NCBI GenBank assembly: GCA_030819375.1
Contig: GCA_030819375.1_4699.1
DNA length: 38,456 nucleotides
Source of the DNA: a phage
Reading direction: 5' to 3' (one strand)
In this document: piece by piece, positions 1-38,456 of the stretch
How positions within the stretch are numbered: position 1 is the first letter of the stretch
How the letters are laid out: every line of letters begins with the position of its first letter
Made by a program: the position numbers and the translations under genes
The notes under the pieces: generated by a model
The model's database searches: none
The model's input: only the letters and a program-made list of their open reading frames with translations
Told to the model about the DNA's origin: nothing

Positions 1-44
1 ACTTTGCCCTCACTTCGTTCGTCGCTGCGGTAGCCTGATGTGTA

Positions 45-170
45 CCTTAGGTTATTCCTTGATGGATAGCTTAGGTTAGCCTTAGGGGGTTGCCTTAGTT
101 AAAGCCTTAGTGCTTCACTTAGTATCAGCTTAGTAGTGTACCTTAGTAAGTCTTAGTGTCTTCTCTTAGT
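45..170. repeat. Array of ~10 CTTAG/CCTTAG short repeats spaced ~11-13 bp (left-end repeat region)
   Basis: CTTAG begins at 46,70,81,94,106,118,129,142,152,165; further scattered copies to ~600; far above chance for a pentamer. Confidence 0.6.
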
Positions 171-400
171 GATTGCACATGTAAGCATGTAAGATGCCAT
201 TAGGTCGCGGTCGGTAGACCGCTAAAGAAGGAGAATAGTAATAAGATGCAGTAGGAGGAACACCAGAAGCCTAGCCAACCTAGCCTATCCTAGCTCTGTA
301 TCTATTGCTCTTCCTTAGTCTCACACGTTAGACAACCTATGTTTATCTTAGTAGTTGTGACATGTATCACATAAATAGTCTATCTTAGTGAAACTTAGTG

Positions 401-429
401 TTGACATAGGCAATCTACAGGTATACATT
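401..429 (+). promoter_or_regulatory. Candidate host sigma70 early promoter
   Basis: TTGACA (401-406), 17-bp spacer, TACATT (424-429); upstream of early genes, analogous to T7 A promoters. Confidence 0.35.
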
Positions 430-552
430 AGCAATCAGTCGGGAGCGACATTAAATACTTAGGGTGAATGATGGAGAGCGTCCTTAACTATCCGGCCTAG
501 CTACTGAAGCCGTTAAACAATGTTAACTAGTGGAAGATGGCGCAAGCATAAC

Positions 553-626
553 CTGCCACGATAAACCAAGGTTAGCGCAACGCTCTTTAACAACTTGCTT
601 AGTGTAACCTATGTATGCCGTGGTTA
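553..626 (+). promoter_or_regulatory. Putative RNase III-type processing hairpin in early transcript (copy 1)
   Basis: Imperfect long inverted repeat (ccacg...cgtgg, aggtta...taacct) enclosing CGCTCTTTAACAA (581-593); same motif recurs at 1208-1220. Confidence 0.3.
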
Positions 627-652
627 ATTACTTATTGAATGAGGAATTAACT

Positions 653-772
653 ATGAGTTTAGCAACGATGAGTTACGAAGAAATGTATGAAGTTTACTTC
701 AACTCCGCTGAGGGAGGCGAGGAAGTCTTATCTTATGCTGAGTTTGTGGAGGTTTATCATGATTCTGAATAA
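653..772 (+). CDS. Small acidic hypothetical early protein (39 aa), below ORF-track cutoff
   Basis: ATG 653 preceded by GAGGA with 7-nt spacing; ORF MSLATMSYEEMYEVYFNSAEGGEEVLSYAEFVEVYHDSE; first ORF after the processing-site-like hairpin. Confidence 0.4.
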   Translation: MSLATMSYEEMYEVYFNSAEGGEEVLSYAEFVEVYHDSE

Positions 773-914
773 CCGCGAATTATCCGTTCTCTTCACCTTG
801 TTATGCTATATGATACATAAAGGTGAGCTGCTCACTAATGATGAGCAAGCCTTGTATGCCCGATTCATCAATGACGGTTGGGTAGATAGCGTAAACAAGA
901 AGGAGAAAGCATAA
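759..914 (+). CDS. Hypothetical early protein (ORF track 687..914; start 759 preferred)
   Basis: Track ORF frame; ATG 759 has GGAGG 7 nt upstream, ATG 687 has no RBS; hydrophobic N-terminal segment. Confidence 0.45.
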   Translation: MILNNRELSVLFTLLCYMIHKGELLTNDEQALYARFINDGWVDSVNKKEKA

Positions 915-1138
915 TGTATCAGCATGAAGTGTTCTTCGAATCAGCTAGTGAAGCTCTCCGCTTCCATGATGATATGATGCAAGCTGGCGTAGGTGTTGAT
1001 GTGTATCACTATTTGATAGATTACGACACTGAATATCACCGAGTTACCTTAGTATCTGAGTATGACAACCAAGTCATTACTGAGTATCTAGGTAGTGAAG
1101 ATTACGATTACGATGAAGTAATCACGACAAATCTCTAA
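914..1138 (+). CDS. Hypothetical early protein (74 aa), acidic
   Basis: ATG overlaps upstream stop (taATG); GGAG RBS; ORF track. Confidence 0.55.
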   Translation: MYQHEVFFESASEALRFHDDMMQAGVGVDVYHYLIDYDTEYHRVTLVSEYDNQVITEYLGSEDYDYDEVITTNL

Positions 1139-1149
1139 ATTAACTATTG

Positions 1150-1262
1150 ATAACCACGGCATACAAGGTTACATTAAGCATCAAGACGGCGACGTCTTTA
1201 AACATCCCGCTCTTTAACAATAAGATTTGTGTCTTGATAGGTTAAACCTAGGAGATTCTCTT
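1150..1262 (+). promoter_or_regulatory. Putative RNase III-type processing site upstream of ocr (copy 2)
   Basis: CGCTCTTTAACAA at 1208-1220 followed by hairpin aggagattctcttgagtctcct; resembles the region upstream of T7 gene 0.3. Confidence 0.3.
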
Positions 1263-1308
1263 GAGTCTCCTATAGTGTAACCTAACTAACTAAATGAGGA
1301 TTAATAAC

Positions 1309-1662
1309 ATGGCTATGTCTAATATGACTTACTCTCAGGTTTACAACACCGCTCATGCTGCATTAGTTGAACGCGTATGGGATGATGCCATTGATTGTAT
1401 TGATAACGCACATGATGCAATCCATGAGGTAGCTGATAGTGCTGTACCAATCTACTATGCTGATATTTTCTCAGTGATGGCGAGTGATGGTATTGACCAC
1501 TTCTTCGAGGATTCTGGATTGATGCCAGACACTAAAGACGTAACGGTTGTCTTACAAGCCCGTATTTACGAACAGCTTACAATTGATTTGTGGGAACGTG
1601 TTCAAGATATGATTGACGCATACATAGACTCAGCCGAGGACTCAGAAGAAGAGGAAGAATAA
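1309..1662 (+). CDS. ocr: Ocr-like DNA-mimic anti-restriction protein (T7 gp0.3 homolog), 117 aa
   Basis: MAMSNMTY...[19 protein letters not shown]...[12 protein letters not shown]...[15 protein letters not shown], acidic C-terminus; near-collinear with T7 Ocr as recalled; GAGGA RBS before ATG 1309 (track start 1294 is probably too early). Confidence 0.9.
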
Positions 1663-1768
1663 GGATGGAAAAGTTATATAACTTCACCTTTTCCGACGGT
1701 GTAACCCTGAAGTGTTCCTTGCGATTTGCACAAATACGTGAGGAAGTCCTAGGAACTACATACAAACT

Positions 1769-1790
1769 ATTTAGCTGACACTATAAGAGA
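1769..1790 (+). promoter_or_regulatory. Variant phage-RNAP promoter-like sequence (ATTTAGCTGACACTATAAGAG)
   Basis: Matches phage promoter consensus except A instead of G at the predicted +1. Confidence 0.4.
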
Positions 1791-1858
1791 AGGCTTAACA
1801 GGGCGTTACTTGTTAGCGCCCGATTAAGTTTATCTCAATAAACCAAATAGGCGACTAT

Positions 1859-2743
1859 ATGACTACTGAAAACATCCTCGTTTCTGTTCGTGAAGCTGCA
1901 ACCGCTGAAATCAAGCAACACTTAGACAATATCGGCACGTCTTACCTCCGTGTCGGCGCTTGTCTGAATGAGTTGCGCGGTGACTTTGAAGGTCAAAAAG
2001 ACTTTTTGGCTTATGTAGAAGCTGAGTTCGGCATCAAGAAAGCACAATGCTACAAGCTGATGAGTGTAGCCCGTGTCTTTGAAGGAGACGAACGCTTTAA
2101 AGGTGTGGCTATGCGTGTAATGTTGGCGCTTGTTCCTTTCGCTGATGAAAATATAATCATGGAGAAGGCCGCAGAACTTGCCGCAGATGGTAAGCTTGAC
2201 ACTAATGCCGTAAACGCCCTGATTGAGCCTAAGAAAGAGCCAAAATCCGAAACGGTACAACCCAAGGCTGAGCCTGTAAAACCGCAGGAGAACGCTACTG
2301 AGGCCGCAGAAACGCAGGAAACGCAAGCGCCGCAGGCAGTACCGCCAATGCGTGAGCCTGACACCGACGAATCTGCACCGTGGGAAGATGAAAGCAAGCC
2401 GGAAGCGCCTAAGGCCGCGCCACTGGATAACACGGCTAACACCGAGAATGCCGCTATGGCTGGCCTGTTGGCACAAATTAAGGCACTGACTGAGCAATTA
2501 CAGGCGGCTAACGATCGCATCGCTGCCCTAACTAGTGCACGTGAAAGCAAGAAGGCAGCCGCACCTATACTTCCTCAGTTCAAATCTAAATGTTTCTATG
2601 CTCGCTTAGGTTTGAGTGCGGAGGAGGCAGAGAAGAAAACAGCAGTAAACAAGGCTCGCCGCGAACTGGTTAAATTGGGGTATGGTGAAGGTCATGAGGC
2701 ATGGGCTTTAATCTCTGAGGCAGTAGAAGAATTAACTAAGTAA
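1859..2743 (+). CDS. Hypothetical early protein (294 aa) with a P/E/A/K/Q-rich low-complexity linker; in the slot T7 uses for gp0.7 but no kinase motifs seen
   Basis: Long ORF in the early region; structured N- and C-terminal parts flank an acidic/proline-rich central region. Confidence 0.7.
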   Translation: MTTENILVSVREAATAEIKQHLDNIGTSYLRVGACLNELRGDFEGQKDFLAYVEAEFGIKKAQCYKLMSVARVFEGDERFKGVAMRVMLALVPFADENIIMEKAAELAADGKLDTNAVNALIEPKKEPKSETVQPKAEPVKPQENATEAAETQETQAPQAVPPMREPDTDESAPWEDESKPEAPKAAPLDNTANTENAAMAGLLAQIKALTEQLQAANDRIAALTSARESKKAAAPILPQFKSKCFYARLGLSAEEAEKKTAVNKARRELVKLGYGEGHEAWALISEAVEELTK

Positions 2744-2800
2744 TCTTATCGGTGGCATCTTCTTAGGTGTCACCTATTAAGGTTTCTTTTAGGAGGACAG

Positions 2801-3176
2801 ATGAGACTTAACATAGAAAGATTTGGTTATAAGGTAGGCTCACATGGAACTATCTTAGGTAAAACAGGAAGACCATTAAGGCAGCATTCTAATGGTGTAG
2901 GTTATTTAGTTGTTCCACTCTTGATAGAAGGCAGAAGGTAGAAATTATGTTAACCACAAAGATGGTAATAAATGGAATAATAAGGCTACTAATCTAGCGT
3001 GGTGTACTAATCAAGAGAATGGCCTACATCATAGGAAAGGTTACATACCAAACATCCAAGAAATAATAGCCAATGCAATAGAGTTACATATGCAAGGTTA
3101 CTCCTATAAAGAGATAGATGCTCGATTAGGGATTTATAAAGGCGCTGCTAGGCGATACATTAATGGCATAAGATGA
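2801..3176 (+). pseudogene. Degraded HNH homing endonuclease (frameshift plus internal deletion)
   Basis: Frame 1 (2801-2941) encodes an N-terminal GY..G...GYLVV motif then stops; the +1 frame (2928-3176) encodes VNHKDGNKWNNKATNLAWCTNQENGLH plus a C-terminal HTH-like tail; the HRLVA..FIPNP segment present in the intact paralog 9556..10035 is missing. Confidence 0.55.
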
Positions 3177-3232
3177 TTATTTGAGAGTATCTAACATTAG
3201 GTACTCAATTAATAACCAATGGAGCCTGATTT

Positions 3233-5860
3233 ATGAAAGATTTATACGAAACCCAACTCATGTTAGAGGAAGAGATGTTCTCTGGTGGTATCCGTCGCTT
3301 TGAAGCGGACCAACAACGCCAGATTGCATCCGGTAATGAATCAGACACGGCATGGAATCGCCGCCTATTGTCTGAGTTAATCGCACCTATGGCTGAAGGT
3401 ATTCAGGCATACAAGGAAGAGTATGAAGGTAAAAGAGGCCGTGCACCGCGTGCATTAGCTTTCATTAACTGCGTAGAAAACGAAGTGGCAGCATATATCA
3501 CGATGAAAATCGTTATGGATATGCTGAACACGGATGTAACCTTGCAGGCTATAGCCATGAATGTAGCTGACCGCATTGAGGACCAAGTACGTTTTAGCAA
3601 GCTGGAAGGTCACGCCGCCAAATACTTTGAGAAAGTTAAGAAGTCACTTAAGGCAAGTAAGACTAAATCATATCGCCATGCGCACAACGTAGCGGTCGTG
3701 GCTGAGAAGTCAGTAGCTGACCGTGACGCTGATTTCTCTCGCTGGGAGGCGTGGCCTAAAGATACCTTGCTACAAATCGGGATGACCTTGCTAGAAATAC
3801 TGGAAAATAGTGTATTCTTCAATGGTCAGCCTGTCTTTCTTCGCACCTTGCGCACTAATGGTGGCAAGCATGGCGTTTACTACTTACAGACTAGCGAACA
3901 CGTGGGTGAATGGATAACTGCATTTAAAGAGCACGTAGCTCAGCTGAGCCCAGCCTATGCGCCTTGCGTGATTCCTCCTCGTCCGTGGGTGTCACCTTTT
4001 AATGGCGGTTTTCACACTGAGAAGGTGGCAAGCCGTATTCGTCTGGTTAAAGGTAACCGCGAGCACGTCCGCAAGCTGACCAAAAAGCAAATGCCAGCGG
4101 TTTACAAGGCTGTTAACGCCTTACAAGCTACTAAGTGGCAGGTTAACAAGGAAGTATTGCAGGTAGTAGAAGATGTTATTCGTCTAGACCTCGGTTATGG
4201 TGTACCTTCCTTTAAGCCGCTCATTGACCGCGAGAACAAACCAGCTAACCCTGTTCCTCTTGAGTTCCAGCACCTGCGAGGCCGTGAACTTAAAGAGATG
4301 CTAACGCCGGAACAATGGCAAGCCTTCATCCACTGGAAAGGTGAATGTACCAAGCTGTATGCCGCTGAAACTAAGCGCGGCAGCAAGTCGGCGGCAACCT
4401 TTCGCATGGTCGGGCAGGCCCGTAAATACAGCCAGTTTGACGCAATATACTTCGTGTATGCACTGGACAGCCGCTCACGCGTTTATGCGCAATCTAGCAC
4501 ACTCTCACCGCAATCAAATGACTTAGGCAAGGCTTTACTACGCTTTACCGAAGGGCAAACCATAAACAGCACTGAGGCGCTTAAGTGGTTTTTGGTGAAC
4601 GGGGCAAATAACTGGGGCTGGGATAAGAAAACTTTTGACGTGCGTACCGCTAACGTGCTGGATGGCGAATTTCAAGACATGTGCCGCGACATTGCAGCCG
4701 ACCCGCTGACCTTCACTCAATGGGTAAATGCTGATTCCCCTTATGGCTTCCTTGCATGGTGCTTTGAATATGCGCGTTATCTGGATGCACTGGACGAAGG
4801 AACGCAAGACCAATTCATGACGCACCTACCCGTCCATCAAGATGGGAGTTGCTCTGGTATCCAGCACTATAGCGCGATGTTACGCGATGAAGTAGGTGCG
4901 AAAGCAGTAAACCTTAAGCCTTCTGACTCCCCTCAAGATATTTATGGCGCGGTTGCGCAGGTTGTTATCCAGAAGAATTACGCCTACATGAATGCAGACG
5001 ATGCAGTGACTTTCACATCCGGAAGCGTCACACTTGCAGGTGCAGAACTGCGTAGCATGGCTAGTGTGTGGGATATGATAGGAATCACTCGCGGCCTGAC
5101 CAAAAAGCCCGTAATGACCCTACCTTATGGCAGCGCACGTCTAACCTGCCGTGAGTCAGTGATTGATTATATCGTTGATTTAGAAGAAAAAGAGGCCCAA
5201 CGAGCTATTGCGGAAGGGCGTACCGCCAATCCTGTACATCCTTTTGATAATGGCCGTAAGGACAGCCTGACACCTGGCGCAGCTTATAACTATATGACAG
5301 CTTTAATCTGGCCTTCTATTTCGGAAGTGGTTAAAGCTCCTATAGTGGCAATGAAAATGATTCGTCAGCTTGCCCGTTTCGCAGCTAAAAGGAATGTAGG
5401 CTTAGAGTATACCTTGCCTACTGGCTTCATCTTGCAACAAAAGATAATGGCGACAGATATGCTCCGCGTATCTACTTGCTTGATGGGAGAAATCAAGATG
5501 AGTCTACAGATTGAAACGGACGTAGTGGATGAAACGGCTATGATGGGCGCTGCTGCTCCTAACTTTGTGCATGGTCATGATGCCAGCCACCTTATCTTAA
5601 CAGTCTGCGACCTTGTTGATAAAGGGATTACATCTATCGCAGTCATTCATGATTCTTTCGGTACTCACGCAGGTCGTACAGCCGATCTACGTGATAGTCT
5701 AAGGGCAGAAATGGTGAAGATGTATCAAGGCCGTAATGCATTGCAAAGCCTGCTAGATGAGCACGAAGAACGCTGGTTAGTTGATACTGGAATCCAAGTG
5801 CCAGAGCAAGGAGAGTTTGACCTTAACGAAATCTTAGTATCTGACTATTGCTTCGCATAA
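3233..5860 (+). CDS. Single-subunit DNA-dependent RNA polymerase (T7 gene 1 family), 875 aa
   Basis: Length and C-terminal ...[13 protein letters not shown] resemble the T7 RNAP terminus (recalled ...NLRDILESDFAFA); conserved palm motifs; matching promoters throughout the window. Confidence 0.97.
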
Positions 5861-5868
5861 TATTAATA

Positions 5869-5899
5869 GGCCATTCCTTCGGGAGTGGCCTTTTCTTTT
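5869..5899 (+). terminator. Intrinsic terminator after the RNAP gene
   Basis: 9-bp GC-rich stem ggccattcc/ggagtggcc with UUCG tetraloop, followed by TTTTCTTTT. Confidence 0.8.
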
Positions 5900-5935
5900 A
5901 CCTACTACCGGTAAAAAATTTCATTAACATAAAGT

Positions 5936-5951
5936 GTCTCACATGTGAGAC
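5936..5951. repeat. GTCTCACATGTGAGAC palindromic hairpin element (copy 1)
   Basis: Perfect 16-bp palindrome immediately upstream of the promoter at 5954. Confidence 0.8.
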
Positions 5952-5953
5952 TT

Positions 5954-5976
5954 ATTTACCGGACACTATAGGATAG
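5954..5976 (+). promoter_or_regulatory. Phage-RNAP promoter (ATTTACCGGACACTATAGG)
   Basis: Matches the recurring consensus; predicted +1 G at 5971. Confidence 0.75.
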
Positions 5977-6117
5977 CCGTCGGAGACGGGAAAGAAAGGG
6001 AAGATAAAGGATATAAAAGGAAGTAATAGGTATTAAAGGTTATATAGGTTATCTAGGAATACCTATTACCTTCTTCCTTCCTCTTATTACCACTTAGAGG
6101 AAGGGCAGATCTAGGTT

Positions 6118-6133
6118 GTCTCACATGTGAGAC
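6118..6133. repeat. GTCTCACATGTGAGAC palindromic hairpin element (copy 2)
   Basis: Perfect 16-bp palindrome immediately upstream of the promoter-like sequence at 6139. Confidence 0.8.
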
Positions 6134-6138
6134 TTCGT

Positions 6139-6161
6139 ATTTACCGGACAGTATAGATAAG
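6139..6161 (+). promoter_or_regulatory. Variant phage promoter-like sequence (ATTTACCGGACAGTATAGATA)
   Basis: Consensus with C-to-G change in the CACTATA core; arranged in tandem with 5954 like the paired promoters at the T7 primary origin. Confidence 0.45.
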
Positions 6162-6186
6162 ACTAACTTACTTTGGAGATTTAACC

Positions 6187-6264
6187 ATGCGTAACTTTGA
6201 GAAGATGACCCGTAAAGCTAACCGTTTGACATGGAAGAAGGGCAGAAGAAAGGCAAGAAGTTGA
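6187..6264 (+). CDS. Small basic peptide (25 aa, MRNFEKMTRKANRLTWKKGRRKARS), T7 gene 1.1-like position
   Basis: GGAGA RBS 7 nt upstream of ATG 6187; below ORF-track cutoff; lies between the tandem promoters and the primase gene. Confidence 0.3.
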   Translation: MRNFEKMTRKANRLTWKKGRRKARS

Positions 6265-6284
6265 ATGCGTGGGAGTTCTAAGTT

Positions 6285-8273
6285 ATGGCTATTATTCAGA
6301 ATGTACCGTGTCCTGCTTGCCAAAAGAACGGACATGATATTACTGGCAATCATTTAATGATCTTTGACGACGGGGCAGGATACTGTAATCGTGGTCACTT
6401 CCATGATAACGGTAAACCTTATTACCACAAGCCGGAAGGTGGCATCGAGATAACCGAGTTACCTATTACTGGCAATATCAAATATACACCTTCTCAATTC
6501 AAAGAAATGGAGAAGGAAGGGAAGATAAGCGACCCTAAATTACGTGCCATCGCACTAGGTGGTATGCGTATGAAAGACCGTTGGGAGGTCATGAATGAGC
6601 AAGAAAGGGCAGACCAAGAAGCAGAGTGGAAACTTGATGTTGAATGGTTCCTCACGCTTAAGCGTAAGAACCTTGTTTCCCGACACATTCGCGGTGACAT
6701 TTGCGCATTGTATGATGTACGTGTCGGACACGATGAAGAGGGTAGAGTCACGCGGCATTACTATCCACGCTTCGAGCAAGGTGAGCTAGTAGGAGCTAAG
6801 TGTCGCACATTACCTAAAGACTTTAAGTTTGGTCATTTAGGTAAACTCTTTGGTATGCAAGATCTTTTCGGGATGAATACTTTGTCTCACGTGTTAGACA
6901 GGGGAAGACGAAAGGATTGCTTGCTTATTGTGGGTGGGGAACTGGATGCGCTAGCAGCGCAGCAGATGCTCCTTGATTCTGCCAAGGGTACTAAGTGGGA
7001 AGGTCAACCTTACCATGTATGGTCTGTTAACAAAGGGGAGTCTTGCCTTGAAGAGATTGTACAGAACCGTGAACACATCGCCCAATTCAAGAAGATTATT
7101 TGGGGCTTCGATGGGGATGAGGTAGGGCAGAAGCAGAATCAGCAAGCGGCTCGCCTGTTTCCTGGTAAATCCTATATCCTTGAATACCCCTCTGGTTGCA
7201 AAGATGCTAACAAGGCATTGATGGCTGGCAAGGCTAAAGAATTTGTAGATGCATGGTTTAATGCCAAGTCATCTGATGAAGTCTTTGGTAGCCAGATTAA
7301 ATCTATCGCATCTCAAAGGGATAAGCTCAAGGCTGCACGTCCAGAGCAAGGGTTATCATGGCCTTGGCCTAAGCTGAACAAGGTAACGCTAGGTATTCGT
7401 AAGAACCAGCTTATCATTGTAGGTGCAGGCTCTGGTGTAGGTAAGACTGAGTTCCTTCGCGAAGTGGTTAAGCACCTCATTGAAGAACACGGTGAATCTG
7501 TAGGCATCATTTCTACAGAAGACCCAATGGTCAAGGTGTCCCGTGCTTTTATCGGCAAGTGGATTGATAAGCGTATTGAGTTACCGCCAACCAACGATCC
7601 GAAAGAAGACGGATACCGTGAGGTGTTCGACTACACCGAGGAAGAAGCTAACGCTGCCATTGATTATGTGGCTGATACAGGGAAGCTGTTTGTAGCTGAC
7701 CTAGAGGGTGACTATTCTATGGAGAAGGTAGAGCAAACTTGCCTAGAGTTTGAGGCTATGGGCATTTCTAATATCATCATTGATAACTTAACGGGGATTA
7801 AATTAGATGAGCGTGCTTTTGGTGGGAAGGTTGGTGCACTTGATGAATGCGTCAAGCGGATTGGTACTATCAAAGACAGACATGCAGTTACTATATTCCT
7901 TGTATCACACCTTACACGTCCTCCGGCAAACCGTACCCAACACGAAGAAGGTGGCGAGGTTATCCTTTCTGACTTCCGAGGCTCAGGGGCTATCGGATTC
8001 TGGGCATCTTACGCCTTGGGGATTGAGCGTAACACAAGAGCTGAAACGCTTGATGAAAGAACTACCACGTACATCTCATGTGTCAAAGACCGCGACCAAG
8101 GTATCTACACCGGAACCAAGATCATGCTTAAGGGTGACATTCAAACCGGACGTTTGAGAGAACCTCAAGCCCGTACTAGGTCATTTGACACAGGCGAAGC
8201 AAGGCAACAAGAAGTGCCTGATTTACCGGACACTATAGAAGAGACTAACTTCGATGAAGAAAGTGAGTTTTGA
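6285..8273 (+). CDS. DNA primase/helicase (T7 gp4-like), 662 aa
   Basis: N-terminal Cys4 zinc ribbon (CPACQ...CNRGH), Walker A GAGSGVGKT, acidic C-terminus ending ...FDEESEF. Confidence 0.95.
   Translation: MAIIQNVPCPACQKNGHDITGNHLMIFDDGAGYCNRGHFHDNGKPYYHKPEGGIEITELPITGNIKYTPSQFKEMEKEGKISDPKLRAIALGGMRMKDRWEVMNEQERADQEAEWKLDVEWFLTLKRKNLVSRHIRGDICALYDVRVGHDEEGRVTRHYYPRFEQGELVGAKCRTLPKDFKFGHLGKLFGMQDLFGMNTLSHVLDRGRRKDCLLIVGGELDALAAQQMLLDSAKGTKWEGQPYHVWSVNKGESCLEEIVQNREHIAQFKKIIWGFDGDEVGQKQNQQAARLFPGKSYILEYPSGCKDANKALMAGKAKEFVDAWFNAKSSDEVFGSQIKSIASQRDKLKAARPEQGLSWPWPKLNKVTLGIRKNQLIIVGAGSGVGKTEFLREVVKHLIEEHGESVGIISTEDPMVKVSRAFIGKWIDKRIELPPTNDPKEDGYREVFDYTEEEANAAIDYVADTGKLFVADLEGDYSMEKVEQTCLEFEAMGISNIIIDNLTGIKLDERAFGGKVGALDECVKRIGTIKDRHAVTIFLVSHLTRPPANRTQHEEGGEVILSDFRGSGAIGFWASYALGIERNTRAETLDERTTTYISCVKDRDQGIYTGTKIMLKGDIQTGRLREPQARTRSFDTGEARQQEVPDLPDTIEETNFDEESEF
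8221..8243 (+). promoter_or_regulatory. Phage promoter embedded in the 3' end of the primase/helicase gene
   Basis: ATTTACCGGACACTATAGAAGAG; +1 G at 8238; encodes DLPDTIEE in frame. Confidence 0.65.
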
Positions 8274-8288
8274 TTAGTGTATTTATCA

Positions 8289-8320
8289 GGGCTTGTCTCA
8301 CATGTGAGACAGGCTCTTAT
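8289..8320 (+). terminator. Hairpin with GTCTCACATGTGAGAC core (copy 3), terminator or processing site
   Basis: 18-bp perfect palindrome 8294-8311 inside a ~12-bp stem with a G-U pair, followed by a weak T-run. Confidence 0.5.
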
Positions 8321-8349
8321 TAAGTACATTAAATAACTGGATATTGATT

Positions 8350-9033
8350 ATGTATAAATTAGTATTGAATGTAGGTGATTATGTTCGTAACATCAATGTA
8401 ACCTCACGTAGATATCGTTGCCGTGGTACTGTGACTAATGTAAGTGAAAACAGCTACTATGTAGAGTACAGTAATGGTATTAGACAGGCTTATCAAAAGG
8501 AATCAGCACATAACTACCTTGAGAAGATTGGAGAGGTAAGCAATCAATGTAAGTGCGTACACGATGAGATTTGCGATAAGTGTGCCCGCCAGCTGCATAA
8601 AATGCTATTATACCCTCTTCGCTATGGTGCTGGTGTTCAAACATTAGCAGAGGCATATGGCAAAAGTAAGACCACACTCAAGAAAGAGCGCCGCAATGTA
8701 ATCACTGGTAAGACTCAAAGTGAAATGATTAAACTATGTGGCACTGCATTAGGTGTTACGCAGTTTAATACTCGTTCATTGGGTAAATCCACAGGGCAAG
8801 CTATGGTGAAAGTTGGTGAAGCTATGATGCACCCAAATGTGCCTGTGCGAATCTTGGATGTTGACCATGCAATCACAGAGCATGGCACACCACGGCGTGT
8901 AGCTAATAATCATTTCGCCGACACTATAGAAGGTATTATTCGTAAGCAAGGGTTGCAGGGTCTTCACATCTTAAATGGTGAAGAATTACTGTACCTACCT
9001 ATCGTTACTGAAGAAACATACGTGAATATCTAA
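8350..9033 (+). CDS. Hypothetical protein (~227 aa)
   Basis: ORF track 8344..9033 begins at TTG; first ATG is 8350; no recognisable motif. Confidence 0.55.
   Translation: MYKLVLNVGDYVRNINVTSRRYRCRGTVTNVSENSYYVEYSNGIRQAYQKESAHNYLEKIGEVSNQCKCVHDEICDKCARQLHKMLLYPLRYGAGVQTLAEAYGKSKTTLKKERRNVITGKTQSEMIKLCGTALGVTQFNTRSLGKSTGQAMVKVGEAMMHPNVPVRILDVDHAITEHGTPRRVANNHFADTIEGIIRKQGLQGLHILNGEELLYLPIVTEETYVNI
8912..8932 (+). promoter_or_regulatory. Promoter-like sequence inside a coding region (ATTTCGCCGACACTATAGAAGG)
   Basis: Core GACACTATAGAAG conserved, upstream half divergent; +1 G at 8929. Confidence 0.35.
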
Positions 9034-9043
9034 GGAGTTAATC

Positions 9044-9262
9044 ATGACTAAGGTATTAATTTATATGCGTGGACCTCATAAATGCTATGCAGTTGTAGCA
9101 CCAGATGGTGTTAAGCCCTATAGTACTTCAAAAGGATTGGCATTAATAGGTGCTAGTAGTAGTGCAAGTTTCCAAATGGAACTTTCTGGTCATTTGACTG
9201 AATGGCAATTCCGTGAGGCTTTTAAAGTCATTGGCAGCTTCATGGTGAAATATGCAGAATAA
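9044..9262 (+). CDS. Hypothetical protein (72 aa)
   Basis: AAGGAG RBS; ORF track. Confidence 0.6.
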   Translation: MTKVLIYMRGPHKCYAVVAPDGVKPYSTSKGLALIGASSSASFQMELSGHLTEWQFREAFKVIGSFMVKYAE

Positions 9263-9428
9263 ACATAGTCTTAAAATGTTCGATGGTCATGAAGACCTGC
9301 AAGCCAAGATTACTAACCAAGCCTTCCTGTTCGCACAGGTAACTATGGCTGAGGCCAAGAAGAATAGTCTCACTCGTGAACAGGTTATCAAGGAAAGTGA
9401 AGTGAAACGTAAGATTCGCAGTCGATAA
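9252..9428 (+). CDS. Small hypothetical protein (58 aa), below ORF-track cutoff
   Basis: ATG 9252 overlaps the end of the upstream gene; ORF ends 7 nt before the terminator hairpin; no strong RBS. Confidence 0.3.
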   Translation: MQNKHSLKMFDGHEDLQAKITNQAFLFAQVTMAEAKKNSLTREQVIKESEVKRKIRSR

Positions 9429-9434
9429 GTCAAG

Positions 9435-9466
9435 GGTTGTCTCACGTGTGAGACAGCCTTTTATCA
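9435..9466 (+). terminator. Intrinsic terminator-like hairpin with GTCTCACGTGTGAGAC core (copy 4)
   Basis: Stem ggttgtctca/tgagacagcc (10 bp, one G-U), loop CGTG, followed by TTTTATCAT. Confidence 0.65.
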
Positions 9467-9488
9467 TATTGATTGGAGGATTAACTTT

Positions 9489-9596
9489 ATGAATAACTAC
9501 GACTCTGATTGGGATTTCCAAGATTCAATGCAACCTAAACCAGAAAGGAGGGAGGATGAGTTCGAAACAGATCAAATGTACGAGGATTTTTACTAA
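9489..9596 (+). CDS. Small acidic hypothetical peptide (35 aa) overlapping the HNH start
   Basis: GGAGG RBS 9 nt upstream of ATG 9489; MNNYDSDWDFQDSMQPKPERREDEFETDQMYEDFY. Confidence 0.3.
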   Translation: MNNYDSDWDFQDSMQPKPERREDEFETDQMYEDFY

Positions 9597-10035
9597 CTAC
9601 ATCCTCTACTCTGATGGTCGAGTTCTTAACGAGAAAACAGGGCAATACCTAAGAGGTTACTTAGATAAGGATGGGTATCATATTATGAATATTAAAGGGA
9701 AACACCTTAAAGTTCATAGATTAGTTGCTACTCATTTCATACCTAACCCTAATAATTTACCTGAAGTTAACCATAAAGATCATGACCGTCTAAATAATAA
9801 TGATTGGAATCTAGAGTGGTGTACTCATCAAGATAACAACAAGCATAGTTTGCATTTAGTGATAGCTTCTTGTGCTAAACGCTATGACTTTATATCACCA
9901 CAGGGCGTCCATGTAGAAGTCTATAACCTACGTGAATTTTGTAGGAATAATAACCTACAACAATCTCATATGGTTAAGGTAGCTAAAGGTAAAGTAAGAC
10001 ATCATAAAGGTTGGACTAATTATGCTAGATGTTGA
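9556..10035 (+). CDS. HNH homing endonuclease (159 aa)
   Basis: KVHRLVATHFIPNP...EVNHKDHDRLNNNDWNLEWCTHQDN motif; GGAGGGAGG RBS; sits directly upstream of and overlapping the DNA polymerase start. Confidence 0.85.
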   Translation: MSSKQIKCTRIFTNYILYSDGRVLNEKTGQYLRGYLDKDGYHIMNIKGKHLKVHRLVATHFIPNPNNLPEVNHKDHDRLNNNDWNLEWCTHQDNNKHSLHLVIASCAKRYDFISPQGVHVEVYNLREFCRNNNLQQSHMVKVAKGKVRHHKGWTNYARC

Positions 10036-12568
10036 TTGGAAAGAATTTGGAAAGAATCGCATACTTGTCATGGATGCTGAAAGTAAAGGTCTGCTTGATG
10101 CTATTCGCTATGGTCATCGCGAAGACGTGCACATCATTTGCTGCATGGACTTGCTCACTACCGAGGAGTTCCTATTCTTCGACCCATATGAGATGCGTGA
10201 CCCTGAGGCAAGGGAACGCCTGAAGGAGTGGGAAGGCCATCAAGACGGAACCTTGGTTGATGGTGTTAACTTCCTGAAGCATTGTGAAGCTATTGTGTCA
10301 CAGAACTTCCTAGGATATGACGGTCTTCTCTTTGAGAAAGCATTCCCTGATATTTGGAAAGGCTTTAACTATACCGAGAAGCGCGGTAAGGGCAGACTCC
10401 GTGCTGACCTGTGTCCGGTGCGAGTCATGGATACGCTGGTGATGAGTCGCCTGTTAAACCCCGATAGACGCCTTCCTCCGCAAGCATATGCCAAAGGTAT
10501 GGGTAACGTCGCCCCTCACTCAATTGAGGCGCACGGCATCCGTATAGGTCGCTATAAACCGGAGAACGAGGACTGGTCTAAACTAACTGACCACATGGTT
10601 CACCGTGTACGTGAGGACGTGGCGATTGGTCGTGACTTGTTCCTCTGGCTCTTTAACGGGGAATGGATGGAGCACAAACGCCGTGGCGTGAATAAACGCA
10701 CGGGCCTAGGCATTGAGACAGCCTTCCACATGGAGTCCATTGTGGCGCTGGAGATGAGCCGTCAGGCCGAGCGCGGGTTCCGTCTGGACATCGACAAGGC
10801 TTTGGCCCGATGCGAAGAATTGGACGCTAAGATTGATGAGACAGTCGCAGCGTTCCGCCCTCACATGCCTATGCGTATCAAGTCTAAACCTTTTAAACCG
10901 GAAGAAAAGAATGAAGTATGCCAACGCGCAAATGAGTATGGAGCTAGCAACAATATACCTACTGTCCTTGACCCCTCACACTTTCTTCATGCCGAGAGAC
11001 GAGGAGATCGCAAGACAGTATGGAGTGTCACTACTAAGTCTGGTGATTGGTCGGCTAGTGTCAAGAAAGACTTTCCTCACCTTAGAGGAAACCGTAATGA
11101 CACGCCAAGCATCAAGTGGATTGGCGCTTACTCGCCTGTTACTTTCGAAGAGATTCCCTTGGGTAACAGGGATACAGTTAAGCAAGTGCTCTATGATTAT
11201 GGATGGAAAGGTGCTGAATTTAACGATACCGAGCAAGCGCATCTCGATGAGTACGGAGTGTTACCCAAACCTTGGAGTGGTAAGATAAATGAAAAGTCCC
11301 TTACTTTATGGCAAGAAAGAGCCGCACGTGAAGGTAAAACAGTCCCTGATTGGTGCTTGGGTATCGCTGCATGGTACATACTCGTATCCCGTCGTGGTCA
11401 GATACTCAACCGTGGTGACGTTGAAGCCTTCAACGAGAAGGGAACGTGGCCCTCGCAGGCTGGTGTACGAAAGTGTCGCGGCCTTGTACCTGTAGCATTC
11501 AACAAGGAGCTAGGAATCAATGCGCAGCAATACTACGAGAGGTACGGATGTTGGCCTACGTCTGACAAAGATGACGGAGAGTGGCGTGTTCCAGCTGTTG
11601 CTATTAGCATTGGCACTTCTACGTTCCGTATGCGTCATCGTAACGTGGTCAATATTCCTGCCCGTGGCTTGTATCCTTTACGTGATTTATTCATAGCAGG
11701 GAAAGGCAAGCTAATCCTTGGTTGTGACGGTGCAGGTCTTGAACTGCGTGTCCTGTCTCACTTCATGAATGACCCTGAGTACCAAGAGATTGTACTGCAC
11801 GGTGATATTCATACGCATAACCAGATGAAGGCTGGTCTTCCTAAGCGTGATATGGCGAAGACGTTTATATACGCCTTCCTCTATGGCTCTGGTATAGCCA
11901 ACCTTGCAGCAGTATGTGGTGTTACTGAGGAAGAAATGAAGGAAGTTGTGGCAAGATTCGAGATTGAACTGCCGTCTCTTGCACGTCTTCGTGAGAATGT
12001 TATCGCACAAGGTAACAAGTTTGGCTACCTGCAAGCACCTGATGGGCATTGGGGTCGCATCCGCATGTCTGGTGGTGAACTTAAAGAGCACACGATGCTT
12101 AACGTATTACTCCAGATGACTGGCTCTTTGTGTATGAAATATGCATTAGTCAAGGCATTTGCAGTAATGCGCAAGGAAGGTGTAGCCTTGGACGCTATGG
12201 GAAATCCTTGTGGTGTGGCTAACGTGCATGATGAAATCCAGATGGAAGTTCCTGAAGAGGAGGTCTTGTATCTTAACTACGACCTACCTTTCACCTTAGA
12301 TGGGTTCGAAACAGAGAAGGCTGCCGTGCAAGCAGTGTTCGATGCAGAGGAGAAACGTGTTCATGTGGATTCTGAAGGACGTATGTGGTCTGCTGCAAAC
12401 CTCGTTAGTGTTGATGCTGATGCTGGTGTATTGCATTGCCAGCGCCGTTATCACCGTGCAGGTCATATCATTGCCGACGCCATGACTTGGGCAGGGCAGT
12501 ATCTGAAGATGCGTTGCCCGATGGCAGGCGAATATAAGATTGGCGCAAGTTGGAAGGAAACACACTGA
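10022..12568 (+). CDS. DNA polymerase, family A (T7 gp5-like), 848 aa
   Basis: Exo I motif ILVMDAE, motif B KTFIYAFLYGSG, motif C VHDEIQ; size close to what I recall for SP6-type polymerases. Confidence 0.95.
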   Translation: MLDVDWKEFGKNRILVMDAESKGLLDAIRYGHREDVHIICCMDLLTTEEFLFFDPYEMRDPEARERLKEWEGHQDGTLVDGVNFLKHCEAIVSQNFLGYDGLLFEKAFPDIWKGFNYTEKRGKGRLRADLCPVRVMDTLVMSRLLNPDRRLPPQAYAKGMGNVAPHSIEAHGIRIGRYKPENEDWSKLTDHMVHRVREDVAIGRDLFLWLFNGEWMEHKRRGVNKRTGLGIETAFHMESIVALEMSRQAERGFRLDIDKALARCEELDAKIDETVAAFRPHMPMRIKSKPFKPEEKNEVCQRANEYGASNNIPTVLDPSHFLHAERRGDRKTVWSVTTKSGDWSASVKKDFPHLRGNRNDTPSIKWIGAYSPVTFEEIPLGNRDTVKQVLYDYGWKGAEFNDTEQAHLDEYGVLPKPWSGKINEKSLTLWQERAAREGKTVPDWCLGIAAWYILVSRRGQILNRGDVEAFNEKGTWPSQAGVRKCRGLVPVAFNKELGINAQQYYERYGCWPTSDKDDGEWRVPAVAISIGTSTFRMRHRNVVNIPARGLYPLRDLFIAGKGKLILGCDGAGLELRVLSHFMNDPEYQEIVLHGDIHTHNQMKAGLPKRDMAKTFIYAFLYGSGIANLAAVCGVTEEEMKEVVARFEIELPSLARLRENVIAQGNKFGYLQAPDGHWGRIRMSGGELKEHTMLNVLLQMTGSLCMKYALVKAFAVMRKEGVALDAMGNPCGVANVHDEIQMEVPEEEVLYLNYDLPFTLDGFETEKAAVQAVFDAEEKRVHVDSEGRMWSAANLVSVDADAGVLHCQRRYHRAGHIIADAMTWAGQYLKMRCPMAGEYKIGASWKETH

Positions 12569-12684
12569 TGGATAGGCTTGACATTGTTTACCTCTTCTTC
12601 ACTTTCTTTCTTACACTCCTTATGCTTGCTTGTTATGGGAGTATGAGACTAGATATACCTGATGAAGAAGAGGGTTACGACTAA
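12568..12684 (+). CDS. Small hydrophobic peptide (38 aa), candidate membrane protein
   Basis: ATG overlaps DNAP stop (tgATG); MDRLDIVYLFFTFFLTLLMLACYGSMRLDIPDEEEGYD. Confidence 0.35.
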   Translation: MDRLDIVYLFFTFFLTLLMLACYGSMRLDIPDEEEGYD

Positions 12685-12782
12685 TGCAAACTGCTTTTAT
12701 TATTCTTGGTATCATATTATTTATGGTAGTATTCTGGGCTTTCTCTGGCATTGACCCAGATTGTGATGGTAACTACGACTGA
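12684..12782 (+). CDS. Small hydrophobic peptide (32 aa), similar design to the preceding one
   Basis: taATG overlap; MQTAFIILGIILFMVVFWAFSGIDPDCDGNYD; one TM-like helix then acidic tail ending YD. Confidence 0.35.
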   Translation: MQTAFIILGIILFMVVFWAFSGIDPDCDGNYD

Positions 12783-12791
12783 GTTATACTC

Positions 12792-12813
12792 AAGGTCACT
12801 TACGAGTGGCCTT
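12792..12813 (+). other. Hairpin (stem aaggtcact/agtggcctt, loop UACG) with the same flanks as the 31213 element
   Basis: ttatactcaagg-[hairpin]-cctttatga framework shared with 31204-31246. Confidence 0.35.
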
Positions 12814-12840
12814 TATGAATAACTTAACTAAGGAAATATT

Positions 12841-13101
12841 ATGATTAAATATACTTCTTATCAGTTAACTAAAGACCGTAAGATAGGTATTGAGGTTAAG
12901 GCTTGGGAGCGAGGTCCTATCTCTGGAGTAATAGAGGTGCGTTCCAATGAAGGTATGATGATTAGAAGACACTTTAGTTTCGCTAAATCTACTTGTAAGC
13001 ATTTAACAGAGGAACAATTCTTACATCATATTATTAATAATATTAAAGCCATCCAGCCTTATGCCAAGCAAGTTGTAGGTAATGTCACAGTAGTACATTG
13101 A
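12841..13101 (+). CDS. Hypothetical protein (86 aa)
   Basis: AAGGA RBS; ORF track. Confidence 0.6.
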   Translation: MIKYTSYQLTKDRKIGIEVKAWERGPISGVIEVRSNEGMMIRRHFSFAKSTCKHLTEEQFLHHIINNIKAIQPYAKQVVGNVTVVH

Positions 13102-13123
13102 TTTACTGGACACTATAGAAGGA
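13101..13123 (+). promoter_or_regulatory. Phage-RNAP promoter (ATTTACTGGACACTATAGAAGGA)
   Basis: Consensus copy overlapping the stop codon of the upstream gene; +1 G at 13118. Confidence 0.8.
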
Positions 13124-13187
13124 AAGCCTAGACAATCTAGGTTTATAAGGTAGTATAGGTAATTAAGTAAATATAGGAGAGATAAAT

Positions 13188-13565
13188 ATGTCTATGGTAA
13201 CTACTCTGGTATTCGTAGCTCAATACTTTCGTGGTCTTGCTAATAAGTTCAAGTCCAAGGCTATCAAAGCTATTGAGTCTCGCATCGAGGCAGTACAGGC
13301 AGAGCAAGTTAAAGTTGAAGAACATCGCAGCTCTCAAATGATTGACTGCCATAACCGCCACTATTCATCTCGTGATGACCTTAATGCACGCCAAGTCAAA
13401 GAGGTTGAAGAGATGCTGGCACGTCACCAGCAAGAGCGCGACAGCCTGAAAGCTGAATTTGAAGAGAACAAGGCATCCATCGCCCTTGTACATCAAGCCG
13501 CATCTGACAGCCTGAAGAAAGAGATTGTTATGCTGGAAATTGAGTTAGACAACCTGACCAAATAA
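13188..13565 (+). CDS. Hypothetical protein (125 aa) with short hydrophobic N-terminus and predicted coiled coil
   Basis: AGGAGA RBS; heptad-like charged repeats; no embedded lipoprotein ORF found in the other frames. Confidence 0.65.
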   Translation: MSMVTTLVFVAQYFRGLANKFKSKAIKAIESRIEAVQAEQVKVEEHRSSQMIDCHNRHYSSRDDLNARQVKEVEEMLARHQQERDSLKAEFEENKASIALVHQAASDSLKKEIVMLEIELDNLTK

Positions 13566-13586
13566 TTACTGGACACTATAGAACAA
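13565..13586 (+). promoter_or_regulatory. Phage-RNAP promoter (AATTACTGGACACTATAGAACA)
   Basis: Consensus copy overlapping the stop of the upstream gene; +1 G at 13581. Confidence 0.7.
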
Positions 13587-13642
13587 TAGGTCGGCTTAGT
13601 TCGGCCTATGATTGTGTAGTGTAACAATAGGAGACTAAATAA

Positions 13643-14449
13643 ATGGCACGTGGTGATTTTGATTTTGGTGCTCAGGTTACTAAAGCTGAAGGTAAGGTTT
13701 TTAAGAACCCTGAAGTTGGTGATCATGAAGCAGTAATCTCTGGCATCATTCATGTGGGTTCCTTCCAAGATATCTTTAAGAAAGGTAATACCACTGAAGT
13801 TAAGAAGCCAGCAAACTTTGTTCTTGTTAAGATTGTACTGATGGGTGACGATGACAAGAACGAAGATGATTCTCGCATGGAACAGTGGATGGCTGTGCCT
13901 CTGAAGTCTGGTGACAAGGCAACCTTGACTAAGTTCCTGAATGCAGTTGACCCTAAAGAGCTGCTTGGTGGTTTCGATGACTTCATTGGTGAATGCCTGA
14001 CTGCAACTATGGTTGGCTCTGGCGACAAGAAGGATGATGGTACTTTCAAGTATGTTAACTGGAAAGGCTTTGGCGGTATGCCTGATAAGTTGAAGAAGCT
14101 TGTAATGGCTCAGGTAGAAGAGGAAGGTCTGTCTATGACAGGTCATATCACCTTCGACAAGCTGACCAAAGAAATCCTTGATGACATTCCTGCTAACTTG
14201 GTACGTCAATACTTCCTGAACGAGACACCTCGTGGTAAGAACCTGTCTGTTGCTGGCTCTCACGTAGAAGCTATTATCAAAGCTGCTCGTGAAGAAGACC
14301 CTGAATGGAAGAAGGCTAAGAAGAAAGACGAGGAAGATGCTACTCCAGCTAATCGTAAGTCTCTGGATACTGGCGAGTCTGTTCCACAGGAAGTACCTGA
14401 AGCAGAAGATACTCCTGCACCGGAGATGGATGAGGACGCGGAATATTAA
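13643..14449 (+). CDS. Putative ssDNA-binding protein (gp2.5-like), 268 aa; function inferred
   Basis: Strong RBS (AGGAGA) directly after a promoter; size and acidic C-terminal tail ending in an aromatic residue (...PEMDEDAEY) resemble T7 gp2.5. Confidence 0.45.
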   Translation: MARGDFDFGAQVTKAEGKVFKNPEVGDHEAVISGIIHVGSFQDIFKKGNTTEVKKPANFVLVKIVLMGDDDKNEDDSRMEQWMAVPLKSGDKATLTKFLNAVDPKELLGGFDDFIGECLTATMVGSGDKKDDGTFKYVNWKGFGGMPDKLKKLVMAQVEEEGLSMTGHITFDKLTKEILDDIPANLVRQYFLNETPRGKNLSVAGSHVEAIIKAAREEDPEWKKAKKKDEEDATPANRKSLDTGESVPQEVPEAEDTPAPEMDEDAEY

Positions 14450-14458
14450 GGAGAAAGG

Positions 14459-14677
14459 GTGAAAGTACAAATCGTAACCCTGCACTGCAAGAAGGGTATC
14501 ACAACGCTCGGAGGTGGCACTTTCCACTCTTTCTCCGAAGGGGAGATTTATGCTGACCTGCACTACATCTGGCGCGACGGACAGCACGTGGTGAACTACA
14601 GCGACCCAGCTACGGGGAAACGCCACGGCGTATCGCTTCCGGCGCATGACATTGCTCAGGTGAACACAGTTTTATAA
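14459..14677 (+). CDS. Hypothetical protein (72 aa), GTG start
   Basis: AGGAG 5 nt upstream of GTG 14459; ORF track. Confidence 0.55.
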   Translation: MKVQIVTLHCKKGITTLGGGTFHSFSEGEIYADLHYIWRDGQHVVNYSDPATGKRHGVSLPAHDIAQVNTVL

Positions 14678-14678
14678 A

Positions 14679-14694
14679 GTCTCACGTGTGAGAC
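14679..14694. repeat. GTCTCACGTGTGAGAC hairpin element (copy 5)
   Basis: 6-bp stem with 4-nt loop directly after the stop codon at 14677 and 15 bp upstream of the promoter at 14710. Confidence 0.7.
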
Positions 14695-14709
14695 AAATCG
14701 GTGTCCGGT

Positions 14710-14732
14710 ATTTACTGGACACTATAGAAGAG
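14710..14732 (+). promoter_or_regulatory. Phage-RNAP promoter (ATTTACTGGACACTATAGAAGAG)
   Basis: Perfect consensus; +1 G at 14727. Confidence 0.85.
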
Positions 14733-14782
14733 AAGAATTTTAATCGGCGATAATGCCATAACCAACAAAAGGCGAATTTAAT

Positions 14783-15154
14783 ATGTTCAAGATTGAAACT
14801 ATCGTAAACCGTGTTGTTAAAGGTGCTGCTCTGGTATCCGTTGAGTCTTTCATTATCGTCGATGAAGATGATCAACTGGTAGCTGGTACTAAGGCTTACG
14901 ATACCCGTGAAGAAGCTCAGGCTAAGATTGACAGCATGGGTAACTTCGCTGCTGGTCTGGAGTTCGCTCGTGCTTGCTTCCCTGAGCAGGCTGACAAAGC
15001 TCAGATTGGTAAGGCTAATATCGTAGCTGAATATCTGGATTGGGTTGCTGCTGGTAAACCAATGAAAGAAATTAAGGCTGCTGAAGAAGCTGAAGCTCCA
15101 GCAGAAGAAGTAGCTGCACCGGAAACTCCGGTAAGCGAAGAGGAAGAATTTTGA
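14783..15154 (+). CDS. Acidic hypothetical protein (123 aa) ending ...SEEEEF; gene sits between a promoter and a terminator
   Basis: Promoter 14710 upstream, terminator 15213 downstream; acidic C-terminal tail ending in Phe. Confidence 0.8.
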   Translation: MFKIETIVNRVVKGAALVSVESFIIVDEDDQLVAGTKAYDTREEAQAKIDSMGNFAAGLEFARACFPEQADKAQIGKANIVAEYLDWVAAGKPMKEIKAAEEAEAPAEEVAAPETPVSEEEEF

Positions 15155-15212
15155 TAATAGCAGGTGTTGCCTCTGTTAGTCCTAGCTGACTATCACGCTC
15201 ACCTCATCTAAT

Positions 15213-15246
15213 GCCCTGTCTGCCTTAGTGTAGGCAGGGTCTTTTG
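15213..15246 (+). terminator. Intrinsic terminator (paralog of the post-capsid terminator)
   Basis: gccctgtctgccttagtgtaggcagggtcttttg: GC-rich hairpin then TCTTTTG; near-identical architecture at 24342. Confidence 0.7.
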
Positions 15247-15271
15247 CGTAATAGTTATTGGAGAGTGAATT

Positions 15272-15556
15272 ATGCCGACTATTGAAGAACGTTTCCTGAT
15301 TCACGTAAGCTTCTCTCCCATACATCTTGGTTATCTTATCACTATTCTATTAGGTGAAGAGATTTATCTGCATAACTACTTAATACCAGAGTATGTATGC
15401 CGTCGAGATAAGATACACCCTGCTAATTGGGCGAAGGAGTGGTTGCGTGAACATGTGCTGAAGGAGTGGCCTACATGCGACCAAACTTCGACTTCGGAGC
15501 TACAGTATCGGAAGACAATAATCTCATCCTGTGGCCAACTGAAGGTAATCGAATAG
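15272..15556 (+). CDS. Hypothetical protein (94 aa), overlaps the exonuclease start
   Basis: GGAGAG RBS; ORF track. Confidence 0.4.
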   Translation: MPTIEERFLIHVSFSPIHLGYLITILLGEEIYLHNYLIPEYVCRRDKIHPANWAKEWLREHVLKEWPTCDQTSTSELQYRKTIISSCGQLKVIE

Positions 15557-16503
15557 CTTTAATAGACGCTGATATGCTACCTTACATCATCGGGTATACA
15601 ATCAGTGAAATGACTTATGTACGAGCTACAACTCGTGTTAAGTCAGGACAAGTCCCATCAATCAAAGATACCCCTGAGTGTAAGCAAGCGTGTGACCGTG
15701 TGAACTCCTTGCTTAACTCTTGGGTGTATGCAGCAGAGTGTGATGCAGCTAAGTTATTCATGACGAAATCAGAAGCTAACTTCCGTGTTCGCCTAGCCTT
15801 CACCAAGCCTTATAAAGGTCAACGTAAGACCGAGAAGCCTCCGTTCTTCTATGAATTGCGAGAGCATCTCTTAGAGGTTCATGGTGCAATCTTGGCAGAT
15901 GGAGAAGAGGCTGATGACCTCATGAGCATTGCACAATGGGACAGCCACCGCCGCTTCCAGCAAGATACAGGTAACGAGTTCCCTATCGGTAGTCCAGAGC
16001 ATAAAGCATTCTCTGATACTTGCATCGTTTCATTGGATAAGGATTTGATGATTGTTCCCGGTTGGCACCTTCAGCCGGGACAAGAGAAGAAATGGGTAGA
16101 GCCTATGGGTTGGCTTGAGTTACGCCGTAAGGCTAATGGTCAGGTTAAAGACCTTAAAGGTGCTGGCCTCATGTTTCATTATGCACAGATGATTATCGGT
16201 GATGATATTGATAACTATGCTGGCATACCTGGACGTGGTGCTAAATATGCCTATGACCTTCTCAAAGATTGTAAGACAGAGAAAGGGTTGTACATGGCAG
16301 TGCTTGGTGCTTACAAGGCTAAGTTCGGACATGGACAAGTTAAGATTAAGAATTACCGAGGTGGTTATCGTATCGGCAAGGCTTTTGACCTGATGCTCGA
16401 ATGTGGTCGCCTAGCTCACATGGCAAGATTCAAAGGTGATATATGGCGAGCCGATAAGAACCCAATCTTGTGGGGAGATGATGCGGAATGGTTAGCAAAT
16501 TAA
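15475..16503 (+). CDS. 5'-3' exonuclease (T7 gp6-like)
   Basis: IALIDADMLPYII aligns with T7 gp6 ILVMDGDWLVF; ATG 15475 has AAGGAG 8 nt upstream (track start 15466 is GTG with no spacer). Confidence 0.9.
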   Translation: MRPNFDFGATVSEDNNLILWPTEGNRIALIDADMLPYIIGYTISEMTYVRATTRVKSGQVPSIKDTPECKQACDRVNSLLNSWVYAAECDAAKLFMTKSEANFRVRLAFTKPYKGQRKTEKPPFFYELREHLLEVHGAILADGEEADDLMSIAQWDSHRRFQQDTGNEFPIGSPEHKAFSDTCIVSLDKDLMIVPGWHLQPGQEKKWVEPMGWLELRRKANGQVKDLKGAGLMFHYAQMIIGDDIDNYAGIPGRGAKYAYDLLKDCKTEKGLYMAVLGAYKAKFGHGQVKIKNYRGGYRIGKAFDLMLECGRLAHMARFKGDIWRADKNPILWGDDAEWLAN

Positions 16504-16898
16504 AATCATCGGAGGTAGCAGCTTATAAGAGGGAATTGCTAGAGAAGCAAGGATGGAAGTGCCCCCTATGTGGCGGCAGTCTCAAGGCTGTTACTCCTAT
16601 AAACCGTGTACTTGACCATGACCATGAGACAGGATTCTGCCGTGCTGTTGTATGCCGAGGCTGCAATGGTGCAGAAGGAAAGATTAAGGGTGTTATCTCT
16701 GGTTATGGTAAGGCTGGTAACAACCGTTACTTCCAGCTTCAATGGTTAGAGCGACTATATGAATACTGGAAGTTACATAGTACGCCTCAGACAGATAAGT
16801 TATATCACAAACACCAAACGGAGGCAGAGAAGCGCGAGGCTAAGAACCGTAAGGCACGCCTTGCTTATGCAAGAAAGAAGGAGGTTAAAGTTGGGTAA
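16488..16898 (+). CDS. Endonuclease VII-type Holliday junction resolvase (136 aa)
   Basis: CPLCGG...LDHDHETGFCRAVVCRGCNGAEG matches the T4 endo VII zinc-binding/H-N-H signature. Confidence 0.9.
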   Translation: MVSKLKSSEVAAYKRELLEKQGWKCPLCGGSLKAVTPINRVLDHDHETGFCRAVVCRGCNGAEGKIKGVISGYGKAGNNRYFQLQWLERLYEYWKLHSTPQTDKLYHKHQTEAEKREAKNRKARLAYARKKEVKVG

Positions 16899-17898
16899 GC
16901 TTCGCAGCTTGTACAAAGACTCCGAGGTACTTGATGCAATCGAGCAAGCTACCGACGAGAAAGGTAATGTTAATTACAATGAGATGGCACGTGTATTATC
17001 GTGTCACCCTGTGGGTAAGAAGATTACCCGCCAGTTGGCTCGATACTGGCATGGTCAATTCAAGAAGACCAAGAAGAATGGTGATTATTACCAGACCCTT
17101 CTGCAAGAAGATAAGCGTATCAAAGAAGAGCGTAAGCTCAGGACTCCTGACCGCTACGAGGATTTGGCTATTGTGCCATTGCCTGACTCGCCTCATCGAA
17201 GTGTACTGGTGATCCCTGATACTCATGCACCTTATGAGCACCCAGATACCCTAGAGTTCCTTGCAGCCGTGGCAGCACGTTACCGTCCAGACACAGTGGT
17301 ACACCTAGGAGATGAGGCAGACAAACATGCCTTGTCATTCCACGATTCGGACCCAAATCTGGATAGTGCTGGCATGGAGTTAGAGAAGGCTCGTATCTTC
17401 ATGCACAAATTGCACAAGATGTTCCCTGTGATGCGCCTGTGTCACTCCAACCACGGCTCTATGCACTTCCGTAAGGCAAGCGCCAAGGGCATCCCTGTGC
17501 AATACCTGCGCACCTACCGTGAAGTTTTCTTCCCGCAGGGAGGTGGCGACCAGTGGGATTGGCAGCATACGCACGTCCTTGAGTTGCCGAATGGTGAACA
17601 AGTGGCATTCAAGCATCAACCTGCTGGCTCTGTCCTAGCAGATGCAGCGCATGAGCGTATGAACCTAGTGTGTGGTCACTTGCACGGTAAGATGTCTGTG
17701 GAGTACGCACGTAATACACATGAACAGTATTGGGCTGTGCAAGGTGGCTGCTTAATTGATGAGTCATCCCGTGCATTTGCCTATGGTCGTGAGTCTAAAT
17801 ACAAGCCAGCATTAGGTTGTGTGGTCATTCTGGAGGGTGTGCCTCACATTGTCCCGATGCAAACCAATAGCGACAACCGTTGGATTGGCAAGATTTAG
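16891..17898 (+). CDS. Calcineurin-like metallophosphoesterase (start uncertain: TTG 16891 preferred over ATG 16867 or track start 16759)
   Basis: Motifs VIPDTHAPY, LGDEADKH, CGHLHG; AGGAGG 6 nt upstream of TTG 16891, which overlaps the endo VII stop. Confidence 0.75.
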   Translation: MGKLRSLYKDSEVLDAIEQATDEKGNVNYNEMARVLSCHPVGKKITRQLARYWHGQFKKTKKNGDYYQTLLQEDKRIKEERKLRTPDRYEDLAIVPLPDSPHRSVLVIPDTHAPYEHPDTLEFLAAVAARYRPDTVVHLGDEADKHALSFHDSDPNLDSAGMELEKARIFMHKLHKMFPVMRLCHSNHGSMHFRKASAKGIPVQYLRTYREVFFPQGGGDQWDWQHTHVLELPNGEQVAFKHQPAGSVLADAAHERMNLVCGHLHGKMSVEYARNTHEQYWAVQGGCLIDESSRAFAYGRESKYKPALGCVVILEGVPHIVPMQTNSDNRWIGKI

Positions 17899-17914
17899 TT
17901 GACACTATAGAACA
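17893..17914 (+). promoter_or_regulatory. Phage-RNAP promoter (ATTTAGTTGACACTATAGAACA)
   Basis: Consensus copy overlapping the upstream stop; +1 G at 17910. Confidence 0.7.
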
Positions 17915-17998
17915 AAGGGCTAGGTAAGACTTTATCGGCTGGCGTATCCAAATGATATTGCACTAGCCCTTGATTGCATAGTGAATGGAGGATTCAAT

Positions 17999-18151
17999 AT
18001 GTCACACTATGAATGTAAGAAGTGTCATAAGCGTTATGATTACTGTACTTGTGGTCAAGAGAAAACATCTTTTAAAGTTGGAGACAAGGTATTTCGTAAT
18101 GAAAAAAGATTCGATTCCTTGGAATCAATACTGCAAAGAAGCTGGTATTGA
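17999..18151 (+). CDS. Small zinc-ribbon-like protein (50 aa; CxxC...CxC)
   Basis: GGAGG 8 nt upstream of ATG 17999; MSHYECKKCHKRYDYCTCGQ...; the track ORF 17985 has no RBS. Confidence 0.4.
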   Translation: MSHYECKKCHKRYDYCTCGQEKTSFKVGDKVFRNEKRFDSLESILQRSWY

Positions 18152-18503
18152 CCCTGATAGCCCTGTAACCATAGATGATATTGATGGCATTAACTTGTGC
18201 TTTCGTGAGGTGAGGGGTACAGGTTGGGATTCCAAAAAATTCAAACTTGCATCTGATAAGTTAGACAACAATATGGTAACTCAGCCTAAGCACTACGAGT
18301 TCTTTGATGGTGTAGAGGCAATCACTATCATTGCCCGCAGTATGACTGAAAAGCAATTCGCTGGGTACTGCATGGGTAATGCCCTTAAGTATCGCCTACG
18401 TGCAGGTAAGAAGTTCAATACTGAAGAAGACTTGAAGAAGGCAGACTATTATAAAGAGTTATTCCAGAAGCATCGTCACGAATGTATTGATGAGGATATT
18501 TGA
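18099..18503 (+). CDS. Conserved phage hypothetical protein (track ORF 17985..18503; ATG 18099 is a plausible start)
   Basis: ORF track frame; motif QPKHYEFFDGVEAITIIARSMTEKQFAGYCMGNALKYRLRAGKK reads like a conserved phage domain of unknown function. Confidence 0.55.
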   Translation: MKKDSIPWNQYCKEAGIDPDSPVTIDDIDGINLCFREVRGTGWDSKKFKLASDKLDNNMVTQPKHYEFFDGVEAITIIARSMTEKQFAGYCMGNALKYRLRAGKKFNTEEDLKKADYYKELFQKHRHECIDEDI

Positions 18504-18504
18504 T

Positions 18505-18672
18505 ATGGAAGTTAAATTGTACAGAGGTTACTTTGGCAACTTGTACAAAGTAAGTCGCAAGGGTTCTATATTAACATCCAATGATGAAGGTGCAACTTTA
18601 AGTGCCTATGGTTCTGACTTAGCGTACTTTAAAGAGGCAATAGTCAAAGGTGTGATGAAGGAGGTGAAATGA
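18505..18672 (+). CDS. Hypothetical protein (55 aa)
   Basis: ATG 18505 immediately follows the upstream stop, GAGGA RBS; track start 18487 is TTG. Confidence 0.5.
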   Translation: MEVKLYRGYFGNLYKVSRKGSILTSNDEGATLSAYGSDLAYFKEAIVKGVMKEVK

Positions 18673-19616
18673 ACATCTTCCAATTCCTAGGCCTTCCAGA
18701 AGATCACCGCAATCACCCATTCATGTTGGTGAAACATCGCGGTGAAGTTCCTGAGAAGAAATTAACCTTTCCATGTTATGCACAGGTGAAACGAGATGGA
18801 ATATTCAGTGCTGTTGTGGTGCGTAATGATGGTGTTGTTGCCATCTTTGGTCGTACTGGTAAGAAGCTCGCAAATGTTGAAGCCTTGGAGAAGGCATTTA
18901 GTGTATTTCCTGTCGGGTTGTATCTTGGTGAGTTGCAATCTATGGCTGTTGATGTTTATCTTGAAGCTCTATCAGGAGTGGTAAACCCTAATCGTACCGA
19001 GCCACTTGATTTCATAGGCCAGCAGATTAAAGACAACCTGTATATCGACTTCTTCGATATGTTAACCATTAAGGCATTCCATGATGGATTCACTGATGTT
19101 TCTTATCTCAAACGTTACGATGCTTTACATCGTCGCATCGGCGCTCATCTTAGCGGGTACAACGCTATCCTTCCTATTACTCCTTGCCATAATGAGCGAG
19201 AGGTTGAAGCGTTTGCACAAGCGCAAATAGATGCAGGCCGAGAGGGTGCTGTGTTTAAACTGGACTGTGATTATGAAGCAGGCCACAAAGGTTATCGTCA
19301 GACTAAAGAAGTCCGTAAGGTAACTTATGACCTTACTTGTATTGGCTTTGAAGAAGGCAAAGGCAAGTACAAAGGTAAGGTAGCTAACCTCATTTTCAAA
19401 TGGAAAGGAGGCAAGACAATCAAAGCTATGCTCGGTAAAGGGTGGACTCATGCAGATGCAGAACAGATGTTCCACGATATCAAACATGGTGGACGATTGA
19501 ATGTCATTGGTAAAATCTTTGAAGTCAAAGGTCTTCAGGATTCAAGCAAGGGCAACATTCGTCTGCCCAAAGCGGGAGAATTAAGACATGACAAAGATGA
19601 ACCAGATTTCTTTTGA
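18669..19616 (+). CDS. ATP-dependent DNA ligase (315 aa)
   Basis: Adenylation motif KRDG (YAQVKRDGIF); GAAGGAGG RBS. Confidence 0.9.
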   Translation: MNIFQFLGLPEDHRNHPFMLVKHRGEVPEKKLTFPCYAQVKRDGIFSAVVVRNDGVVAIFGRTGKKLANVEALEKAFSVFPVGLYLGELQSMAVDVYLEALSGVVNPNRTEPLDFIGQQIKDNLYIDFFDMLTIKAFHDGFTDVSYLKRYDALHRRIGAHLSGYNAILPITPCHNEREVEAFAQAQIDAGREGAVFKLDCDYEAGHKGYRQTKEVRKVTYDLTCIGFEEGKGKYKGKVANLIFKWKGGKTIKAMLGKGWTHADAEQMFHDIKHGGRLNVIGKIFEVKGLQDSSKGNIRLPKAGELRHDKDEPDFF

Positions 19617-19803
19617 TTCCATGAAGGCAACTCGTGCAGTTGAGGTGGCAGAGGCTATCTTTGAAACTCTATCCTGTGGCATGGAAGTGCCATATACTTT
19701 ACTTGCTGATGCAGAAGAACTTGGTCTTTCTGTAGAAGCTATCCAAGAGAAGGTTGACGAATTATATGGTACAGACGAAGAAGAAACCTACGATTTCATT
19801 TGA
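19588..19803 (+). CDS. Hypothetical acidic protein (71 aa)
   Basis: ORF track; GGGAGA RBS; overlaps the ligase 3' end. Confidence 0.5.
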   Translation: MTKMNQISFDSMKATRAVEVAEAIFETLSCGMEVPYTLLADAEELGLSVEAIQEKVDELYGTDEEETYDFI

Positions 19804-19936
19804 AGGAATGGAGATGCTTGAGATGATTCTCAAGCCTTCCTCTCCGAAAGTGACTAAGACTCATGAAGAGTTAATCGTAGATGAAGTGAAGCGTTACATT
19901 ATGGATTGTGTTAGAGCACAACTGGTGGTTCAATGA
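19754..19936 (+). CDS. Hypothetical protein (start uncertain, possibly 19814)
   Basis: ORF track; overlaps both neighbours. Confidence 0.35.
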   Translation: MTNYMVQTKKKPTISFEGMEMLEMILKPSSPKVTKTHEELIVDEVKRYIMDCVRAQLVVQ

Positions 19937-20415
19937 TACGTCCAGCTTCCTTCCTAGATATTCCTGAGATTATTAATCTCGGAGACAAGTATGTAGAAGA
20001 AGAAGTCAAGGTAGTGGCACATCATTCTGCGTCGTGGAATGCGGAACAAAGTGCAGCTAACCTATGTGCCTCTCTAATCAGAGATGATTTATTCCTGTGG
20101 GTTGCTGTAGATGAAGGGCAGATTGTAGGCTTCCTGTGGGCTGGTTATCACGACCTAGCACCTTGGACGCCAGTGCGTGTTGCGTCGGATATTCTCTTCT
20201 ATATTGTACCGGAGAAGCGAGGGACGCTACTTGGTATGCGACTAATCAAAGCCTACAAGCAATGGGCTTTTGAGAAAGGGTGTGCTGAGGTACGCATGTC
20301 CATAGCCTCTGGTATTAATGAGGAACGTGTTGGACGTATGTATAGGCGACTAGGCTTTGAGACGTTCGGCACTGTGTATAACTTAAACTTTAAGGAGATA
20401 ACATGGGTGTCGTGA
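19933..20415 (+). CDS. GNAT-family N-acetyltransferase (160 aa)
   Basis: Acetyl-CoA binding signature ...VPEKRGTLLGMRLI... with typical GNAT spacing. Confidence 0.75.
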   Translation: MIRPASFLDIPEIINLGDKYVEEEVKVVAHHSASWNAEQSAANLCASLIRDDLFLWVAVDEGQIVGFLWAGYHDLAPWTPVRVASDILFYIVPEKRGTLLGMRLIKAYKQWAFEKGCAEVRMSIASGINEERVGRMYRRLGFETFGTVYNLNFKEITWVS

Positions 20416-20612
20416 AGAAGGCATTTAAAGCAATTGGTCTTGCACCTGATACGCCGAAAATTGAGGCAGCGAAAGTGCCAGCACAACAATTAGAACGTCA
20501 ACCTGAGACGGAAGCGGAAGATGTGACGCTGGGTAAGGATGAGGACACCACAACTACTTCTCGTGGTAAGCGTGGTTTAGTTCGCCCTGTAGCATCAAGC
20601 TTAGGAGTATAA
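20403..20612 (+). CDS. Small virion/morphogenesis protein, T7 gp6.7-like (69 aa)
   Basis: Position immediately before portal; composition and ...SRGKRGLVRP resemble T7 gp6.7 (...SGRKGLKVER) as recalled. Confidence 0.5.
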   Translation: MGVVKKAFKAIGLAPDTPKIEAAKVPAQQLERQPETEAEDVTLGKDEDTTTTSRGKRGLVRPVASSLGV

Positions 20613-20616
20613 TATA

Positions 20617-22164
20617 ATGCAAGACACCGACCTTGAGTATGGTGGTAAGCGGTCGAAGATACCTAAGCTCTGGGAGAAGCTATCTACTAAGCGTAACCCT
20701 TTCATAGACAGGGCAAAGCACTATGCTAGGTTGACTTTGCCTTATCTCATGAATGAGGAGGGAGACAACAATACCTCTCAGAATGGGTGGCAAGGTGTAG
20801 GTGCTCAGGCCACTAACCACTTGGCTAACAAGTTAGCGCAAGTTCTCTTCCCGGCTCAACGCTCTTTCTTCCGAGTAGACTTGACAGCAAAAGGGGAGAA
20901 GATATTAAACAACAGAGGTCTTAAGAAGACCAAATTAGCTACGCTGTTTGCTCAAGTAGAGACTGCTGCTATGAAGCAATTAGAGCAGCGGCAGTTCCGC
21001 CCAGCGGTGGTGGAGTGCTTCAAGCATTTGATTGTTGCTGGCAACTGTATGTTGTACAAGCCAAGCAAAGGTGCAATCAGTGCTATACCTATGCATCACT
21101 ATGTAGTGAACAGGGACGCCAATGGTGAACTACTGGACATTATCTTACTACAAGAGAAGGCACTCAAGACATTTGACAACGCAACTCGCATGGCTATTAA
21201 AGTAGGCATGAAAGGTAAGAAGTGTAAGGACAGTGATAATGTAAAACTCTACACACACGCCAAGTATGAGGGTGAAGGTTTTTGGGAATTAAAGCAATCA
21301 GCAGATGATATTCCTATTGGTGAATCTAGCAGAATCAAGGCTGATAAACTCCCATTCATCCCTCTTACTTGGAAGAGGTCGTATGGGGAAGACTGGGGTC
21401 GCCCTCTTGCAGAGGATTATTCTGGGGATTTATTCGTAATCCAATTCCTGTCCGAAGCAGTTGCACGTGGCGCTGCTTTGATGTCCGACATTAAATACCT
21501 GATTCGTCCAGGTGCTCAGACAGATGTAGACCATTTTGTTAACTCGGGAACGGGTGAAGTAATCACTGGCGTGGAAGAGGACATCCATATTGTACAATTA
21601 GGGAAGTATGCAGATCTAACACCAATAAGTGCGGTGCTAGAAGTTTATACCCGCCGTATCGGCGTAGTCTTTATGATGGAAACCATGACGCGACGAGATG
21701 CAGAACGTGTAACTGCTGTAGAGATACAGCGAGATGCTCTTGAGATTGAGCAGAACATGGGTGGCGTGTATTCCCTCTTTGCTAAGACCATGCAGACTCC
21801 CGTGGCTATGTGGGGTTTGCTTGATGCAGGTGACTCTTTCACTAGTGACCTAGTAGACCCTGTTATCATCACAGGCATTGAAGCGTTAGGTCGCATGGCA
21901 GAGTTGGATAAGCTGGCTAACTTTGCTCAGTATATGGCATTACCTATGAGTTGGCCTGAGCCGGTACAGGCAGCAGTAAACTGGCCGGATTATATGGATT
22001 GGGTTCGTGGTCAGATCTCTGCTGAACTTCCATTCTTAAAGTCAGAAGAGCAGATGAAGCAAGAACAAGCACAGATGGCACAAGCACAGCAAGAGCAGAT
22101 GCTTAATGAAGGAGTAGCTAAAGCTGTGCCGGGTGTCATTCAACAAGAACTTAAGGAGGCGTAA
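20617..22164 (+). CDS. Portal (head-tail connector) protein, 515 aa
   Basis: Size and position before scaffold and capsid; AGGAG RBS. Confidence 0.9.
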   Translation: MQDTDLEYGGKRSKIPKLWEKLSTKRNPFIDRAKHYARLTLPYLMNEEGDNNTSQNGWQGVGAQATNHLANKLAQVLFPAQRSFFRVDLTAKGEKILNNRGLKKTKLATLFAQVETAAMKQLEQRQFRPAVVECFKHLIVAGNCMLYKPSKGAISAIPMHHYVVNRDANGELLDIILLQEKALKTFDNATRMAIKVGMKGKKCKDSDNVKLYTHAKYEGEGFWELKQSADDIPIGESSRIKADKLPFIPLTWKRSYGEDWGRPLAEDYSGDLFVIQFLSEAVARGAALMSDIKYLIRPGAQTDVDHFVNSGTGEVITGVEEDIHIVQLGKYADLTPISAVLEVYTRRIGVVFMMETMTRRDAERVTAVEIQRDALEIEQNMGGVYSLFAKTMQTPVAMWGLLDAGDSFTSDLVDPVIITGIEALGRMAELDKLANFAQYMALPMSWPEPVQAAVNWPDYMDWVRGQISAELPFLKSEEQMKQEQAQMAQAQQEQMLNEGVAKAVPGVIQQELKEA

Positions 22165-23063
22165 TGTCTTTTGAAATTATTAATGAACCTGTAAGTCAGT
22201 CTGACGTTACTGAATCTAAGGAGGCTGCTGATGTTACTACTACCGACAACGATTCTACTGTTGATTCTTCTGGCAGCGATGTACAAGCTGACACAGGCAG
22301 TACAGATGTACAAGACACCAGAGGAGAAGATGCTGGAGAAGATGGAGCAGGAGCAGAGGCTGGTGGACAGGATGATAAATCTGAGCCAAATGACACCACA
22401 GATGCGCGGTTCTTCTTCGGTGAACAAGAAGTAGAGATTGAGATTCCTGATGACGTGTCAACTGCCTTGAAAGAGAAAGGTATTGATGCTATGCAGGTTG
22501 CCAAGGAGTTGTATGGCGAAGGTGGTAAATTTGAACTCAAGGAAGAGACAAAGCAGAAGTTGTATGATGCTTTTGGTAAGTTTGCTGTAGACGCCTACCT
22601 GAATGGCCTTAAGGCCTCCAACGAAGCATTCATGCTCAAAGCTGAGACTCAAGCAAAAGAGGCGGAGGCTGCTGATGCTCAGCGCTTCACTGATATTGCA
22701 TCTGAGGTTGGAGGGGAAGAAGGTTGGTCACGCCTTGAAGAGTGGGCGCTTGAAACCCTCTCGGATGAGGAGCTAACCGCGTTTAATGCTGTTATGGCCT
22801 CTGGCAACCAGTACCTGCAACAATATGCTGTTCGTGAACTGGAAGGTCGCCGTAAGCAAGCGCAAGGGGACGATAAGCCGTCTATGATTGAGCCATCAGC
22901 ACCTGCTAAGGCTAATGAGGATAACGGGCCATTAACTCGCGATCAGTATGTACATGCCATTGCAACTCTGAGCCAGAAGTATGGTAATGACCGTAAGGCT
23001 ATGGCAGAAGCTCAGGCGAAACTGGATGCCCGTCGCCGTGCTGGCATGGCTCGCGGTATCTAA
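22164..23063 (+). CDS. Capsid assembly scaffolding protein, 299 aa
   Basis: Highly acidic, coiled-coil-rich protein between portal and capsid; AAGGAGG RBS. Confidence 0.85.
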   Translation: MSFEIINEPVSQSDVTESKEAADVTTTDNDSTVDSSGSDVQADTGSTDVQDTRGEDAGEDGAGAEAGGQDDKSEPNDTTDARFFFGEQEVEIEIPDDVSTALKEKGIDAMQVAKELYGEGGKFELKEETKQKLYDAFGKFAVDAYLNGLKASNEAFMLKAETQAKEAEAADAQRFTDIASEVGGEEGWSRLEEWALETLSDEELTAFNAVMASGNQYLQQYAVRELEGRRKQAQGDDKPSMIEPSAPAKANEDNGPLTRDQYVHAIATLSQKYGNDRKAMAEAQAKLDARRRAGMARGI

Positions 23064-23069
23064 TTCAGT

Positions 23070-23092
23070 ATTTACTGGACACTATAGAAGGG
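23070..23092 (+). promoter_or_regulatory. Phage-RNAP promoter upstream of the capsid gene
   Basis: ATTTACTGGACACTATAGAAGGG; +1 G at 23087. Confidence 0.85.
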
Positions 23093-23142
23093 AGAAAAGT
23101 TCTCCCTAGTTATCAATTTGATTTATAAGGAGATTATAACAC

Positions 23143-24333
23143 ATGTCTACACCGAATACTCTGACTAACGTTGCTGTATCTGCATCCGGTGAGGTTGACA
23201 GTCTTCTCATTGAGAAGTTTAATGGTAAGGTGAATGAGCAGTACCTGAAAGGTGAGAACATTCTGTCTTACTTTGATGTACAAACTGTTACTGGCACTAA
23301 CACAGTGAGCAACAAATATTTGGGCGAAACTGAGTTGCAGGTGCTAGCACCGGGTCAGTCTCCTAATGCCACCGCTACTCAGGCGGATAAAAACCAGTTG
23401 GTAATTGATACCACTGTCATTGCTCGTAACACTGTGGCTCACATCCACGATGTACAAGGTGACATCGATAGCCTGAAACCAAAACTGGCTATGAACCAAG
23501 CCAAGCAACTGAAACGTCTGGAAGACCAGATGGCAATTCAGCAGATGCTGTTAGGCGGTATTGCTAACACCAAGGCCAAACGTGGCAAGCCGCGTGTTAA
23601 AGGGCATGGCTTCTCTATCAACGTTAACGTAACTGAGAGTGAAGCACTGGCTAACCCTCAGTATGTTATGGCTGCGGTAGAGTATGCTCTGGAGCAACAG
23701 CTTGAGCAGGAAGTGGACATCTCTGATGTAGCTATCATGATGCCGTGGAAGTTCTTCAATGCTCTGCGTGATGCAGACCGAATTGTAGATAAGACTTACA
23801 CTATCAGCCAGTCTGGTGCAACCATTAATGGCTTCGTTCTCTCTTCTTATAACTGCCCTGTGATCCCGTCTAACCGGTTCCCTGCCTTCGCTCAGAGTCA
23901 GGCTCACCACCTGTTGTCTAATGAAGATAACGGCTATCGTTATGACCCTATCGCAGAGATGAATGGTGCAGTTGCTGTTCTGTTCACTGCCGACGCACTG
24001 CTGGTGGGTCGTACCATTGAAGTGACTGGTGACATCTTCTATGAGAAGAAAGAGAAGACTTATTACATTGACACCTTCATGGCTGAGGGTGCAATCCCTG
24101 ACCGTTGGGAAGCAGTGTCTGTAGTCACTACTAAGCGTAATGAAGCTACTGGTGCCGCAGGAGGAGGAGGCACAGACCACGCCACTGTTCTGTCCCGTGC
24201 GCAGCGTAAGGCTGTATATGTCAAGACCGCAGGTGCTGCACCAGCAGGTATCCAAGCGGAAGACTTTGTAGCGGCGGTACGTGCTGTAATGGCAAATGGC
24301 ATCAAGTCGACTGCACTGAAATCTACTGAGTAA
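23143..24333 (+). CDS. Major capsid protein, 396 aa
   Basis: Promoter-gene-terminator unit, strong RBS (AAGGAGA), position after scaffold. Confidence 0.95.
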   Translation: MSTPNTLTNVAVSASGEVDSLLIEKFNGKVNEQYLKGENILSYFDVQTVTGTNTVSNKYLGETELQVLAPGQSPNATATQADKNQLVIDTTVIARNTVAHIHDVQGDIDSLKPKLAMNQAKQLKRLEDQMAIQQMLLGGIANTKAKRGKPRVKGHGFSINVNVTESEALANPQYVMAAVEYALEQQLEQEVDISDVAIMMPWKFFNALRDADRIVDKTYTISQSGATINGFVLSSYNCPVIPSNRFPAFAQSQAHHLLSNEDNGYRYDPIAEMNGAVAVLFTADALLVGRTIEVTGDIFYEKKEKTYYIDTFMAEGAIPDRWEAVSVVTTKRNEATGAAGGGGTDHATVLSRAQRKAVYVKTAGAAPAGIQAEDFVAAVRAVMANGIKSTALKSTE

Positions 24334-24341
24334 TAACCTAT

Positions 24342-24375
24342 GCCCTATCTACCTTGCGTAGGTAGGGTTCTTTTG
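24342..24375 (+). terminator. Intrinsic terminator after the capsid gene (T7 Tphi-like position)
   Basis: gccctatctaccttgcgtaggtagggttcttttg: hairpin then TTCTTTTG. Confidence 0.75.
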
Positions 24376-24388
24376 TTTAGGAGGATTC

Positions 24389-25129
24389 ATGCCTTTAATT
24401 CAAAATACAAGTGATGTTGGACGTATCATGGCTGAGGCTTCCTTCAATATCATTGATAGCAAGCTGGAAGCAGTTAACCTGTGTATGCGAGCTATTGGTC
24501 GTGAGGGTGTGGATTCCCTTGACTCTGGCGACTTAGATGCTGAAGATGCTAACAAGATTATTGATATTGTCTCACAACGTTTCCAATACAATAAGGGCGG
24601 TGGTTGGTGGTTTAACAGAGAACCTAACTGGTTACTTAAACCTGACACAAATGGTGAAGTGAACATGCCAAACAATTGCCTTGCTGTTCTCCAATGCTAT
24701 GCTCTGGGTGAACGTAAAGTCCCTATAACTATGCGCGCAGGTAAACTGTACTCTGTTTGGAATCACACTTTCGACATGTCAAAGTATGTGAATCAGGATG
24801 GGCGTATTAGGTTGACTTTGGTAACATTGCTGCCTTTTGAGCATCTACCTGCAAGCGTAATGCAAGCCATTGCCTATCAGGCTGCCGTAGAGTTTATTGT
24901 GTCTAAAGATGCAGATAAGACTAAACTACAAGCACACCAGCAGATTGCAGCACAATTGATGATTGATGTTCAGTCAGAGCAGTCTTCTCAGAAGAGACTT
25001 AATATACTTGTACATAACCCCACTCAGCGCAACTTTGGCATTATGGCAGGTGGCTCTCAGAATGTACCAGCGTTCTCCTATTCACCTTATGGTACTTACC
25101 CTGTAAGGCCGTGGGAGGTTGATAGATAA
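24389..25129 (+). CDS. Tail tubular protein A (gp11-like), 246 aa
   Basis: Position and size; AGGAGG RBS. Confidence 0.8.
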   Translation: MPLIQNTSDVGRIMAEASFNIIDSKLEAVNLCMRAIGREGVDSLDSGDLDAEDANKIIDIVSQRFQYNKGGGWWFNREPNWLLKPDTNGEVNMPNNCLAVLQCYALGERKVPITMRAGKLYSVWNHTFDMSKYVNQDGRIRLTLVTLLPFEHLPASVMQAIAYQAAVEFIVSKDADKTKLQAHQQIAAQLMIDVQSEQSSQKRLNILVHNPTQRNFGIMAGGSQNVPAFSYSPYGTYPVRPWEVDR

Positions 25130-27534
25130 TGGAAGTACAAGGCTCTTTAGGTCGTCAGATTCAAGGTATTAGCCAACAACCAGCAGCAGTGCGGTTAGAT
25201 GGTCAATGTACTGATATGGTTAATATGGTTCCAGATGTAGTCAACGGTACACAATCTCGCATGGGAAGCACACACATTGCTAGGCTTCTTGATTCTGGTG
25301 ACGAAAACATGGCAACACATCATTACCGCAGAGGTGATGGTGTAGAGGAATATTTCTTCATTATGAAGAAAGGTAGCGTGCCAGAAATATTTGACAAAGA
25401 AGGTCGTAAATGCACTGTGACCTCTCAGGATGAACCTATGGCCTATCTTGCTGAGGTTGTGAACCCGAGAGAAGACGTGCAGTTCATGACTATTGCTGAT
25501 GTAACATTTATGCTTAACAGGCGTAAAGTAGTGAAAGCTCGTAGTGATAAGTCTCCAAAGGTGGGAAACAAGGCTATTGTGTTTTCTGCCTACGGGCAGT
25601 ATGGCACTTCGTACACTATCTCTATTAACGGCGAGCAAGCGGCGACCTTCAAAACTCCAGATGGAAGCGACCCTAGTCATGTAGAACAGATTCGCACTGA
25701 GTACCTAGCAACTAAGCTATATGAGAGTTTACAGACATGGAGTAAAGCGTCACAGTACACCTTGCAAAGAGAAGGCACTAGTATCTACATTGAAACTAAA
25801 GATGGTAGTGATTTCACTATTACTACTACAGATGGGGCCAAGGGTAAGGACTTGGTTGCCATAAAGAACCGAGTGTCATCTACAGACTTACTTCCCTCAA
25901 GAGCACCAGAAGGGTACAAGGTACAGGTGTGGCCTACAGGTAGTAAACCAGAATCTCGGTATTGGCTAGAGGCTGTACCTAAAGAGGGAGGTAACTTAGT
26001 TGCTTGGCAAGAAACTATTGCAGCAGATGTGTTACTTGGCTTTGATAAAGACACTATGCCTTATATTATAGAGCGTACAGGTATTGTCGGAGGTGTGGCA
26101 CAGTTTAAGATACGACATGGCGATTGGGAAGACCGTAAGGTAGGCGATGACCTAACTAACCCTATGCCTTCTTTTATTGATGAAGATGTACCACAGGCGA
26201 TTGGTGGTATGTTCATGGTGCAGAACCGTCTTTGTGTCACAGCAGGAGAAGCTGTCATAGCAACTAGGACTTCTCACTTCTTTGACTTCTTCCGCTTCTC
26301 CGCAGTGTCTGAGGTTGCAACAGATCCTTTTGATATTTTCTCAGATGCAAGTGAGGTCTACCAGCTCAAACATGCAGTAACACTAGATGGGGCAACGGTA
26401 TTATTCTCAGACACATCTCAGTTCATACTTCCTGGGGATAAAGTATTAGAGAAATCTAATGTCATACTCAAGCCTGCTACAACTTTCGAAGTGGATAATA
26501 GGGTGTCACCTGTGGCAACTGGTGAATCCGTGATGTTTGCTACAAGTGAAGGTGCTTACTCTGGTGTGCGTGAGTTTTATACCGACTCTTACAGCGACAC
26601 TAAGAAAGCACAGGCTGTTACTAGTCATGTTAACAAGTTGATAGAAGGTAATATAACTCATATGGTTGCTAGCACTAATATCAACAGGTTACTTGTGGTA
26701 ACAGACAGGGACCCTAATATTGTCTATTGCTATGACTGGTTGTGGCAAGGGACAGATCGTGTACAATCTGCATGGCATAAGTGGGTGTGGCCTAAAGATA
26801 CTTTGATTCGCTCTATGTTCTATTCCTCAGAGGTATTGTATCTCCTTGTAGAACGAGGTAATACTGGTTTGTATCTAGAGGTGATGGATATGGGTGATGC
26901 TCTTACTTATGGTTTAGTTGACAGAATTAGACTGGATAGGCAAGCAGAGTTGATCTTCACCTATGATGCTAATACAGACCAGTGGGTTTCTAATGAGTTG
27001 CCTTGGAAGCCTACTGACCCAGCCTTACTTGAGTGTGTGATAATTCAAGGGTGGCCTGCTTATATTGGTGGTTCTTTTCATTTTGAATATGATGAAGCCA
27101 GTAATAAGCTAATTACAACTTTTGATTTATCAGAAGAAGGCACTAATGCTATAGCTGTCGTAGGGCAGTTGTATCAGCAGGAGTTTGAGCCAACACAGGT
27201 CGTTATTCGAGATAACCAAGATAGAGTGTACTACATAGATGTGCCAGTGGTAGGCCTAGTTCACCTTAACTTGGATAAATACCCTGACTTTGAAGTTCAT
27301 ATCAAGAACTTAAAGAGTGGCAAATTAAGAAAGGCTTTGGCATCTAACAGGAAAGGCGGGGCACTTAATAATGTTGTTGGTTATGTCAAGCCAGAAGAGG
27401 GGTCATTCAAATTTCCACTAAGATCCCTTAGTACAGATACTGTTTATCGTATCATTGTTAACTCCCCTCATACATTCCAACTCAGGGATATTGAGTGGGA
27501 AGGTTCGTATAACCCAACTAAGAGGAGGGTATGA
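25129..27534 (+). CDS. Tail tubular protein B (gp12-like), 801 aa
   Basis: Size close to T7 gp12 (~794 aa); position. Confidence 0.9.
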   Translation: MEVQGSLGRQIQGISQQPAAVRLDGQCTDMVNMVPDVVNGTQSRMGSTHIARLLDSGDENMATHHYRRGDGVEEYFFIMKKGSVPEIFDKEGRKCTVTSQDEPMAYLAEVVNPREDVQFMTIADVTFMLNRRKVVKARSDKSPKVGNKAIVFSAYGQYGTSYTISINGEQAATFKTPDGSDPSHVEQIRTEYLATKLYESLQTWSKASQYTLQREGTSIYIETKDGSDFTITTTDGAKGKDLVAIKNRVSSTDLLPSRAPEGYKVQVWPTGSKPESRYWLEAVPKEGGNLVAWQETIAADVLLGFDKDTMPYIIERTGIVGGVAQFKIRHGDWEDRKVGDDLTNPMPSFIDEDVPQAIGGMFMVQNRLCVTAGEAVIATRTSHFFDFFRFSAVSEVATDPFDIFSDASEVYQLKHAVTLDGATVLFSDTSQFILPGDKVLEKSNVILKPATTFEVDNRVSPVATGESVMFATSEGAYSGVREFYTDSYSDTKKAQAVTSHVNKLIEGNITHMVASTNINRLLVVTDRDPNIVYCYDWLWQGTDRVQSAWHKWVWPKDTLIRSMFYSSEVLYLLVERGNTGLYLEVMDMGDALTYGLVDRIRLDRQAELIFTYDANTDQWVSNELPWKPTDPALLECVIIQGWPAYIGGSFHFEYDEASNKLITTFDLSEEGTNAIAVVGQLYQQEFEPTQVVIRDNQDRVYYIDVPVVGLVHLNLDKYPDFEVHIKNLKSGKLRKALASNRKGGALNNVVGYVKPEEGSFKFPLRSLSTDTVYRIIVNSPHTFQLRDIEWEGSYNPTKRRV

Positions 27535-28259
27535 TGGCAGTAATGGCAACAGTAGGATCAAGCCTAGCCAGTATGTTCTCCAGTAGTGCAGGTGCTGCGG
27601 CTGCTAGTAGCGCTGCTGGTAGTGCCGCCGCTGGGAGTGGTGGTGTGCTTGGCTCTGTCGGAAGTTTCTTAGGTGGAAGCTCTGCTGGCTTTTCTAATGC
27701 AGGTTTGTTGTCTGCTGGACTACAAGGCTTAAACTTACTAGGCGGCCTATTCGGTGGACGAGATACCGCTAAGGCTATGCAGAAAGCACAAGAAGAAGAG
27801 TGGAGACAAAGGCTAGAAGCCACACGTGAAGCCTATTCTTCTGTGGCAAATGCAGAACGGTCTGCTGCAAAGCAATATCATTCTGACTTCCTTAATAATC
27901 AAATTTCACTGATGCAGCAACGAGCGCAAGTTGCAGTAATGGCAGGTGCTACTGGAACAGGTGGTAGCTCCATCACATCCATGCTCAATGATTTGACGGC
28001 AGAAGGCGGTCGTAATCAGTCAACCATTATAGATAATTATGAGAATCAGCAAATCAACTTTGCCAACCAGTTGAAGTCTATTCAACGCAGTGGACAGATG
28101 CAGATGCGAACGTTTGACAAACCTTCCGCTTTGGGTACTTTGGTGAAAGGTATACCAAGCCTTGCATCTTCCTATGTCACCGGAAGTAAAGCAGGTATGG
28201 CGCTTGGCAAGGCTATCACTGAGTCTCGTACTTATTCATCAGGAACTAGAGGGGTTTAA
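27531..28259 (+). CDS. Internal virion protein (small core protein), 242 aa, Gly/Ala/Ser-rich N-terminus
   Basis: Position after tail tube B; GAGGAGGG RBS. Confidence 0.8.
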   Translation: MMAVMATVGSSLASMFSSSAGAAAASSAAGSAAAGSGGVLGSVGSFLGGSSAGFSNAGLLSAGLQGLNLLGGLFGGRDTAKAMQKAQEEEWRQRLEATREAYSSVANAERSAAKQYHSDFLNNQISLMQQRAQVAVMAGATGTGGSSITSMLNDLTAEGGRNQSTIIDNYENQQINFANQLKSIQRSGQMQMRTFDKPSALGTLVKGIPSLASSYVTGSKAGMALGKAITESRTYSSGTRGV

Positions 28260-31202
28260 ATGGCAATTGAACGTCAAGCTGTACAAGGTTTAGAAAGAGT
28301 ACAGTCAAGGGGTGCGCCAATGCCTATGTCTTTCACACCACGACAAGTGAGTATCTCAGGGGGCGCTGATGCCTCCGGTAGTAGATTTTTGGAAGACTTA
28401 GTAAACGCCGCAAGTAGTGTGGCTGATGTCACTACTGCTATCCTTAATCAGCAAGTAGAAGACGATAAGGTTCGCCAGATGGATAGGGCTTTGTCTGGCA
28501 TGATGCCTTCTGAGGATGCCACGGTAGGCGGTGCTCGTGCTCATATGCTGGTTAGTTTACAAAATGATGTAATCGCACAGACAACTGCGCTACAAGCAGA
28601 AGCACAGCGATTTCAAGGTAGTGACGAGGATTGGGAAAACTATGTAGTTCAATCTCGTAATGAGGTACAAAATAGGTTATGGCAAAGTTATCCAGAGCTT
28701 CGTGGTGACAAAGATTCTATGAGGCTTGTCACTAACGCGTTCATGGAGCAGCAACCTAGAATTACTGCAACTAGAGCAGAGGCTAAACTTCGTCAAGAAG
28801 AAGAAGCACGAATGCAATCTATGCAGTCTCGTATTATCATGGCTACAAGGGACGTAGCGCCAGATGCCACTGGTGCAGCTCTTATCCAGCTACAAAAAGA
28901 AGCACTGGCGATGGGTCTTAGTAAACCTGAGTTTGATCAAATGGTTGCTAAGATTGCATCTGAAAGAGCGGCAGTAGGAGATGATAGTCTTATTCAGGGA
29001 ACCAAGGCATTGGTGGATGATAAGGGTGTCTCTTTGTATGACCGTGTTGGTGCTTTGCAAACTGGAGAAATTCAAGCTAACAGAACTTGGGCTGCTCAGA
29101 ATCAGGTTGCCCTCTTCGAGAAGAAAGATGCAGCTATAAAGGCATTCGATGCAGGGCAACTTACTCGCGAAGAGTTACTTCAGGTGATGCAGAATCACAA
29201 TGAATTGACTGGTGGCACTGCTTGGTCTGATAGCGAGATCAAGGCTATCTTCGATAGGCAAGCTAAGGTTAATGCAGAGAAAGCAAAGCTAGAAGATCTT
29301 ATTGCACGAGGTGAATCTGGGTCGCCTTTAGGCTTACAGGACATTAGTAAGGATGACAGAAAGGCATATGCTGAAGCCTTAGTTAGTACCTACACTAAGC
29401 TGGCAGAAGATGAAATTGCCCGTACTGGTGCAACGGGAGAACAGGCTGAAGCTATTCGCGGTAGGTATGAGCAGATGCGTTATCTTAAATTGGGTCAACA
29501 GCTTATTGAAGACCCGATCATTAAGGAAAGGTATTCGTCGCTTATGCAGCTATCCTCTGCCAACCTCAAGGATATGAATGTTGAACCTGAAGCACTGCAA
29601 ACTATCATGCGAGCACGTGATTCTATTCCAGAGGATGCACGTCGTGCTGTTATGGGAGACAAAGAATATGCCTTTGTTGAGAACTATGACTTAGCAACTC
29701 GCATGGGGTATAACACAGGTCAAGCTATTGAGTTTGCACAGAATGCCTCTCGCGGCGAGAAATTACAAGGTTCTGTGCTCAAAGAACTTAATGATGATGT
29801 AGATGGAGTAGTTAGTGACATTGCAGGAGGCAGCTGGCTCACTTTTGGTGATAACATGAGTGAAATGGGACGTGACATTATGATGGAGGAGGCAAGTACA
29901 ATTGCTAGAGCAATGAAGGTTGCAGGCCATAATAATGACACTATTAAGCGTCACCTTAAATCCTACCTTACAAGCCAGTATACACAATTATCAGAAGGTT
30001 TCTTTACTCAAGGTGTTCTTGTAAAAGGAGACATTCGTACGTTAGGAGATACTATAGGAGTAAACCAAGGAGACGTCCCAATTACTCTCCGTCAGTACCT
30101 AGATAATAACAAACAAGCCCTGCTAGATGCATCAGGTGGGTTAGAGGAAGGCGACCTATATTTTGATGTAGATGCGAAGCGCGGCCTCTTTACTATACGT
30201 GCAGGCTCTGGTCGTGTGCCTGTTACACAGGCAATGCCTTTGTCTGAAATCAAAGGGCAATCCTTGCTTAAGCAACGGTATAATGCAGAGGTTAAAGCAC
30301 GTGATGAAGGGCGTAAGAACTTTGAAGCACAACAAATGCGAATGTGGGGCGCAGGTGGCTACCAAGCACAACCACCTGCAAAGACTACAGCCAAAACTGT
30401 AGGCTCACGTGGGATTGCTGACTTCTTAATGTCACCTGCCTTTGCATCAGGCGAGAATCTACCAGCAAACTTTGAGTTCGGATATAAGAGAAATAATATG
30501 GACTTCTACAATTATGTAGCCAAGATGGAGAATAATACCAATGTAGGTTTTGACCGAGTAGCTGGTGTTTATACACCATACAAAGATGCACATGGTCAGT
30601 CTGTAGGGTACGGTCACTTCCTTACTACTGAAGAGAAGAAGAACGGATACATTATGATTGGTACAGAGAAAGTGCCATTCACTCCGGGACAATCTCAATT
30701 AACACCAGAACGAGCCATGCGCCTTCTACAGCAAGACTTGAAGAGTCATGTGCCAAGTACTTCAGGATGGGCTGTTCCCTTCGAAGAGATGCACCCAGGT
30801 GTTCAGCGTGGCCTTATGGACTTGTCCTATAATTTAGGAAAAGGCGGGATCCAGAATGCTCCTAAGGCATACGCTGCATTTAAGGCTGGCAAGTTTACTG
30901 ATGGCTTCATCGAGATGCTATCTACTGCATCTACTGAAGGCAAGCGCAGCACTGGATTGTTAGTTCGTAGGGCGGAAGCTTATAACCTTGCACAGAGTGG
31001 TGGTGCTATCCCTAAGATTAGTGAAGTGGAGACACGAGCAGATGGATCTATGTATGTGAAGTTTGCAGGACAGATGTCAGAGGCTTTCGTAAATAAATCA
31101 ATCTACAATCAGATTGGTAAGGATGGGTGGATGCAAGTGTATCCTCCAAAGCAAGGTGCACTTGCACCTAACACTCAGATTGGTAGAATCAAACTGAGCT
31201 AG
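28260..31202 (+). CDS. Internal virion (ejection) protein with C-terminal lysozyme-like domain, 980 aa
   Basis: Residues ~740-910: YKDAHGQSVGYGH...LTPERAMRLLQQDL...LMDLSYNLGKGG...LLVRRAEAYNL resembles GH24 phage lysozymes. Confidence 0.9.
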   Translation: MAIERQAVQGLERVQSRGAPMPMSFTPRQVSISGGADASGSRFLEDLVNAASSVADVTTAILNQQVEDDKVRQMDRALSGMMPSEDATVGGARAHMLVSLQNDVIAQTTALQAEAQRFQGSDEDWENYVVQSRNEVQNRLWQSYPELRGDKDSMRLVTNAFMEQQPRITATRAEAKLRQEEEARMQSMQSRIIMATRDVAPDATGAALIQLQKEALAMGLSKPEFDQMVAKIASERAAVGDDSLIQGTKALVDDKGVSLYDRVGALQTGEIQANRTWAAQNQVALFEKKDAAIKAFDAGQLTREELLQVMQNHNELTGGTAWSDSEIKAIFDRQAKVNAEKAKLEDLIARGESGSPLGLQDISKDDRKAYAEALVSTYTKLAEDEIARTGATGEQAEAIRGRYEQMRYLKLGQQLIEDPIIKERYSSLMQLSSANLKDMNVEPEALQTIMRARDSIPEDARRAVMGDKEYAFVENYDLATRMGYNTGQAIEFAQNASRGEKLQGSVLKELNDDVDGVVSDIAGGSWLTFGDNMSEMGRDIMMEEASTIARAMKVAGHNNDTIKRHLKSYLTSQYTQLSEGFFTQGVLVKGDIRTLGDTIGVNQGDVPITLRQYLDNNKQALLDASGGLEEGDLYFDVDAKRGLFTIRAGSGRVPVTQAMPLSEIKGQSLLKQRYNAEVKARDEGRKNFEAQQMRMWGAGGYQAQPPAKTTAKTVGSRGIADFLMSPAFASGENLPANFEFGYKRNNMDFYNYVAKMENNTNVGFDRVAGVYTPYKDAHGQSVGYGHFLTTEEKKNGYIMIGTEKVPFTPGQSQLTPERAMRLLQQDLKSHVPSTSGWAVPFEEMHPGVQRGLMDLSYNLGKGGIQNAPKAYAAFKAGKFTDGFIEMLSTASTEGKRSTGLLVRRAEAYNLAQSGGAIPKISEVETRADGSMYVKFAGQMSEAFVNKSIYNQIGKDGWMQVYPPKQGALAPNTQIGRIKLS

Positions 31203-31212
31203 TGTTATACTC

Positions 31213-31246
31213 AAGGTTTGTCTCACATGTGAGACATGCCTTTATG
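31213..31246 (+). terminator. Hairpin with GTCTCACATGTGAGAC core (copy 6), terminator or processing site
   Basis: Stem ggtttgtctca/tgagacatgcc, loop CATG, then TTTATGA; directly after the stop at 31202. Confidence 0.5.
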
Positions 31247-31265
31247 ACATTAATTAGGAGGTAAC

Positions 31266-34200
31266 ATGGTTGATAGTATTAACCAAAATTGGGTGGCGGT
31301 GACTCAACGCAAGTTACCGCCTACCTTCTCTCAAGTTGCTGAAGCAGAGCGTAAGGCCGAAGCACAGAGAGCTAATGACAAAGTATTCCAAACAGCCATA
31401 GAGAGTGAGTGGGCTTTGTATGGTGGACAACGTGCCTATGAACGCCACACTACAGAGTTTGCTGAACAAGAAGGTTATGAAGTACCTGAATCAACTAAGG
31501 ATGAACTATCCAAGTCGTATGGGTATGAAATAGCGCAAGATATAGTCAAGAATGTGAAGTCTCCAGAAGAGTTGCAATTCCGTATGTCTAATGCTGCTGC
31601 TGATAAAGACAGAGCAGACATCTTAGCACGTAATGGTTTCACAGGTTTCAGCGCACAGATTGCTGCTGGTATTCTTGACCCTGTAGGTTGGGCGACTTCT
31701 CTAGTAGCTGCACCTGTAGCTGGTGCTGTCAAAGTAGGTCGTCTAGGTAGGGTTATCAAGACGGCTGCCTTATCTGGTGCTGAAAATGCTGCATTAGAAG
31801 CTGTGCTTGCACAAGGTGATTACCAGCGAGGTGTCGATGATGTACTGGCTGCTGCCGGGTTTGGTATGATTATGGGCGGTACTATTGGCGCTGCAACTAG
31901 GGAACGCATAGCCAGTGCTGGTTCTCGTACAGCGGCAGAGAGAGCAGAGGCTGTATTTGATGACTTGGACACCGTAGTAAAAGGTGCTGATGAGTTTGAC
32001 TCGTCTGCTGCTCGTGCTGTACGTGAGGCCATGGAGTATGACGCGTATATGGCAGCACGTAATTATGAACCACTTCGTGCAAGAGAGGTGGATGCAGATA
32101 TGGCAATTCTATCTCACACAGACAACTTGAAAGCCAATGCGTCGGTAAGGATGAGTGCTAGAGAGAAAGGACTACTGAAGAAACAGATACGCCAACTGGA
32201 AGCAGAAGCAGCCACACTTAAGGGGAAGAAGATAGATGCTGTAGCAGAGGCTGCCGCCGCTAAGGGTGCACCTAAATCTGCTGCGGACAGATTGGATTTA
32301 GATGTTCAGAAGAAAGCACTGGCACGTAGATTCGATGAACCACTTGCTGATTTACAAGCGCGTCTTGATGAGTTGAATGCCAAGTTATCTCGTGCGAACA
32401 ATGTAGGTAAGGCTAAGGAGGAGCTTAAGAGATTCTCATCGCTGTCCCGTGAAGATCAAATAAAGGAACTAGGTTTAGACGCACCAATGCGTAAGGTGGA
32501 GATGACCCGTGCTGTACGAGATGCAGTAGCTGCAATCCGTGCCGAACGTAAGAAGACACCTACCGAGATACATGCTGAACAAGCTGCAGAAGAGGTAATC
32601 AAGCAAAAGGCAGAGGACTCTATTGGTGCTAAACGTGTTGAAGGTTCAGAGATTGCAGGCGAGCAGTTTGACTTATCTAAAAACATGGAAGAACTTATGG
32701 ATGACTTGGCACGAGAAGCATATCAGTCAGAGGTGCGGCCTATTAATCTTAAGGGTCTAGGTTCAGTGTCTTCTGTGATTCTTAACTCAGAGAATCCTGT
32801 GTTCCGAGGTCTAGGTCTTCGTCTGCTTGAAAATGCTCAAGGTGGTGCATACCAAGGTAAGACAGCTTCTATCTTATCAGATGTGTATGGCAACCTTATT
32901 CGTCATGCAGAACGTAACAGGTACAATGATGGTTTCTCTCAATTCATCAAAGATAACAACCTACGTGCGGTAGATTATCTTAACCCTGCAACGACACGGG
33001 ATTTCAATAATCAGATTTATACAGCAATTGTTCGTGGCATACCAGAAGATACACCTCGTGGTGTTAAACTGGCAGCAGAAGGTATCGCTGATAAACTCAA
33101 GAAAGCACTTGAGATTCGTAAGCAAGCAGGAGAGCATGGATTCGAAGATATACAATCTGCTAAGGATTACATCCCTGTTATCTATGACGGTATCAAGGTT
33201 ACTGAGGCAGTTAACAAATTGGGGAGTAGTGAGGCTGTTATTCACTTACTATCCAAAGGCTACCAGACAGGTAAGTACAAACTTGGCAAGAAAGCTGCGG
33301 ATGCCCTAGCAAAAGTACAGTACATTCGTGCATCGGACTCCACCCTCTCTAGTCGTGTTGCATTCGATAGGGTGGTATCCCAGCAGCAGCAGGCTCAATT
33401 GATTGAGGATCTGAAGAAAGCAGGGGTACCAGACCATATCATTGATAATTTCATTGAAGGTACTGAATTAGCAGAAATGGCTGAATCGGTATCCAATCGA
33501 GCTAAAGCTAGTATGGGTATTAATACGCAAGCCGAATATGGCGGTTTGAAGGTGCAGGATTTGCTTAATACAAACGTAGGGGAGCTAGCGGAGAACTACG
33601 GCAAAGAGGCAGCGGGTGGTGCTGCATTGGCTGCTATGGGTTTCCCTACTCGCCAATCTGTGCTGAACGCAATAGATGCCGCAGAACGCGCAGGCCGCAA
33701 TATGGCGGGGTCAAATGCTAAGGCAATCAAACAGCTTAGGTCTGAGGCAGAAATGCTCAGAGATGCCGTTAAGTTAATTTACGGCAACACTATTGACGCC
33801 GACCCTAACTCTGGAATTGTCAGGGGCACTCGACGTGTCCGTGAGATTACAGGGTTGTTACGATTAGGCCAAATGGGCTTCGCTCAGATACCTGAACTGG
33901 CACGTGCAATCTCTAAGATGGGACTAGGGACTGTGCTGAAGTCTGTACCTGCCACTAAGTTCTTACGTTCGAGAGCGGCTCGTAAAGGTGGCACTGCTCA
34001 GGGTGAGTTGCTTGAACCTGAACTGCGAGAAATGGAGGAACTCTTAGGTTATATCGGGGAGGATAACTGGCTCACAGGGTGGAATGTCCGTCATGATGAG
34101 TTCGGAGAAACTGCGGATAACCTAGGCAAGCTGTCTGCTATTATTGATAACGGATTAGCTATGGGTAGTAGAATCAACACAATACTATCTGGTTTTAAAG

Positions 34201-35069
34201 CAGTACAAGGTGGCTCAGAGAAGATTATAGCTCGCTCTATCAATAAGCGACTAAAGCAACATTTGATGGGGGAGCGACAGTTACCCAAAGCAGATCTTGA
34301 AGAAGTTGGCCTAAGTGAAGATGTCATGAAGAGACTTAAGCGTCACTTTGATGATAACCCAATGTACGCTGATTACAAAGGTGAAAAAGTTCGTATGATG
34401 AACTTTGATGCTATGGAGCCAGACCTGAGAGAGACAGTGGGTGTTGCTGTGCGAAGAATGTCAGGACGTCTTATTCAGCGTAACTTCATAGGAGATGAAG
34501 GTATCTGGATGAATAAATGGTGGGGCAAGGCATTGACCCAGTTTAAGTCATTCTCTATTGTCTCTATTGAGAAACAGCTAATCCATGATTTACGAGGAGA
34601 TAAGATTCAGGCTGCACAGATCCTTGCATGGTCTACCTTACTAGGCTATGCATCTTATGCACTACAGATGCAGATGCAAGCAATTGGTAGGGAGGACAGA
34701 GACAAGTTCTTGAGGGATAAGTTCGAGACACAGAATATCGCTATGGGTGTCTTTAATAAACTCCCACAAGTTGCAGGCTTCGGTCTTGCTGGTGATGCTT
34801 TGGCAACATTTGGCCTAATGCCAGACTCTATGATGCAAGCGCCTGGACGTATGGGGTTCCGTCAGCAAGGGTTTGGTGATTTGGTAGCAGGTGCTGGTGT
34901 GATCAGCGATACAGTTAATTTGTCACAAGCACTAGTTAAGTACGCCAACGGAGATGATGATGTCTCTACTCGGCAGTTGGTGGACAAGGTTCGTCGCCTT
35001 GTTCCTTTGGCAAATACTATTGGTGTAGGTCAGATGACTAAAGCCAGTGTAGACTTATTGGAGGATTGA
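31266..35069 (+). CDS. Large internal virion (ejection/core) protein, gp16-like, 1267 aa
   Basis: Largest ORF of the structural module; AGGAGG RBS. Confidence 0.9.
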   Translation: MVDSINQNWVAVTQRKLPPTFSQVAEAERKAEAQRANDKVFQTAIESEWALYGGQRAYERHTTEFAEQEGYEVPESTKDELSKSYGYEIAQDIVKNVKSPEELQFRMSNAAADKDRADILARNGFTGFSAQIAAGILDPVGWATSLVAAPVAGAVKVGRLGRVIKTAALSGAENAALEAVLAQGDYQRGVDDVLAAAGFGMIMGGTIGAATRERIASAGSRTAAERAEAVFDDLDTVVKGADEFDSSAARAVREAMEYDAYMAARNYEPLRAREVDADMAILSHTDNLKANASVRMSAREKGLLKKQIRQLEAEAATLKGKKIDAVAEAAAAKGAPKSAADRLDLDVQKKALARRFDEPLADLQARLDELNAKLSRANNVGKAKEELKRFSSLSREDQIKELGLDAPMRKVEMTRAVRDAVAAIRAERKKTPTEIHAEQAAEEVIKQKAEDSIGAKRVEGSEIAGEQFDLSKNMEELMDDLAREAYQSEVRPINLKGLGSVSSVILNSENPVFRGLGLRLLENAQGGAYQGKTASILSDVYGNLIRHAERNRYNDGFSQFIKDNNLRAVDYLNPATTRDFNNQIYTAIVRGIPEDTPRGVKLAAEGIADKLKKALEIRKQAGEHGFEDIQSAKDYIPVIYDGIKVTEAVNKLGSSEAVIHLLSKGYQTGKYKLGKKAADALAKVQYIRASDSTLSSRVAFDRVVSQQQQAQLIEDLKKAGVPDHIIDNFIEGTELAEMAESVSNRAKASMGINTQAEYGGLKVQDLLNTNVGELAENYGKEAAGGAALAAMGFPTRQSVLNAIDAAERAGRNMAGSNAKAIKQLRSEAEMLRDAVKLIYGNTIDADPNSGIVRGTRRVREITGLLRLGQMGFAQIPELARAISKMGLGTVLKSVPATKFLRSRAARKGGTAQGELLEPELREMEELLGYIGEDNWLTGWNVRHDEFGETADNLGKLSAIIDNGLAMGSRINTILSGFKAVQGGSEKIIARSINKRLKQHLMGERQLPKADLEEVGLSEDVMKRLKRHFDDNPMYADYKGEKVRMMNFDAMEPDLRETVGVAVRRMSGRLIQRNFIGDEGIWMNKWWGKALTQFKSFSIVSIEKQLIHDLRGDKIQAAQILAWSTLLGYASYALQMQMQAIGREDRDKFLRDKFETQNIAMGVFNKLPQVAGFGLAGDALATFGLMPDSMMQAPGRMGFRQQGFGDLVAGAGVISDTVNLSQALVKYANGDDDVSTRQLVDKVRRLVPLANTIGVGQMTKASVDLLED

Positions 35070-36028
35070 TGAGTTACACATTCACTGAACATACAGCGAA
35101 TGGCACTCAAACTACTTTCCCATTCCGGTTCGCTGGGAGGGACAAGGGGTACTTGAGGGCTTCTGATATTTTAGTTGAAGTAAGAAATGATGGTGTGTGG
35201 AACACGGTAAGTGGTTGGACACTTACAGGTACTAACCAGATAACCTTTAATGTACCGCCAGCGGCAAATACACAACTTCGTATCAGGCGCGTTGTAGAGA
35301 AAGAAGAGCCTTATGCAGAGTTTGACCGTGGTATAACCTTGGATATGAAATCTCTCAATAACTCCTTTATACATCTTTTGGAAGTATCTCAGGAGCTACT
35401 GGAGGGTTTCTATCCAGATGGTTACTTTGTAAAGCAAGATGTATCTTGGGGTGGACATAAGATTACTGATTTGGCTGATGGCACAAATCGGGGAGATGCA
35501 GTAAATAAAGGACAACTTGATGCCATCGACAAGAAGCATACAGATTGGAACGCCAAACAGGACATTGAGATTGCTGGCCTTAAAGTTGGTATGACTTCTG
35601 GTATTGCGCACAGAACTGTTCCTTGGTACACGATAGTCCAAGGTGGTGAGATTTCCGTAAAACCCCCTTATGAATTTCAAGATGCACTAGTTTTCCTTAA
35701 TGGGGTATTGCAGCACCAAATTGTAGGCGCATACTCTATAAGCAACAACACTATCACTTTCGCAGAGCCGCTTGTGGCTGGTACAGAGGTGTATGTGTTG
35801 GTAGGTAATCGTGTTGCTACATCTGAACCTAATATTCAGTTAGAGTTGAATTTTGACTTAGTAGAAGGCCAACAAGTAGTAAAGATTGGCTCTGCATTTA
35901 AGTATATTGAGGTTTATCTTGATGGACTATTACAACCTAAACTTACTTATCGGGTAGATGGTGACACTGTTACTTTCTCAGAGGGAGTGCCAGAATGCCG
36001 GATGACTGCTAAGATTATCACAGAATAA
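35066..36028 (+). CDS. Tail fiber N-terminal domain-like adaptor protein, 320 aa
   Basis: N-terminus TQTTFPFRFAGRDKGYLRASDILVEV resembles the T7 gp17 N-terminal tail-attachment domain; too short for a full fiber. Confidence 0.75.
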   Translation: MMSYTFTEHTANGTQTTFPFRFAGRDKGYLRASDILVEVRNDGVWNTVSGWTLTGTNQITFNVPPAANTQLRIRRVVEKEEPYAEFDRGITLDMKSLNNSFIHLLEVSQELLEGFYPDGYFVKQDVSWGGHKITDLADGTNRGDAVNKGQLDAIDKKHTDWNAKQDIEIAGLKVGMTSGIAHRTVPWYTIVQGGEISVKPPYEFQDALVFLNGVLQHQIVGAYSISNNTITFAEPLVAGTEVYVLVGNRVATSEPNIQLELNFDLVEGQQVVKIGSAFKYIEVYLDGLLQPKLTYRVDGDTVTFSEGVPECRMTAKIITE

Positions 36029-36037
36029 GGAGGTGGG

Positions 36038-36232
36038 ATGATTAACTCCGAACTGGTAGATAGTGGTGTGAAGCTTGCGCCACCTGCACTCGTATCAGGT
36101 GGGTACTTCCTCGGTATCAGTTGGGATAATTGGGTATTAATAGCAACATTCATTTATACCGTGTTGCAAATTGGGGACTGGTTTTATAATAAGTTCAAGA
36201 TTTGGAGGGAGAAGCGTGAGCGTACACAATAA
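36038..36232 (+). CDS. Holin (class II-like), 64 aa
   Basis: Hydrophobic TM segments plus charged C-terminus (KFKIWREKRERTQ); AAGGAGG RBS; position before terminase as in T7 gene 17.5. Confidence 0.7.
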   Translation: MINSELVDSGVKLAPPALVSGGYFLGISWDNWVLIATFIYTVLQIGDWFYNKFKIWREKRERTQ

Positions 36233-36515
36233 ACATGCAGCTACAGAGGATGAGGTTGGCATTCTGCATGGTGCTATTACCAAAATCTTCAATAAGAAAG
36301 CACAGGCAATACTGGACACTATAGAAGAAGACCCTGATGCAGCATTACATTTAGTGTCTGGTAAGGTTATTGGTGCGATGTGTAAGTGGGTTCTTGATAA
36401 CGGCATTACCGCCACACCTGCTGCACAGCAGGAAGAGTCCAAGTTATCTAAGCGCCTCAAGGCTATCCGAGAGGCATCCAGTGGTAAGATAATTCAATTC
36501 ACTAAGGAGGGTTGA
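36216..36515 (+). CDS. Terminase small subunit (gp18-like), GTG start
   Basis: GGAGGG 6 nt upstream of GTG 36216 (track start 36171 is TTG without RBS); directly upstream of and overlapping the large terminase. Confidence 0.6.
   Translation: MSVHNKHAATEDEVGILHGAITKIFNKKAQAILDTIEEDPDAALHLVSGKVIGAMCKWVLDNGITATPAAQQEESKLSKRLKAIREASSGKIIQFTKEG
36307..36327 (+). promoter_or_regulatory. Promoter-like sequence inside the small terminase gene
   Basis: ACTGGACACTATAGAAGAAG matches the core but lacks the upstream ATTTA; +1 G at 36324. Confidence 0.45.
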
Positions 36516-38410
36516 TGGCTAAGGCAAGAGAATCACAAGCAGAGGCTCTTGCCAGATGGGAGATGCTACAGGAGTTACAGCAGACCTTTCCGTACACATC
36601 GGAAGGTTTACTTCTCTTTGCAGACACAGTTATTCATAACTTGATTGCAGGCAACCCTCACCTGATTCGTATGCAGGCTGATATCTTGAAGTTCCTATTC
36701 TACGGACACAAGTACCGCCTCATCGAAGCGCCTCGTGGTATCGCTAAGACAACACTATCAGCAATCTATACGGTATTCCGTATTATTCATGAACCGCATA
36801 AGCGTATCATGGTTGTGTCCCAAAACGCCAAGCGAGCAGAGGAAATCGCAGGTTGGGTAGTTAAAATCTTCCGTGGCTTAGACTTTCTTGAGTTTATGCT
36901 GCCGGATATCTACGCTGGGGACCGTGCATCCGTTAAGGCGTTTGAGATTCATTACACCCTACGTGGTAGTGATAAGTCTCCTTCTGTATCCTGTTACTCA
37001 ATCGAAGCAGGTATGCAGGGTGCTCGTGCTGATATTATTCTAGCGGATGACGTAGAGTCGATGCAGAATGCTCGTACGGCAGCTGGCCGTGCCTTGCTTG
37101 AGGAACTGACCAAGGAGTTTGAATCTATCAACCAGTTTGGGGATATCATTTACCTTGGTACACCTCAGAACGTAAACTCTATCTACAACAACCTACCTGC
37201 TCGTGGTTACTCTGTTCGTATCTGGACTGCGCGTTACCCTTCAGTAGAGCAAGAGCAATGTTATGGCGACTTCCTTGCACCTATGATTGTGCAGGATATG
37301 AAGGACAACCCAGCATTGCGAACAGGTTATGGTTTGGATGGCGACAGTGGCGCTCCTTGTGCACCTGAAATGTATGATGATGATGTCCTGATTGAGAAGG
37401 AAATATCACAAGGTGCTGCTAAGTTCCAGCTTCAGTTTATGCTTAACACTCGCATGATGGATGCTGACAGATACCCATTACGCCTAAACAATCTAATCTT
37501 CACCTCATTTGGTACAGAGGAAGTCCCTGTGATGCCTACGTGGAGTAATGATTCCATTAACATCATTGGGGATGCACCTAAGTATGGCAACAAGCCTACA
37601 GACTTCATGTTTAGGCCTGTGGCCCGACCATATGAATGGGGTTCTGTCACCCGTAAAATTATGTATATTGACCCTGCGGGTGGTGGTAAGAACGGAGATG
37701 AGACTGGCGTAGCCATCGTATTCCTGCACGGCACATTCATTTATGTGTATCAGTGCTTTGGTGTACCTGGCGGATACCGAGAATCTTCCCTGAATCGCAT
37801 TGTGCAGGCCGCAAAGCAGGCAGGGGTTAAAGAGGTATTCATTGAGAAAAACTTTGGTCATGGCGCGTTTGAGGCCGTTATAAAGCCATACTTTGAACGA
37901 GAATGGCCTGTGACTATTGAAGAGGATTATGCCACTGGTCAGAAAGAACTCCGTATTATTGAGACACTGGAGCCGCTGATGACCGCGCATAGACTCATCT
38001 TCAATGCTGAGATGGTTAAGTCGGACTTCGCTTCAGTACAGAATTACCCTCTGGAATTGCGGATGTCTTATAGTTTGTTCCACCAAATGTCGAACATCAC
38101 TATTGAGAAGAACAGCCTCCGGCATGATGACCGCTTAGACGCCCTGTATGGCGCTGTGCGTCAATTAACTTCTCAGATAGACTATGACGAGGTTACTCGT
38201 ATTAATCGCCTCAGAGCGCAGGAGATGCGCGATTATATACAGGCTATGAATACACCTAAACTTCGTCGGGCTATGCTGTACGGAGATTATGGTGATGAGC
38301 GAAGAACAACCAACACATCCTTAGCAATGCAGCAGAGGGTTTACGGACAGAATTGGAGGAACCGCTCTGGGTCTAGAAATACACTTTCCTCAAGGATTTC
38401 AAGGATTTAG
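36512..38410 (+). CDS. Terminase large subunit (gp19-like), 632 aa
   Basis: ATPase N-terminal domain plus nuclease C-terminal domain by size and position; AAGGAGGG RBS. Confidence 0.95.
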   Translation: MMAKARESQAEALARWEMLQELQQTFPYTSEGLLLFADTVIHNLIAGNPHLIRMQADILKFLFYGHKYRLIEAPRGIAKTTLSAIYTVFRIIHEPHKRIMVVSQNAKRAEEIAGWVVKIFRGLDFLEFMLPDIYAGDRASVKAFEIHYTLRGSDKSPSVSCYSIEAGMQGARADIILADDVESMQNARTAAGRALLEELTKEFESINQFGDIIYLGTPQNVNSIYNNLPARGYSVRIWTARYPSVEQEQCYGDFLAPMIVQDMKDNPALRTGYGLDGDSGAPCAPEMYDDDVLIEKEISQGAAKFQLQFMLNTRMMDADRYPLRLNNLIFTSFGTEEVPVMPTWSNDSINIIGDAPKYGNKPTDFMFRPVARPYEWGSVTRKIMYIDPAGGGKNGDETGVAIVFLHGTFIYVYQCFGVPGGYRESSLNRIVQAAKQAGVKEVFIEKNFGHGAFEAVIKPYFEREWPVTIEEDYATGQKELRIIETLEPLMTAHRLIFNAEMVKSDFASVQNYPLELRMSYSLFHQMSNITIEKNSLRHDDRLDALYGAVRQLTSQIDYDEVTRINRLRAQEMRDYIQAMNTPKLRRAMLYGDYGDERRTTNTSLAMQQRVYGQNWRNRSGSRNTLSSRISRI

Positions 38411-38411
38411 T

Positions 38412-38434
38412 ATTTACTGGACACTATAGGAGGA
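38412..38434 (+). promoter_or_regulatory. Phage-RNAP promoter at the window end
   Basis: ATTTACTGGACACTATAGGAGG; +1 G at 38429; followed by an RBS-like AGGAAG as the window ends. Confidence 0.85.
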
Positions 38435-38456
38435 AGACCAAGAGAATAAAAGGAAT

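Follow-up and report, generated by a model that had tools for sequence, protein, structure and literature searches.

Here we describe three non-homologous proteins of a single phage, a primase/helicase, a predicted OB-fold protein of 268 amino acids and an acidic protein of 123 amino acids, whose acidic, aromatic-capped C-terminal tails are, in the reading that we consider fairly probable, competing docking motifs for one acceptor in the replisome, the most probable candidate being a basic surface on the phage DNA polymerase. The docking mechanism itself is already known, and it is the third client that is probably new. Phage T7 provides the textbook minimal replisome, in which contacts between protein tails and the polymerase are central to the coordination of helicase, SSB, and polymerase. 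The window, by which we mean the whole stretch of DNA that was analysed (38,456 nucleotides), comes from a Vectrevirus with 98% identity to phage LL11 (SP6/K1-5-like), and carries the following genes and promoters:

6285..8273, plus strand: primase/helicase gene of the T7 gp4 type, 662 amino acids, with Pfam matches DnaB_C and Toprim_2 and a match to PHROG 239 ('DNA primase/helicase', E 2.5e-187)
10022..12568, plus strand: family A DNA polymerase, 848 amino acids (Pfam DNA_pol_A), the candidate tail acceptor
13564..13586, plus strand: phage-type promoter 5' of the 268-aa gene, with 3 mismatches to ATTTACTGGACACTATAGAAGAG
13643..14449, plus strand: 268-aa protein of the SP6 gp18 family (PHROG 862), with a predicted OB fold
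14710..14732, plus strand: phage promoter 50 nt 5' of the 123-aa gene, read directly from the sequence and with zero mismatches to the same consensus
14783..15154, plus strand: 123-aa protein of the SP6 gp20 family, ending in ...TPVSEEEEF
18669..19616, plus strand: ATP-dependent DNA ligase (PHROG 114), ending in ...RHDKDEPDFF

The LL11 and SP6 counterparts of the first gene are likewise annotated as primase/helicase, and the polymerase aligns with T7 gp5 over its full length (hhalign probability 99.9%). Proteins of the SP6 gp18 and gp20 families are annotated 'hypothetical protein' in every record examined, and the order polymerase, SSB-like protein, 123-aa protein, exonuclease is kept across Molineuxvirinae, Colwellvirinae, and Gajwadongvirus. 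Seven promoter sites of the ATTTACTGGACACTATAGAAGAG type occur in the window against 0 expected, and the SSB-like gene and the 123-aa gene each have a phage promoter of their own.

Only 4 of the 41 plus-strand ORFs in the window have F, Y or W as their last residue: the primase/helicase (...TIEETNFDEESEF, i.e. ...TNFDEESEF), the 268-aa protein (...APEMDEDAEY), the 123-aa protein and the DNA ligase, with C-termini as given by the ORF translations. Each of them has four or more D or E among the seven residues before the last, and each is encoded in the replication module. The first-pass annotation had named three such proteins with acidic tails capped by F or Y, and their ORFs and C-termini are exactly as it described; its list of three stands, though it missed the ligase tail (...DKDEPDFF), an end that behaves unlike the other three. 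In the clade of the window the SSB-like tail ends in Y, and those of the helicase and the 123-aa protein end in F. The tails themselves are as follows:

8172..8273, plus strand: C-terminal tail of the helicase, outside the helicase domain match, consisting of a linker, ...NFDEESEF and the stop codon
14327..14449, plus strand: tail of the 268-aa protein, spanning the disordered stretch 229-268 (pLDDT below 50 at 229-258), ending in ...PEMDEDAEY and the stop codon
15074..15154, plus strand: tail of the 123-aa protein, a disordered Ala/Glu/Pro linker (pLDDT below 50 for residues 102-120), ending in ...PVSEEEEF and the stop codon

Acidic disordered C-termini are common, and aromatic residues might come to lie at their ends without any shared function. 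Since aromatics make up about 8% of all residues in the window's proteins, 3-4 aromatic C-termini among 41 would not be unusual alone. It is the combined motif that speaks against coincidence: within the window's proteins the same 8-residue pattern has a frequency of 0.00069, and 0.028 acidic-aromatic C-termini were expected against 4 observed (binomial P ~2e-8, or ~3e-6 for three), an enrichment of about 140-fold at C-termini. Among the T7 proteins such ends are found only in gp2.5 (...ADEDGDF) and gp4 (...SNDTDF).

The tips are also retained over long evolutionary distances. Mean pairwise identity is 0.52-0.68 for the last two residues; at positions -9 to -25 it is 0.10-0.16, and the linkers vary freely in length and sequence ahead of the conserved tips. 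Of 28 distinct helicase homologues, reaching down to 47% identity, 26 retain a terminal F or Y, with a tail consensus of [DE][DE]x[QSE]E[FY] and an internal F or W 7-8 residues upstream (compare T7 ...DWSNDTDF); the SP6 helicase has two residues beyond the Phe (...QEFNG), and the other two SP6 tails are without such an extension. For the 268-aa family (consensus [LM]D[DE][DE]xE[FY]), a terminal Y or F is present in 34/34 distinct locus copies and in 24 of 25 homologues, whose identity falls as low as 35%, while in the 123-aa family F or Y comes last in 28/28 distinct locus copies. A query of residues 1-97 of the 123-aa protein alone recovers distant homologues at 33-59% identity, the majority with the acidic run and the F end, and short syntenic homologues of 86-93 aa retain the ending as well. 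Because the terminal aromatic persists in each of the three families, to about 30-35% identity, while the linkers vary, the tails look functional. The aromatic end is absent in some family members (P0179, P0181, P0189, and L070), and the 123-aa gene is missing in two related phages (L054 and L057), so that certain lineages can do without the tail or even without the protein.

Within genomes, the last three residues co-vary across the three proteins (p 0.0001-0.0013 in a permutation test with one genome per clade, comprising ~15 clades and a few independent events). Aeromonas HJG, for example, has ..GASY, ..EAAY, and ..DAAY, and loci L047-49 have ..SEY, ..AEY, and ..EEY; in all 5 genomes of Pseudomonas Uliginvirus the SSB-like protein and the 123-aa protein run on for one or two residues past the aromatic, as does the helicase in 2 of the 5. 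At other T7-supergroup loci the helicase and the match to the gp2.5-like SSB family, which is mostly a weak match, share ends too (for example EVL/EVL, AL/VL, or EF/EF). Linker positions show no covariation among the three proteins (p above 0.1), the ligase terminus shows none with the three tails (p 0.18-0.42), and the termini of exonuclease and polymerase gave no signal in the same permutation test, so that covariation is confined to the last three residues of exactly the helicase, the SSB-like protein, and the 123-aa protein. Since the tail tips change together within genomes, the three tails would probably share one acceptor, and the same covariation supports a functional tie of the 123-aa protein to the helicase and the SSB-like protein. 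The ligase, which has only 6 residues after motif VI and whose aromatic end is lost in several relatives, was excluded as a fourth member of the set. In favour of coincidence, it shows that an acidic-aromatic end may occur without covariation; for the other three tails, the survival of the motif beside hypervariable linkers and the restriction of covariation to their tips leave mere composition close to refuted.

The label 'SSB-like' for the 268-aa protein holds for the predicted fold and fails for the sequence. The predicted structure contains an OB-fold beta-barrel and an extra helical domain (residues 148-230), and its best structural match is PrgE, not gp2.5. None of 25 family members has a Pfam match, PHROG family 862 is labelled 'unknown function', profile similarity to T7 gp2.5 is absent (hhalign probability 0.1%), and the 268-aa profile returned only noise from the T7 proteome. 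Membership in the gp2.5 family (Pfam PF21265 SBB_T7, PHROG 112) was rejected for want of sequence or profile similarity. The likeness to that family lies in the predicted OB fold, in the long acidic aromatic-ended tail, and in the placement of the gene in the replication module with its own phage promoter; the differences are the extra helical domain and the position of the gene, which follows that of the polymerase instead of preceding that of the primase. Judging by the modelled fold, the 268-aa protein is likely an ssDNA-binding protein.

The 123-aa protein carries its tail on a small domain of its own:

14783..15073, plus strand: folded domain of the 123-aa protein, residues 1-97, a beta-hairpin and three helices, acidic and of no known fold

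The protein is strongly acidic throughout (pI 4.3 for the whole, 4.6 for the domain). It matches no solved structure, known DNA mimics included, and it has no homologue in T7, where a profile search of the proteome gave only noise and no hhalign probability >5%. Assignment to DUF1508 (YegP-like, Pfam PF07411) was rejected, as 0/24 family members match at E up to 1. One database label, on the 80%-identical homologue P0197, and sub-threshold Foldseek hits (E 0.27-0.42) hint at the DUF1508 family. A RecBCD inhibitor like T7 gp5.9 was likewise tried and rejected, there being no sequence similarity and only noise in the profile search.

The acidity of this protein suggests another role, which we regard as quite unlikely, namely that of a decoy directed at the host: it would be either a DNA mimic or nuclease inhibitor at the gp5.9 position, or an imitation of the C-terminal end of host SSB (DDDIPF), by which SSB-binding enzymes would be hijacked or blocked, and the resemblance among the tails would be secondary. 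The 123-aa protein shares with gp5.9, the RecBCD inhibitor of T7, its small size, its acidity, and a gene position directly upstream of that of the exonuclease, and its gene has a strong promoter of its own. The host SSB end is likewise an acidic run with a terminal Phe on a disordered linker, recruiting proteins to one kind of pocket (PMC5872125). However, gp5.9 has no terminal aromatic (it ends in ...KLNGTS), it resembles the 123-aa protein in neither sequence nor profile, as is true of the other T7 proteins, and the 123-aa tail co-varies with those of the replisome; the lack of a match to any solved DNA mimic also weighs against a decoy. As for SSB mimicry, the phage tails follow E-x-E-[FY], and the I-P-F core of the host motif is in none of them, nor does Ile-Pro-Phe occur in any lineage examined. 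The host motif is described as highly conserved (PMC5872125), whereas the phage tails vary jointly by lineage; and the phage has several tail carriers for presumably one acceptor, whereas bacteria have one SSB and many acceptors.

For the replisome docking that we favour, the candidate acceptor is the following segment of the polymerase:

12047..12085, plus strand: polymerase residues 676-688 (HWGRIRMSGGELK), by BLASTP and hhalign the positional homologue of the T7 gp5 front basic patch K587/K589/R590/R591

In T7, the tails of gp2.5 and gp4 dock on this front patch of gp5 (PMC12339929). The T7 sequence KWKRR aligns to HWGRIR in the window's polymerase, with only R679 and R681 conserved, and one of the four T7 patch residues is kept (R590, aligned to R679). 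W677, G678, R679, and R681 are invariant in seven divergent polymerases, and in Colwellvirinae the patch is more basic (RWGRIRKSGKK, with a net charge of +3 to +6). A basic insert in the thumb also lies at a homologous polymerase position. Like T7, the window's phage has a helicase and a predicted ssDNA-binding protein that both end in an aromatic residue after an acidic disordered stretch; the tails within one genome resemble each other (..DTDF/..DGDF in T7, ..ESEF/..DAEY in the window), and in the helicase tail another aromatic lies 7 residues before the terminal one (DWSNDTDF in T7, NFDEESEF in the window). The two phages differ in the penultimate residue, which is Glu in the window's phage and Asp in T7, in the sequence family of the SSB-like protein, in the third, unrelated tail-bearing protein that has no T7 homologue, and in the acceptor patch, which is only partly conserved. 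By this analogy the tail acceptor is probably the phage DNA polymerase. The first-pass reading, which carried T7 docking over to all three proteins, thus gains from the conserved, co-varying tails, on linkers predicted to be disordered in the 268-aa and 123-aa proteins, and loses from a T7 patch of which only part is kept.

In T7 the tail of gp2.5 makes contact with the helicase as well, and the gp6 exonuclease needs it for stimulation (PMC4124056); because of this, other acceptors are conceivable. We give a smaller, though real, chance to a partner other than the polymerase: the tails might act as DNA mimics in the ssDNA-binding groove of the OB-fold protein, which would take up its own tail in cis and those of the helicase and the 123-aa protein in trans, or they might bind helicase or exonuclease, and the 123-aa protein would regulate or chaperone the SSB-like protein. 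Covariation indicates a common partner and not which one, and AlphaFold puts the gp2.5 tail into its own DNA-binding groove (PMC12339929). The poor conservation of the T7 basic patch in the window's polymerase would fit such a partner as well. The 123-aa gene is found only with the SP6 gp18-type SSB-like family, just downstream of it, yet gene order is conserved over the whole genome, and adjacency therefore weighs little. The precedent of tail-polymerase docking in T7 is strong, and the polymerases of relatives do have a basic patch in the corresponding place; both argue for the polymerase.

Under polymerase docking, each tip would be a short motif, presented on a disordered linker and made up of a hydrophobic residue ~6-8 from the end, an acidic run, and E-[F/Y] with its free carboxylate. 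The helicase, the OB-fold protein, and the 123-aa protein would bind one site of the replication machinery in competition, and that site, by analogy with T7 gp4 and gp2.5, would be a basic surface of the polymerase. On this model the 123-aa protein, made in abundance and tethered by its tail, would act as an accessory or regulatory factor of the replisome. We infer the common binding site, its location on the polymerase, and the role of the 123-aa domain. More tentatively, as a possibility to which we would give only modest credence, the 123-aa protein may be a new non-enzymatic regulator whose main task is to present a tail of the helicase/SSB type, competing for the polymerase site or holding it open and so timing the hand-offs among polymerase, helicase, and SSB or the recycling of the polymerase; alternatively, its acidic domain may tether another factor, for processivity or from the host, to the fork. 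Such a 'tail code' would amount to a three-client hub without a counterpart in T7.

More than 200 phages have been sequenced from the SP6/K1-5 group and its marine relatives (Molineuxvirinae, Colwellvirinae, and Gajwadongvirus), several of them isolated with a view to therapy. For their SP6 gp18-family protein there is now a likely function, and for the SP6 gp20-family protein a cheaply testable hypothesis, namely that it uses the docking site of the replisome as a third client. Covariation of C-termini within genomes can expose proteins that share an acceptor, and may be applied to other phage replisomes. If it is true that the 123-aa protein docks on the polymerase, the 'four-protein' T7-type replisome would gain a regulated component in a large sister lineage.

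The window falls among the Vectrevirus relatives (Autographiviridae, Molineuxvirinae): Escherichia phage LL11 is 98% identical to it, and K1E and other Vectrevirus genomes are 95-97% identical. SP6 is a more distant relative, with 84% identity in the SSB-like protein. The genes that concern us here are the following.

Genes of the replication module, in window positions
6285-8273, plus strand: primase/helicase, a clear homologue of T7 gp4
9556-10035: HNH homing endonuclease, immediately preceding the polymerase gene, whose start it overlaps
10022-12568, plus strand: family A DNA polymerase, a clear homologue of T7 gp5
between the polymerase and 268-aa genes: 125-aa coiled-coil protein
13643-14449, plus strand: 268-aa (SSB-like) protein, SP6 gene 18
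between the 268-aa and 123-aa genes: 72-aa protein
14783-15154, plus strand: 123-aa protein, SP6 gene 20
after the 123-aa gene: exonuclease
18669-19616: DNA ligase, with a tail (19596-19616) ending RHDKDEPDFF

Both the 268-aa and 123-aa proteins are annotated as hypothetical in the LL11 and SP6 records. LL11 has a second HNH endonuclease gene annotated upstream of its helicase gene, and both HNH genes are typical mobile insertions in the SP6/K1-5-like phage group. The segment from the polymerase gene to the 125-aa gene (12568-13100) is variable; an 86-aa ORF inside it, at 12841-13101, has a weak match to PDDEXK_15, and before window position 13095 LL11 does not align and KMB14 does.

The C-termini of the primase/helicase, the 268-aa protein and the 123-aa protein read exactly as the first-pass annotation gave them (NFDEESEF, PEMDEDAEY and PVSEEEEF), and the tails are real. 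Only 4 of the 41 plus-strand ORFs of the window end in an aromatic residue. All four belong to the replication module, and in each the seven residues before the aromatic include at least four acidic ones; the fourth, previously missed, is the DNA ligase (DKDEPDFF). Given the frequency of the same pattern inside the window's proteins (0.00069), 0.028 such C-termini were expected against the four observed (P about 2e-8); a chance origin is effectively excluded. Among T7 proteins, only gp2.5 (ADEDGDF) and gp4 (SNDTDF) end in this manner. Two other acidic ends were seen in the window. A 122-aa early protein (1294-1662) terminates in a pure acidic run that recalls the end of T7 Ocr (EEYEEDEE), and a 71-aa protein (19588-19803) ends in GTDEEETYDFI, with aromatic residues near the end and not at it; the latter was set aside as a tail bearer, since its relatives end variously in DDFI, DYQY, EAYY, ETDD or EDSE and so hold no consistent motif.

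The tails are conserved well beyond the immediate relatives. Of 25 homologues in the 268-aa family, reaching down to 35% identity, 24 end in Tyr or Phe, and the linker before this residue varies. A search of 1.8 billion representative proteins for homologues of the 123-aa protein used residues 1-97 alone as the query, so that the tail could not drive the matches, and about 16 of roughly 21 full-length relatives (33-59% identical) nevertheless have the acidic run and end in Phe; a few homologues are without an aromatic end. In more distant phages the same slot, with the SSB-like gene on one side and the exonuclease gene on the other, is occupied by a shorter homologue (86-93 aa) that likewise ends in E-x-F. 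Across the fetched loci of related phages, a terminal Phe or Tyr was found in 26/28 distinct helicase, 34/34 SSB-like and 28/28 123-aa sequences. The SP6 helicase (locus L163, 614-2599) runs two residues beyond the Phe (NTQEFNG), and at locus L070 the helicase ends DAFG and the SSB-like protein EDFS, and the 123-aa homologue has lost its tail (EDEPASA). Mean pairwise identity is 0.52-0.68 over the last two residues and 0.10-0.16 over positions -9 to -25, the pattern typical of a flexibly tethered short linear motif. The linkers of the helicase (8181-8222, SFDTGEARQQEVPD) and the SSB-like protein (14360-14401, SLDTGESVPQEVPE) have a 14-residue motif in common, S[FL]DTG..x..QEVP, in Molineuxvirinae, and many relatives further removed carry [SN]FD[TQDIY]G in their helicase tails; the common motif could mark another contact that the two proteins share, or tail segments exchanged long ago.

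An indication that the three tails have a common partner is that they change together within a genome. The three proteins end in GASY, EAAY and DAAY in Aeromonas phage HJG, and in SEY, AEY and EEY in a Klebsiella-type clade (L047-49), while in five Pseudomonas Uliginvirus genomes (L060, L143-L146) one or two extra residues follow the aromatic in both the SSB-like and 123-aa proteins, and extra residues follow it in the helicase in two of the five. When the last three residues were compared with one genome per clade and genome labels shuffled, within-genome matches exceeded the shuffled ones for helicase and SSB-like protein (p 0.0001), SSB-like and 123-aa proteins (p 0.0011), and helicase and 123-aa protein (p 0.0013). 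The same test gave no signal at linker positions -4 to -9 and -10 to -20, nor at the termini of the ligase, exonuclease and polymerase, so compositional bias of the genome was rejected as the cause. The ligase was likewise rejected as a fourth member, as its end lies only 6 residues past motif VI and does not covary with the three tails; many of its relatives end in D-[FY], and the aromatic is gone in several. As an outside control we took T7-supergroup metagenomic phages that do not have this SSB family, in which the helicase and the gp2.5-like protein (PHROG 112, assigned by mostly weak matches, E 7.7e-7 to 8e-4) end alike: EVL/EVL, AL/VL and EF/EF. The helicase often ends in Leu or Ile at several loci (L094, L097, L102, L103, L110, L084, L120 and L122; for example EEEAL, EEIL and EKEL), and the gp2.5-like protein of the same genome ends likewise; the terminal residue is thus hydrophobic and not strictly aromatic, and it is matched within genomes. 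Mimicry of the tip of the host SSB, DDDIPF, which is a conserved motif according to PMC5872125, is disfavoured as the origin of the tails: its I-P-F core occurs in none of them, and they vary with phage lineage.

The SSB-like protein belongs to PHROG 862 ("unknown function") and has no Pfam family. Homology to gp2.5 was rejected after Pfam, PDB-sequence and hhalign comparisons gave no signal (hhalign probability against T7 gp2.5, 0.1%); the NCBIfam "phage replication initiation protein, NGO0469 family" was matched weakly and below threshold (E 7e-4, 19 bits where the cutoff is 75). In its AlphaFold2 model (pLDDT 78), residues 26-144 form a beta-barrel and residues 148-230 a helical domain, and the end of the chain is disordered. 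From the barrel and the absent profile similarity we read it as an OB-fold protein that is probably a functional analogue of gp2.5 and, as judged by sequence, falls outside the gp2.5 family. Support for the label "SSB-like" comes from the predicted OB fold and not from sequence similarity. Neither the 268-aa nor the 123-aa family has a homologue among T7 proteins, and no publication on SP6 gp18, SP6 gp20 or the tails turned up in literature searches.

In the model of the 123-aa protein (pLDDT 81) a beta-hairpin and three helices make up the folded domain, which is acidic (pI 4.6), and from about residue 97 onward the chain is a disordered tail. A Foldseek search of BFVD returned only one uncharacterised homologue, comparisons with the PDB by sequence and by profile yielded noise, and there was no Pfam or NCBIfam match; the label DUF1508, carried by one homologue, was not reproduced in the Pfam search. 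By tblastn the family occurs in 213 phage records; among those listed, genomes span 37.8-47.8 kb and the protein is always annotated as hypothetical or of unknown function, and all records whose taxonomy was examined are Autographiviridae. Two related phages are without the gene. The acidity of the protein and the position of its gene would also fit a gp5.9-like anti-host role, a reading that has no sequence support and leaves the covariation unexplained.

Matches to the SP6/K1-5-type promoter consensus ATTTACTGGACACTATAGAAGAG, with up to 3 mismatches allowed, lie on the plus strand at 5954, 8221, 13101, 13564, 14710, 23070 and 38412, seven sites against none expected by chance. One precedes the SSB-like gene, and the only perfect copy is that of the 123-aa gene, 50 nt upstream; the capsid promoter carries 1 mismatch. 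The perfect promoter suggests that the 123-aa protein is abundant, as would suit a partner or competitor acting in stoichiometric amounts. Just past the stop of the 72-aa ORF and upstream of that promoter, a perfect hairpin (GTCTCAC-GTG-TGAGAC, 14680-14697) might serve for termination or for processing of the RNase III type. The promoter at 8221-8243 (1 mismatch) lies inside the tail-coding region of the helicase, where it reads in frame (G)AT TTA CCG GAC ACT ATA GAA GAG, or D-L-P-D-T-I-E-E; double use of the DNA as promoter and coding sequence probably explains the conserved LPDTIEE / LGDTIEQ of Molineuxvirinae helicase linkers.

In T7, the gp2.5 tail and the gp4 DTDF peptide bind a front basic patch on gp5 formed by K587, K589, R590 and R591 (PMC12339929); the gp2.5 tail has contacts with the helicase as well, and stimulation of the gp6 exonuclease depends on it (PMC4124056). 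According to the title of a study cited in PMC12339929 (reference 41), losing the terminal Phe of T7 gp2.5 is dominant lethal. The aligned segment of the window polymerase is HWGRIR, in which R679 and R681 are invariant across seven divergent relatives; Colwellvirinae polymerases are more basic at this position (RWGRIRKSGKK), and a basic insert (around residues 320-350) sits where T7 has its thioredoxin-binding thumb loop. Patch and insert are compatible with docking of the tails on the polymerase and do not prove it. Of the earlier proposal that all three tails compete for one polymerase site, placement of the 123-aa protein in the replisome is now a well-supported inference from sequence comparison. 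With the mechanism already known from T7, tails on the helicase and SSB analogue of an SP6-like phage are expected; new by comparison with T7 is a probable third client, found in SP6-like lineages alone, with a tail that co-evolves with those of the helicase and the SSB analogue.

Follow-up and report, generated by a model that had tools for sequence, protein, structure and literature searches.

The window and its promoter set

The window, by which we mean the whole stretch of 38,456 nucleotides analysed here, is that of a Vectrevirus, a K1E/K1-5/SP6-like podovirus, and is 95.6% identical to phage LL11. GenBank lists some 66 or more relatives of near-full length. Its main features are collected in Table 1. 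The window itself carries a gene for a single-subunit phage RNA polymerase (RNAP), and the close match to the K1E enzyme makes this the polymerase expected to read the promoters described below. The K1E RNAP and the "K1E promoter" are already in experimental use as an expression system (PMC6412113). We found 12 copies of an SP6-type promoter in the window, all on the plus strand, as are all of the major ORFs, and with a gene block downstream. Three of the 12 copies lie inside ORFs (sites 1, 2 and 3), and several of the other nine adjoin or overlap the stop codon of the preceding gene. The initial annotation had reported three promoter-like copies inside coding regions, one a full match and two partial; their sequences, host ORFs and predicted +1 G residues proved correct, with 0 mismatches to the 23-mer consensus at site 1 and 5 each at sites 2 and 3. 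Absent from that annotation were further promoters that overlap gene ends, namely those at 1769 (by 10 nt), 17893 (by 6 nt) and 13564 (by 2 nt).

Table 1. Coordinates of genes, promoter copies and other signals in the window.
Feature	Position	Strand	Details
Single-subunit phage RNA polymerase	3233..5860	+	96% identity over 875 aa to K1E RNAP
Primase/helicase, host of site 1	6285..8273	+	662 aa; DnaB_C E=6.7e-15, Toprim_2
Site 1	8221..8243	+	ATTTACCGGACACTATAGAAGAG; -17..+6, +1 = 8238; 23/23 consensus match
Long hairpin in leader between site 1 and gp10 start	8274..8332	+	dG -36.5 kcal/mol, z -5.6, 0/200 shuffles
227-aa ORF, host of site 2	8350..9033 (ATG 8350)	+	K1-5 gp10 / SP6 gp11 homologue
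Site 2	8912..8934	+	ATTTCGCCGACACTATAGAAGGT; +1 = 8929; sub-consensus copy, exact core -9..+4
Strong intrinsic terminator	24342..24368	+	3' of major capsid gene
Small terminase, host of site 3	36216..36515	+	99 aa; Pfam DNA_Packaging_2, PF11123, E=5e-15
Site 3	36307..36329	+	CAATACTGGACACTATAGAAGAA; +1 = 36324; inside small terminase gene
Large terminase	36515..38410	+	first cistron wholly downstream of site 3
Other nine promoter copies	1769..38434	+	23-mer starts 1769, 5954, 6139, 13101, 13564, 14710, 17893, 23070, 38412

The promoter consensus spans 23 bp from -17 to +6, with a core, GACACTATAG, that ends at the +1 G. The 13-nt core GACACTATAGAAG, with up to two mismatches allowed, was found 16 times in the window against 1.13 expected, a count that 0 of 100 shuffled sequences reached. 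Exact copies of this core number six, all on the plus strand and with sites 1-3 among them, and the 23-mer with at most three mismatches was found 6 times against 0 expected. A scoring matrix was trained only on the nine other (intergenic or gene-end) copies, which span 30-43 bits; it gave 37.9 bits for site 1, 23.4 for site 3 and 10.5 for site 2, with the best of 200 shuffles at 17.5. Across 11 of 11 complete Vectrevirus genomes, all three sites are as well conserved as the intergenic promoters, and K1E, K1-5 and LL11 have each of them in the same place with a sequence that is the same or nearly so (in K1-5, site 1 has a C to T change at -7). It is therefore exceedingly improbable that the copies arose by chance in a genome rich in A+T. 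In favour of such an origin stand only the incomplete matches at sites 2 and 3; against it stand the excess of matches, the confinement of the strong copies to one strand and the conservation of their positions in relatives, and the shuffle controls refute it.

Scans for sigma-70 promoters (-35/-10 hexamers with 16-18 nt spacing) showed no enrichment either between 5800 and 25000 (20 matches versus 31.7 expected) or between 24300 and 38456 (20 versus 24.0). One weak 9/12 match (8882-8910) adjoins site 2 and none coincides with sites 1-3. Rfam returned no family match anywhere in the window.

The helicase and gp10 copies

The three sites all use the one reading frame that is stop-free and benign, in which GAC ACT ATA GAA is translated as D-T-I-E. 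This peptide occurs 3 times in the proteome against 0.15 expected (11,550 codons), is confined to sites 1-3 and is spelled the same way each time. By codon usage, that spelling has P = 0.015 per site; only 16% of Ile codons are ATA, and in the other xTIE peptides Ile is spelled ATT. Together, the D-T-I-E count and the codon usage show that the DNA signal dictates the peptide, bearing out the earlier proposal that these promoters shape the proteins encoding them.

Site 1 corresponds to codons 646-653 (D-L-P-D-T-I-E-E) of the primase/helicase. These belong to the C-terminal tail and fall outside the DnaB_C domain, whose end is close to residue 604. From the end of the 23-mer to the stop codon there are 27 nt, and the protein finishes in an acidic tail (...EETNFDEESEF). 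In related phages of eight specificity groups, the 3' end of the helicase gene agrees with the promoter consensus of its own genome at 12-13 of the 13 positions from -13 to -1, compared with 4-10 for the consensus of other groups, and the own consensus is the best match in 8 of 8 groups. The tail peptide changes accordingly from group to group (DLPDTIEE, ELGDTIE, DLGRTIEQ, ELETTIEE, EIGATIEQ, PIVAGIEE, ELPPSIEE and DMCCTIE). In two relatives (L078 and L056), an HNH-like ORF has been inserted directly 5' of site 1 and the helicase has gained a new acidic tail, and the promoter is retained in another reading frame, its TAG serving as the stop codon of the HNH-like ORF. The L056 copy was considered as a "site 2" and rejected, being site 1 moved by this insertion. 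Synonymous diversity at site 1 is 0.038 against a gene median of 0.125, which in this within-clade test places it at the 12th percentile, individually a weak signal. Site 1 is almost certainly a working promoter. The initial claim that a phage promoter constrains its host protein is well supported here by the covariation across eight groups, the changing tail peptide and the retention in a shifted frame.

The leader hairpin that follows site 1 contains the palindrome GTCTCACATGTGAGAC, a member of a repeat family, and is labelled "terminator" in MK373771. We rejected this label on two grounds, the missing U-tract and the membership of this repeat family. Without a U-tract, the hairpin instead resembles a site for RNase III processing, and it would probably give rise to processed RNA ends close by. 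RNase III sites are present in T7 leaders (PMC6938266, citing Dunn and Studier 1983).

The 227-aa ORF is 39% identical to SP6 gp11. Its promoter copy, site 2, follows the consensus only in part: the core is exact, and the bases at -13 (C/T) and -10 (C) are ones never found in other promoter copies across the 11 genomes. A metagenome scan for gp10 relatives yielded only 7 loci, and unannotated Vectrevirus genomes were used instead. The site 2 core was invariant in 27 distinct gp10 sequences, with a synonymous diversity of 0.026 against a gene median of 0.180, within the lowest 0.9% of windows. One relative (L044) keeps the core although a frameshift ends gp10 at its TAG. SP6-type phages have a counterpart at about the same place that is near consensus, TTACGTGACACTATAGG. 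Its agreement with polymerase specificity varies, from near consensus in SP6-type phages to sub-consensus in Vectrevirus and, in the gp10 gene of L065, an SP6-type copy that mismatches that phage's own consensus. Three further relatives (L013, L074 and L087) have lost the site with nothing replacing it.

These features bear on the possibility that sites 2 and/or 3 are non-functional look-alikes, either promoter relics or coincidences on a conserved L-D-x-I-E-E, retained because the protein is constrained and the phages share ancestry and not through selection for transcription, so that only site 1 works. The deviations at -13 and -10, a score that falls within the shuffle range, the uncompensated losses and the mismatched L065 copy all favour such a reading of site 2, whereas the invariant core, its low synonymous diversity and its persistence past the L044 frameshift tell against it. 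A comparison is offered by a promoter-like site at 30040 in the gp35/gene-36 homologue, which was considered as a further internal promoter and rejected: an aligned copy exists in just 1 of 11 genomes, and the site shows no covariation with polymerase specificity and tracks the protein motif LGD[TA]IG, so promoter look-alikes can persist for coding reasons. Considering both sides and the small terminase evidence below, we regard the look-alike reading as unlikely. Site 2 is probably a weak promoter; the initial claim that it constrains its host protein as a phage-RNAP promoter is uncertain in view of its -13 and -10 bases.

The small terminase copy

Site 3 corresponds to codons 31-38 (A-I-L-D-T-I-E-E) of the small terminase gene. 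The ATG of the large terminase, which overlaps the small-terminase stop codon (TGATG), follows 191 nt downstream. The site agrees with the consensus at 19 of 19 positions from -14 to +5, where it is also the same as the promoter at 14710, their difference being confined to -17 to -15. Site 3 carries the Vectrevirus-type CTG at -12 to -10, has the same sequence in all 11 complete Vectrevirus genomes and is confined to this clade, with natural variants at -8 and -7 (L022 and L018). SP6 lacks a counterpart, the other groups have no own-consensus promoter within 1.5 kb of the small terminase gene, and T7 is not known to have a promoter within gene 18, its small terminase gene. Upstream of site 3, the preceding 13.2 kb from 23092 are free of promoters and almost without intergenic DNA.

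The peptide AIL-D-x-I-E-E-D-P is conserved in the small terminases of all genera, and because of this, site 3 began from a near-match, which is the point at which the look-alike reading would apply to it. The codons tell against that reading: outgroups use ATC CTN GAT GCT ATC GAG where Vectrevirus uses ATA CTG GAC ACT ATA GAA, a difference of six codon changes, one non-synonymous and the other five synonymous, two of the latter to the rare codon ATA. Each of the six brings the sequence closer to the Vectrevirus-type consensus. Synonymous diversity in the core (0.049 against a gene median of 0.183) is at the 14th percentile, again individually weak in a within-clade test. Site 3 is probably a functional promoter. 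That it constrains its host protein, as initially proposed, is plausible, as is its gain within the clade by directional, mostly synonymous changes.

A further alternative is that the copies owe their retention chiefly to something besides mRNA synthesis for downstream genes. They might prime or activate DNA replication, or be short conserved islands at which recombination, gene conversion or the insertion of homing endonucleases takes place. T7 promoters at T7 origins have a proposed role in DNA replication. In the present phages, HNH-like genes adjoin site 1 in two lineages, and in mutPK1A2 an insertion of this kind separates the two terminase genes, 3' to site 3; the 19-nt patch common to site 3 and the 14710 promoter could also be produced by a short gene conversion. 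All copies are nonetheless oriented with transcription and upstream of gene blocks, their covariation with polymerase specificity is what a transcription signal predicts, no origin-marking sequence was seen, and a non-mRNA role would first need the site as a promoter. We consider such a role very improbable as the main reason for their retention.

A proposed role in transcription and its precedents

We consider it likely that all three sites are promoters for the phage's own single-subunit RNAP of the K1E/SP6 type, embedded in DNA that is also translated, with site 1 ancient, site 2 weak or decaying and site 3 newer. If it behaves as T7 and SP6 RNAP do, this enzyme would read duplex DNA from about -17 to -5, melt the TATA element and start at the G of TATAGAAG. 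Since recognition acts on the DNA, it would not matter that the same bases are concurrently read as codons on transcripts started upstream. RNAs from the internal sites would lack the 5' part of the host gene and would thus add message only for the genes downstream. Site 1 would serve as a middle-class promoter for the genes from gp10 to the DNA polymerase, in the role of T7 phi4.3; site 2 would be an additional promoter of that block, comparable to T7 phi4.7; and site 3, found only in Vectrevirus, would boost large-terminase transcripts after the long late region without promoters or gaps. The matches themselves, their conserved positions, the covariation with the consensus of each phage and the signal-driven choice of codons are shown directly. 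Actual initiation at the three sites, their strength (predicted as site 1 >= site 3 >> site 2) and their effect on expression are what we infer from the sequence, and the uncoupling of downstream expression put forward in the initial annotation would follow in the same way.

Somewhat less firmly, though still on balance, we favour a two-part evolutionary account. The helicase linker peptide would be dictated by the embedded promoter and rewritten at each shift of polymerase specificity, across at least eight SP6-like groups. Site 3 would have arisen within an essential gene of the ancestral Vectrevirus, either through the six codon changes described above or as one short gene-conversion patch, giving the large terminase a transcript of its own. 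If true, the two readings would make a clean natural case of one DNA segment in which a transcription signal and a protein sequence evolve together.

The arrangement is not unusual: intragenic promoters are an ordinary, already-described placement in tightly packed T7/SP6-type phages. The T7 record annotates the promoter phi4c (12671) inside gene 4A/4B (11565-13265), and the T7 class II promoters phi4c, phi4.3 and phi4.7 are single-subunit RNAP promoters situated within the primase/helicase gene and shortly past its end, where they serve the DNA polymerase block, as here. The two systems differ in subfamily and promoter consensus, and T7 phi4.3 lies 76 nt beyond the gene 4 stop whereas site 1 has been drawn into the helicase tail. 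SP6 has promoter-like copies at 8411 (inside gene 10, the primase/helicase) and 9112 (inside gene 11) that share genes, relative positions, D-T-I frame and core with sites 1 and 2. The specificity region differs, with GGT/CGT in SP6 and CCG/CTG/GCC in the window.

The existing picture of transcription in these phages is unchanged, and the relevance of our findings lies mainly in annotation and engineering. No promoter features are annotated in the GenBank records of LL11, K1-5, K1E and SP6, though the first three genomes hold about a dozen each, three of them intragenic, and we found no 5'-end transcript mapping for Vectrevirus in the literature searched. Recoding, codon-optimising or deleting parts of the helicase tail, of gp10 or of the small terminase gene would unknowingly remove a promoter, a risk that extends to builders of therapeutic K1-type phages. 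The comparative result also provides an example of overlapping-code evolution and a way, from sequence alone, of separating working internal promoters from look-alikes. For SP6, a 2025 paper states that its promoters "appear 12 times" (PMC11880802), and our scan of that genome arrives at 12 plus-strand core copies only when the intragenic ones are counted.

Promoter copies and the peptide they encode

Three promoter-like sequences lie within genes of this near-complete Vectrevirus genome (Autographiviridae, Molineuxvirinae; K1E/K1-5/SP6-like podoviruses), which carries all of its major ORFs on the + strand and shares its gene order with LL11, K1-5, K1E and SP6 (see the table). Escherichia phage LL11 is 95.6% identical to it over 91% of the first 25 kb, and the phage polymerase shares 96% identity with K1E RNAP, an enzyme used experimentally with the K1E promoter (PMC6412113). 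An HNH-type ORF occupies 9556-10035, just 5' of the DNA polymerase gene.

Features of the Vectrevirus genome and helicase-end promoters of related phages
Feature	Position	Strand	Sequence or remark
RNA polymerase	3233-5860	+	
Primase/helicase	6285-8273	+	
Site 1	8221-8243	+	primase/helicase 3' end; +1 at 8238
227-aa ORF	8350-9033	+	K1-5 gp10 homolog
Site 2	8912-8934	+	in 227-aa ORF; +1 at 8929
DNA polymerase	10022-12568	+	
Strong terminator	24342-24368		3' of capsid gene; sole one in 23092-36307
Small terminase	36216-36515	+	
Site 3	36307-36329	+	in small terminase; +1 at 36324
Large terminase	36515-38410	+	
Palindrome	5936-5951, 6118-6133, 8295-8310, 9439-9454, 14679-14694, 31220-31235; weaker copies 318, 6884		GTCTCACATGTGAGAC
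Helicase-end promoter, Vectrevirus			ACCGGACACTATAG
Helicase-end promoter, SP6-type phages			AGGTGACACTATAG
Helicase-end promoters, further specificity groups			GGGCGGACTATAG, AGACCACTATAG, GGGGCTACTATAG, GTGGCGGGTATAG
Helicase-end promoter, Era103-like phages			ACCACCCAGCATAG
Helicase-end promoter, one more specificity group			GTGTTGCACTATAG

The 13-nt promoter core GACACTATAGAAG occurs 16 times in the window with up to two mismatches (1.13 expected from shuffles) and six times exactly, on the + strand only, while the 23-nt consensus with up to three mismatches occurs six times against an expectation of 0. A wider scan found 12 promoter copies on the + strand. When a scoring matrix was trained on the nine other copies only (training range 30-43 bits), site 1 scored 37.9 bits, site 3 23.4 and site 2 10.5; the highest score among 200 shuffles was 17.5. 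The positions proposed for the three sequences in the initial annotation proved exact, each within an ORF, and both matrix and consensus scans agree with its description of one full and two partial matches. What that annotation missed is that overlap between promoters and genes forms a continuum, in which the last 10, 2 and 6 nt of the preceding gene belong to the promoters at 1769, 13564 and 17893, respectively, and the promoters at 23070 and 38412 begin no more than 7 nt from a stop codon.

Each of the three sites is read as GAC ACT ATA GAA, encoding D-T-I-E; the stop codon blocks the frame that would read CTA TAG. This peptide, with 0.15 occurrences expected across the 11,550 analyzed codons, was seen once at each of the three sites and nowhere else, each time in that spelling, which has a probability of 0.015 per site under the phage's own codon usage. 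ATA makes up 16% of isoleucine codons, and the other four xTIE peptides of the proteome all use ATT. Thus it is the DNA signal that dictates the peptide, rather than the reverse.

Covariation of the helicase-end promoter with the polymerase

We compared site 1 across 29 loci (helicase 3' end +/- 10 kb); the promoter consensus of each genome was built from the remaining promoters it carries. The sequence at the helicase 3' end follows the genome's own consensus in eight specificity groups: from -13 to -1 it agrees with its own group at 12-13 of 13 positions and with other groups at 4-10. The helicase tail peptides vary alongside the promoter (DLPDTIEE, ELGDTIE, DLGRTIEQ, ELETTIEE, EIGATIEQ, PIVAGIEE, ELPPSIEE and DMCCTIE) in a linker flanked by the DnaB_C domain (ending near residue 604) on one side and an acidic tail ending in F on the other; the linker presumably tolerates such changes. 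On this comparative evidence site 1 is an ancient promoter co-evolving with the polymerase.

Further support comes from a natural experiment. In Vectrevirus PDP21P3 (L078; OZ035769 16784-17340) and an SP6-type phage (L056; 8709-9235), an HNH-like homing endonuclease ORF (Pfam HNH_3, E = 1.4e-3, below the curated cut-off) has been inserted immediately 5' to the site 1 promoter. The resulting helicase has a new, duplicated acidic tail (...DEVEEF), and a remnant of the old one lies 3' of the promoter, which is kept in another frame with its TAG (ATT TAG in L056) serving as the stop codon of the inserted ORF. The sequence has therefore been retained regardless of the peptide it encodes.

A promoter-like string in the gp35/gene-36 homolog served as a negative control. 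It is degenerate in the window (TTAGGAGATACTATAGGAG, 30040-30062) and near-consensus in SP6 gene 36 (TTAGGTGACACTATAGG, 29393-29415), and across loci L095-L112 it does not covary with polymerase specificity: some Vectrevirus genomes carry the SP6-type version, and several SP6-type phages carry GACGCTATAGG. It tracks the protein motif LGD[TA]IG instead. The surrounding segment aligns with only one of 11 Vectrevirus genomes (LL11), suggesting a mosaic segment. We rejected it as a fourth internal promoter on these two grounds, the lack of covariation and the alignment in a single genome. Since intragenic look-alikes can persist for coding reasons, the case for site 1 rests chiefly on covariation, and site 2 is left uncertain.

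The gp10 and small terminase sites

Site 2 is the weakest case of the three. In its favor, its core is invariant across 27 distinct Vectrevirus gp10 sequences, and the five core codons show a synonymous diversity of 0.026 where the gene median is 0.180, which places them among the lowest 0.9% of windows. In one contig (L044) a frameshift ends gp10 at the TAG of site 2, yet the core is kept. The site also retains both -9 and -8, the positions that distinguish SP6 from T7 promoters according to the title of Lee and Kang 1993 (cited in PMC11347151), and SP6-type phages have a near-consensus copy at about the same place within the homologous gene (39% identity). Against it, at -13 (C/T) and -10 (C, sometimes A) site 2 carries bases absent from every other promoter copy in 11 genomes, both drifting at synonymous positions, and three relatives have lost the site with no replacement. 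We regard site 2 as a probable weak promoter, a judgment close to evenly balanced. A further point against the site is that in one relative (L065, 11404-11428) the gp10 homolog contains an SP6-type copy (TTACGTGACACTATAGGAGAG) that does not match the genome's own consensus TGTGTTGCACTATAG and may be a recombination import or a relic.

Site 3 is identical in all 11 complete Vectrevirus genomes, and 22 of 23 distinct sequences from the clade have it, with single variants at -8 (L022), -7 (L018) and +3 (L021). Phages in five or more other specificity groups retain the peptide AIL-D-x-I-E-E-DP, spelled ATC CTN GAT GCT ATC GAG, and have no own-consensus promoter within 1.5 kb of the small terminase gene. 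Compared with these, the Vectrevirus spelling ATA CTG GAC ACT ATA GAA has one Ala-to-Thr and five synonymous changes, all of which bring it closer to the promoter and to the Vectrevirus-type CTG at -12 to -10; site 3 equals the promoter at 14710 over 19 nt (-14 to +5). These comparisons point to an apparent gain limited to the Vectrevirus clade. The -7 C to T variant (GGATACTATAG) is seen independently at three different promoters, namely K1-5 8320, site 3 of L018 and the 13564 counterpart in another Vectrevirus, suggesting that the polymerase tolerates it.

The 13.2-kb stretch 23092-36307, from the capsid promoter (23070) to site 3, contains no promoter copy, a single strong terminator and almost no intergenic DNA. 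The tail and internal-virion genes must therefore all rely on read-through, and a new promoter in this stretch would be nearly forced inside a gene, which gives site 3 a functional rationale. Starts at site 3 would raise large-terminase transcripts, not small-terminase ones. In mutPK1A2 (L089, 570-1000) and ACG-C91, an HNH homing endonuclease gene sits between the two terminase genes, directly 3' of site 3.

Expected transcripts, T7 parallels and hairpins

From family knowledge and the comparative evidence, we infer that the phage polymerase would bind the duplex promoter and initiate at the G of TATAGAAG, independently of ribosomes reading the same stretch on longer upstream transcripts. The resulting RNAs would lack the 5' part of the host gene, so that only downstream genes would gain message, and internal starts would give nested, graded transcript sets such as are known from T7. 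No 5'-end mapping for this genus was found in the literature searched.

Intragenic phage promoters are an already-known kind that a specialist would find unsurprising. In the T7 reference record, phi4c is annotated at 12671, within gene 4A/4B (11565-13265), with phi4.3 and phi4.7 just downstream; sites 1 and 2 would have the same roles as the latter two in a more compact genome. PMC11880802 puts the promoter copies of SP6 at 12; our scan reaches this number only if those inside genes 10, 11 and 36 are counted, which is suggestive rather than proof that the published count includes intragenic ones. K1E, K1-5 and LL11 carry identical sites, none annotated as a promoter in their records. Locating such promoters is useful for annotation and phage engineering. 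Of more interest, as by-products, are that promoter and helicase peptide have co-evolved in eight groups and that site 3 seems to have been born as a new promoter.

The leader 3' of the site 1 start contains a long hairpin (8274-8332; dG -36.5 kcal/mol, z = -5.6) that has no U-tract and so resembles the RNase III processing sites of T7. The palindrome GTCTCACATGTGAGAC (6-8 copies against 0.03 expected) tips long hairpins in intergenic gaps, often adjoining promoters, and other genera have a different palindrome, TGTCCAACA..TGTTGGACA, at the same places. These hairpins look like RNase III processing sites; they matched no Rfam family, and one is labeled a terminator in MK373771.

Other repeats were seen near the ends of related contigs. 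Near the left end of L060 (803-941), some 130 nt contain five or six copies of CTGTGGATAA, as also at the left ends of L061 and L062; TGTGGATAA is the E. coli DnaA-box consensus (TTATCCACA) in reverse complement. In a distant relative (L067, 269-480), a 9-10-nt unit (GTTGTCCTG / GTCTGTCCTG) is repeated about 25 times in tandem near one contig end.

Follow-up and report, generated by a model that had tools for sequence, protein, structure and literature searches.

Results

Two tiny genes follow the DNA polymerase gene

The window, the whole analysed stretch of 38,456 nucleotides, belongs to a K1E/SP6-like phage of the Vectrevirus group. On its plus strand, the DNA polymerase gene (DNAP; K1E gene 13; 10022..12568, 848 aa) is followed by two tiny open reading frames. 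ORF1 (12568..12684, + strand), the homologue of gene 13.5, encodes a peptide of 38 aa with a short N-terminus, a hydrophobic helix and the acidic tail IPDEEEGYD (MDRLDIVYLFFTFFLTLLMLACYGSMRLDIPDEEEGYD). ORF2 (12684..12782, + strand), the homologue of gene 14 (SP6 gp15), encodes 32 aa consisting of a hydrophobic helix and the acidic tail DPDCDGNYD (MQTAFIILGIILFMVVFWAFSGIDPDCDGNYD). The DNAP stop codon TGA (12566-12568) shares one base with the ATG of ORF1 (12568-12570; tgATG), and the ORF1 stop codon TAA (12682-12684) overlaps the ATG of ORF2 in the same way (12684-12686; taATG). These start-on-stop overlaps had been reported in an earlier note on this DNA and were confirmed both in the sequence and in the list of open reading frames.

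This list also contains an upstream start for ORF1, a TTG at position 12550. As the aligned codon reads CTG in several relatives, we assign the start to the ATG. An SD-like AAGGA (12554..12558, + strand), read from the sequence, lies 9 nt before the ORF1 ATG within the DNAP codons W-K-E and is extended to AAGGAG in several relatives. Similarly, a GAGGG read at 12670..12674 (+ strand) is located 9-10 nt before the ORF2 ATG within the codons E-E-G of the ORF1 tail. The RNA at the ORF1 start is unstructured (fold z = +1.8), and the stability of the fold at the ORF2 start is not unusual. A DNAP-ORF1 fusion produced by frameshifting or read-through was rejected: a slippery sequence is absent at ACACACTGATGG, and such a fusion is also opposed by the variation of the junction (TGATG, TAATG, TAGTG) and by the homing endonuclease insertions found there. 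An alternative-frame ORF at 12662..12754 (30 aa) was discarded as well, its conservation being a by-product with a pN/pS of ~0.8-0.9 in its own frame.

The unit containing DNAP, ORF1 and ORF2 is headed by an SP6-type phage promoter at 8221..8242 (+ strand; ATTTACCGGACACTATAGAAGA). The promoter consensus has six matches in the window, with none expected by chance, and the scan returned no match between this promoter and position 13101, where the SP6-type promoter of the following unit begins (gene 15 homologue; 13101..13122, + strand; exact match ATTTACTGGACACTATAGAAGG). ORF1 and ORF2 have no promoter of their own and lie at the 3' end of the same middle (DNA-metabolism) transcript as DNAP. A conserved RNA hairpin (12780..12826, + strand; dG -17.5 kcal/mol, z = -3.8) starts where the unit's last ORF ends, at its stop codon. 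Across 13 distinct relatives, all positions of the inner helix pair (100%), including two pairs in which both bases have changed; a search of Rfam gave no family match in 12000-13700. The junction between stop codon and hairpin is the same where the last gene is DNAP or ORF1; in phages without either ORF, the hairpin is found directly 3' of DNAP.

Both peptides belong to known families of one phage group

Both genes are already known, as 13.5 and 14 of K1E and K1-5 and as PHROGs 15860 and 4539. ORF1 is annotated as 13.5 in K1E and K1-5 and matches phrog_15860 with E = 1.6e-26, its residues 1-38 aligning with profile positions 1-38; tblastn recovered homologues in 68 phage records, and the copies in vB_Ec-G9 and T205P5 are 100% identical. 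The K1E/K1-5 product (YP_424989, AAR90054) comes from the same gene, with the same length (38 aa) and position on the DNAP stop, and members of the family in Vectrevirus records are 79-100% identical, with no difference of substance from ORF1. ORF2 is annotated as 14 in K1E, K1-5 and SP6, matches phrog_4539 (E = 2.9e-17) and has homologues in 69 phage records, of which at least 16 carry a 100% identical copy. K1E/K1-5 gene 14 and SP6 gp15 (AAP48754; '14' in AY370673) are the same gene as ORF2, 32 aa long, in a family that is 75-100% identical and occurs in both Vectrevirus and Zindervirus phages.

The earlier note had presented the two frames as lying below the cut-off of the ORF track; they are indeed real tiny ORFs, but in relatives they are already annotated as 13.5 and 14/gp15. 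ORF1 is unannotated in, for example, vB_EcoP_B/C/D/K/R, CC1, R4596 and Raoultella P3a. Several annotation pipelines have overlooked these two genuine genes. They have reportedly been catalogued since the genome papers of SP6, K1-5 and K1E. Gene 14 (SP6 gp15) is entered as 'Unknown' in PMC4837284, and our literature search with peptide sequences, locus tags and gp13.5 returned no functional study.

Pfam and NCBIfam gave nothing for either peptide, and PHROG, Pfam, NCBIfam and protein searches yielded no homologue of known function. Using phmmer against 1.84 billion representatives, ORF2 found only its own single 50% cluster. The protein search for ORF1, which was queried with the 44-aa TTG-extended form, identified seven protein clusters, all on phage contigs of ~44 kb. 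When the tails were searched as degenerate back-translated DNA patterns, neither had a match in 185,579 bacterial and archaeal genomes; elsewhere, the patterns occurred only in three phage-sized metagenome contigs and seven IMG/VR contigs. The lack of matches in cellular genomes together with the small number of clusters indicates that both genes are restricted to this phage group.

ORF1 and ORF2 are gained and lost independently

Both ORFs are present in K1E, K1-5, LL11 and others. ORF1 alone is found in KMB14, CrRp3, LF31P3, CC1, R4596, Raoultella P3a and NTNC80A, ORF2 alone in SP6, UAB_Phi78, Kenya-K30, GRNsp51 and mutPK1A2, and five relatives (L008, L010, L011, L013, L024) contain neither. 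The start-on-stop overlap persists throughout these changes. It reads TGATG in the window and TAGTG in L092/95/96, where GTG takes the position of the ORF1 start ATG; in L091, a TAATG overlap follows an inserted homing endonuclease. Gene 13.5 is absent from SP6-type (Zindervirus) phages, so that their TAATG sits directly on the DNAP stop. Instead of DNAP, the gene to which ORF1 is coupled in NTNC80A is an inserted homing endonuclease. Several damaged ORF1 alleles were seen; a decayed ORF2 in L004 was not counted as a pseudogene, since its indels are of the homopolymer type and may be assembly errors.

Judged from this distribution, ORF1 and ORF2 are individually dispensable and do not form an obligate pair. 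The functional pair proposed in the earlier note therefore does not hold, as each single-gene state and the complete absence occur in close relatives. Mutual homology is unsupported too: for an origin as tandem paralogues, hhalign returned a probability of 1% (E = 0.055) with only PD..YD aligned, and the observed score was reached by 1097 of 5000 architecture-preserving shuffles (tails alone: 311/5000; DNA: 167/2000).

In an uncultured SP6-like lineage (L034-36, L043, L045), DNAP is likewise followed by two tiny hydrophobic ORFs with good SDs; the pN/pS of this pair, 0.73-0.76, is derived from a very small number of substitutions, and a frameshift is present in one copy. A 32-aa ORF ending in YD in L028 overlaps a nucleotidyltransferase-like gene in the alternative frame and is probably spurious.

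Selection acts on the amino-acid sequence

Hydrophobicity alone is no proof, since about 12% of the small plus-strand ORFs in related loci reach the same level. The pN/pS is 0.22 for ORF1 and 0.23 for ORF2 (20 and 12 distinct DNA sequences, respectively) in comparison to 0.82-0.92 for the two other frames, values that are based on few substitutions because the compared sequences are closely related (75-100% identical). The reading frames are thus under purifying selection, and their conservation in relatives, on which the earlier note had made its proposal depend, is borne out. In the ORF1 tail, six of the nine codons carry variants, and an amino-acid difference results in only two of these six (a conservative I->V and a premature stop in L097). 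Five of ten codons are variable in the ORF2 tail, with the amino acid changed in two. Phages with ORF1 only also conserve the protein sequence of its tail, again with synonymous changes; where ORF2 follows, the embedded SD could reinforce the conservation of the ORF1 tail. Purifying selection on both frames and tails that stay nearly invariant despite synonymous changes show that the amino-acid sequences are selected. On this comparative sequence evidence, ORF1 and ORF2 are real protein-coding genes.

A single hydrophobic helix precedes a nearly invariant acidic tail

Each peptide has one hydrophobic segment of bilayer-spanning length, with a best 19-residue Kyte-Doolittle mean of 2.25 for ORF1 and 2.68 for ORF2. 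AlphaFold2 single-sequence models place a helix at residues 3-28 of ORF1 and 2-20 of ORF2, followed in both cases by a coil tail. Together with the sequence, these results support the architecture described before, a hydrophobic helix with an acidic tail ending in YD. In ORF1, the helix is flanked by a single R on either side, and ORF2 contains neither K nor R; the net charge of the last 15 residues is -5 and -4, respectively. The invariant columns of both peptides cluster in the C-terminal halves, and the N-terminal half of the helix varies freely among hydrophobic residues. Almost invariant are A-C-Y-G-S at the tail-proximal helix end and I-P-D-E-E-E-G-Y-D in the tail of ORF1, and W-x-F-S-G and D-P-D-x-D-G-N-Y-D at the corresponding positions of ORF2.

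The ORF2 tail, D24-P-D-C-D-G-N-Y-D32, fits the pattern DxDxDGxxD with invariant motif positions, has no Pfam match, and ends at loop position 9, before the Glu at position 12 of an EF-hand. It may represent a minimal calcium-binding loop shown in the periplasm; the motif is absent from ORF1.

Discussion

Our preferred reading, which we hold tentatively, takes ORF1 and ORF2 as two microproteins of the inner membrane that are independent and dispensable, each binding a specific partner via conserved interface residues and the acidic tail. Ribosomes terminating on the upstream gene would probably restart at the overlapping start codon, and the SD-like motifs would assist the restart at ORF1 and ORF2. 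Each product would be a single-pass microprotein of the inner membrane with a hydrophobic helix of ~19 residues and an acidic tail of 10-14 residues. We infer both the membrane insertion and the coupling by re-initiation; the binding of a specific partner is suggested by the sequence pattern, because the tail-proximal helix end and the tail are almost invariant and the N-terminal helix half is free. Each peptide would meet its partner, most likely a host envelope protein, at one membrane face and would act through this binding rather than through a general disturbance of the bilayer. Both genes would be accessory cassettes that come and go independently at stop/start junctions, and such independent gain and loss points to a conditional role, dependent on host or competitor, and not to core replication. 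Host membrane or division proteins as targets and superinfection exclusion, the roles suggested in the earlier note, are plausible as hypotheses.

In the case of exclusion, the peptides would sit in the inner membrane and keep a second, related phage from bringing in its genome, for example by interference with the ejected internal-core channel. Accessory genes for small, putatively membrane-located peptides that are variably present within one phage group are what is expected for phage-phage competition, and expression from the DNAP unit during the middle period would also agree with it. However, exclusion that is limited to the middle period brings little profit to a lytic podovirus whose latent period is short, no sequence feature points to the entry apparatus, and the PHROG, Pfam and NCBIfam searches revealed no similarity to any known exclusion protein; we regard this explanation as unlikely. 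We are similarly doubtful about membrane-active peptides of the type I toxin or holin kind, which would form oligomers in the inner membrane and depolarise or permeabilise it for host shut-off or lysis timing. The length of 32-38 aa and the single hydrophobic helix do resemble TisB, Ldr, Ibs and Hok-type toxins, but the helices lack polar or charged residues that could line a pore, the tails are strongly acidic instead of basic, the invariant residues are located in the tail and the interface and not along the helix, and the genes belong to the DNA-metabolism unit and not to the late genes.

The position directly after the polymerase gene and the translational coupling to the upstream gene would fit a replisome tether or regulator, in which cytoplasmic acidic tails mimic helicase- or SSB-like tails, dock on the DNAP translated from their own mRNA and tether or throttle replication at the membrane, a task that phi29 p16.7 and p1 perform by other means. 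The tails are the most conserved part of the peptides, and the primase-helicase (...NFDEESEF), a 268-aa (...EMDEDAEY) and a 123-aa protein (...SEEEEF) have tails like those of T7 gp4 and gp2.5. This role appears very unlikely, as phages whose DNAP is 92-96% identical over the C-terminal 249 residues lack one or both peptides, ORF1 of NTNC80A is coupled to an endonuclease gene instead of DNAP, and the aromatic residue of the peptides is penultimate and followed by D, whereas T7 tails need a terminal aromatic residue. Finally, the peptide products might be irrelevant, the ORFs only bringing ribosomes to the hairpin or being conserved at the RNA or DNA level. That the stop of the last ORF always abuts the same conserved hairpin and that several ORF1 alleles are damaged is consistent with this idea. 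Yet the frame-specific synonymous excess and the invariant tails with synonymous variation show amino-acid selection, and the hairpin directly after DNAP in phages without the ORFs means that these are unnecessary for that geometry, which leaves the explanation only a very slight chance of being correct.

As it stands, the overall result is ordinary. ORF1 and ORF2 would be a compact and genetically tractable example of phage membrane microproteins with a clear functional determinant, the invariant acidic tail of 9-10 residues, and the natural presence/absence variants offer near-isogenic comparisons that are already to hand. A binding partner, if found, could expose a vulnerability of the host envelope that matters for K1-capsule phage therapy, or show how replication is linked to the membrane. 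If the replisome tether were true, the T7 supergroup would have a counterpart of membrane-organised phage replication that uses peptides of 32-38 residues.

Comparison with known systems

Small hydrophobic single-helix peptides are known from mobile elements, including TisB, Hok, Ldr/Ibs and phage holins. In contrast to these type I toxins and holins, ORF1 and ORF2 have an acidic tail in which conservation is concentrated, contain no polar helix residues and are encoded outside the lysis region. In phi29, p16.7 and p1 organise replication at the membrane; ORF1 and ORF2 show no similarity to them. The acidic C-terminal tails of T7 gp2.5 and gp4 dock on T7 DNA polymerase, and their terminal aromatic residue is the critical feature. 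The likeness to ORF1 and ORF2 consists of the acidic tail, the aromatic residue near the C-terminus and a gene adjoining the polymerase gene, but the tails of the two peptides end in Y-D, so that the aromatic residue is not terminal, and the peptides are predicted to be membrane-anchored. In the window phage, it is the helicase, the 268-aa and the 123-aa protein that end in F, Y and F, as T7-type tails do.

AcrZ, MgrB, MgtS and CydX are inner-membrane microproteins with one transmembrane helix that bind a larger membrane protein. ORF1 and ORF2 differ from them by the strongly acidic tails and the restriction of the genes to phages, and share no sequence similarity with them. They resemble these microproteins in size (about 30-50 aa) and in the single helix, and their pattern of conservation suggests that they may also resemble them in binding a partner.

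Two small genes at the end of the DNA polymerase unit

The phage DNA polymerase gene (DNAP; K1E gene 13, 848 aa, 10022..12568, + strand), assigned from the ORF list and the annotation of relatives, is followed on the same strand by two small ORFs, ORF1 (12568..12684, 38 aa) and ORF2 (12684..12782, 32 aa). Their anatomy is exactly as an earlier note had described it. The A of the DNAP stop codon TGA (12566-12568) is the first base of the ORF1 ATG, and the A of the ORF1 stop TAA (12682-12684) is the first base of the ORF2 ATG. Since an in-frame TTG at 12550 is CTG in several relatives, we take the ATG as the ORF1 start. Shine-Dalgarno-like motifs (AAGGA for ORF1, GAGGG for ORF2) lie 9-10 nt 5' of the starts, and RNA folding did not place either start within a stable structure. 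Each product contains one strongly hydrophobic stretch (best 19-residue Kyte-Doolittle means 2.25 for ORF1 and 2.68 for ORF2), and AlphaFold2 predicts a single helix (residues 3-28 and 2-20, respectively) with a non-helical tail behind it. These tails, SMRLDIPDEEEGYD in ORF1 and GIDPDCDGNYD in ORF2, are acidic and share the ending YD. ORF2 lacks any basic residue; in ORF1 the helix is flanked by a single arginine on either side.

Six SP6-type promoters, which define the transcription units, were identified in the window by consensus match (ATTTACTGGACACTATAGAAGG-like, 0-3 mismatches, 0 expected by chance), all on the + strand (8221, 13101, 13564, 14710, 23070 and 38412). No match was found between 8221 and 13101, so ORF1 and ORF2 are the last genes of the unit starting at 8221, to which DNAP and an HNH endonuclease gene (9556..10035, +) that overlaps the DNAP start also belong. 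In several related loci (L016, L020, L041/L042, L091), HNH or homing endonuclease genes are inserted directly 3' of the DNAP stop, which marks both ends of the polymerase gene as insertion hot spots.

Directly 3' of the ORF2 stop lies a conserved RNA hairpin whose loop is UACG (12780-12826, +; dG -17.5, z = -3.8). Pairing within the inner helix is complete (100%) across 13 distinct relatives; at two pairs both bases have changed in a compensatory manner (loci L011/L013). In relatives without the downstream cassette, the hairpin abuts the DNAP or ORF1 stop. A search of the region against Rfam gave no match, and only UUUAU follows on the 3' side; the hairpin may serve in RNA processing, in weak termination or in stabilising the 3' end. 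Between it and the next promoter lies an 86-aa ORF (12841..13101, +), an insertion relative to K1E of which relatives have a full, a truncated or no copy; its match to PF24608, a phage putative PDDEXK endonuclease family, is sub-threshold (21.6 bits, cutoff 27). The gene 15 homologue (13188..13565, +) has a coiled coil after a short hydrophobic N-terminal stretch. RefSeq and PHROG 7450 name it 'polysaccharide chain length determinant protein', a label derived from a 20.8-bit coiled-coil match (cutoff 278.85) and probably a propagated misnomer.

ORF1 and ORF2 are conserved as proteins

Chance alone produces small hydrophobic ORFs not infrequently: 12% of the small + strand ORFs in related loci reach the same hydrophobicity threshold. 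Gene status was therefore judged on comparative data. Using distinct DNA sequences drawn from IMG/VR loci as well as GenBank (ORF1 n=20, ORF2 n=12), we obtained pooled Nei-Gojobori pN/pS values of 0.22 (ORF1) and 0.23 (ORF2) for the annotated frames, compared with 0.82-0.92 in the other two frames. The reading frames are thus conserved in relatives, the check that the earlier note had proposed. In both ORFs the tail is the most constrained part. Six of the ORF1 codons 30-38 carry nucleotide variants, and the amino acid differs at only two of these (one a conservative I to V exchange, the other a stop codon that appears prematurely in a single phage), while five of the ORF2 codons 23-32 are variable, with the residue altered in two. 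Invariant columns (ORF1: M19, A21-S25, I30-D38; ORF2: W18, F20-G22, D24-D26, D28-D32) concentrate in the tail and the tail-proximal end of the helix, and the N-terminal helix halves exchange hydrophobic residues freely. The ORF2 tail also fits the DxDxDGxxD calcium-loop pattern with invariant ligand positions, a resemblance of motif only. Taken together, frame-specific low pN/pS and tail constraint indicate purifying selection on both proteins, and contradict the idea of a pure 'spacer ORF' or an RNA-level feature.

Both ORFs are already known as annotated hypothetical genes. ORF1 is gene 13.5 in the K1E and K1-5 annotation and is left unannotated by several pipelines; ORF2 is gene 14 in K1E, K1-5 and SP6 and 'gp15' in other SP6 numbering, its homologue being entered as 'Unknown, Gp15 [SP6]' in a UAB_Phi78 genome paper (PMC4837284). 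Full-length PHROG matches were to families of unknown function (ORF1: phrog_15860, E = 1.6e-26; ORF2: phrog_4539, E = 2.9e-17), and Pfam and NCBIfam searches gave no match for either. The surrounding 1.2 kb match 93 phage records at 80-99.5% identity, nearly all Vectrevirus (K1E/K1-5-like) or related SP6-like podoviruses (Autographiviridae subfamily Molineuxvirinae). By tblastn, ORF1 occurs in 68 phage records, with no Salmonella phage among them, and ORF2 in 69, which include SP6-type Salmonella phages. A protein search with ORF1 returned 7 clusters, each on phage contigs of about 44 kb; phmmer with ORF2 against 1.84 billion representatives found its own cluster only. Degenerate DNA patterns of both tails had 0 matches among 185,579 bacterial and archaeal genomes and hit only three contigs, of phage size, in a metagenome collection. 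Judged by these searches, the two families appear confined to the Vectrevirus/SP6-like group.

Each gene behaves as a separate cassette

The earlier interpretation, a pair of peptides that may act on host membrane or division proteins or in superinfection exclusion, is partly supported: it holds for the anatomy but not for obligatory pairing, because all four configurations occur among close relatives: both ORFs (K1E, K1-5, LL11, ULINTec7 and others), ORF1 only (KMB14, CrRp3, LF31P3, CC1, R4596, Raoultella P3a, NTNC80A), ORF2 only, directly on the DNAP stop (SP6, UAB_Phi78, Kenya-K30, GRNsp51, mutPK1A2), or neither (loci L008, L010, L011, L013, L024). The joints always fall at a short repeated motif, ACNACTRA(TG), present at the ends of DNAP (ACACACTGA), ORF1 (TACGACTAA) and ORF2 (TACGACTGA), so that each gene behaves as a cassette, open to loss or gain with the stop/start overlap preserved. 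This overlap persists despite sequence change at the junction: loci L092/95/96 have TAGTG, where GTG is the start codon, and in NTNC80A a homing endonuclease gene has been inserted on whose stop ORF1 begins (TAATG), its N-terminus now reading MSTSD. Damaged ORF1 alleles (an early TAG codon in Mt1B1_P10, a frameshift in ULINTec6, and P0007, a frameshifted product of 61 aa) are consistent with dispensability.

Homology between ORF1 and ORF2 was considered and is unsupported (hhalign probability 1%, only PD..YD aligned; shuffling test p ~0.22 overall and ~0.06 for the tails). In an uncultured SP6-like lineage (L034-L036, L043, L045; DNAP C-terminus about 56% identical), the first ~210 nt after the DNAP stop hold two hydrophobic ORFs (30 and 32 aa) that are unrelated to ORF1 and ORF2 and have strong Shine-Dalgarno motifs; their pN/pS of 0.73-0.76 derives from few substitutions.

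Possible function of the peptides

Anchored in the membrane, an acidic tail translated from the polymerase mRNA could hold DNAP there or modulate it. The tails of T7 gp4 and gp2.5 dock on T7 DNA polymerase, and similar acidic tails with a terminal aromatic residue are found in this phage's own replication proteins and other products, all on the + strand: the primase-helicase (6285..8273, ...DEESEF), a 268-aa SSB-like protein (13643..14449, ...DEDAEY), a 123-aa protein (14783..15154, ...SEEEEF) and a 35-aa ORF (9489..9596, ...YEDFY). In ORF1 and ORF2, however, the aromatic residue takes the penultimate position, one or both peptides are missing from phages with 92-96% identity to the present DNAP over its C-terminal 249 residues, and ORF1 couples equally well to a homing endonuclease, which makes a polymerase tether very improbable. 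General membrane-damaging toxins or holin-like peptides are likewise disfavoured by the acidic tails, the helices devoid of polar residues, the pattern of residue conservation and a position outside the late region.

Altogether, ORF1 and ORF2 are two conserved, phage-restricted and individually dispensable genes, co-transcribed with the upstream gene and starting on its stop, whose products combine a hydrophobic helix with an invariant acidic tail. Natural presence/absence variants and an invariant tail of 9-10 residues make them useful mainly as a clean system for identifying the binding partners of such phage microproteins. We propose that both would be translated by termination-reinitiation, assisted by the Shine-Dalgarno-like motifs, and that the peptides would insert into the inner membrane. 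There, each may bind a specific partner at one membrane face, because selection acts on interface residues and the tail and not on the whole helix. Given the accessory distribution, the partner is less likely to be a core phage function than part of the host envelope or of the entry machinery of a competitor. Such a mode of action would resemble, by analogy only, that of AcrZ and MgrB, bacterial regulatory microproteins that act by binding a specific partner at the membrane.

Follow-up and report, generated by a model that had tools for sequence, protein, structure and literature searches.

Predicted T7-type RNase III processing signals between the genes of an SP6/K1-5-like coliphage

Here we describe four structured elements (sites A to D, Table 1) in the genome of a Vectrevirus, a K1-5/SP6-like coliphage of the T7 supergroup, which very probably are T7-type RNase III processing signals in the rightward polycistronic transcripts of this phage. 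The stretch of DNA analysed, hereafter referred to as the window, comprises 38,456 nt. This analysis establishes the sequences and folds of the elements, their covariation and their homology to the T7 sites. All four are intergenic, located between genes of the + strand and 13-50 nt before the next start, and they begin at, or a few bases from, a stop codon.

A preliminary description of this DNA had drawn attention to almost identical flanks around two different hairpins, and direct reading of the sequence confirms it. Positions 12783-12819 (site A) read GTTATACTCAAGG-TCACTTACGAGTGG-CCTTTATGAA and positions 31204-31247 (site B) read GTTATACTCAAGG-TTTGTCTCACATGTGAGACATG-CCTTTATGA, with GTTATACTCAAGG and CCTTTATGA exact at both places. 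The 12-mer TTATACTCAAGG has two exact copies in the window, which are found only at sites A and B, and two of the three exact copies of CCTTTATGA on both strands of the window belong to these sites. For a given 13-mer, the chance expectation of a second exact copy in 38.5 kb is about 0.001; the flank identity of A and B is far above chance. The enclosed hairpins differ. Site A has a stem of 9 bp with a UACG loop, site B a stem of 13 positions with one U-U mismatch and the palindrome GTCTCACATGTGAGAC as its core. In an IMG/VR sample the frame is present in at least 120 stretches, and at least 81 different inserts were found within the identical frame. Among the matches listed, 63 of 81 inserts form a hairpin as compared to 36% of shuffles, a test that discriminates poorly.

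The frame is the one known from phage T7. There, ACTCAAGG-hairpin-CCTTTATGA surrounds the sites R0.3, R0.5, R1.1, R4.7, R6.5 and R18.5, and the last U of CCUUUAU is located at 890, 1468, 5887, 13892, 18563 and 36856, positions which we take to be the cleavage coordinates of these sites in the same order. RNase III cleavage coordinates for T7 sites R0.3 to R18.5 were reportedly given by Dunn and Studier in 1983; the T7 records inspected contain no RNase III features, and the coordinates were not found in the open literature. In sites A and B the frame (ACUCAAGG ... CCUUUAUGA) is exact and identical to the T7 sites. It has diverged in sites C (AUCAGGG...CUCUUAUUA) and D (AGUCAAGGG...CCUUUUAUCA), both of which still align to a covariance model trained on five T7 sites alone. 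Upon scanning both strands of the window, this model ranked A, B, D and C first to fourth. The weaker versions of the frame proposed earlier at 8286-8320 and 9431-9466 turned out to be the fourth (site C) and third best match (site D), respectively. Orthologues of A and B in eight relatives scored 33-47 bits (up to 47.5) with the T7-only model, a range that also holds for the orthologues of site B by themselves. By BLAST, the 55-nt site A matches 371 phage records, including a stem_loop of phiYeO3-12 annotated as 'putative RNase III site R0.45'. Conservation of the flanks in relatives had been suggested as a check, and the frame is indeed kept in K1-5, LL11, T147P1 and SP6, as well as in Proteus phage Premi and in T7-like phages generally. 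No Rfam 15 family reached the gathering score in the window, sites included, and no RNase III site is annotated in the SP6-like GenBank records of K1-5 and LL11 (whole), SP6 (CDS under the matches) and Premi (site-B junction).

Table 1. Predicted RNase III-type signals and weaker candidates in the window. Scores refer to the T7-only covariance model; cut positions are putative (site A) or homologous to the T7 cut (sites B to D).
Feature	Position	Strand	Context	Score	Fold	Lower stem	Internal loop or bulge	Upper hairpin	Putative cut
Site A	12780-12826	+	Stop codon TGA 12780-12782	45 bits, E = 3.7e-10	z = -3.8	12780-12787 (UGAGUUAU) with 12819-12826 (AUAACUUA)	5' ACUC 12788-12791; 3' UAUGA 12814-12818	12792-12813, AAGGUCACU-UACG-AGUGGCCUU	U12816/G12817
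Site B	31200-31252	+	Between genes of the 980-aa and 1267-aa internal virion proteins; stop codon TAG 31200-31202	23.8 bits	z = -4.9	5' arm 31200-31209 (UAGUGUUAUA); 3' arm 31243-31252	5' bulge CUC 31210-31212	31213-31242, core palindrome 31220-31235	U31245/G31246
Site C	8274-8332	+	Directly after primase/helicase gene (stop 8271-8273)	17.2 bits, E = 0.036	-30.6 kcal/mol, z = -7.4	8274-8285 with 8321-8332	5' UC; 3' UAU 8318-8320	8288-8317, palindrome 8295-8310	8320/8321
Site D	9419-9475	+		20.2 bits, E = 0.005	z = -5.2	9419-9427 (CAGUCGAUA) with 9467-9475 (UAUUGAUUG)	5' AGUC 9428-9431; 3' UAUCA 9462-9466	9432-9461, palindrome 9439-9454	U9464/C9465
Candidate fifth site (weak)	2736-2792	+	Between 294-aa early gene and RNA polymerase gene	14.6 bits, E = 0.21	z = -5.1	Around the upper hairpin	UC / UAU	2751-2774	
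Candidate sixth site (weak)	1238-1284	+	Directly upstream of ocr-like gene 1294-1662	12.1 bits, E about 1	z = -4.5				

All four sites fold in a T7-like manner, with lower and upper stems separated by a small internal loop (RNAfold centroids, z -3.8 to -7.4), the same centroid layout as T7 R0.5 and R1.1. The inner flank bases AAGG/CCUU form the base of the upper stem, ACUC opposite UAUGA makes up an asymmetric internal loop, and the outer flank bases pair as the lower stem, e.g. UGAGUUAU with AUAACUUA at site A. The centroids of A, C, D and the LL11 site B match the T7 consensus structure, with two coaxial stems of about two helical turns and a small asymmetric loop. In orthologues from other genera both stems are kept by means of compensatory changes. 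The idea of a modular signal with a constant frame and an exchangeable hairpin stands, but the flanks are not an unstructured recognition sequence: they pair or form the internal loop, and the frame counts as much in the signal as the hairpin.

Pairing was evaluated at site D across 15 orthologues. There, 97.9% of the cells are paired and both-sided changes are present in 8 of the 22 pairs; 0 of 500 shuffles equalled the real pairing and slid controls were 27-47% paired. The alignment contains invariant U-G and G-U pairs (e.g. columns 22-41 and 5-58). Since these would be C-A mismatches on the opposite strand, the structure is read on the sense strand. Site C is kept in relatives with either flavour of the palindrome that forms its upper stem. 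The loops of C (UC/UAU) and D (AGUC/UAUCA) deviate from T7, and the model scores of both are modest.

At site A the centroid fold agrees with the assigned layout. The element is identical in K1-5, LL11, T147P1 and SP6; its 100% identity between SP6 and the window falls inside a block of about 240 bp with 90-100% identity, so that it cannot count as separate evidence for selection acting on the element by itself. Between the LL11 and K1-5 types, the lower stem of site B has changed in a compensatory manner (GUUAU/AUGAC versus ACCUA/UAGGC). The site B of the window lacks four nucleotides (ATGA), a deletion found in none of the 108 matching phage records. Due to this deletion a 3-nt 5' bulge replaces the internal loop and the 3' strand is fully paired; cleavage at this copy may differ or fail. 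Two further candidates are weak. The fifth is positioned where, presumably, T7 R1 sits. The sixth corresponds in position to T7 R0.3, located upstream of gene 0.3, and early-region matches akin to it reach 15-25 bits in relatives.

Polycistronic T7 transcripts are processed at RNase III sites of this type (PMC6938266). The internal loop of the T7 type leads to a single cut and a 3' hairpin: with an internal loop present, RNase III is limited to a single phosphodiester and a protective hairpin remains at the 3' end, and the proximal box, i.e. the helix adjoining the scissile bond, acts as a positive determinant (PMC1540722). For the phage studied here we infer RNase III cleavage, the exact cut positions and effects on mRNA stability and translation along the following lines. 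The outer flank bases would form a lower stem of 8-12 bp, 5' ACUC and 3' UAUGA (or variants) a small asymmetric internal loop, and AAGG/CCUU would open an upper stem that is otherwise variable, with 9 bp and UACG at site A and palindrome-based 13 bp at sites B, C and D. Host RNase III would bind the resulting stacked helix of roughly two turns and make a single predicted cut on the 3' side at UAU^GA, with only one strand probably being cut because of the internal loop. The upstream mRNA would be left with a stable 3' hairpin resisting 3' exonucleases, and the downstream mRNA would begin just before its ribosome-binding site.

With the T7 sites and their annotated counterparts in T3-like phages, such as R0.45 of phiYeO3-12, the sites share the frame, a lower stem of about 9 bp and a 4/5-nt internal loop. 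Further likenesses are an upper stem of 9-10 bp whose fifth pair is U-G and an intergenic location on the sense strand; the upper stem of site A (AAGGUCACU/AGUGGCCUU) nearly equals those of R1.1 and R0.5. Unlike in T7, the upper stems of B, C and D are longer (13 bp) and built on a clade-specific 16-nt palindrome that is also found elsewhere, the loop sequences of C and D are divergent, and the site B of the window is devoid of four nucleotides at the predicted cut. SP6-like phages belong to the Molineuxvirinae, another subfamily than that of T7. Other E. coli RNase III substrates (rRNA precursor stems, lambda sib, N leader) have the enzyme and a helix of about two turns in common with the T7 type, but differ from it as mostly long, near-perfect helices cut on both strands.

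Whether the hairpins serve termination or processing had been left open by the preliminary description; the homology with T7 sites favours processing by host RNase III. It is improbable that they terminate transcription intrinsically or make the RNA polymerase of host or phage pause. What they have in common with intrinsic terminators, including the T7 Tphi type, is a hairpin after a gene followed by a U-containing sequence: all four come after stop codons, with UUUAU or CUUAU next in the sequence, and the GenBank record of Proteus phage Premi labels the site-B orthologue 'terminator'. However, the tails (UUUAUGA, CUUAUUA, UUUUAUCA) have no U run, and the sequence 3' of the hairpin folds back onto the 5' flank to give a lower stem that is conserved and covaries, a feature not required of terminators. 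A terminator scan (at least 5 T in 8) called none of the four sites, whereas it did call three classical terminators of other shape with G+C-rich stems and T runs (5868-5891, 15213-15240, 24342-24368). Dunn and Studier are also said to have recognised, in 1983, the T7 frame as marking processing sites and not terminators.

A signal acting at the DNA level, be it a site bound by a protein or a boundary of recombination or of modules where accessory genes are swapped, is very unlikely. It would fit the accessory ORF directly downstream of site A (12841-13101), which is present or absent depending on the relative, the HNH gene downstream of site D and the mosaicism of the genomes around site B; moreover, a defence system is able to sense the hairpin-forming DNA of T7 RNase III sites at the DNA level (PMC11707656). 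Yet the G-U pairs possible on the sense strand only are invariant, covariation keeps the pairing and not the sequence, and T7-like genomes carry the frame at many positions that are not homologous to one another, invariably oriented with transcription. Short conserved sequences may act as crossover points without that being their function. A functionless recent local duplication or gene conversion, or chance, which the identity of the 13-nt and 9-nt flanks within one genome might suggest, is hardly conceivable and is ruled out by the low chance expectation given above and by the conservation of the same frame in T7, phiYeO3-12, SP6, Proteus phages and the IMG/VR stretches.

The upper stem of the RNase III-type sites B, C and D is the palindrome GTCTCAC(A/G)TGTGAGAC. 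Solitary copies are also found just upstream of phage promoters and within coding sequence; throughout the clade the palindrome is conserved, with the consensus GTC[T/C][C/A]AC-RY-GT[G/T][A/G]GAC. Bare copies are present in the window at 5936-5951 and 14679-14694. Each genome has the palindrome at about 8-10 orthologous positions, in a set of phages sharing 67-99% primase identity. Phage promoters follow it at a distance of 0-25 nt, also when their own sequences are not the same. The primase/helicase gene contains a copy, as does the RNA polymerase gene of many relatives, but not that of the window; in both genes the copy encodes S-[H/N]-V-L-D, with the choice of H or N tracking the palindrome flavour of the genome. 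Tentatively, the palindrome might be regarded as an independent sequence-specific signal of SP6-like phages which has been reused as the upper stem of three RNase III sites. A dimeric protein encoded by phage or host could bind it, or it could act on the phage RNA polymerase as a pausing or insulating signal. Wobble pairs within it are compatible with the sense strand in 13 cases versus 10 antisense-compatible cases. Among ten nearby proteins without known function, PHROGs and Pfam scans revealed no DNA- or RNA-binding family that might point to a trans factor, and a full-text literature search gave no match to the palindrome sequences. A flavour-specific co-evolving factor is a weakened idea, because site D of K1-5 and site C of an IMG/VR relative carry the other flavour in the same genome. 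A resemblance to matS, SlmA, parS or DeoR sites was considered and rejected, as the order of the half-sites differs.

As an element type, the sites are ordinary and long known from phage T7, and since the concept is textbook T7 biology, it holds no surprise for the specialist; the palindrome family is the sole part that might open something new. Four, possibly six, predicted mRNA processing sites are now mapped in an SP6/K1-5-like coliphage of the therapeutic type. Across two subfamilies of the Autographiviridae, our analysis places the T7 RNase III frame among the best-conserved non-coding sequences, which benefits annotation and also phage engineering, as insertions adjoining the sites would alter mRNA processing. 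Hairpin-forming DNA of T7-type RNase III sites has been reported as a trigger of Lamassu/DdmABC, which makes the sites relevant to defence (PMC11707656).

We conclude that the four hairpin elements named in the preliminary description (sites A to D) are very probably RNase III processing signals of the T7 type, a known kind of element, with cleavage predicted by homology. Direct reading of the sequence bore out the near-identical flanks of sites A and B and the dissimilar hairpins that these enclose, and the two "weaker versions" of the frame (sites C and D) are likewise present. Two exact copies of TTATACTCAAGG occur in the window, only at sites A and B, and two of the three exact copies of CCTTTATGA are the 3' flanks of these sites; a second exact 13-mer copy is expected by chance about 0.001 times.

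T7 early mRNAs after RNase III cleavage end in ...CCUUUAU-OH and start with pGAU. A sequence search of T7 revealed the same frame around six sites of its genome. In these the last U of CCUUUAU lies at 890, 1468, 5887, 13892, 18563 and 36856, which we take to be the RNase III cleavage coordinates (Dunn & Studier 1983). Alignment of five of the sites yields a consensus fold with a 9-bp lower stem, a 10-bp upper stem and an internal loop of 4-nt ACUC and 5-nt UAUGA, with compensatory changes at 9 of the 19 pairs. When a covariance model of these five T7 sequences alone was run without filters on both strands of the whole window, its ranks 1-4 were exactly the four sites; one of two weaker candidates (1228-1292) has the same position as T7 R0.3, before the ocr-like gene. 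Orthologues of A and B in eight relatives scored 33-47.5 bits with the T7-only model.

A 2-kb probe from the window matched Vectrevirus genomes (K1-5/K1E group; Autographiviridae, Molineuxvirinae) with at most 98% identity. Twelve SP6-type promoters (ATTTACYGGACACTATAGAAG) are found in the window, all on the + strand. Directly downstream of site A lies an accessory ORF of 86 aa (12841-13101) that is shared with T147P1 and SP6, is missing from LL11 and K1-5, and shows a weak, sub-threshold Pfam match to a phage PDDEXK endonuclease family.

Features of the window, with T7 and IMG/VR counterparts (bits and E from the T7-only covariance model; cuts predicted by homology; genes by comparison with phage LL11; terminator-like hairpins, with T run, from a consensus scan)
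Feature	Position	Remarks
Site A	12772-12833	45.0 bits, E=3.7e-10; cut 12816/12817
Site B	31192-31258	23.8 bits, E=4.4e-4; cut 31245/31246
Site D	9411-9481	20.2 bits, E=4.8e-3; cut 9464/9465
Site C	8267-8337	17.2 bits, E=0.036; cut 8320/8321
Weaker candidate	2730-2794	14.6 bits; ahead of RNA polymerase gene
Weaker candidate	1228-1292	12.1 bits; directly ahead of ocr-like gene
T7 R0.3	862-892	ACTCAAGGgtatcgcaaggtgcCCTTTATGA
T7 R0.5	1437-1470	ACTCAAGGtcgctcctagcgagtggCCTTTATGA
T7 R1.1	5857-5889	ACTCAAGGtcattcgcaagagtggCCTTTATGA
T7 R4.7	13863-13894	CCTCAAGG...CCTTCATGA
T7 R6.5	18511-18565	loop contains promoter phi6.5
T7 R18.5	36826-36858	ACTCAAGG...TCTTTATGG
RNA polymerase gene	3233-5860	
Primase/helicase gene	6285-8273	
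DNA polymerase gene	10022-12568	
Major capsid protein gene	23143-24333	
Internal virion protein genes	28260-31202, 31266-35069	
Classical terminator-like hairpin	5868-5891	after RNA polymerase gene
Classical terminator-like hairpin	15213-15240	at 15.2 kb
Classical terminator-like hairpin	24342-24368	after major capsid gene
Palindromes	8295-8310, 9439-9454, 31220-31235	upper stems of sites C, D, B
Palindromes	5936-5951, 6118-6133, 14679-14694	alone, 2-15 nt upstream of phage promoters
Palindrome	318-333	near left end
Palindrome	6884-6899	inside primase/helicase gene
In-gene palindrome places, window	6883-6900, 4644-4661	primase/helicase; RNA polymerase
In-gene palindrome places, IMG/VR	8364, 4964, 5754	L145; L146; L159

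RNAfold gives sites A, C, D and the LL11 site B two stems and an internal loop in the layout of T7 R0.5 and R1.1, the z-scores of the sites being -3.8 to -7.4. The lower stem of site A pairs UGAGUUAU (12780-12787, stop codon included) with AUAACUUA (12819-12826). That of site B is UAGUGUUAU/AUGACAUUA in the LL11 type versus UAGUACCUA/UAGGCACUA in the K1-5 type, pairing being retained, and the Proteus phage Premi carries the frame there as GTTATACTCAAGG...TCTTTATGAATAACATTA. Among 15 orthologues of site D, from phages with 79-98% identical primases, 97.9% of cells are paired and 8 of 22 pairs show both-sided changes; none of 500 shuffles reaches this and slid controls are paired only to 27-47%. 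Several G-U pairs are invariant; as the opposite strand would have A-C mismatches in their place, it is the sense strand, i.e. the mRNA, in which the structure is read.

The site-B orthologue of Premi is labelled a terminator in one GenBank record (OR798392.1, 29915-29944; locus L162), but a consensus terminator scan called none of the four sites, and their 3' tails have no U runs and base-pair back to the 5' flank. Two of the terminator-like hairpins that the scan did call, 15213-15240 and 24342-24368, resemble each other (GCCCTGTCTGCC... and GCCCTATCTACC...). Variable gene content beside sites A and D would suit a DNA-level signal or a recombination boundary, against which the sense-strand G-U pairs and the covariation point to RNA. 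Flank likeness by chance or recent duplication is excluded by conservation.

As RNase III processing signals, the sites would offer the host enzyme a stacked helix for recognition. With an internal loop, RNase III cuts only a single phosphodiester, and the upstream RNA retains a 3' hairpin, which shields it against 3'-5' exonucleases (PMC1540722); the same would apply here by homology. The proximal box, formed by the base pairs that adjoin the scissile bond, acts as a positive determinant (PMC1540722); CAAGG/CCUUU sits at this position, which provides a biochemical reason for conservation of the shared bases. In T7, the polycistronic transcripts undergo processing at such sites (PMC6938266).

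The pattern ACTCAAGG-N(8-38)-CCTTTATGA occurs in at least 120 stretches of IMG/VR, mostly in contigs of ~38-45 kb; the 142 matches listed hold 81 different inserts, most of which form hairpins. These sequences share a constant frame, in which the upper stem is exchangeable. The earlier idea of a modular signal is essentially right; the flanks, however, work through structure. By BLAST, the 55-nt site A matched 371 phage records (Escherichia, Yersinia, Vibrio, Klebsiella, Salmonella, Serratia and Aeromonas phages), and in phiYeO3-12 the match falls on a stem_loop annotated "putative RNase III site R0.45". Site A is 100% identical in SP6; since this identity falls within a ~240-bp block of 90-100% identity, it does not count as independent evidence of selection on the element.

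Site B of the window is without 4 nt at 31243-31247, one copy of a tandem ATGA that is present in 108 of 108 matching records: its junction reads CCTTTATGA-CATT, where every other match, LL11, SP6 and Premi among them, has CCTTTATGAATGACATT. The deletion resembles a slippage event in the tandem ATGAATGA; it may be a genuine variant or an error of sequencing. With it the internal loop loses its 3' half, and the model score drops from 40 to 24 bits.

The palindrome GTCTCAC(A/G)TGTGAGAC occupies eight places in the window (~0.3 expected by chance; over both strands, 16 matches versus 0.57), only three of them within RNase III-type frames. In SP6 and many relatives the orthologous places hold GTC(T/C)AAC..GTTGGAC instead. 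Across 28 IMG/VR relatives there are three half-site forms (GTCTCAC, GTCTAAC, GTCCAAC), now and then mixed inside one genome, and the association with promoters persists where the promoter sequence differs. Two unrelated genes contain the palindrome, that of the primase/helicase and, in many genomes other than the window, that of the RNA polymerase; there it encodes S-H-V-L-D or S-N-V-L-D according to the form of the genome (H with TCAC, N with CAAC). The RNA polymerase copy of the window has decayed to GCTAACGTGCTGGAT (A-N-V-L-D), via different synonymous codons. Wobble pairs in the palindrome family show no clear strand bias, and the palindrome may be either a DNA site or an RNA hairpin; the 3-nt centre in Premi (GTCCAAC-AGT-GTTGGAC, site-B orthologue) is easier to reconcile with a hairpin than with a dimer site of fixed spacing. 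A full-text literature search with the palindrome sequences found no earlier description.

Directly after phage-promoter transcription starts we observed short hairpins at 13122-13145 (conserved in SP6), 13587-13612 and 23088-23105, e.g. AAGCCTAGACAATCTAGGTTTATAAGG and TAGGTCGGCTTAGTTCGGCCTATGATTG. Their tails are similar to the processing-site motif UUUAU/AUGAUU, and the hairpins may be additional processing signals or may stabilise 5' ends. About 55 nt before site C, the 3' end of the primase/helicase gene contains a phage promoter (8221-8241). Its transcripts would open almost directly with the site C processing hairpin, the same promoter-then-hairpin arrangement as in T7 phi1.1A/R1.1.

Follow-up and report, generated by a model that had tools for sequence, protein, structure and literature searches.

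Gene 18 of a K1-5-like phage forms a conserved promoter-gene-terminator unit for an acidic orphan protein with a replisome-type C-terminal tail

RESULTS

Gene 18 and its genomic setting

The window (the whole stretch of 38,456 nucleotides that was analyzed) derives from a K1-5-like Vectrevirus: the region from 14600 to 15300 is 98 to 99% identical to Escherichia phages K1-5 and LL11 and matches 101 phage records, mostly from Vectrevirus and Zindervirus (Autographiviridae/Molineuxvirinae). The gene at 14783 to 15154 (plus strand) is K1-5 gene 18; it appears as gp20 in the SP6 RefSeq record and as a "hypothetical conserved protein" in that of LL11. A preliminary description of the window had portrayed its product, gp18, as a 123-amino-acid acidic protein of unknown function with an acidic tail ending in Phe, and each of these points held, with a pI of 4.29, a tail of net charge −9 terminating in EEEEF, and a family assignment, phrog_4429, that is itself a PHROG without an assigned function. 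The gene ends in three in-frame stop codons, TGA-TAA-TAG (15152 to 15160), and in several relatives a second stop likewise follows directly on the first.

Orthologous loci were compared in 12 divergent phages from two subfamilies (Molineuxvirinae and Colwellvirinae), with Escherichia, Salmonella, Proteus, Pectobacterium, Erwinia, Klebsiella, Vibrio, Pseudomonas, Marinomonas, and Aeromonas as hosts. At 10 of the 12 loci, the gene order was the same: gp16 (approximately 260 amino acids), one or two small genes, the gp18 homologue, a 5′-3′ exonuclease, and endonuclease VII. An exhaustive HMM search of 1.84 billion representative proteins yielded 28 clusters at 50% identity, i.e., a small, phage-restricted family that is absent from T7-like phages; all 28 clusters consist of standalone proteins of 59 to 149 amino acids, and no domain fusion was found among them. 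One record, OR594181, carries capsid and scaffold labels over the gene 18 region, which we judged to be an annotation shift on a rotated genome.

Promoter, leader, and upstream palindrome

The perfect-consensus promoter previously proposed at 14710 was borne out: positions 14710 to 14732 (plus strand) match ATTTACTGGACACTATAGAAGAG without a single mismatch. Seven sites in the window lie within 3 mismatches of this sequence, versus 0 expected (none was seen in shuffled sequences), and a scan with a position-weight matrix built from those seven returned 12 sites (1769, 5954, 6139, 8221, 8912, 13101, 13564, 14710, 17893, 23070, 36307, and 38412), among which 14710 had the top score, 38.3 bits. 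Since a sigma-70 scan gave no match at 14710, a sigma-70 promoter was ruled out there. Judged by its sequence, the site is an SP6/K1-5-type phage RNA polymerase promoter, and its position is conserved in relatives; a TATAG promoter core precedes the gp18 homologue at 9 of the 12 loci, and the phiA318 record annotates the corresponding promoter as phiA54. Two other promoter-like sites, 17893 and 1769, carry SP6-like specificity bases (ATTTAGTTGACACTATAG and ATTTAGCTGACACTATAAG) where K1-5-type sites have ACTGG, and they scored below 14710, with 25.9 and 20.7 bits, respectively.

By analogy with the SP6 promoter, we take the G at 14727 to be the transcription start, which gives gene 18 a leader of 56 nucleotides (14727 to 14782, plus strand) that contains the Shine-Dalgarno sequence AAGGCG (14769 to 14774) as well as a small stem-loop formed by GGC and GCC. 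The stem, 3 bp long, is kept in SP6 and PM93, and in the leaders of other relatives a short stem occurs at about the same place but differs in sequence. The leader of the capsid gene contains a 7-bp stem (GGGAGAA-AAG-TTCTCCC, 23090 to 23106, 3 nucleotides past the inferred start) and in this calls to mind the leader of T7 gene 10. The Shine-Dalgarno sequence reads AAGGAG in K1-5, LL11, and seven IMG/VR contigs, and none of the IMG/VR contigs compared has the C found here at 14773; the difference, one base that weakens the ribosome-binding site, may reflect either a genuine mutation or an error in sequencing.

Directly downstream of the gene 17 stop codon, and 15 nucleotides upstream of the promoter, lies a 16-nucleotide palindrome, GTCTCACGTGTGAGAC (14679 to 14694, plus strand). 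Its general form, GTCTCAC-NN-GTGAGAC, occurs eight times in the window (318, 5936, 6118, 6884, 8295, 9439, 14679, and 31220, plus strand), versus 0.1 copies expected, and all copies but one are intergenic. A related palindrome precedes the promoter of the gp18 homologue in SP6, PM93, PP1, and the Vibrio phage phiA318; in phiA318 it is the same palindrome, which also occurs 3′ of the capsid terminator there and in Alpheus, a phage of Pseudomonas. The element may form an RNA stem-loop at the 3′ end of the upstream transcript, or it may be a processing site or a protein-binding site (operator).

Two single-gene units with similar terminators

On the other side of gene 18, the strong intrinsic terminator proposed at 15213 to 15246 (plus strand) stood up well. 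It consists of an 11-pair hairpin (15213 to 15240; −18.3 kcal/mol, z = −4.1, with none of 200 shuffled sequences equally stable) followed by the T-run CTTTTG and fits the class I intrinsic type used by T7-type RNA polymerases, in which a G+C-rich hairpin precedes a U-run. At all 12 loci, the gp18 homologue is followed by a hairpin and a T-rich tail; the hairpins range from −16 to −27 kcal/mol, and their stem sequences differ. No Rfam family was matched within 14600 to 15300. The conservation of both promoter and hairpin across these loci indicates that the layout is real and conserved; it is not new, since terminators after the gp18 homologue and after the capsid gene are annotated in the record of Proteus phage PM93 and since, in SP6 and UAB_Phi78, terminators have been reported both after the counterpart of gene 18 and after the capsid gene (PMC4837284). 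The phiA318 record and paper list three terminators, which do not include the clear hairpin plus T-run after the gp18 homologue of that phage (around 15320 to 15355).

The capsid gene had been singled out as the only other gene in the window with the same layout, and we reached the same conclusion. The capsid unit (23070 to 24376, plus strand) comprises a promoter (23070 to 23092), the gene (23143 to 24333), and a terminator hairpin (24342 to 24368; −16.4 kcal/mol) plus T-run. Since the sole further strong plus-strand terminator in the window (5868 to 5891) lies 3′ of the RNA polymerase gene, no gene in the window other than gene 18 and the capsid gene forms a single-gene promoter-terminator unit. 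Their terminators had been called near-identical paralogs, a statement of which only part survives: they are similar, but at 31 of 38 positions (82%), with one compensatory stem change from G-C to A-T, and paralogy is not what the comparison points to. SP6 has exactly the same two terminator sequences as the window, and the template (A)TGCCC-stem-GGGY, then TTaTTTTG, underlies both terminators in each of Ea100, phiA318, Alpheus, and PP1. Given that this template is common to both terminators across genomes, a consensus shared across the phage group fits better than a recent duplication, and we dropped the reading of the two as recent paralogs.

In its general plan, the gene 18 unit resembles that of T7 gene 10 (phi10, leader, T-phi), where a consensus promoter and a hairpin plus U-run likewise enclose a single gene that is highly expressed, as is expected of gene 18; the T7 unit lies in the structural region, whereas that of gene 18 lies in the DNA-metabolism region, and the gene 18 leader stem has only 3 bp, compared to 7 bp in the capsid leader. 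T-phi is an incomplete terminator, the genes downstream of it being expressed by read-through. For the T7 class II region, the part of the record that we retrieved lists promoters and no terminator, and we know of no terminator at all in that region.

Read-through is also to be expected at gene 18. The weight-matrix scan found no promoter above 12 bits between 15246 and 17893, so that genes 19 to 22 (including those for the exonuclease, endonuclease VII, and a phosphoesterase) depend on transcripts that pass the hairpin. To call the unit insulated therefore goes too far, and the earlier proposal that read-through would show the hairpin not to terminate was wrong as written: partial read-through is expected here and would not refute the terminator. 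We infer from this arrangement that termination is probably only partial, that the element would act as an attenuator ahead of genes 19 to 22, and that a high ratio of gp18 to the nucleases would result.

Such an attenuator might even be the main purpose of the cassette, with the terminator throttling potentially toxic nuclease genes (19 to 22) and gp18 being a dispensable accessory. The lack of a promoter between 15246 and 17893, which would let the terminator set the dose of exonuclease and endonuclease VII, and the retention of its position at 12 of 12 loci speak for this idea, to which we nevertheless give little credence: it leaves unexplained the dedicated consensus promoter, the extreme codon optimization described below, and a strong purifying selection on the protein (5 invariant residues in 114 sequences and a terminal F or Y in 225 of 244). 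Moreover, an attenuator role is compatible with every other explanation considered here, including the one that we prefer, and is not an alternative to them.

Codon usage and expected expression level

The claim of very high expression for gene 18 was supported indirectly, by codon usage and by the conserved promoter and hairpin. With the E. coli weights of Sharp and Li, gene 18 had the top codon adaptation index among 30 genes (0.66); gp16 came second (0.52), and the capsid gene reached 0.47. GCT accounts for 21 of its 23 Ala codons, compared to 38% in the other genes (P = 1.4e−7), and its Gly, Arg, and Leu codons are without exception the preferred GGT, CGT, and CTG. In a second test, in which the weights were taken from each phage's own capsid gene in six divergent genomes, the gp18 homologue ranked first in four genomes, second in Alpheus, and third in PP1, and gp16 was among the top three in all six. 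The literature searched yielded no expression, function, transcriptome, or proteome data for K1-5 gp18, SP6 gp20, or the phage group. Third in codon adaptation in the window is gene 15 (13188 to 13565, 125 amino acids), whose product looks to us like a coiled coil; the RefSeq label of this gene in SP6 and PP1, "polysaccharide chain length determinant protein," looks spurious, with a score of 20.8 bits against a family threshold of 279.

Sharing a single-gene cassette design with the capsid gene, and matching or exceeding it in codon adaptation, gp18 might be thought to be a morphogenetic helper (a chaperone, a scaffold-like protein, or a decoration protein) made in capsid-like amounts, as the capsid and scaffold labels of OR594181 would also have it. 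We consider this very improbable. Gene 18 is one of the DNA-metabolism genes, and 8 kb separate it from the portal, scaffold, and capsid genes farther downstream, in the head block where a head scaffolding protein would be located; the window has a separate scaffolding gene (22164 to 23063); the labels in OR594181 look shifted; and gp18 matched phrog_4429 alone in PHROGs, with no scaffold or capsid PHROG among its matches.

A small domain without a confident fold match

The gp18 protein has two parts. Residues 1 to 97 (14783 to 15073) form a folded domain with a net charge of −5, modeled by AlphaFold2 (114 sequences) as a beta-hairpin followed by three helices, one short and two longer, and residues 98 to 123 (15074 to 15151) form a disordered Ala/Pro/Glu linker with an acidic tip. 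Block-mean pLDDT values are approximately 79 to 90 over the first 90 residues, approximately 65 for residues 91 to 100, and below 50 for residues 98 to 120. Among 114 aligned family members, D27, A45, A62, K77, and A78 are invariant and G30, K37, G58, L59, F61, A64, K72, N79, A82, L85, and F123 are nearly so.

Similarity searches did not connect the domain to any characterized family. Pfam gave only chance matches, for gp18 by itself as well as for all 114 family members, NCBIfam and PADLOC gave no match, a sequence-profile search of the PDB returned nothing below an E value of 0.3, and fold searches with the model gave no confident match. A likeness to the small beta-beta-alpha domains of UPF0339/DUF1508 (YegP-like; PF07411) falls below any confident threshold, none of the 114 members matches that Pfam family, and gp18 differs by two extra helices and the acidic tail. 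Nor does gp18 look like a DNA mimic of the Ocr/ArdA type, given that it is encoded in the middle region behind a phage promoter and that its folded domain carries a net charge of only −5. A separate Ocr-like early gene is present at 1294 to 1662 (pI 4.05), and its SP6 homologue is annotated as ocr-like. [quoted passage not shown]

An acidic aromatic tail shared by three replication-region proteins

The C terminus of gp18 (...SEEEEF) is typical of its family: F or Y is the last residue in 225 of 244 members, an aromatic residue lies within 3 residues of the end in 239 of 244, and the net charge of the final 20 residues averages −7. Two other proteins of the phage have a tail of this type. One is gp16 (gene 16, 13643 to 14449, plus strand), an OB-fold protein that ends in ...DEDAEY and whose family has a terminal F or Y in 81 of 84 members; it is probably the single-stranded DNA-binding protein of the phage. 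A profile comparison of gp16 with T7 gp2.5 was negative, and its profile had no meaningful match in the PDB. The other is the primase-helicase (gene at 6285 to 8273), whose tail (8205 to 8270, plus strand) ends in ...TNFDEESEF. Across six genomes, nearly all helicase, gp16, and gp18 sequences end in an acidic stretch with F or Y at or near the C terminus, the exceptions being tails with few acidic residues, such as that of the Ea100 helicase (..TGASEF). In Alpheus, two extra residues follow the aromatic residue in both gp16 (EFGE) and gp18 (SFEG).

In addition, the DNA ligase (18669 to 19616) ends in ...DEPDFF, with an aromatic C-terminal end in 5 of 6 genomes, and a 71-amino-acid open reading frame after it (19588 to 19803) ends in ...ETYDFI. 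An acidic-aromatic C terminus may mark a wider set of replisome clients that includes these two.

Tails of this kind are known from T7, where gp4 ends in NDTDF and gp2.5 in DEDGDF; gp2.5 binds DNA polymerase and helicase by way of its tail and the Phe at its end (PMC12339929 and PMC4124056). The T7 tails share with that of gp18 their disorder, strong acidity, and terminal Phe, as well as their presence on several replication proteins of one phage, and T7 genes 2.5 and 4 are, like gene 18, class II genes with a promoter directly upstream. The differences are that the gp18 domain (97 residues, non-OB) has no sequence or profile similarity to gp2.5 and that three proteins in the window carry the tail (possibly five, with the ligase and the small open reading frame). 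In T7, the gp2.5 mutant that corresponds to a loss of F123 from gp18 is dominant lethal.

DISCUSSION

Since the tail of gp18 matches those of the phage helicase and of gp16, gp18 most likely acts at the DNA-replication machinery. Specifically, we propose, at a probability of roughly 45%, that it would be an abundant accessory protein of the replisome or of recombination whose tail docks on the phage replication machinery. In this scheme, gene 18, a middle-class (DNA-metabolism) gene, would be expressed from its consensus phage RNA polymerase promoter as a short mRNA of its own; transcription would mostly stop at the hairpin and U-run, with a minority of read-through supplying the downstream nuclease genes; and the outcome would be a very abundant, nonvirion protein. 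Its small globular domain, with the invariant or nearly invariant K37, K72, K77, N79, and D27, would be tethered by the flexible Ala/Pro/Glu linker to the Phe-ended acidic tip, which may dock on the same basic site, most likely on the DNA polymerase, that would receive the tails of the helicase and gp16, much as T7 DNA polymerase is contacted by the tails of gp4 and gp2.5. While DNA is replicated and recombined, the domain itself would bind, in stoichiometric amounts, either to nucleic acid or to a partner protein.

Several points weigh against this reading. The gp18 domain is itself mildly acidic (net charge −5), it lacks profile similarity to T7 gp2.5, and the Shine-Dalgarno sequence in this genome is weakened to AAGGCG. 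A short acidic-aromatic motif could also serve other partners, including host proteins. Finally, a low-copy polymerase client would not need capsid-level expression, so that any abundance of gp18 would have to come from the role of its domain.

In a different scenario, abundant gp18 would be directed at the host and would titrate one of its abundant components via the tip or the domain, thereby shutting down host DNA transactions. The targets might be SSB-client proteins or else, by the example of two T7 proteins, a nucleoid protein (gp5.5) or host RNA polymerase (gp2). The acidic, Phe-ended tip does resemble the C-terminal tip of E. coli SSB, capsid-level codon optimization would suit the titration of an abundant target, and gp18 is a small, acidic orphan without an enzyme motif. 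T7 gp5.5, a small protein that has been reported to be highly abundant and that binds H-NS, is encoded at a comparable place, after the polymerase and before the 5′-3′ exonuclease, just as gene 18 lies between the genes for DNA polymerase (10022 to 12568) and the exonuclease, and we know of no recognized homologue of T7 gp2 or gp5.5 in SP6-type phages. Yet gp5.5 has a pI of 7.9 and no acidic tail, a profile comparison of gp18 with gp5.5 showed no similarity, and PADLOC gave no match. Genes for host takeover and antidefense are, moreover, usually variable and located in the early region, whereas gene 18 is a syntenic core gene across two subfamilies and many host genera, and the occurrence of the same tail on the phage's own helicase and OB-fold protein argues for a docking site inside the phage machinery. 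We therefore regard a host-directed decoy or inhibitor as unlikely.

An architectural role, in which gp18 would coat or organize phage DNA undergoing replication or recombination, strikes us as distinctly unlikely; on this view, the acidic tail would act as an electrostatic gate by folding onto the Lys cluster, as it does in T7 gp2.5. The analogy here would be with p6 and p5 of phi29, replication-associated, nonvirion proteins of approximately 100 to 125 amino acids that are extremely abundant; they have no detectable sequence or fold relation to gp18, and phi29 replication is protein primed. The codon-based signals of abundance, the conserved K37, K72, K77, and N79 in an otherwise acidic protein, the disordered linker and tail, and the neighborhood of replication and recombination genes are all consistent with DNA coating, and two Foldseek matches to podovirus proteins of approximately 120 to 130 amino acids annotated as "single stranded DNA binding protein" (E = 0.22) point the same way. 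Those matches are at chance level, however, the domain (net charge −5) has no recognizable DNA-binding fold, and gp16 is already a candidate OB-fold SSB.

Docking on the phage replication machinery, our preferred reading, can be taken one step further. We speculate that gp18 might be an unrecognized core component of the SP6-type replisome with a new fold, a third or further client of the tail-docking site on the polymerase, whose high concentration would allow it to compete with the tails of the helicase and the SSB and thereby to set replisome behavior; this bolder version is improbable. If it were true, competition by gp18 could set processivity, strand displacement, or the handover from replication to recombination and packaging. 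Should gp18 prove dispensable, the finding would come down to an already-annotated terminator and an uncharacterized accessory gene.

In summary, gp18 is an orphan protein that is conserved and that combines a tail of known type with a domain for which no confident fold match was found; it is a good but modest experimental lead. A standard laboratory RNA polymerase comes from SP6/K1-5-type phages, which also serve in therapy and for the targeting of capsules. Work on their replication machinery has gone little further than homology to T7. That their most codon-optimized gene encodes a conserved orphan with a hallmark replisome-docking tail makes it an obvious and cheap experimental target, and the promoter-leader-gene-terminator unit provides SP6-type polymerases with a small, high-output expression cassette that has been tuned by nature. 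If the gp18 tail does dock on the polymerase, these phages would have a multiclient tail-hub system richer than that of T7.

Follow-up and report, generated by a model that had tools for sequence, protein, structure and literature searches.

Among characterised metallophosphoesterases (MPE), the nearest one to the MPE described here is, by profile comparison, gp47 of the mycobacteriophage Bxb1. Gp47 is a recombination directionality factor (RDF) which is needed for phage DNA replication and displays weak nuclease activity (PMC11795197), and its homologue Gp48 of A10ZJ24 was shown to degrade DNA both in vitro and in vivo (PMC12287305). For gp47, the best structural matches were reported to be DP1 and Mre11 (PMC11795197), as they are for the present MPE. 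Among phage GNAT acetyltransferases, Rac (Gp28 of LUZ19) triggers the cleavage of the alpha subunit of the host RNA polymerase, in its linker, and needs only to be expressed on its own to act on the host, while the GNAT of LKA1, encoded at the same position, does not cause any alpha-subunit cleavage (PMC7552054).

The DNA analysed in this study (the window, 38,456 nucleotides) is that of a Vectrevirus, an SP6/K1E/K1-5-like coliphage of the Autographiviridae. Phages of the SP6/K1-5 type are used in phage therapy and as a source of SP6 RNA polymerase. A preliminary description of the window had reported a calcineurin-like phosphoesterase and a GNAT acetyltransferase. Both ORFs were found to be real and intact where it had placed them (16891..17898 and 19933..20415), and both enzyme families had been correctly assigned. 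The finding itself is ordinary, as the same annotations already exist in GenBank for K1E, SP6, VEc3 and dozens of close relatives. No literature on the function of the MPE or GNAT of SP6, K1-5 or Vectrevirus was found, and the substrates had rightly been left open. The two proteins belong to the few conserved enzymes of SP6/K1-5-type phages that still await characterisation, for which the analysis delivers testable leads: a candidate DNA nuclease, rather than a signalling-molecule hydrolase or a protein phosphatase, in the case of MPE, and a positional counterpart of Rac in the case of GNAT.

Position of both genes between replication and structural modules

The genes of this region, and the promoter among them, are located on the plus strand. 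The gene of a T7 gp6-like 5'-3' exonuclease (15466..16503; Pfam 5_3_exonuc, annotated as 'exonuclease' in VEc3 and KMB14) opens a run which continues with the junction-resolving enzyme endonuclease VII (16488..16898; Pfam Endonuclease_7, E = 1.5e-12) and the 335-aa MPE (16891..17898), the start of which overlaps the end of the endonuclease VII gene by 8 nt. A phage RNA polymerase promoter, GATTTAGTTGACACTATAGAACAAAG (17888..17913), is conserved in VEc3 and KMB14. Its core, ACACTATAG, begins 4 nt past the MPE stop codon, while its upstream part overlaps the last MPE codons. This promoter heads a transcription unit comprising the genes for the DUF3310 protein (17999..18503, 'nucleotide kinase' in the annotation of relatives), the ATP-dependent DNA ligase (18669..19616; Pfam DNA_ligase_A_M and OB_2), the 160-aa GNAT (19933..20415) and the portal. 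The stretch from the promoter at 17902 to 23079 has no other promoter. The structural module begins with the gene of a small protein of 69 aa (20403..20612; PHROG 9033 and PHROG 1320 'host range and adsorption protein'), which the end of the GNAT gene overlaps by 13 nt. By position, this protein corresponds to gp29 on the LUZ19 map and to the T7 gp7.3-type proteins. The portal (head-tail connector, 20617..22164; head-tail adaptor or collar in the annotation of relatives) closes the region. In this DNA, the DUF3310 gene is frameshifted by an additional A in the A-run at 18102-18107.

The location among replication genes that had been given for both enzymes holds for MPE, which follows the 5'-3' exonuclease and endonuclease VII. 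GNAT lies at the boundary, directly ahead of the genes of the small virion protein and the portal. Both are conserved accessory enzymes, syntenic in SP6-like genomes and not sporadic auxiliary cargo, with homologues in 643 phage records for MPE and in 254 Autographiviridae records for GNAT. The MPE gene always lies within the replication module, either 3' of endonuclease VII as in Njord or beside the DNA polymerase gene as in L006 and AttikonH5, and GNAT keeps its position ahead of the portal.

Domain architecture and relatives of the metallophosphoesterase

The catalytic domain of MPE (aa ~100-335; 17188..17898) obtained a borderline Pfam score for PF00149 (21.7 versus 21.5 bits). The five motifs of this family (DxH, GDxxD, GNH(D/E), H and GHxH) are all present as D110-T-H112, G140-D-E-A-D144, S186-N-H188, H242 and G262-H-L-H265, with a serine (S186) in place of the glycine in motif III, and they are invariant across 34 homologues. 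The domain also displays the alpha/beta sandwich fold of the calcineurin-like superfamily. MPE is a two-domain enzyme whose binuclear metallophosphoesterase domain follows an N-terminal module and has its active site complete, and it is predicted to catalyse metal-dependent phosphoester hydrolysis. A family-specific invariant loop, DKHALSFHDSDPNLDSAG, covers aa 144-161. Some homologues carry inteins within motif II.

No PDB entry was matched by sequence at E ≤ 1. The nearest folds are those of the PolD DP1 exonuclease, YfcE/MJ0936 and Mre11. Sequence identity with the archaeal PolD small subunit DP1, Mre11/SbcD and YfcE/MJ0936 amounts to 12-16%, and MPE has neither the OB domain of DP1 and a PolD partner nor the capping domain of Mre11 and a Rad50/SbcC partner. 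Profile alignment (hhalign) with Bxb1 gp47 spanned the catalytic domain in full, over 191 columns (probability 84%, E = 7.5e-6), a result clearly above the protein phosphatase (PPP) control and below proof of a specific subfamily. As control, the lambda protein phosphatase was aligned over 81 columns and motifs I-III only, with a probability of 6.5%. The MPEs of cluster A mycobacteriophages (Bxb1 gp47, L5 gp54 and A10ZJ24 Gp48) share with the window MPE the five motifs and the replication-module context, their genes being located near those of DNA polymerase, primase and endonuclease VII. They differ from it in sequence (~21% identity), are shorter (~255 aa), and have neither the N-terminal domain nor the invariant HALSFHDSDPNLDSAG loop. 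The RDF role of gp47 is irrelevant to the window phage, which is lytic and has no integrase.

The N-terminal domain of MPE (aa 1 to ~65; 16891..17085) was examined by HMM, joint alignment and AF2 model. It is helical, the AF2 model placing helices at 10-20, 29-37 and 47-57, and displays the motif R-x-x-F/Y-[TK]-[DN]-x-E-V ... L-S ... G-x-x-[VI]-[ST]-R-Q-L-A-R-Y-W. Pfam and PDB searches with this domain gave nothing significant, with only scattered weak matches to HTH_8 and HTH_Tnp_1, so that the designation as HTH-like is derived from the helix pattern and the motif. The HMM matched the N-termini of 79 out of 120 RNase-H-fold exonucleases of the phiKMV gp24 family (best E = 3e-12, best decoy 1.2) and none of the 41 short forms. 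The gp24 protein of phiKMV and LUZ19 ('DNA polymerase exonuclease subunit', RNase_H_2, PF13482) is likewise encoded directly 3' of endonuclease VII, and its N-terminal domain of ~55 aa is homologous to that of MPE. In contrast, its catalytic domain is RNase H/DnaQ-like, a fold unrelated to MPE. A gp24-type domain was searched for in the window and none is present. MPE was consequently rejected as an orthologue of LUZ19 gp24 with respect to the catalytic domain (RNase_H_2 in gp24), only the N-terminal domain being common to both. It seems that the nuclease domain behind a common N-terminal module was exchanged for a non-orthologous one, and the module itself points to one docking partner for both proteins.

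Among the 150 best catalytic-domain representatives, N-terminal extensions were identified in 62. With the exception of one LAGLIDADG intein, the recognisable extra domains in this set are exclusively DNA-binding modules of the canonical HTH or homing-endonuclease kind, namely HTH_23 (n = 11, best E = 3e-8), HTH_psq (n = 3, 3.5e-10) and HNH_repeat (n = 3, 4.6e-13).

The GNAT acetyltransferase and its relation to Rac

The 160-aa protein shows the GNAT fold of PF00583 (beta1-alpha1-alpha2-beta2-4-alpha3-beta5-alpha4-beta6) and is predicted to be an acetyl-CoA-dependent GNAT. In the acetyl-CoA loop, R96 is invariant and G97 nearly so; Y90, E119 and D86 are also invariant. The motif A loop reads R96-G97-T-L-L-G101 against the consensus Q/R-x-x-G-x-G/A: there is no glycine at +3, and G101 varies within the family. 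This deviation is probably tolerated, because binding runs through backbone amides. The final 10 residues of the protein are changed or extended through a 1-nt deletion.

Rac and the window GNAT are both single-domain GNATs of ~157-160 aa, and both genes are the last ones ahead of those of the small virion protein and the portal, overlapping the former (gp28, gp29, gp30 in LUZ19). The upstream neighbour differs, with RNA polymerase preceding Rac in phiKMV and ligase preceding the window GNAT. In sequence, the similarity is marginal only. BLASTP revealed none and hhalign gave E = 0.08. In PHROG searches Rac matched, besides its own family, solely that of the window GNAT (phrog_1249, E = 4.9e-4), and the window GNAT did not match phrog_3986 of Rac at E ≤ 1e-3. 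A Foldseek search of BFVD returned its own family and generic phage GNATs as top matches, with no specific structural link to Rac. The alpha-cleavage phenotype is genus-specific even inside the Krylovirinae, LKA1 being negative.

Candidate substrates of the two enzymes

Taking both enzymes together, we infer that MPE acts on DNA as a nuclease and that GNAT, in the position of Rac, targets a host protein during host takeover, a reading to which a probability of about 0.45 is given. MPE would best be understood as a nuclease or phosphodiesterase that is tethered to DNA and belongs to the replication/recombination module. DNA is favoured as its substrate because of the DNA-binding fusions, the N-terminal domain shared with an exonuclease, the DP1 and Mre11 folds, the profile link to gp47 and the absence of any PADLOC or anti-defence signal. 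MPE would most likely cut DNA as a metal-dependent exo- or endonuclease, its N-terminal module tethering it to DNA or to the replisome. Together with the 5'-3' exonuclease and the adjacent, translationally coupled endonuclease VII as partners, it may process replication or recombination intermediates, or break down host DNA. A role in trans as proofreading subunit of an exonuclease-less polymerase was rejected: the D-x-E (18-20), N-x3-Y-D and H-x4-D motifs are all retained in the DNA polymerase (10022-12568), and since it bears its own DEDDh-type exonuclease motifs, proofreading by MPE is unnecessary.

The hydrolysis of nucleotides or signalling molecules, which the preliminary description had named as a possibility, is the less supported option, as the evidence points to DNA. 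In its anti-defence form, in which MPE would destroy nucleotide second messengers of host immune systems (cyclic oligonucleotides, cNMPs or ADPR derivatives), we consider it quite improbable: PADLOC returned no match, the gene is conserved in phages that infect many host genera and keeps a fixed place in the replication module, whereas anti-defence cargo typically varies, the fusion partners bind DNA and are not sensor or nucleotide-binding domains, and the closest relative that has been characterised is a nuclease linked to replication. MPE could instead be an end-healing enzyme for DNA or RNA, a 3'-phosphatase or 2',3'-cyclic phosphodiesterase that would act with the neighbouring DUF3310 'nucleotide kinase' and the DNA ligase, much as in heal-and-seal pathways of the Pnkp type or in damage-response clusters of PdeM and ligase. 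However, the phage promoter stands between MPE and the kinase-ligase unit, the ligase is not adjacent to MPE in KP34-like phages, the PdeM match reached 19 bits against a cutoff of 150, and the Pnkp-type match ranks under those of DP1 and Mre11, which makes such a pathway distinctly unlikely. The 'protein phosphatase 2A-like' annotation given in AAPEc6, Vc1 and Tola would make MPE a Ser/Thr protein phosphatase, which is highly improbable. The PPP signatures GDxHG, GDxVDRG and GNHE are replaced by PDTHAP, GDEADKH and SNHG, and both the control alignment above and the DNA-binding fusion partners argue against it; the widespread annotation is misleading.

A more specific proposal unites both enzymes and seems rather unlikely as a whole. 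MPE would be one version of an 'adaptor plus nuclease' replication factor of the Autographiviridae, in which an HTH-like module of ~55 aa for docking on DNA or the replisome is combined with either an MPE (SP6-like) or an RNase-H-fold exonuclease (phiKMV-like) for the same essential DNA-processing step, and GNAT, as the counterpart of Rac in enterobacteria, would shut off host transcription via acetylation-triggered inactivation of RNA polymerase. Ten uncharacterised early and middle ORFs were scanned for a host RNA polymerase inhibitor of the T7 gp2 or gp0.7 type; none was recognisable, all belonging to PHROGs of unknown function, a weak negative.

Regarding GNAT, the precedent of Rac (PMC7552054) keeps the acetylation of a host protein a live option. 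Transcribed together with the upstream ligase and the downstream portal from the promoter at 17902, GNAT would most likely acetylate its host target at the switch to late functions. The same layout could serve an N-terminal or lysine acetylation of virion or assembly proteins (small virion protein, portal, scaffold or internal proteins), as GNAT invariably adjoins, and often overlaps, the first structural gene in SP6-like, phiKMV-like and gh-1-like phages, is co-transcribed with portal and scaffold genes in the promoter-free interval, and is as near in fold to the Ard1/Naa N-terminal acetyltransferases as to any other GNAT. This use looks decidedly unlikely, given that the papers searched contained no report of virion proteins being acetylated and that Rac needs no other phage protein to work on the host (PMC7552054). 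Acetylation of a small molecule instead of a protein, such as a polyamine, an amino-acid analogue, an aminoglycoside-like compound or a nucleotide-sugar, would be rather unlikely. It is favoured by NCBIfam matches to the AAC(6') and ArsN1 families, every one far under cutoff, and by the best PDB sequence matches, which are PA4866 and phosphinothricin/methionine-sulfoximine N-acetyltransferases (E ~3e-5), together with SSAT2 and AAC(6') within a range of 3e-5 to 4e-3.

Genomic setting and transcription units

The 4.3-kb region around the genes of the metallophosphoesterase (MPE) and the GNAT acetyltransferase displays 92–94% nucleotide identity to about 80 Vectrevirus phages of Escherichia, Klebsiella and Salmonella. 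Judged from its sequence, the phage is assigned to Vectrevirus (SP6/K1E/K1-5-like; Autographiviridae, Molineuxvirinae). Every long ORF of the window is carried by the + strand, and the SP6-type order is followed: Ocr, RNA polymerase, primase-helicase, DNA polymerase, exonuclease, endonuclease VII, the MPE-GNAT region, portal, scaffold and capsid. The preliminary description had reported both enzymes; its annotation of these two conserved SP6-like genes is right, though ordinary. A homologue of Ocr, the anti-restriction DNA mimic, was identified in the early region at 1294–1662 (Pfam ocr, E 1.7e-41). An HNH endonuclease ORF (9556–10035) with HNH_3 and an I-HmuI NUMOD-like tail, the 3' end of which extends 14 nt into the DNA polymerase gene, probably encodes a homing endonuclease.

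Ten matches to the K1E-type phage promoter (ATTTACTGGACACTATAGAAG) were detected on the + strand. One K1E/SP6-type match is located at the boundary between MPE and the DUF3310 gene (17888–17913); its conserved core (ACACTATAG) begins at 17902, which is 4 nt past the MPE stop, and MPE therefore closes the run of exonuclease, endonuclease VII and MPE. The other cores were found at 5963, 8230, 8921, 13110, 13573, 14719, 23079, 36316 and 38421 (+ strand, K1E/SP6-type). The nearest promoter upstream of 17902 is the one at 14719, with a strong terminator-like hairpin (15213–15240) in between. The unit starting at 17902 comprises the DUF3310 gene, ligase, small ORFs, GNAT, a 69-residue protein, portal and scaffold, until the capsid promoter at 23079. 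Together with a second strong hairpin at 24342–24368, these elements delimit the transcription units.

The metallophosphoesterase and its likely substrate

The MPE ORF (16891–17898) starts with TTG, 7 nt 3' of an AAGGAGG Shine-Dalgarno sequence, and has an 8-nt overlap with the endonuclease VII stop. The same 1008-bp CDS is labelled 'metallo-phosphoesterase' in VEc3 (gp26) and KMB14. Pfam Metallophos gave a borderline score only (21.7 vs 21.5 bits), PHROG 221 was matched with an E-value of 4e-105, and a sequence search of the PDB returned no match at E≤1. The five MPE motifs (D110xH112, G140-D-E-x-D144, S186-N-H188, H242 and G262-H-x-H265) are conserved without exception in 34 homologues with identities as low as 48%. 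Right behind motif II, the loop DKHALSFHDSDPNLDSAG (residues 144–161, 17320–17373) is almost invariant across the family, stand-alone homologues included, and has an AF2 pLDDT below 50. It is a family-specific element, possibly involved in substrate binding or in binding of an extra metal.

About 95 residues, with helices at 10–20, 29–37 and 47–57, precede the catalytic domain. In the phiKMV-like phage LUZ19 the gene order matches that of the window, with exonuclease (gp22) and endonuclease VII (gp23) followed by gp24, which, unlike MPE, is an RNase_H_2 (PF13482) exonuclease but resembles MPE at its N-terminus. The first 75 columns of the MPE-family alignment were turned into an HMM, which was run against 120 gp24-family proteins and 240 reversed or shuffled decoys. 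It matched 79 of the 120 proteins (best E 3e-12; best decoy E 1.2), always N-terminal to the exonuclease domain, and none of the 41 short gp24-family forms (≤280 residues) which are devoid of the N-extension. The joint alignment of both groups of N-termini revealed the motif R-x-x-F-T-D-x-E-[VI]..A...A..L-[TS]..G-R-G-x-V-S-[RP]-Q-L-A-R-Y-W. No gp24-type catalytic domain was found in the window; one small module is therefore joined to two unrelated nuclease-type folds at the same genomic position. The module gave no significant match among Pfam and PDB families, and its HTH-like character is thus what we infer.

Fusion partners of the catalytic domain (residues 100–335) were collected by a full-library search, which yielded 1683 clusters (50% identity, E≤1e-3). 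The best 150 of these consist of 88 stand-alone catalytic domains and 62 members with an N-terminal extension of at least 45 residues. Among these 62, Pfam identified HTH_23 in 11 (best E 3e-8), HTH_psq in three (3.5e-10) and the homing-endonuclease-associated DNA-binding repeat HNH_repeat in three (4.6e-13), next to further canonical HTH domains (HTH_38, HTH_SB, HTH_28, HTH_3, MarR_2 and others) and one LAGLIDADG intein. Partners of a sensor, regulatory or protein-phosphatase type were not detected by Pfam in the same 62 members.

Several long homologues contain inteins within motif II (GDE|C). Four homologues of 512–635 residues (P0324, P0325, P0292 and P0283) display large insertions at or beside this motif, with a LAGLIDADG domain in P0324; these are apparently inteins splitting the MPE active site. 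Inteins are typically located at conserved sites of important DNA-metabolism proteins.

MPE homologues were found in 643 phage records, and the genomic context of the family is always the replication module. In Pseudomonas phage Njord, MPE (49% identical) is located after endonuclease VII. In a metagenomic contig, two small ORFs separate a homologue (73–1071) from a family A DNA polymerase gene downstream, and in the KP34-like Klebsiella phage AttikonH5 it lies between DNA polymerase and SSB (4821–5855). In contrast to the window, MPE does not follow endonuclease VII in KP34-like phages, where DNA polymerase is trailed by a small ORF and a gp5.5-like gene.

Profile comparison with Bxb1 gp47, an MPE encoded in the replication module of a mycobacteriophage, extended across the entire catalytic domain (191 columns, probability 84%, E 7.5e-6), whereas comparison with lambda phosphatase was restricted to motifs I–III (probability 6.5%). 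Both phosphodiesterase and DNA nuclease activity are known for A10ZJ24 Gp48, a homologue of gp47 that breaks down host DNA (PMC12287305). The name 'PP2A-like' given to MPE in some GenBank records is not supported, because the signatures of PPP protein phosphatases are absent.

Taken together, the N-terminal module, the fusion partners, the replication-module context and the gp47 profile match favour DNA as the most likely substrate of MPE. The preliminary description was right in calling the substrates of both enzymes unknown; for MPE, a role as DNA nuclease is more likely than the hydrolysis of a signalling molecule, one of its suggestions, in view of the DNA-binding fusions, the gp47 link and the module in common with gp24. 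The reaction could be that of an exonuclease, of an endonuclease or of end processing. A role as trans-acting proofreader is unlikely, since the DNA polymerase keeps DEDDh-type exonuclease motifs of its own. The putative link to the replication-essential gp47 family by profile comparison, the recurrent fusion of the catalytic family to DNA-binding domains and the N-terminal module common to MPE and the phiKMV exonuclease are each modestly new.

The GNAT acetyltransferase

The acetyl-CoA loop of GNAT (19933–20415), R96-G97-T-L-L-G101, is a variant of Q/R-x-x-G-x-G/A. R96, Y90, D86 and E119 are invariant in the family and G97 nearly so, while position 136, usually Tyr, is Y or F. Homologues were found in 254 phage records, all of Autographiviridae of about 45 kb, including SP6, K1E, Era103, Roseobacter phage SIO1 and phages of Vibrio, Aeromonas, Pseudomonas and Marinomonas. 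Wherever examined, the gene lies directly before those of a small virion protein and the portal.

At exactly this position LUZ19 encodes the GNAT protein Gp28 (Rac), the gene of which overlaps the first structural gene. Rac expressed alone leads to cleavage of the alpha linker of host RNA polymerase and shuts off transcription, for which the acetyl-CoA pocket is needed; the LKA1 GNAT, encoded at the same position, does not cause alpha cleavage (PMC7552054). Rac homologues were also found in gh-1-type Pseudomonas phages, adjoining a 'tail assembly / host range' gene. Direct similarity between GNAT and Rac is marginal (hhalign E 0.08); BLASTP detected none, and no specific link between the two emerged from a Foldseek search of BFVD. 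Searched against 38,880 PHROGs, Rac had a sole match outside its own family, phrog_1249, to which GNAT belongs (E 4.9e-4). The most economical reading, at low confidence, would be a Rac-like host-takeover acetyltransferase. By analogy with Rac, acetylation of a host protein, as had been proposed, is plausible; a small molecule or a virion protein is a further possible target. Of 10 uncharacterised ORFs (early and middle) that were scanned, none encodes a recognisable T7 gp2- or gp0.7-like inhibitor, a result compatible with a Rac-like GNAT but weak.

Single-base indels

Compared with close relatives, the window differs by two single-base indels, which suggest that the assembly may contain indel errors. 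The DUF3310 gene between MPE and ligase (17999–18503; 'nucleotide kinase' in relatives) is frameshifted. Its true start codon is the ATG at 17999 (MSHYECKKCHKRYDYCTCG...), from which the frame ends at 18151 due to an extra A in the run at 18102–18107 (A6 vs A5 in VEc3 and KMB14), and the remainder is in the frame of ORF 17985–18503; either a sequencing error in the homopolymer or a recent mutation inactivating the gene could account for this. The other indel lies in 20383–20415, three codons ahead of the normal GNAT stop, where 1 nt is missing in comparison with VEc3 and KMB14. The C-terminus thereby reads ...YNLNFKEITWVS* instead of ...YNLKF*, and GNAT comes to overlap the following gene by 13 nt; the pLDDT of the added tail is below 50.

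Follow-up and report, generated by a model that had tools for sequence, protein, structure and literature searches.

The region 17999-18503 of the window, i.e. of the whole stretch of 38,456 nucleotides that was analysed, in all likelihood (probability about 0.9) carries one known gene, encoding a nucleotide kinase similar to gp1.7 of phage T7, with its reading frame split by an extra A at codon 35-36. The gene itself is already known: it is the Vectrevirus homologue of T7 gene 1.7 and corresponds to gene 23 of Escherichia phage K1-5. Since the +1 insertion splits the open reading frame, the locus is a frameshifted allele or a pseudogene of the gp1.7-like family rather than an intact member of it. 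The frameshifted gene is missed both by the PGAP annotation, where a 134-aa "DUF3310 domain-containing protein" starts at ATG 18099, and by the reading of the region as two nested genes, and both have to be corrected.

Sequence comparison places the window among the K1-5/K1E/SP6-like Vectrevirus phages. Megablast searches with the kinase region and with the first 25 kb matched phages of the genus Vectrevirus (Autographiviridae, Molineuxvirinae), e.g. K1-5, K1E, LL11, and ULINTec4, with identity of 92-96% genome-wide and at most 97% locally. The protein record HDT1154117.1 is titled "TPA: DUF3310 domain-containing protein [Escherichia coli]", and the window sequence represents 38.5 kb of a lytic Vectrevirus genome. 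Thus the sample, although deposited as E. coli, contained phage DNA.

The kinase gene occupies the same place as in K1-5, between the genes of a metallophosphoesterase and of DNA ligase. The mechanically derived ORF of the metallophosphoesterase (16759-17898, 379 codons) is overextended; the relatives are annotated with 335 codons from the equivalent of 16891, a start that overlaps the end of the endonuclease VII gene. Between the kinase and ligase genes there is a 55-codon ORF (18505-18672; phrog_15259, unknown function), which the window shares with ULINTec4-type relatives, and which is absent from K1-5, AAPEc6, and LL11. Given this patchy distribution, it is an indel-variable accessory gene.

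The elements of the locus are as follows.

17893..17912, plus strand: SP6/K1-5-type phage RNA polymerase promoter ATTTAGTTGACACTATAGAA, an exact copy of the query, directly upstream of the kinase gene
17915..17971, plus strand: hairpin in the 5' leader, predicted to be stable (MFE -29.7 kcal/mol, z = -2.5 against dinucleotide shuffles)
17985..18503, plus strand: 172-codon "track ORF", the first 38 codons of which are the true N-terminus read out of frame
17988..17992, plus strand: Shine-Dalgarno box GGAGG, 6 nt before ATG 17999, identical in K1-5 and ULINTec4
17999..18106, plus strand: native codons 1-36 of the kinase, with the Cys4 knuckle and the beginning of the middle domain (SFKVGDKVFRNEK)
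17999..18151, plus strand: 50-codon ORF, in which the 36 native codons run on into 14 that are out of frame (RFDSLESILQRSWY) and end at a stop
18099..18503, plus strand: 134-codon ORF, exactly matching the PGAP call HDT1154117.1, with a weak Shine-Dalgarno box AAGG 9 nt upstream
18102..18107, plus strand: A6 tract with the 1-nt insertion, the frameshift site; A5 in the examined relatives
18108..18503, plus strand: remainder of the kinase gene (codons 37-167 and stop), shifted to the +1 frame (the frame 3 HSP of tblastn)
18234..18239, plus strand: second A6 tract (AAA-AAA, K79-K80), intact in the window
approximately 18276-18455, plus strand: DUF3310 domain (Pfam)

The promoter belongs to a set of nine matches with at most three mismatches in the window, all of them on the plus strand, with none expected from shuffled sequences. 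The predicted hairpin downstream of it might serve in processing or stabilisation, in the manner of RNase III sites in T7-type phages.

An extra A splits the kinase frame

The "nucleotide kinase" of K1-5 is encoded by a single 504-nt CDS (167 aa) that starts at the equivalent of 17999, the annotated start of gene 23 (EPKV1_gp26), and stops at the equivalent of 18503. ULINTec4 is likewise annotated with one CDS starting from the equivalent of 17999, and K1E gp23 likewise begins with the cysteine motif. The promoter, leader, ribosome-binding site, start, and stop of the window gene are all shared with K1-5 gene 23 (YP_654124.1 / AAR90065.1) and with ULINTec4 (UCR91783.1). What sets the window apart from these two phages is the extra A at 18102-18107 that splits the ORF. 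In the alignment this tract is A6 in the window and A5 in K1-5 and ULINTec4. Over 241 nt around the start, the only other difference from these phages is one substitution (C for T at 17977), and the alignment of the kinase gene with its relatives contains no compensating indel.

The change of frame is directly seen in tblastn. Residues 1-36 of the K1-5 protein are 100% identical to 17999-18106 translated in frame 2, and the remainder of the protein matches frame 3 up to 18500, being nearly identical once the extra A is removed. With the +1 insertion at 18102-18107, no uninterrupted ORF runs from the N-terminal module into the DUF3310 domain in the window, as it does in the orthologues. Of the 35 phage records matched by a 91-nt query around the tract, none is identical to it, and all have one base fewer over the aligned stretch. 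An exact pattern search of IMG/VR gave no matches for A6 and three matches for A5. The 70-member protein cluster of the kinase consists almost entirely of 167-aa proteins, in which the knuckle is fused in frame to DUF3310.

These comparisons also bear on the use of start codons. The initial annotation had rejected ATG 17985 as lacking a ribosome-binding site, and rightly so: this codon, preceded by ttgcatagtga, has no upstream Shine-Dalgarno motif. Moreover, in K1-5 the same frame runs into a stop after 60 codons, and thus the 172-codon ORF exists because of the A insertion. The other proposed start, ATG 17999 with its GGAGG box, is real and used, as it coincides with the annotated start in K1-5. 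The 50-codon ORF beginning there was described as encoding a CxxC...CxC motif, and both the sequence and the list of ORFs bear this out. Its product begins MSHYECKKCHKRYDYCTC (also given as MSHYECKKCHKRYDYCTCGQ) and has cysteines at residues 6, 9, 16, and 18, i.e. CxxC-x6-CxC, with the cysteine codons at 18014, 18023, 18044, and 18050.

The suggestion that the conserved protein starts at ATG 18099 does not hold. In the window this ATG is in frame with the DUF3310 part. However, it is out of frame in every A5 relative, and it becomes usable only via the insertion. The 134-codon ORF would yield, by internal initiation, a product without the knuckle and without the first strand of the middle domain, the missing part including the first 12 middle-domain residues, which are retained even in knuckle-less natural variants.

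The kinase family and its N-terminal knuckle

Three parts make up the 167-aa protein: the Cys4 knuckle at its N-terminus, a middle region that is variable, and the DUF3310 domain at its C-terminus. The latter (PF11753) is recognized by Pfam at 88-88.7 bits, compared to the gathering cutoff of 24, over profile positions 1-59/60. The C-terminal 73 amino acids have 64% identity to T7 gp1.7 (BLASTP, E 2e-30). After repair of the frame, the 167-aa protein matches the PHROG family phrog_1689 "nucleotide kinase" along residues 5-167 (E 3.8e-44), whereas the 50-aa ORF has a weak match to the same family, confined to residues 4-36, and Pfam assigns the latter to no family.

A homology search with the N-terminal 93 amino acids produced only three proteins, two of them knuckle-less variants and one a frameshift product with A4 in the tract. 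A sequence search of PDB yielded only insignificant matches to SH3 domains (E 0.2-0.3), and thus no solved relative by sequence. For the repaired protein, single-sequence prediction with AlphaFold2 gave a poor model (pLDDT 42.5).

The T7 protein is a characterised dTMP/dGMP kinase (PMC11897194, PMC7693777). The proteins of the window and other Vectrevirus phages are putative kinases by homology, as the activity has been demonstrated solely for T7 gp1.7. Like the window protein, T7 gp1.7 (NP_041967.1) is a small accessory protein of the early/middle region, its gene is situated near the DNA ligase gene, and it has a cysteine-rich N-terminal extension. However, the N-terminal and middle regions of T7 gp1.7 have no sequence homology to the window kinase, and the T7 gene is intact. 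T7 gene 1.7 contains an internal AAGGAG-N7-ATG at codon 42, which makes an N-terminally shortened form plausible in T7 too. Indeed, Tran et al. in 2010 are said to have described two forms of T7 gp1.7, the shorter one without the first cysteine cluster.

The four cysteines are kept in K1E gp23, which agrees with the window protein at 12 of the first 20 residues. As the cysteines are retained while other residues differ, the motif is not a chance pattern. Its conservation identifies it as a real domain of the kinase, under selection and putatively zinc-knuckle-like.

The knuckle is not universal in the family. LL11, SP6-like phages, and the metagenomic variants P0016 and P0017 have knuckle-less proteins that start at "...FKVGDKV" or "...GEYVVRR". 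Proteins of the T7/T3 group have another knuckle, CIAC-x9-HTC, and further types (CPKC..., CxxC...HEC) were observed as well; all of them are in frame with DUF3310. The knuckle was found as a separate ORF in none of the 60 IMG/VR loci with gp1.7 homologues, apart from AAPEc6 with its own frameshift. In the same set of loci (L020-L079), the 70-aa C-terminal domain is preceded by short Cys/His knuckles of at least four types, by unrelated domains of up to 280 aa, or by nothing. In one of these loci (L030), the T7-type CIAC...HTC knuckle is joined directly to a DUF3310 domain with 93% identity to the K1-5 protein. Thus in this family of gp1.7-like enzymes, cysteine-knuckle N-termini form a recurrent, swappable module.

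Mutation or sequencing error

Given the split, the insertion is likely a genuine mutation, leading to loss of function or to a hypomorphic allele of a dispensable accessory gene. A clearly less probable explanation is a sequencing or consensus error: the tract would truly be A5 in the phage, the 167-aa kinase would be intact, and the additional A would be a homopolymer read artefact. In favour of this, the change concerns the length, by 1 nt, of a homopolymer that is among the longest in the genome, A6 occurs in no other public sequence, and other assemblies, some of them clearly noisy, have indels at the same two tracts.

An independent assembly was found in Logan. An exact look-up of the 134-aa ORF product in the contig index gave nothing, and the sample DRR389817 was located via the ligase, a 155-aa ORF, and the primase. 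Its contig 91 (45,064 nt), produced by a different assembler, carries A6. It is 100% identical to the window in 8036-28503 (20,468 nt) and in 4785-9773 (4,989 nt), with no mismatches or gaps. Agreement of two different assemblers over 25 kb excludes an artefact of assembly. On the other hand, this is the only Logan sample with the A6 allele, and it is apparently the same sample that gave rise to the contig of the window. Thus a systematic homopolymer error in the reads is still compatible with both assemblies.

The distribution of frameshifts in the genome argues against such an error. When all proteins of K1-5 and LL11 were compared to the window by tblastn, only two genes switched frame: the kinase gene and the homologue of K1-5 gene 8. 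The genes of RNA polymerase, primase/helicase, DNA polymerase, portal, capsid, tail, internal virion proteins, and terminase are in frame. The window contains 21 other runs of at least five bases and about 190 runs of at least four, and the essential genes are nonetheless all in frame. Random homopolymer errors would rarely break only two small accessory genes, whereas real mutations filtered by selection fit this pattern. Further, the second broken gene is not only small and accessory, but has a 33-nt deletion, which is not a signature of sequencing error.

This second gene (6187-6278) is the homologue of K1-5 gene 8 and LL11 gp11, which belongs to phrog_2490 (unknown function) and has 42 codons in the relatives. 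In the window, T4 is changed to T3, and with a further deletion of 33 nt the ORF is reduced to 25 codons; the DRR389817 contig from Logan agrees with the window here.

If the insertion is a genuine mutation, the window probably shows a dispensable phage kinase that has been naturally knocked out or turned into a hypomorph. This fits the situation in T7, which in the laboratory does not need its gene 1.7 (PMC9712115). Such a phage would be a ready-made natural mutant for analysis of the contribution of the kinase, e.g. to nucleotide supply or to triggering of Avs5-type defence. The biological content of the observation is modest.

Variation of the A tracts and expression of the split gene

Changes in the A tracts of this gene were observed in other sequences. 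In phage AAPEc6, the same gene is represented by two overlapping ORFs, gp24 and gp25 (YP_009786434.1 and YP_009786435.1; 87 aa and 92 aa), due to a 1-nt change in an A tract. However, in AAPEc6 the shift occurs at the second tract (A6 to A5, codon 79-80), unlike the window. The second tract (the site 18234-18239) is A5 also in several Logan contigs from ERR runs, and the first one (the site 18102-18107) is A4 in the Logan contig of ERR4562402. Three Logan contigs (L011, L012, and L016, from ERR4561599, ERR4564196, and ERR4562402, respectively) have lost single nucleotides from several other short homopolymers, in the ligase gene and its neighbours. Thus the frameshifted genes in the ERR456* contigs are probably sequencing artefacts, and the tract variants there may be noise. 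A biological hotspot of recurrent tract indels was considered and downgraded, as the ERR456* contigs are noisy in the neighbouring genes.

T7 gp1.7 was reported to activate the defence protein Avs5 (PMC11897194). One could imagine the two A tracts, which are nearly all that is left of long homopolymers in a genome otherwise purged of them, to be contingency-like mutational switches that toggle the gp1.7-like kinase off and on in Vectrevirus populations and allow the phage to evade host sensors such as Avs5, the window being a natural "off" variant. We consider this very doubtful.

The gene is transcribed from the phage promoter 17893-17912 and translated from GGAGG-N6-ATG 17999. For its split form, the following mode of expression may be suggested. 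Ribosomes starting at 17999 would make a 50-aa peptide of 36 native and 14 nonsense residues. The kinase domain could be made only weakly, either by internal initiation at ATG 18099 with its weak Shine-Dalgarno box, or by slippage events on the A tract, which would be rare. With the kinase lost or weakened by a genuine mutation, the phage would be dependent on the dTMP/dGMP kinases of the host.

Slippage might also be regulated. In that case the locus would be an example of programmed recoding, with the full-length kinase produced by +1 ribosomal slippage or by RNA polymerase slippage on A6. Slippage on runs of A is a known phenomenon, and at the site GAA-AAA-AGA the lysine tRNA can re-pair perfectly in the +1 frame (AAA to AAA). 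However, for transcriptional slippage to be efficient, A6 is short, a stimulatory element was not found, and the two-frame arrangement with A6 is kept in no relative, the close relatives having A5 and being in frame. Hence regulated recoding is highly improbable. Traces of the full-length protein could arise by +1 slippage at GAA-AAA-AGA or by slippage of the polymerase, but re-pairing of AAA to AAA ahead of AGA is no more than a formal possibility. As a "hungry" codon driving the +1 frameshift, this AGA is a weak candidate, since it is not especially rare in the phage, with a frequency of 8 per 1000 codons.

Finally, the initial annotation had proposed an independent small zinc-ribbon gene at 17999-18151, nested out of frame in the gene starting at 18099 and encoding, e.g., an inhibitor of a host enzyme; despite the strong ribosome-binding site, the conserved Cys4 motif, and the probable role of the 50-aa peptide as the chief product of translation in this genome, this can be practically dismissed, as no other sequence has these ORF boundaries, the close relatives carry the motif in frame at the N-terminus of the kinase, and the last 14 codons are out-of-frame kinase sequence that matches nothing. 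A collection of 15 billion proteins contains neither the exact 50-aa product nor the exact 56-aa one. Conservation of both frames, suggested as a check, was not observed: the two-frame arrangement was found in none of the 35 phage records, in no member of the 70-member cluster, and in none of the 60 IMG/VR loci. Nothing was found in support of a stand-alone inhibitor.

Homopolymers are strongly under-represented in the window. It contains 23 runs of at least five bases, compared to 128 in shuffled sequences, and three runs of at least six bases (5913-5918, 18102-18107, and 18234-18239), compared to 34. Two of these three longest runs are situated in the kinase gene, one of them being the mutant tract. 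Pairs of lysine codons follow the same trend: none of the 47 Lys-Lys pairs in 39 other coding segments is encoded by AAA-AAA, with about seven expected, and K79-K80 of the kinase is the sole case.

Follow-up and report, generated by a model that had tools for sequence, protein, structure and literature searches.

A gp15-like internal virion protein with a C-terminal T4-lysozyme-type domain in a Vectrevirus genome

Wall-degrading domains on ejection proteins of related phages

Within the T7 capsid, the body of gp15 is stacked upon the portal; once ejected, it forms the DNA ejectosome's periplasmic tunnel. In the SP6/K1-5-like phages, SP6 gp36, K1-5 gp38 (gp35 in some numbering), K1E gp35, and LL11 gp41 are orthologues of the protein described here and belong with it to PHROG 4290. 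All are alike in having a length of 978 to 982 aa, a gene placed between gp14-like and gp16-like genes, and a C-terminal lysozyme domain. SP6 Gp36 (107 kDa) and K1-5 Gp38 (109 kDa) are listed, after Moak and Molineux 2004, as virion-associated lysozymes in Table 2 of PMC5380687, and the same table reports muralytic bands of matching size for SP6 and K1-5 virions. The gp35 protein of K1E and K1-5 is said to bear the lysozyme activity that in T7 resides on gp16 (PMC8954989).

The same layout is found in phiKMV gp36 (KMV36C) and Ar-KM gp42, in which an alpha-helical IVP-C body is followed by a GH24 domain from near residue 740. phiKMV gp36C is an active lysozyme (PMC5380687). A 2026 cryo-EM preprint on the phiKMV-like phage Ar-KM showed that gp42, a gp15-like protein, bears a T4L-like domain at residues 740-881, predicted this domain to face outward at cell-wall height, and surveyed the gp15-borne lysozyme arrangement across Autographivirales (bioRxiv 10.64898/2026.05.18.726046). 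The domain, its carrier protein, and the swap relative to T7 gp16 are already documented for SP6, K1-5, K1E, and phiKMV (PMC5380687, PMC8954989, PMC4819975, bioRxiv 10.64898/2026.05.18.726046). Zymogram data for the SP6-like cases are also cited in reviews, and the case presented here carries little weight as a discovery.

The window analyzed is a stretch of 38,456 nucleotides of phage DNA. The gene of interest is an open reading frame of 980 aa at 28260..31202 on the plus strand, as are all coordinates given below. Over this gene, nucleotide identity was 99.6% to Escherichia phage LL11 (Vectrevirus) and 74.8% to SP6 gene 36; over the lysozyme domain, protein identity was 89.9% to SP6 gp36 and about 65% to K1E. 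Compared with LL11, the window showed a few substitutions in the 980-aa gene and indels in other parts of the genome, with nothing of substance among them. Judged from sequence profiles, structure models, and analogy with the orthologues, the gene very probably encodes a gp15-type ejection protein of a Vectrevirus (SP6/K1-5-like, Molineuxvirinae) with a T4-lysozyme-type domain, whose most likely task is to open the cell wall as the DNA is ejected.

The 980-aa carrier protein and its neighbours

PHROG 4290, named "lysozyme domain-containing protein", matched the 980-aa protein end to end (E 0, 1457.6 bits), covering residues 1-979 of the protein and positions 1-969 of the 969 in the profile. 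This match, the Foldseek results, and the homologues all point to a gp15-like internal virion (ejection) protein with a C-terminal lysozyme domain. A search with the C-terminal fragment as query returned only 3 fragments, whereas the full-length query returned 46 full-length homologues; the conservation counts given here are over 47 sequences with identities of 35-98%.

In the full-length AF2 model (pLDDT 80), an N-terminal, almost all-alpha body (aa 1-696, 28260..30347) was followed by a low-confidence linker (aa 697-741, 30348..30482), a GH24, or T4-lysozyme-type, muramidase domain (aa 742-911, 30483..30992), and a C-terminal beta-rich module (aa 918-980, 31011..31199). The linker, which connects the gp15-like body to the lysozyme domain, had pLDDT values below 50 at aa 698-705 and of 53-59 for aa 701-730, and it is the region that varies most in the homologue alignment. 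Strands were predicted in the beta-rich module at aa 920-925, 931-935, 957-961, and 975-978 with a pLDDT of about 95. Residues D928, G929, F935, G956, W957, and G975 of this module were invariant in the homologue alignment, and the module had no match in Pfam.

The N-terminal 700 aa or so of the model have an extended all-alpha fold like that of T7 gp15. With the full-length model as query, Foldseek matched 9jyy_G (E 2.7e-7), 7k5c_A (E 3.2e-7), and 6yt5_A (E 9.7e-6) over 650-720 aligned columns. These entries are of the core, the periplasmic tunnel, and the gp15-gp16 complex, respectively, and all contain T7 gp15. The Foldseek probability was 1.0, with low TM-scores to T7 gp15 (0.18-0.27). T7 gp15 therefore resembles the 980-aa protein in the fold of its N-terminal part (Foldseek E 3e-7) and in gene order, but it is 747 aa long, has no enzymatic domain, and shows no detectable sequence similarity to the 980-aa protein.

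The gene order in the window is an 801-aa tail protein, a T7_gp14-family ORF, the 980-aa ORF, and a gp16-like ORF of PHROG 342. The gp14-like internal virion protein (242 aa, 27531..28259) lies directly upstream of the 980-aa ORF and was recognized by Pfam PF24072 T7_gp14 (E 4.9e-30) and PHROG 805 "internal virion protein". The gp16-like internal virion protein (1267 aa, 31266..35069), assigned through PHROG 342 and BLASTP, is without the N-terminal lytic transglycosylase domain of T7 gp16. Its PHROG 342 match begins at profile position 205, and BLASTP aligned its aa 99-233 to T7 gp16 aa 298-423, with homology beginning about 200 aa into T7 gp16. Pfam gave no match in this protein, SLT included, with either the whole 1267 aa or the first 300 aa scanned. 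The positive control, T7 gp16, scored SLT at residues 15-127 (E 1.7e-31).

The sequence-only reading of this DNA had stated that the wall-degrading activity of T7 sits on gp16 as a lytic transglycosylase. It had also placed the activity here on a different core protein and in a different enzyme family. Since the carrier has a gp15-like fold by its Foldseek matches to T7 gp15, lies in gp14/gp16 synteny, and is followed by a gp16-like protein without SLT, both parts of that reading were correct. The two domains presumably serve one purpose, in that each belongs to an ejected core protein and cleaves murein locally as the genome enters. Phages mutated in the T7 gp16 lytic transglycosylase show an entry defect in stationary-phase or low-temperature cells. 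However, they belong to different families (SLT on T7 gp16 and GH24 here), act as a non-hydrolytic transglycosylase and a muramidase, respectively, and are found on different carriers at opposite termini.

In GenBank, the LL11 record carries the annotation "putative soluble endolysin", and Heineman et al. 2009 attributed two functions to a single muralytic gene of SP6 (PMC2680503). Both would fit a reading, once put forward for SP6, in which the 980-aa protein, or an unpackaged fraction of it, is the phage endolysin and acts at entry as well as at lysis. This is quite unlikely, since the gene lies inside the internal-virion-protein operon, a gp15-like structural body makes up about 70% of the protein, and the lysozyme domain has neither a signal sequence nor a SAR feature next to it. 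In addition, the near-identical LL11 has a dedicated gp49, a Peptidase_M15_3 protein (E 6e-34), beside holin and spanin genes, and later work named the SP6 Gp46 homologue as a candidate for an M15 endolysin (PMC4837284). A gp15-type ejection protein is the reading that we prefer.

The lysozyme domain and its predicted active site

The limits of the domain were taken from the AF2 model, in which the first helix begins at aa 742 and the last helix stops at aa 911. They are nearly identical to those of the GH24-type signature that had been read from the sequence at 30480-30990 (aa 741-910). All four motifs quoted in that reading were found in the protein: VGYGH (aa 782-786, nt 30603-30617), LTPERAMRLLQQDL (aa 814-827, nt 30699-30740), LMDLSYNLGKGG (aa 852-863, nt 30813-30848), and LLVRRAEAYNL (aa 900-910, nt 30957-30989). 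The lack of a profile match to lysozyme families had been named as grounds for abandoning the claim, and such a match was found. When the C-terminal 300 aa were scanned, Pfam PF00959 Phage_lysozyme matched aa 771-906 with E 2.9e-8 and 34.5 bits, above its curated gathering cut-off of 22.3 bits. PF00959 was not reported when the whole 980-aa protein was scanned as one piece; it is precomputed in 37 of the 46 homologues. Searching the PDB by phmmer with the single sequence gave only a marginal E of 0.35, and a family profile was needed to align the domain with T4 lysozyme. The profile of 47 homologues aligned aa 773-886 to T4 lysozyme residues 17-133.

The AF2 model of the domain had a pLDDT of 89, with values above 90 across the lysozyme domain, and adopted the two-lobe alpha+beta lysozyme fold. 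Its top Foldseek matches in the PDB were GH24 lysozymes only (8b2s, 3hde, 8hp8, 9kbq, 4zpu, 6et6, and T4L), all with a probability of 1.0. TM-scores to the GH24 structures, normalized by target length, were 0.5-0.75, and the BFVD neighbours of the model were phage lysozymes. By profile match and predicted structure, aa 742-911 were confirmed as a GH24/T4-lysozyme-type domain.

T4 lysozyme (gp e) and the lysozyme domain of T4 gp5 share the two-lobe fold with this domain, and the D20 and T26 equivalents, the GxGH motif, and the post-hairpin helix align. In contrast, identity is about 16%, and a 10-residue insertion follows the proposed catalytic Glu in the domain described here. This domain is also fused to a large ejection protein, whereas those of T4 are a free endolysin or part of the baseplate spike. 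In phiKMV gp36, the core motif YKDADGYSVGLGH is nearly identical to YKDAHGQSVGYGH here, and both proteins match PF00959. The body of phiKMV gp36 shows no significant sequence similarity to the body here, with BLASTP finding the lysozyme core only (E 0.001). Furthermore, phiKMV gp36 has the canonical Glu-x8-Asp spacing and lacks both the NGYIMIG..VPF hairpin and the beta tail of about 60 aa.

The sequence-only reading had found the position of the usual catalytic Glu not obvious and had called activity uncertain for that reason, but a candidate, E757 (codon at 30528..30530), can be identified. All 47 homologues, down to 35% identity, keep E757 and N758 unchanged, the remainder of the helix varies, and E757 is the final residue of the AF2-predicted helix 742-757. 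Global hhalign paired "VAKME", with E757, to "LAQFE" of phiKMV gp36, with E753. In phiKMV gp36, the Pfam match takes in the Glu, as it begins at aa 751 with profile position 2. Against T4L, global hhalign was ambiguous, as the gap was placed elsewhere and E757 was not paired with E11. Local hhalign against T4L, phiKMV gp36C, phiKMV gp45, and a Vibrio phage lysin never reached the N-terminal helix. The local HMM and HH alignments stop short of E757 because a 10-residue insertion specific to this family separates the Glu from the YKD strand (within aa 758-773, 30531..30578). This insertion is marked by a 10-residue gap at aa 758-773 in the global hhalign alignment and by the start of the local PF00959 match, where profile position 8 falls on aa 771. 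G763, inside the insertion segment, is invariant. The Glu-to-Asp spacing is 19 residues here compared to 9 in T4L and phiKMV gp36. We propose that E757 is the catalytic Glu, equivalent to T4L E11 and phiKMV gp36 E753, and that it has been displaced in primary sequence by the insertion.

The HMMER profile alignment paired YKDahg-esvGyGH with T4L YKDTEGYYTIGIGH, which makes D776 the equivalent of D20 and S781 that of T26 (motif YKDAHGQSVGYGH, 30585..30602). Position 776 is D in 38/47 homologues and T, S, or M in the other 9, which carry a 4-residue Asp-rich insertion; the alignment at this position is uncertain because the insertion in these 9 has Asp residues nearby. Position 781 is S or T in 43/47 homologues and N in 4. 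The proposed catalytic set is E757 as the acid, D776 as the base, and S781.

A lysozyme fold that has lost catalysis and is retained to bind peptidoglycan or as a spacer would account for local profile alignments that reach no Glu, for the unusual spacing of 19 rather than 9 residues, and for the weakest phmmer match to a solved GH24 structure, which begins only at aa 781. It is nonetheless very unlikely, given the invariance of E757 and N758 at the end of helix 1 and the conservation of the T4L D20 and T26 equivalents. The activity of phiKMV gp36C as a lysozyme (PMC5380687) also argues against a dead domain. So do the SP6 and K1-5 virion bands of matching size in Table 2 of that source, together with the 90% identity between the domain here and its SP6 counterpart. 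An active muramidase is preferred. Finally, a chance or low-complexity match with no lysozyme domain at all, which the full-length Pfam scan and the marginal phmmer search might have suggested, was refuted by the domain-only Pfam score, the precomputed PF00959 matches in homologues, the T4L profile alignment, and the confident AF2 model with GH24-only top matches in the PDB and BFVD, and is left with next to no probability.

Proposed role at genome entry

By analogy with the described systems, we infer that the 980-aa protein is present in the virion, is ejected, and is enzymatically active, with its lysozyme domain facing outward. The N-terminal 700 aa or so would form an alpha-helical body as in T7 gp15, and the flexible linker at aa 697-741 would tether the GH24 muramidase domain (aa 742-911), followed by the small beta module. 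At infection, the protein would be expelled through the tail, and its lysozyme domains may be displayed on the tunnel's outer side, level with the murein layer. By analogy with T7 gp15 and Ar-KM gp42, about 8 copies would be expected. Local hydrolysis of the MurNAc-GlcNAc bond would then allow the channel to reach the inner membrane. The GH24 domain would replace the N-terminal lytic transglycosylase of T7 gp16, which is absent from the gp16-like neighbour, and lysis at the end of infection would be carried out by a separate M15 peptidase, holin, and spanins.

The 10-residue insertion, the hairpin with invariant T789, E792, and G796, and the conserved beta module of about 60 aa could together be a Molineuxvirinae-specific regulatory or anchoring device, which might prevent activity within the capsid or fasten the enzyme to murein or to the tunnel. 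This is conceivable, if unlikely. If true, these clade-specific additions would amount to a form of control that has been described for neither phiKMV gp36 nor T7 gp16.

The putative catalytic residues E757, D776, and S781 are mutagenesis targets for studying Vectrevirus entry into non-growing cells. An apt name for the gene is internal virion (gp15-like) protein with C-terminal lysozyme domain, rather than "endolysin" or "baseplate hub", and the gp16-like neighbour should not inherit the label "with endolysin domain".

A lysozyme domain of the GH24 type

The window spans almost the whole genome of an SP6/K1-5-like podovirus, and the 980-aa internal virion protein is encoded by the ORF at 28260..31202 on the + strand. 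This gene showed 99.6% nucleotide identity to Escherichia phage LL11 (Autographiviridae; Molineuxvirinae; Vectrevirus), 87.6-93.5% identity to eleven other coliphage, Raoultella and Citrobacter phage records, and about 75% identity to the listed Salmonella-group phages, including SP6 (gene 36). Public annotations of the gene conflict and include "putative soluble endolysin", "baseplate hub subunit / lysozyme", "tail lysin" and "hypothetical protein".

The sequence-only reading had placed a lysozyme-like domain with a GH24-type signature at 30480-30990, which corresponds to aa 741-910. All four motifs that it quoted were found in the protein (nt 30603-30989, + strand): VGYGH at aa 782-786, LTPERAMRLLQQDL at aa 814-827, LMDLSYNLGKGG at aa 852-863, and LLVRRAEAYNL at aa 900-910. 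When the C-terminal 300 aa were scanned, Pfam PF00959 (Phage_lysozyme) matched aa 771-906 with an E value of 2.9e-8 and 34.5 bits (gathering score, 22.3). PF00959 was not listed when the entire protein (window 28260..31199) was scanned against Pfam. This miss is a sensitivity artefact that can conceal the lysozyme domain from automated annotation, and it is probably the reason that some database records say "hypothetical". A family alignment was made from 46 full-length homologues (35-98% identity) and the 980-aa protein, 47 sequences in all; PF00959 was precomputed in 37 of the 46 and absent from nine. A profile built from this family aligned aa 773-886 to residues 17-133 of T4 lysozyme (T4L), and the protein matched phrog_4290, "lysozyme domain-containing protein", over its full extent in PHROGs.

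The AlphaFold2 (AF2) model of aa 701-980, for which the homologue alignment was the input, had a mean pLDDT of 89 and exceeded 90 across the whole lysozyme domain. A Foldseek search of solved structures put only GH24 enzymes at the top, each with a probability of 1.0: Trichophaea GH24 muramidase (8b2s), R21 of phage 21 (3hde), EC340 (8hp8), PHAb10 (9kbq), DLP12 endolysin (4zpu), the AB5075 prophage muramidase (6et6), SpmX, and T4L. In a viral structure library, the nearest neighbours were the 953-aa "lysozyme" from Erwinia phage S2, the 854-aa lysozyme from phiKMV-like phage LKA1, and further large phage proteins that contain a lysozyme domain. With a lysozyme-family profile match obtained and a GH24 fold in the model, the domain is confirmed far beyond chance.

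Proposed catalytic residues and clade-specific additions

The catalytic Glu had been described as not obvious. Nor do the local profile alignments include it: the match to Pfam opens only at profile position 8 (aa 771), and the HMMER and hhalign alignments open at P773/T772. The family alignment, however, yields an invariant candidate. E757 and N758 were conserved in 47/47 sequences, while most of the helix before them was variable. E757 is the final residue of the domain's first helix (aa 742-757) in both AF2 models, and E11 of T4L likewise sits at the end of its first helix. In the profile alignment, YKDAHGQSVGYGH was paired with T4L YKDTEGYYTIGIGH, which equates D776 with D20 and S781 with T26; Asp occupies position 776 in 38 of the 47 sequences, and Ser or Thr occupies position 781 in 43.

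The Glu-to-Asp spacing is 19 residues in the 980-aa protein versus 9 in T4L, and the extra length is a 10-residue insertion inside NNTNVGFDRVAGVYTP. The spacing is canonical in phiKMV gp36 (QFE753AYRGEAYKD762), where the Pfam match opens at profile position 2 (aa 751) and therefore includes the Glu. A global profile alignment paired VAKME757 with phiKMV gp36 LAQFE753, with a gap of exactly 10 residues. Since the global alignment to T4L itself was ambiguous around the Glu, the case for E757 as the equivalent of T4L E11 is a strong one but remains an inference. The sequence gives no hint of an inactive domain, since it has the residues of a T4L-type hydrolytic active site.

The core lysozyme motif is common to the 980-aa protein and phiKMV gp36, and pairwise BLASTP between the two matched that region only (E 0.001). 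Three features set the 980-aa protein apart: its 10-residue insertion, a further hairpin (NGYIMIG..VPF) in which T789, E792 and G796 are invariant, and a C-terminal beta module. This beta-rich module of about 60 aa (window 31011..31199, + strand; aa 918-980) was modelled with a pLDDT of about 95 and has invariant D928, G929, F935, G956, W957 and G975. No Pfam match was found for aa 918-980. The start of the module (ISEVE..DG) is common to a 254-aa "putative lysin" of Vibrio phage VpJYP1 and to PHROG 31077. Peptidoglycan binding, docking or oligomerisation are possible roles for the module.

The carrier protein and its neighbours

The full-length AF2 model (pLDDT 80) was nearly all alpha-helical to about aa 696, followed by a low-confidence linker (aa 697-741), the lysozyme domain and the beta module. 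Its best three PDB matches in Foldseek ranked above the lysozymes (E 2.7e-7 to 9.7e-6, 650-720 columns) and were the mature T7 core (9jyy_G), the periplasmic tunnel of the T7 ejectosome (7k5c_A) and the gp15-gp16 core complex (6yt5_A). T7 gp15 is present in all three entries. TM-scores to the T7 gp15 structures reached only 0.18-0.27; low values are to be expected when a helical protein is long and conformationally plastic.

The gene order is 801-aa tail protein, 242-aa ORF, 980-aa ORF, 1267-aa ORF, and tail-fibre/adaptor gene. The 242-aa product belongs to the T7_gp14 family (Pfam, E 4.9e-30). Its N-terminus (window 27531..27800) contains a long Ala/Ser/Gly-rich, glycine-zipper-like stretch, SSSAGAAAASSAAGSAAAGSGGVLGSVGSFLGG...GLFGG, and presumably it is here that the protein inserts into the membrane. 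A 101-aa reading frame on the other strand (27518..27823) probably reflects nothing more than the skewed composition of the stretch.

The 1267-aa ORF (31266..35069, + strand) is gp16-like: its PHROG 342 match opens at profile position 205, its aa 99-233 align to T7 gp16 aa 298-423, and the homology begins about 200 aa into T7 gp16. Neither the lytic transglycosylase domain (SLT) nor any other muralytic domain was found in it with Pfam; T7 gp16, the positive control, scored SLT at residues 15-127 (E 1.7e-31). The label "internal virion protein with endolysin domain" in PHROG 342 and the LL11 record is a transferred one. Because the carrier is gp15-like and the gp16-like neighbour lacks SLT, the earlier proposal that wall degradation is carried by another core protein than in T7, and by another enzyme family, was correct.

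Known counterparts, probable mode of action and lysis

A lysozyme domain on a gp15-like protein is already known; the feature is real, its interpretation is supported, and the doubt over the catalytic Glu is removed. The 980-aa protein is the orthologue of SP6 gp36, K1-5 gp38 and K1E gp35. In a review of virion-associated enzymes, SP6 Gp36 (107 kDa) and K1-5 Gp38 (109 kDa) are entered as lysozymes with reference to the virion zymograms of Moak and Molineux 2004, and phiKMV Gp36 is entered as an internal head protein with a C-terminal thermostable lysozyme (PMC5380687). The UAB_Phi78 paper likewise describes SP6 Gp36 as similar to cell-wall lysozymes at its C-terminus (PMC4837284), and the gp15-like proteins of K1E and K1-5 hold the lysozyme activity that is on gp16 in T7 (Swanson et al. 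2022, PMC8954989). More generally, tail lysozyme domains are "variably host[ed]" by internal virion proteins (Hardies et al. 2016, PMC4819975). Among 205 Autographivirales genomes analysed, 127 had an identifiable lysozyme or transglycosylase domain, and in 31 of these it was a C-terminal lysozyme on the tunnel protein (bioRxiv 10.64898/2026.05.18.726046). The same study showed by cryo-EM a T4L-like domain (residues 740-881) on the gp15-like gp42 of phiKMV-like phage Ar-KM in the pre-ejection stack; in the predicted tunnel, the lysozyme domains point outward and are level with the transglycosylase of T7 gp16.

By analogy with these relatives, the 980-aa protein is most likely packaged in the internal core and expelled through the tail on infection. 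Its helical body would then form a periplasmic tunnel, with the tethered lysozyme domains cutting glycan strands locally so that the channel could reach the inner membrane.

The LL11 record and announcement instead count the counterpart, gp41 (28273..31215 in LL11), as a soluble endolysin. The likelier endolysin is LL11 gp49 (39174..39518), a Peptidase_M15_3 protein (E 6e-34) that adjoins a holin and a spanin; this cassette lies just past the window's end. End-of-cycle lysis is the task of this separate cassette, which speaks against the soluble-endolysin label.

The window is distinct from LL11. The coordinate offset between them is 9 bases at the RNA polymerase and 474 at the primase/helicase and DNA polymerase, then 224, about -5 and 13 further along, with a shift located at window ~5860..8273 versus LL11 5869..8747. 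Such offsets are consistent with a window that lacks the HNH endonuclease of LL11 (gene at LL11 6325..6762) and differs by further indels across the early and middle regions.
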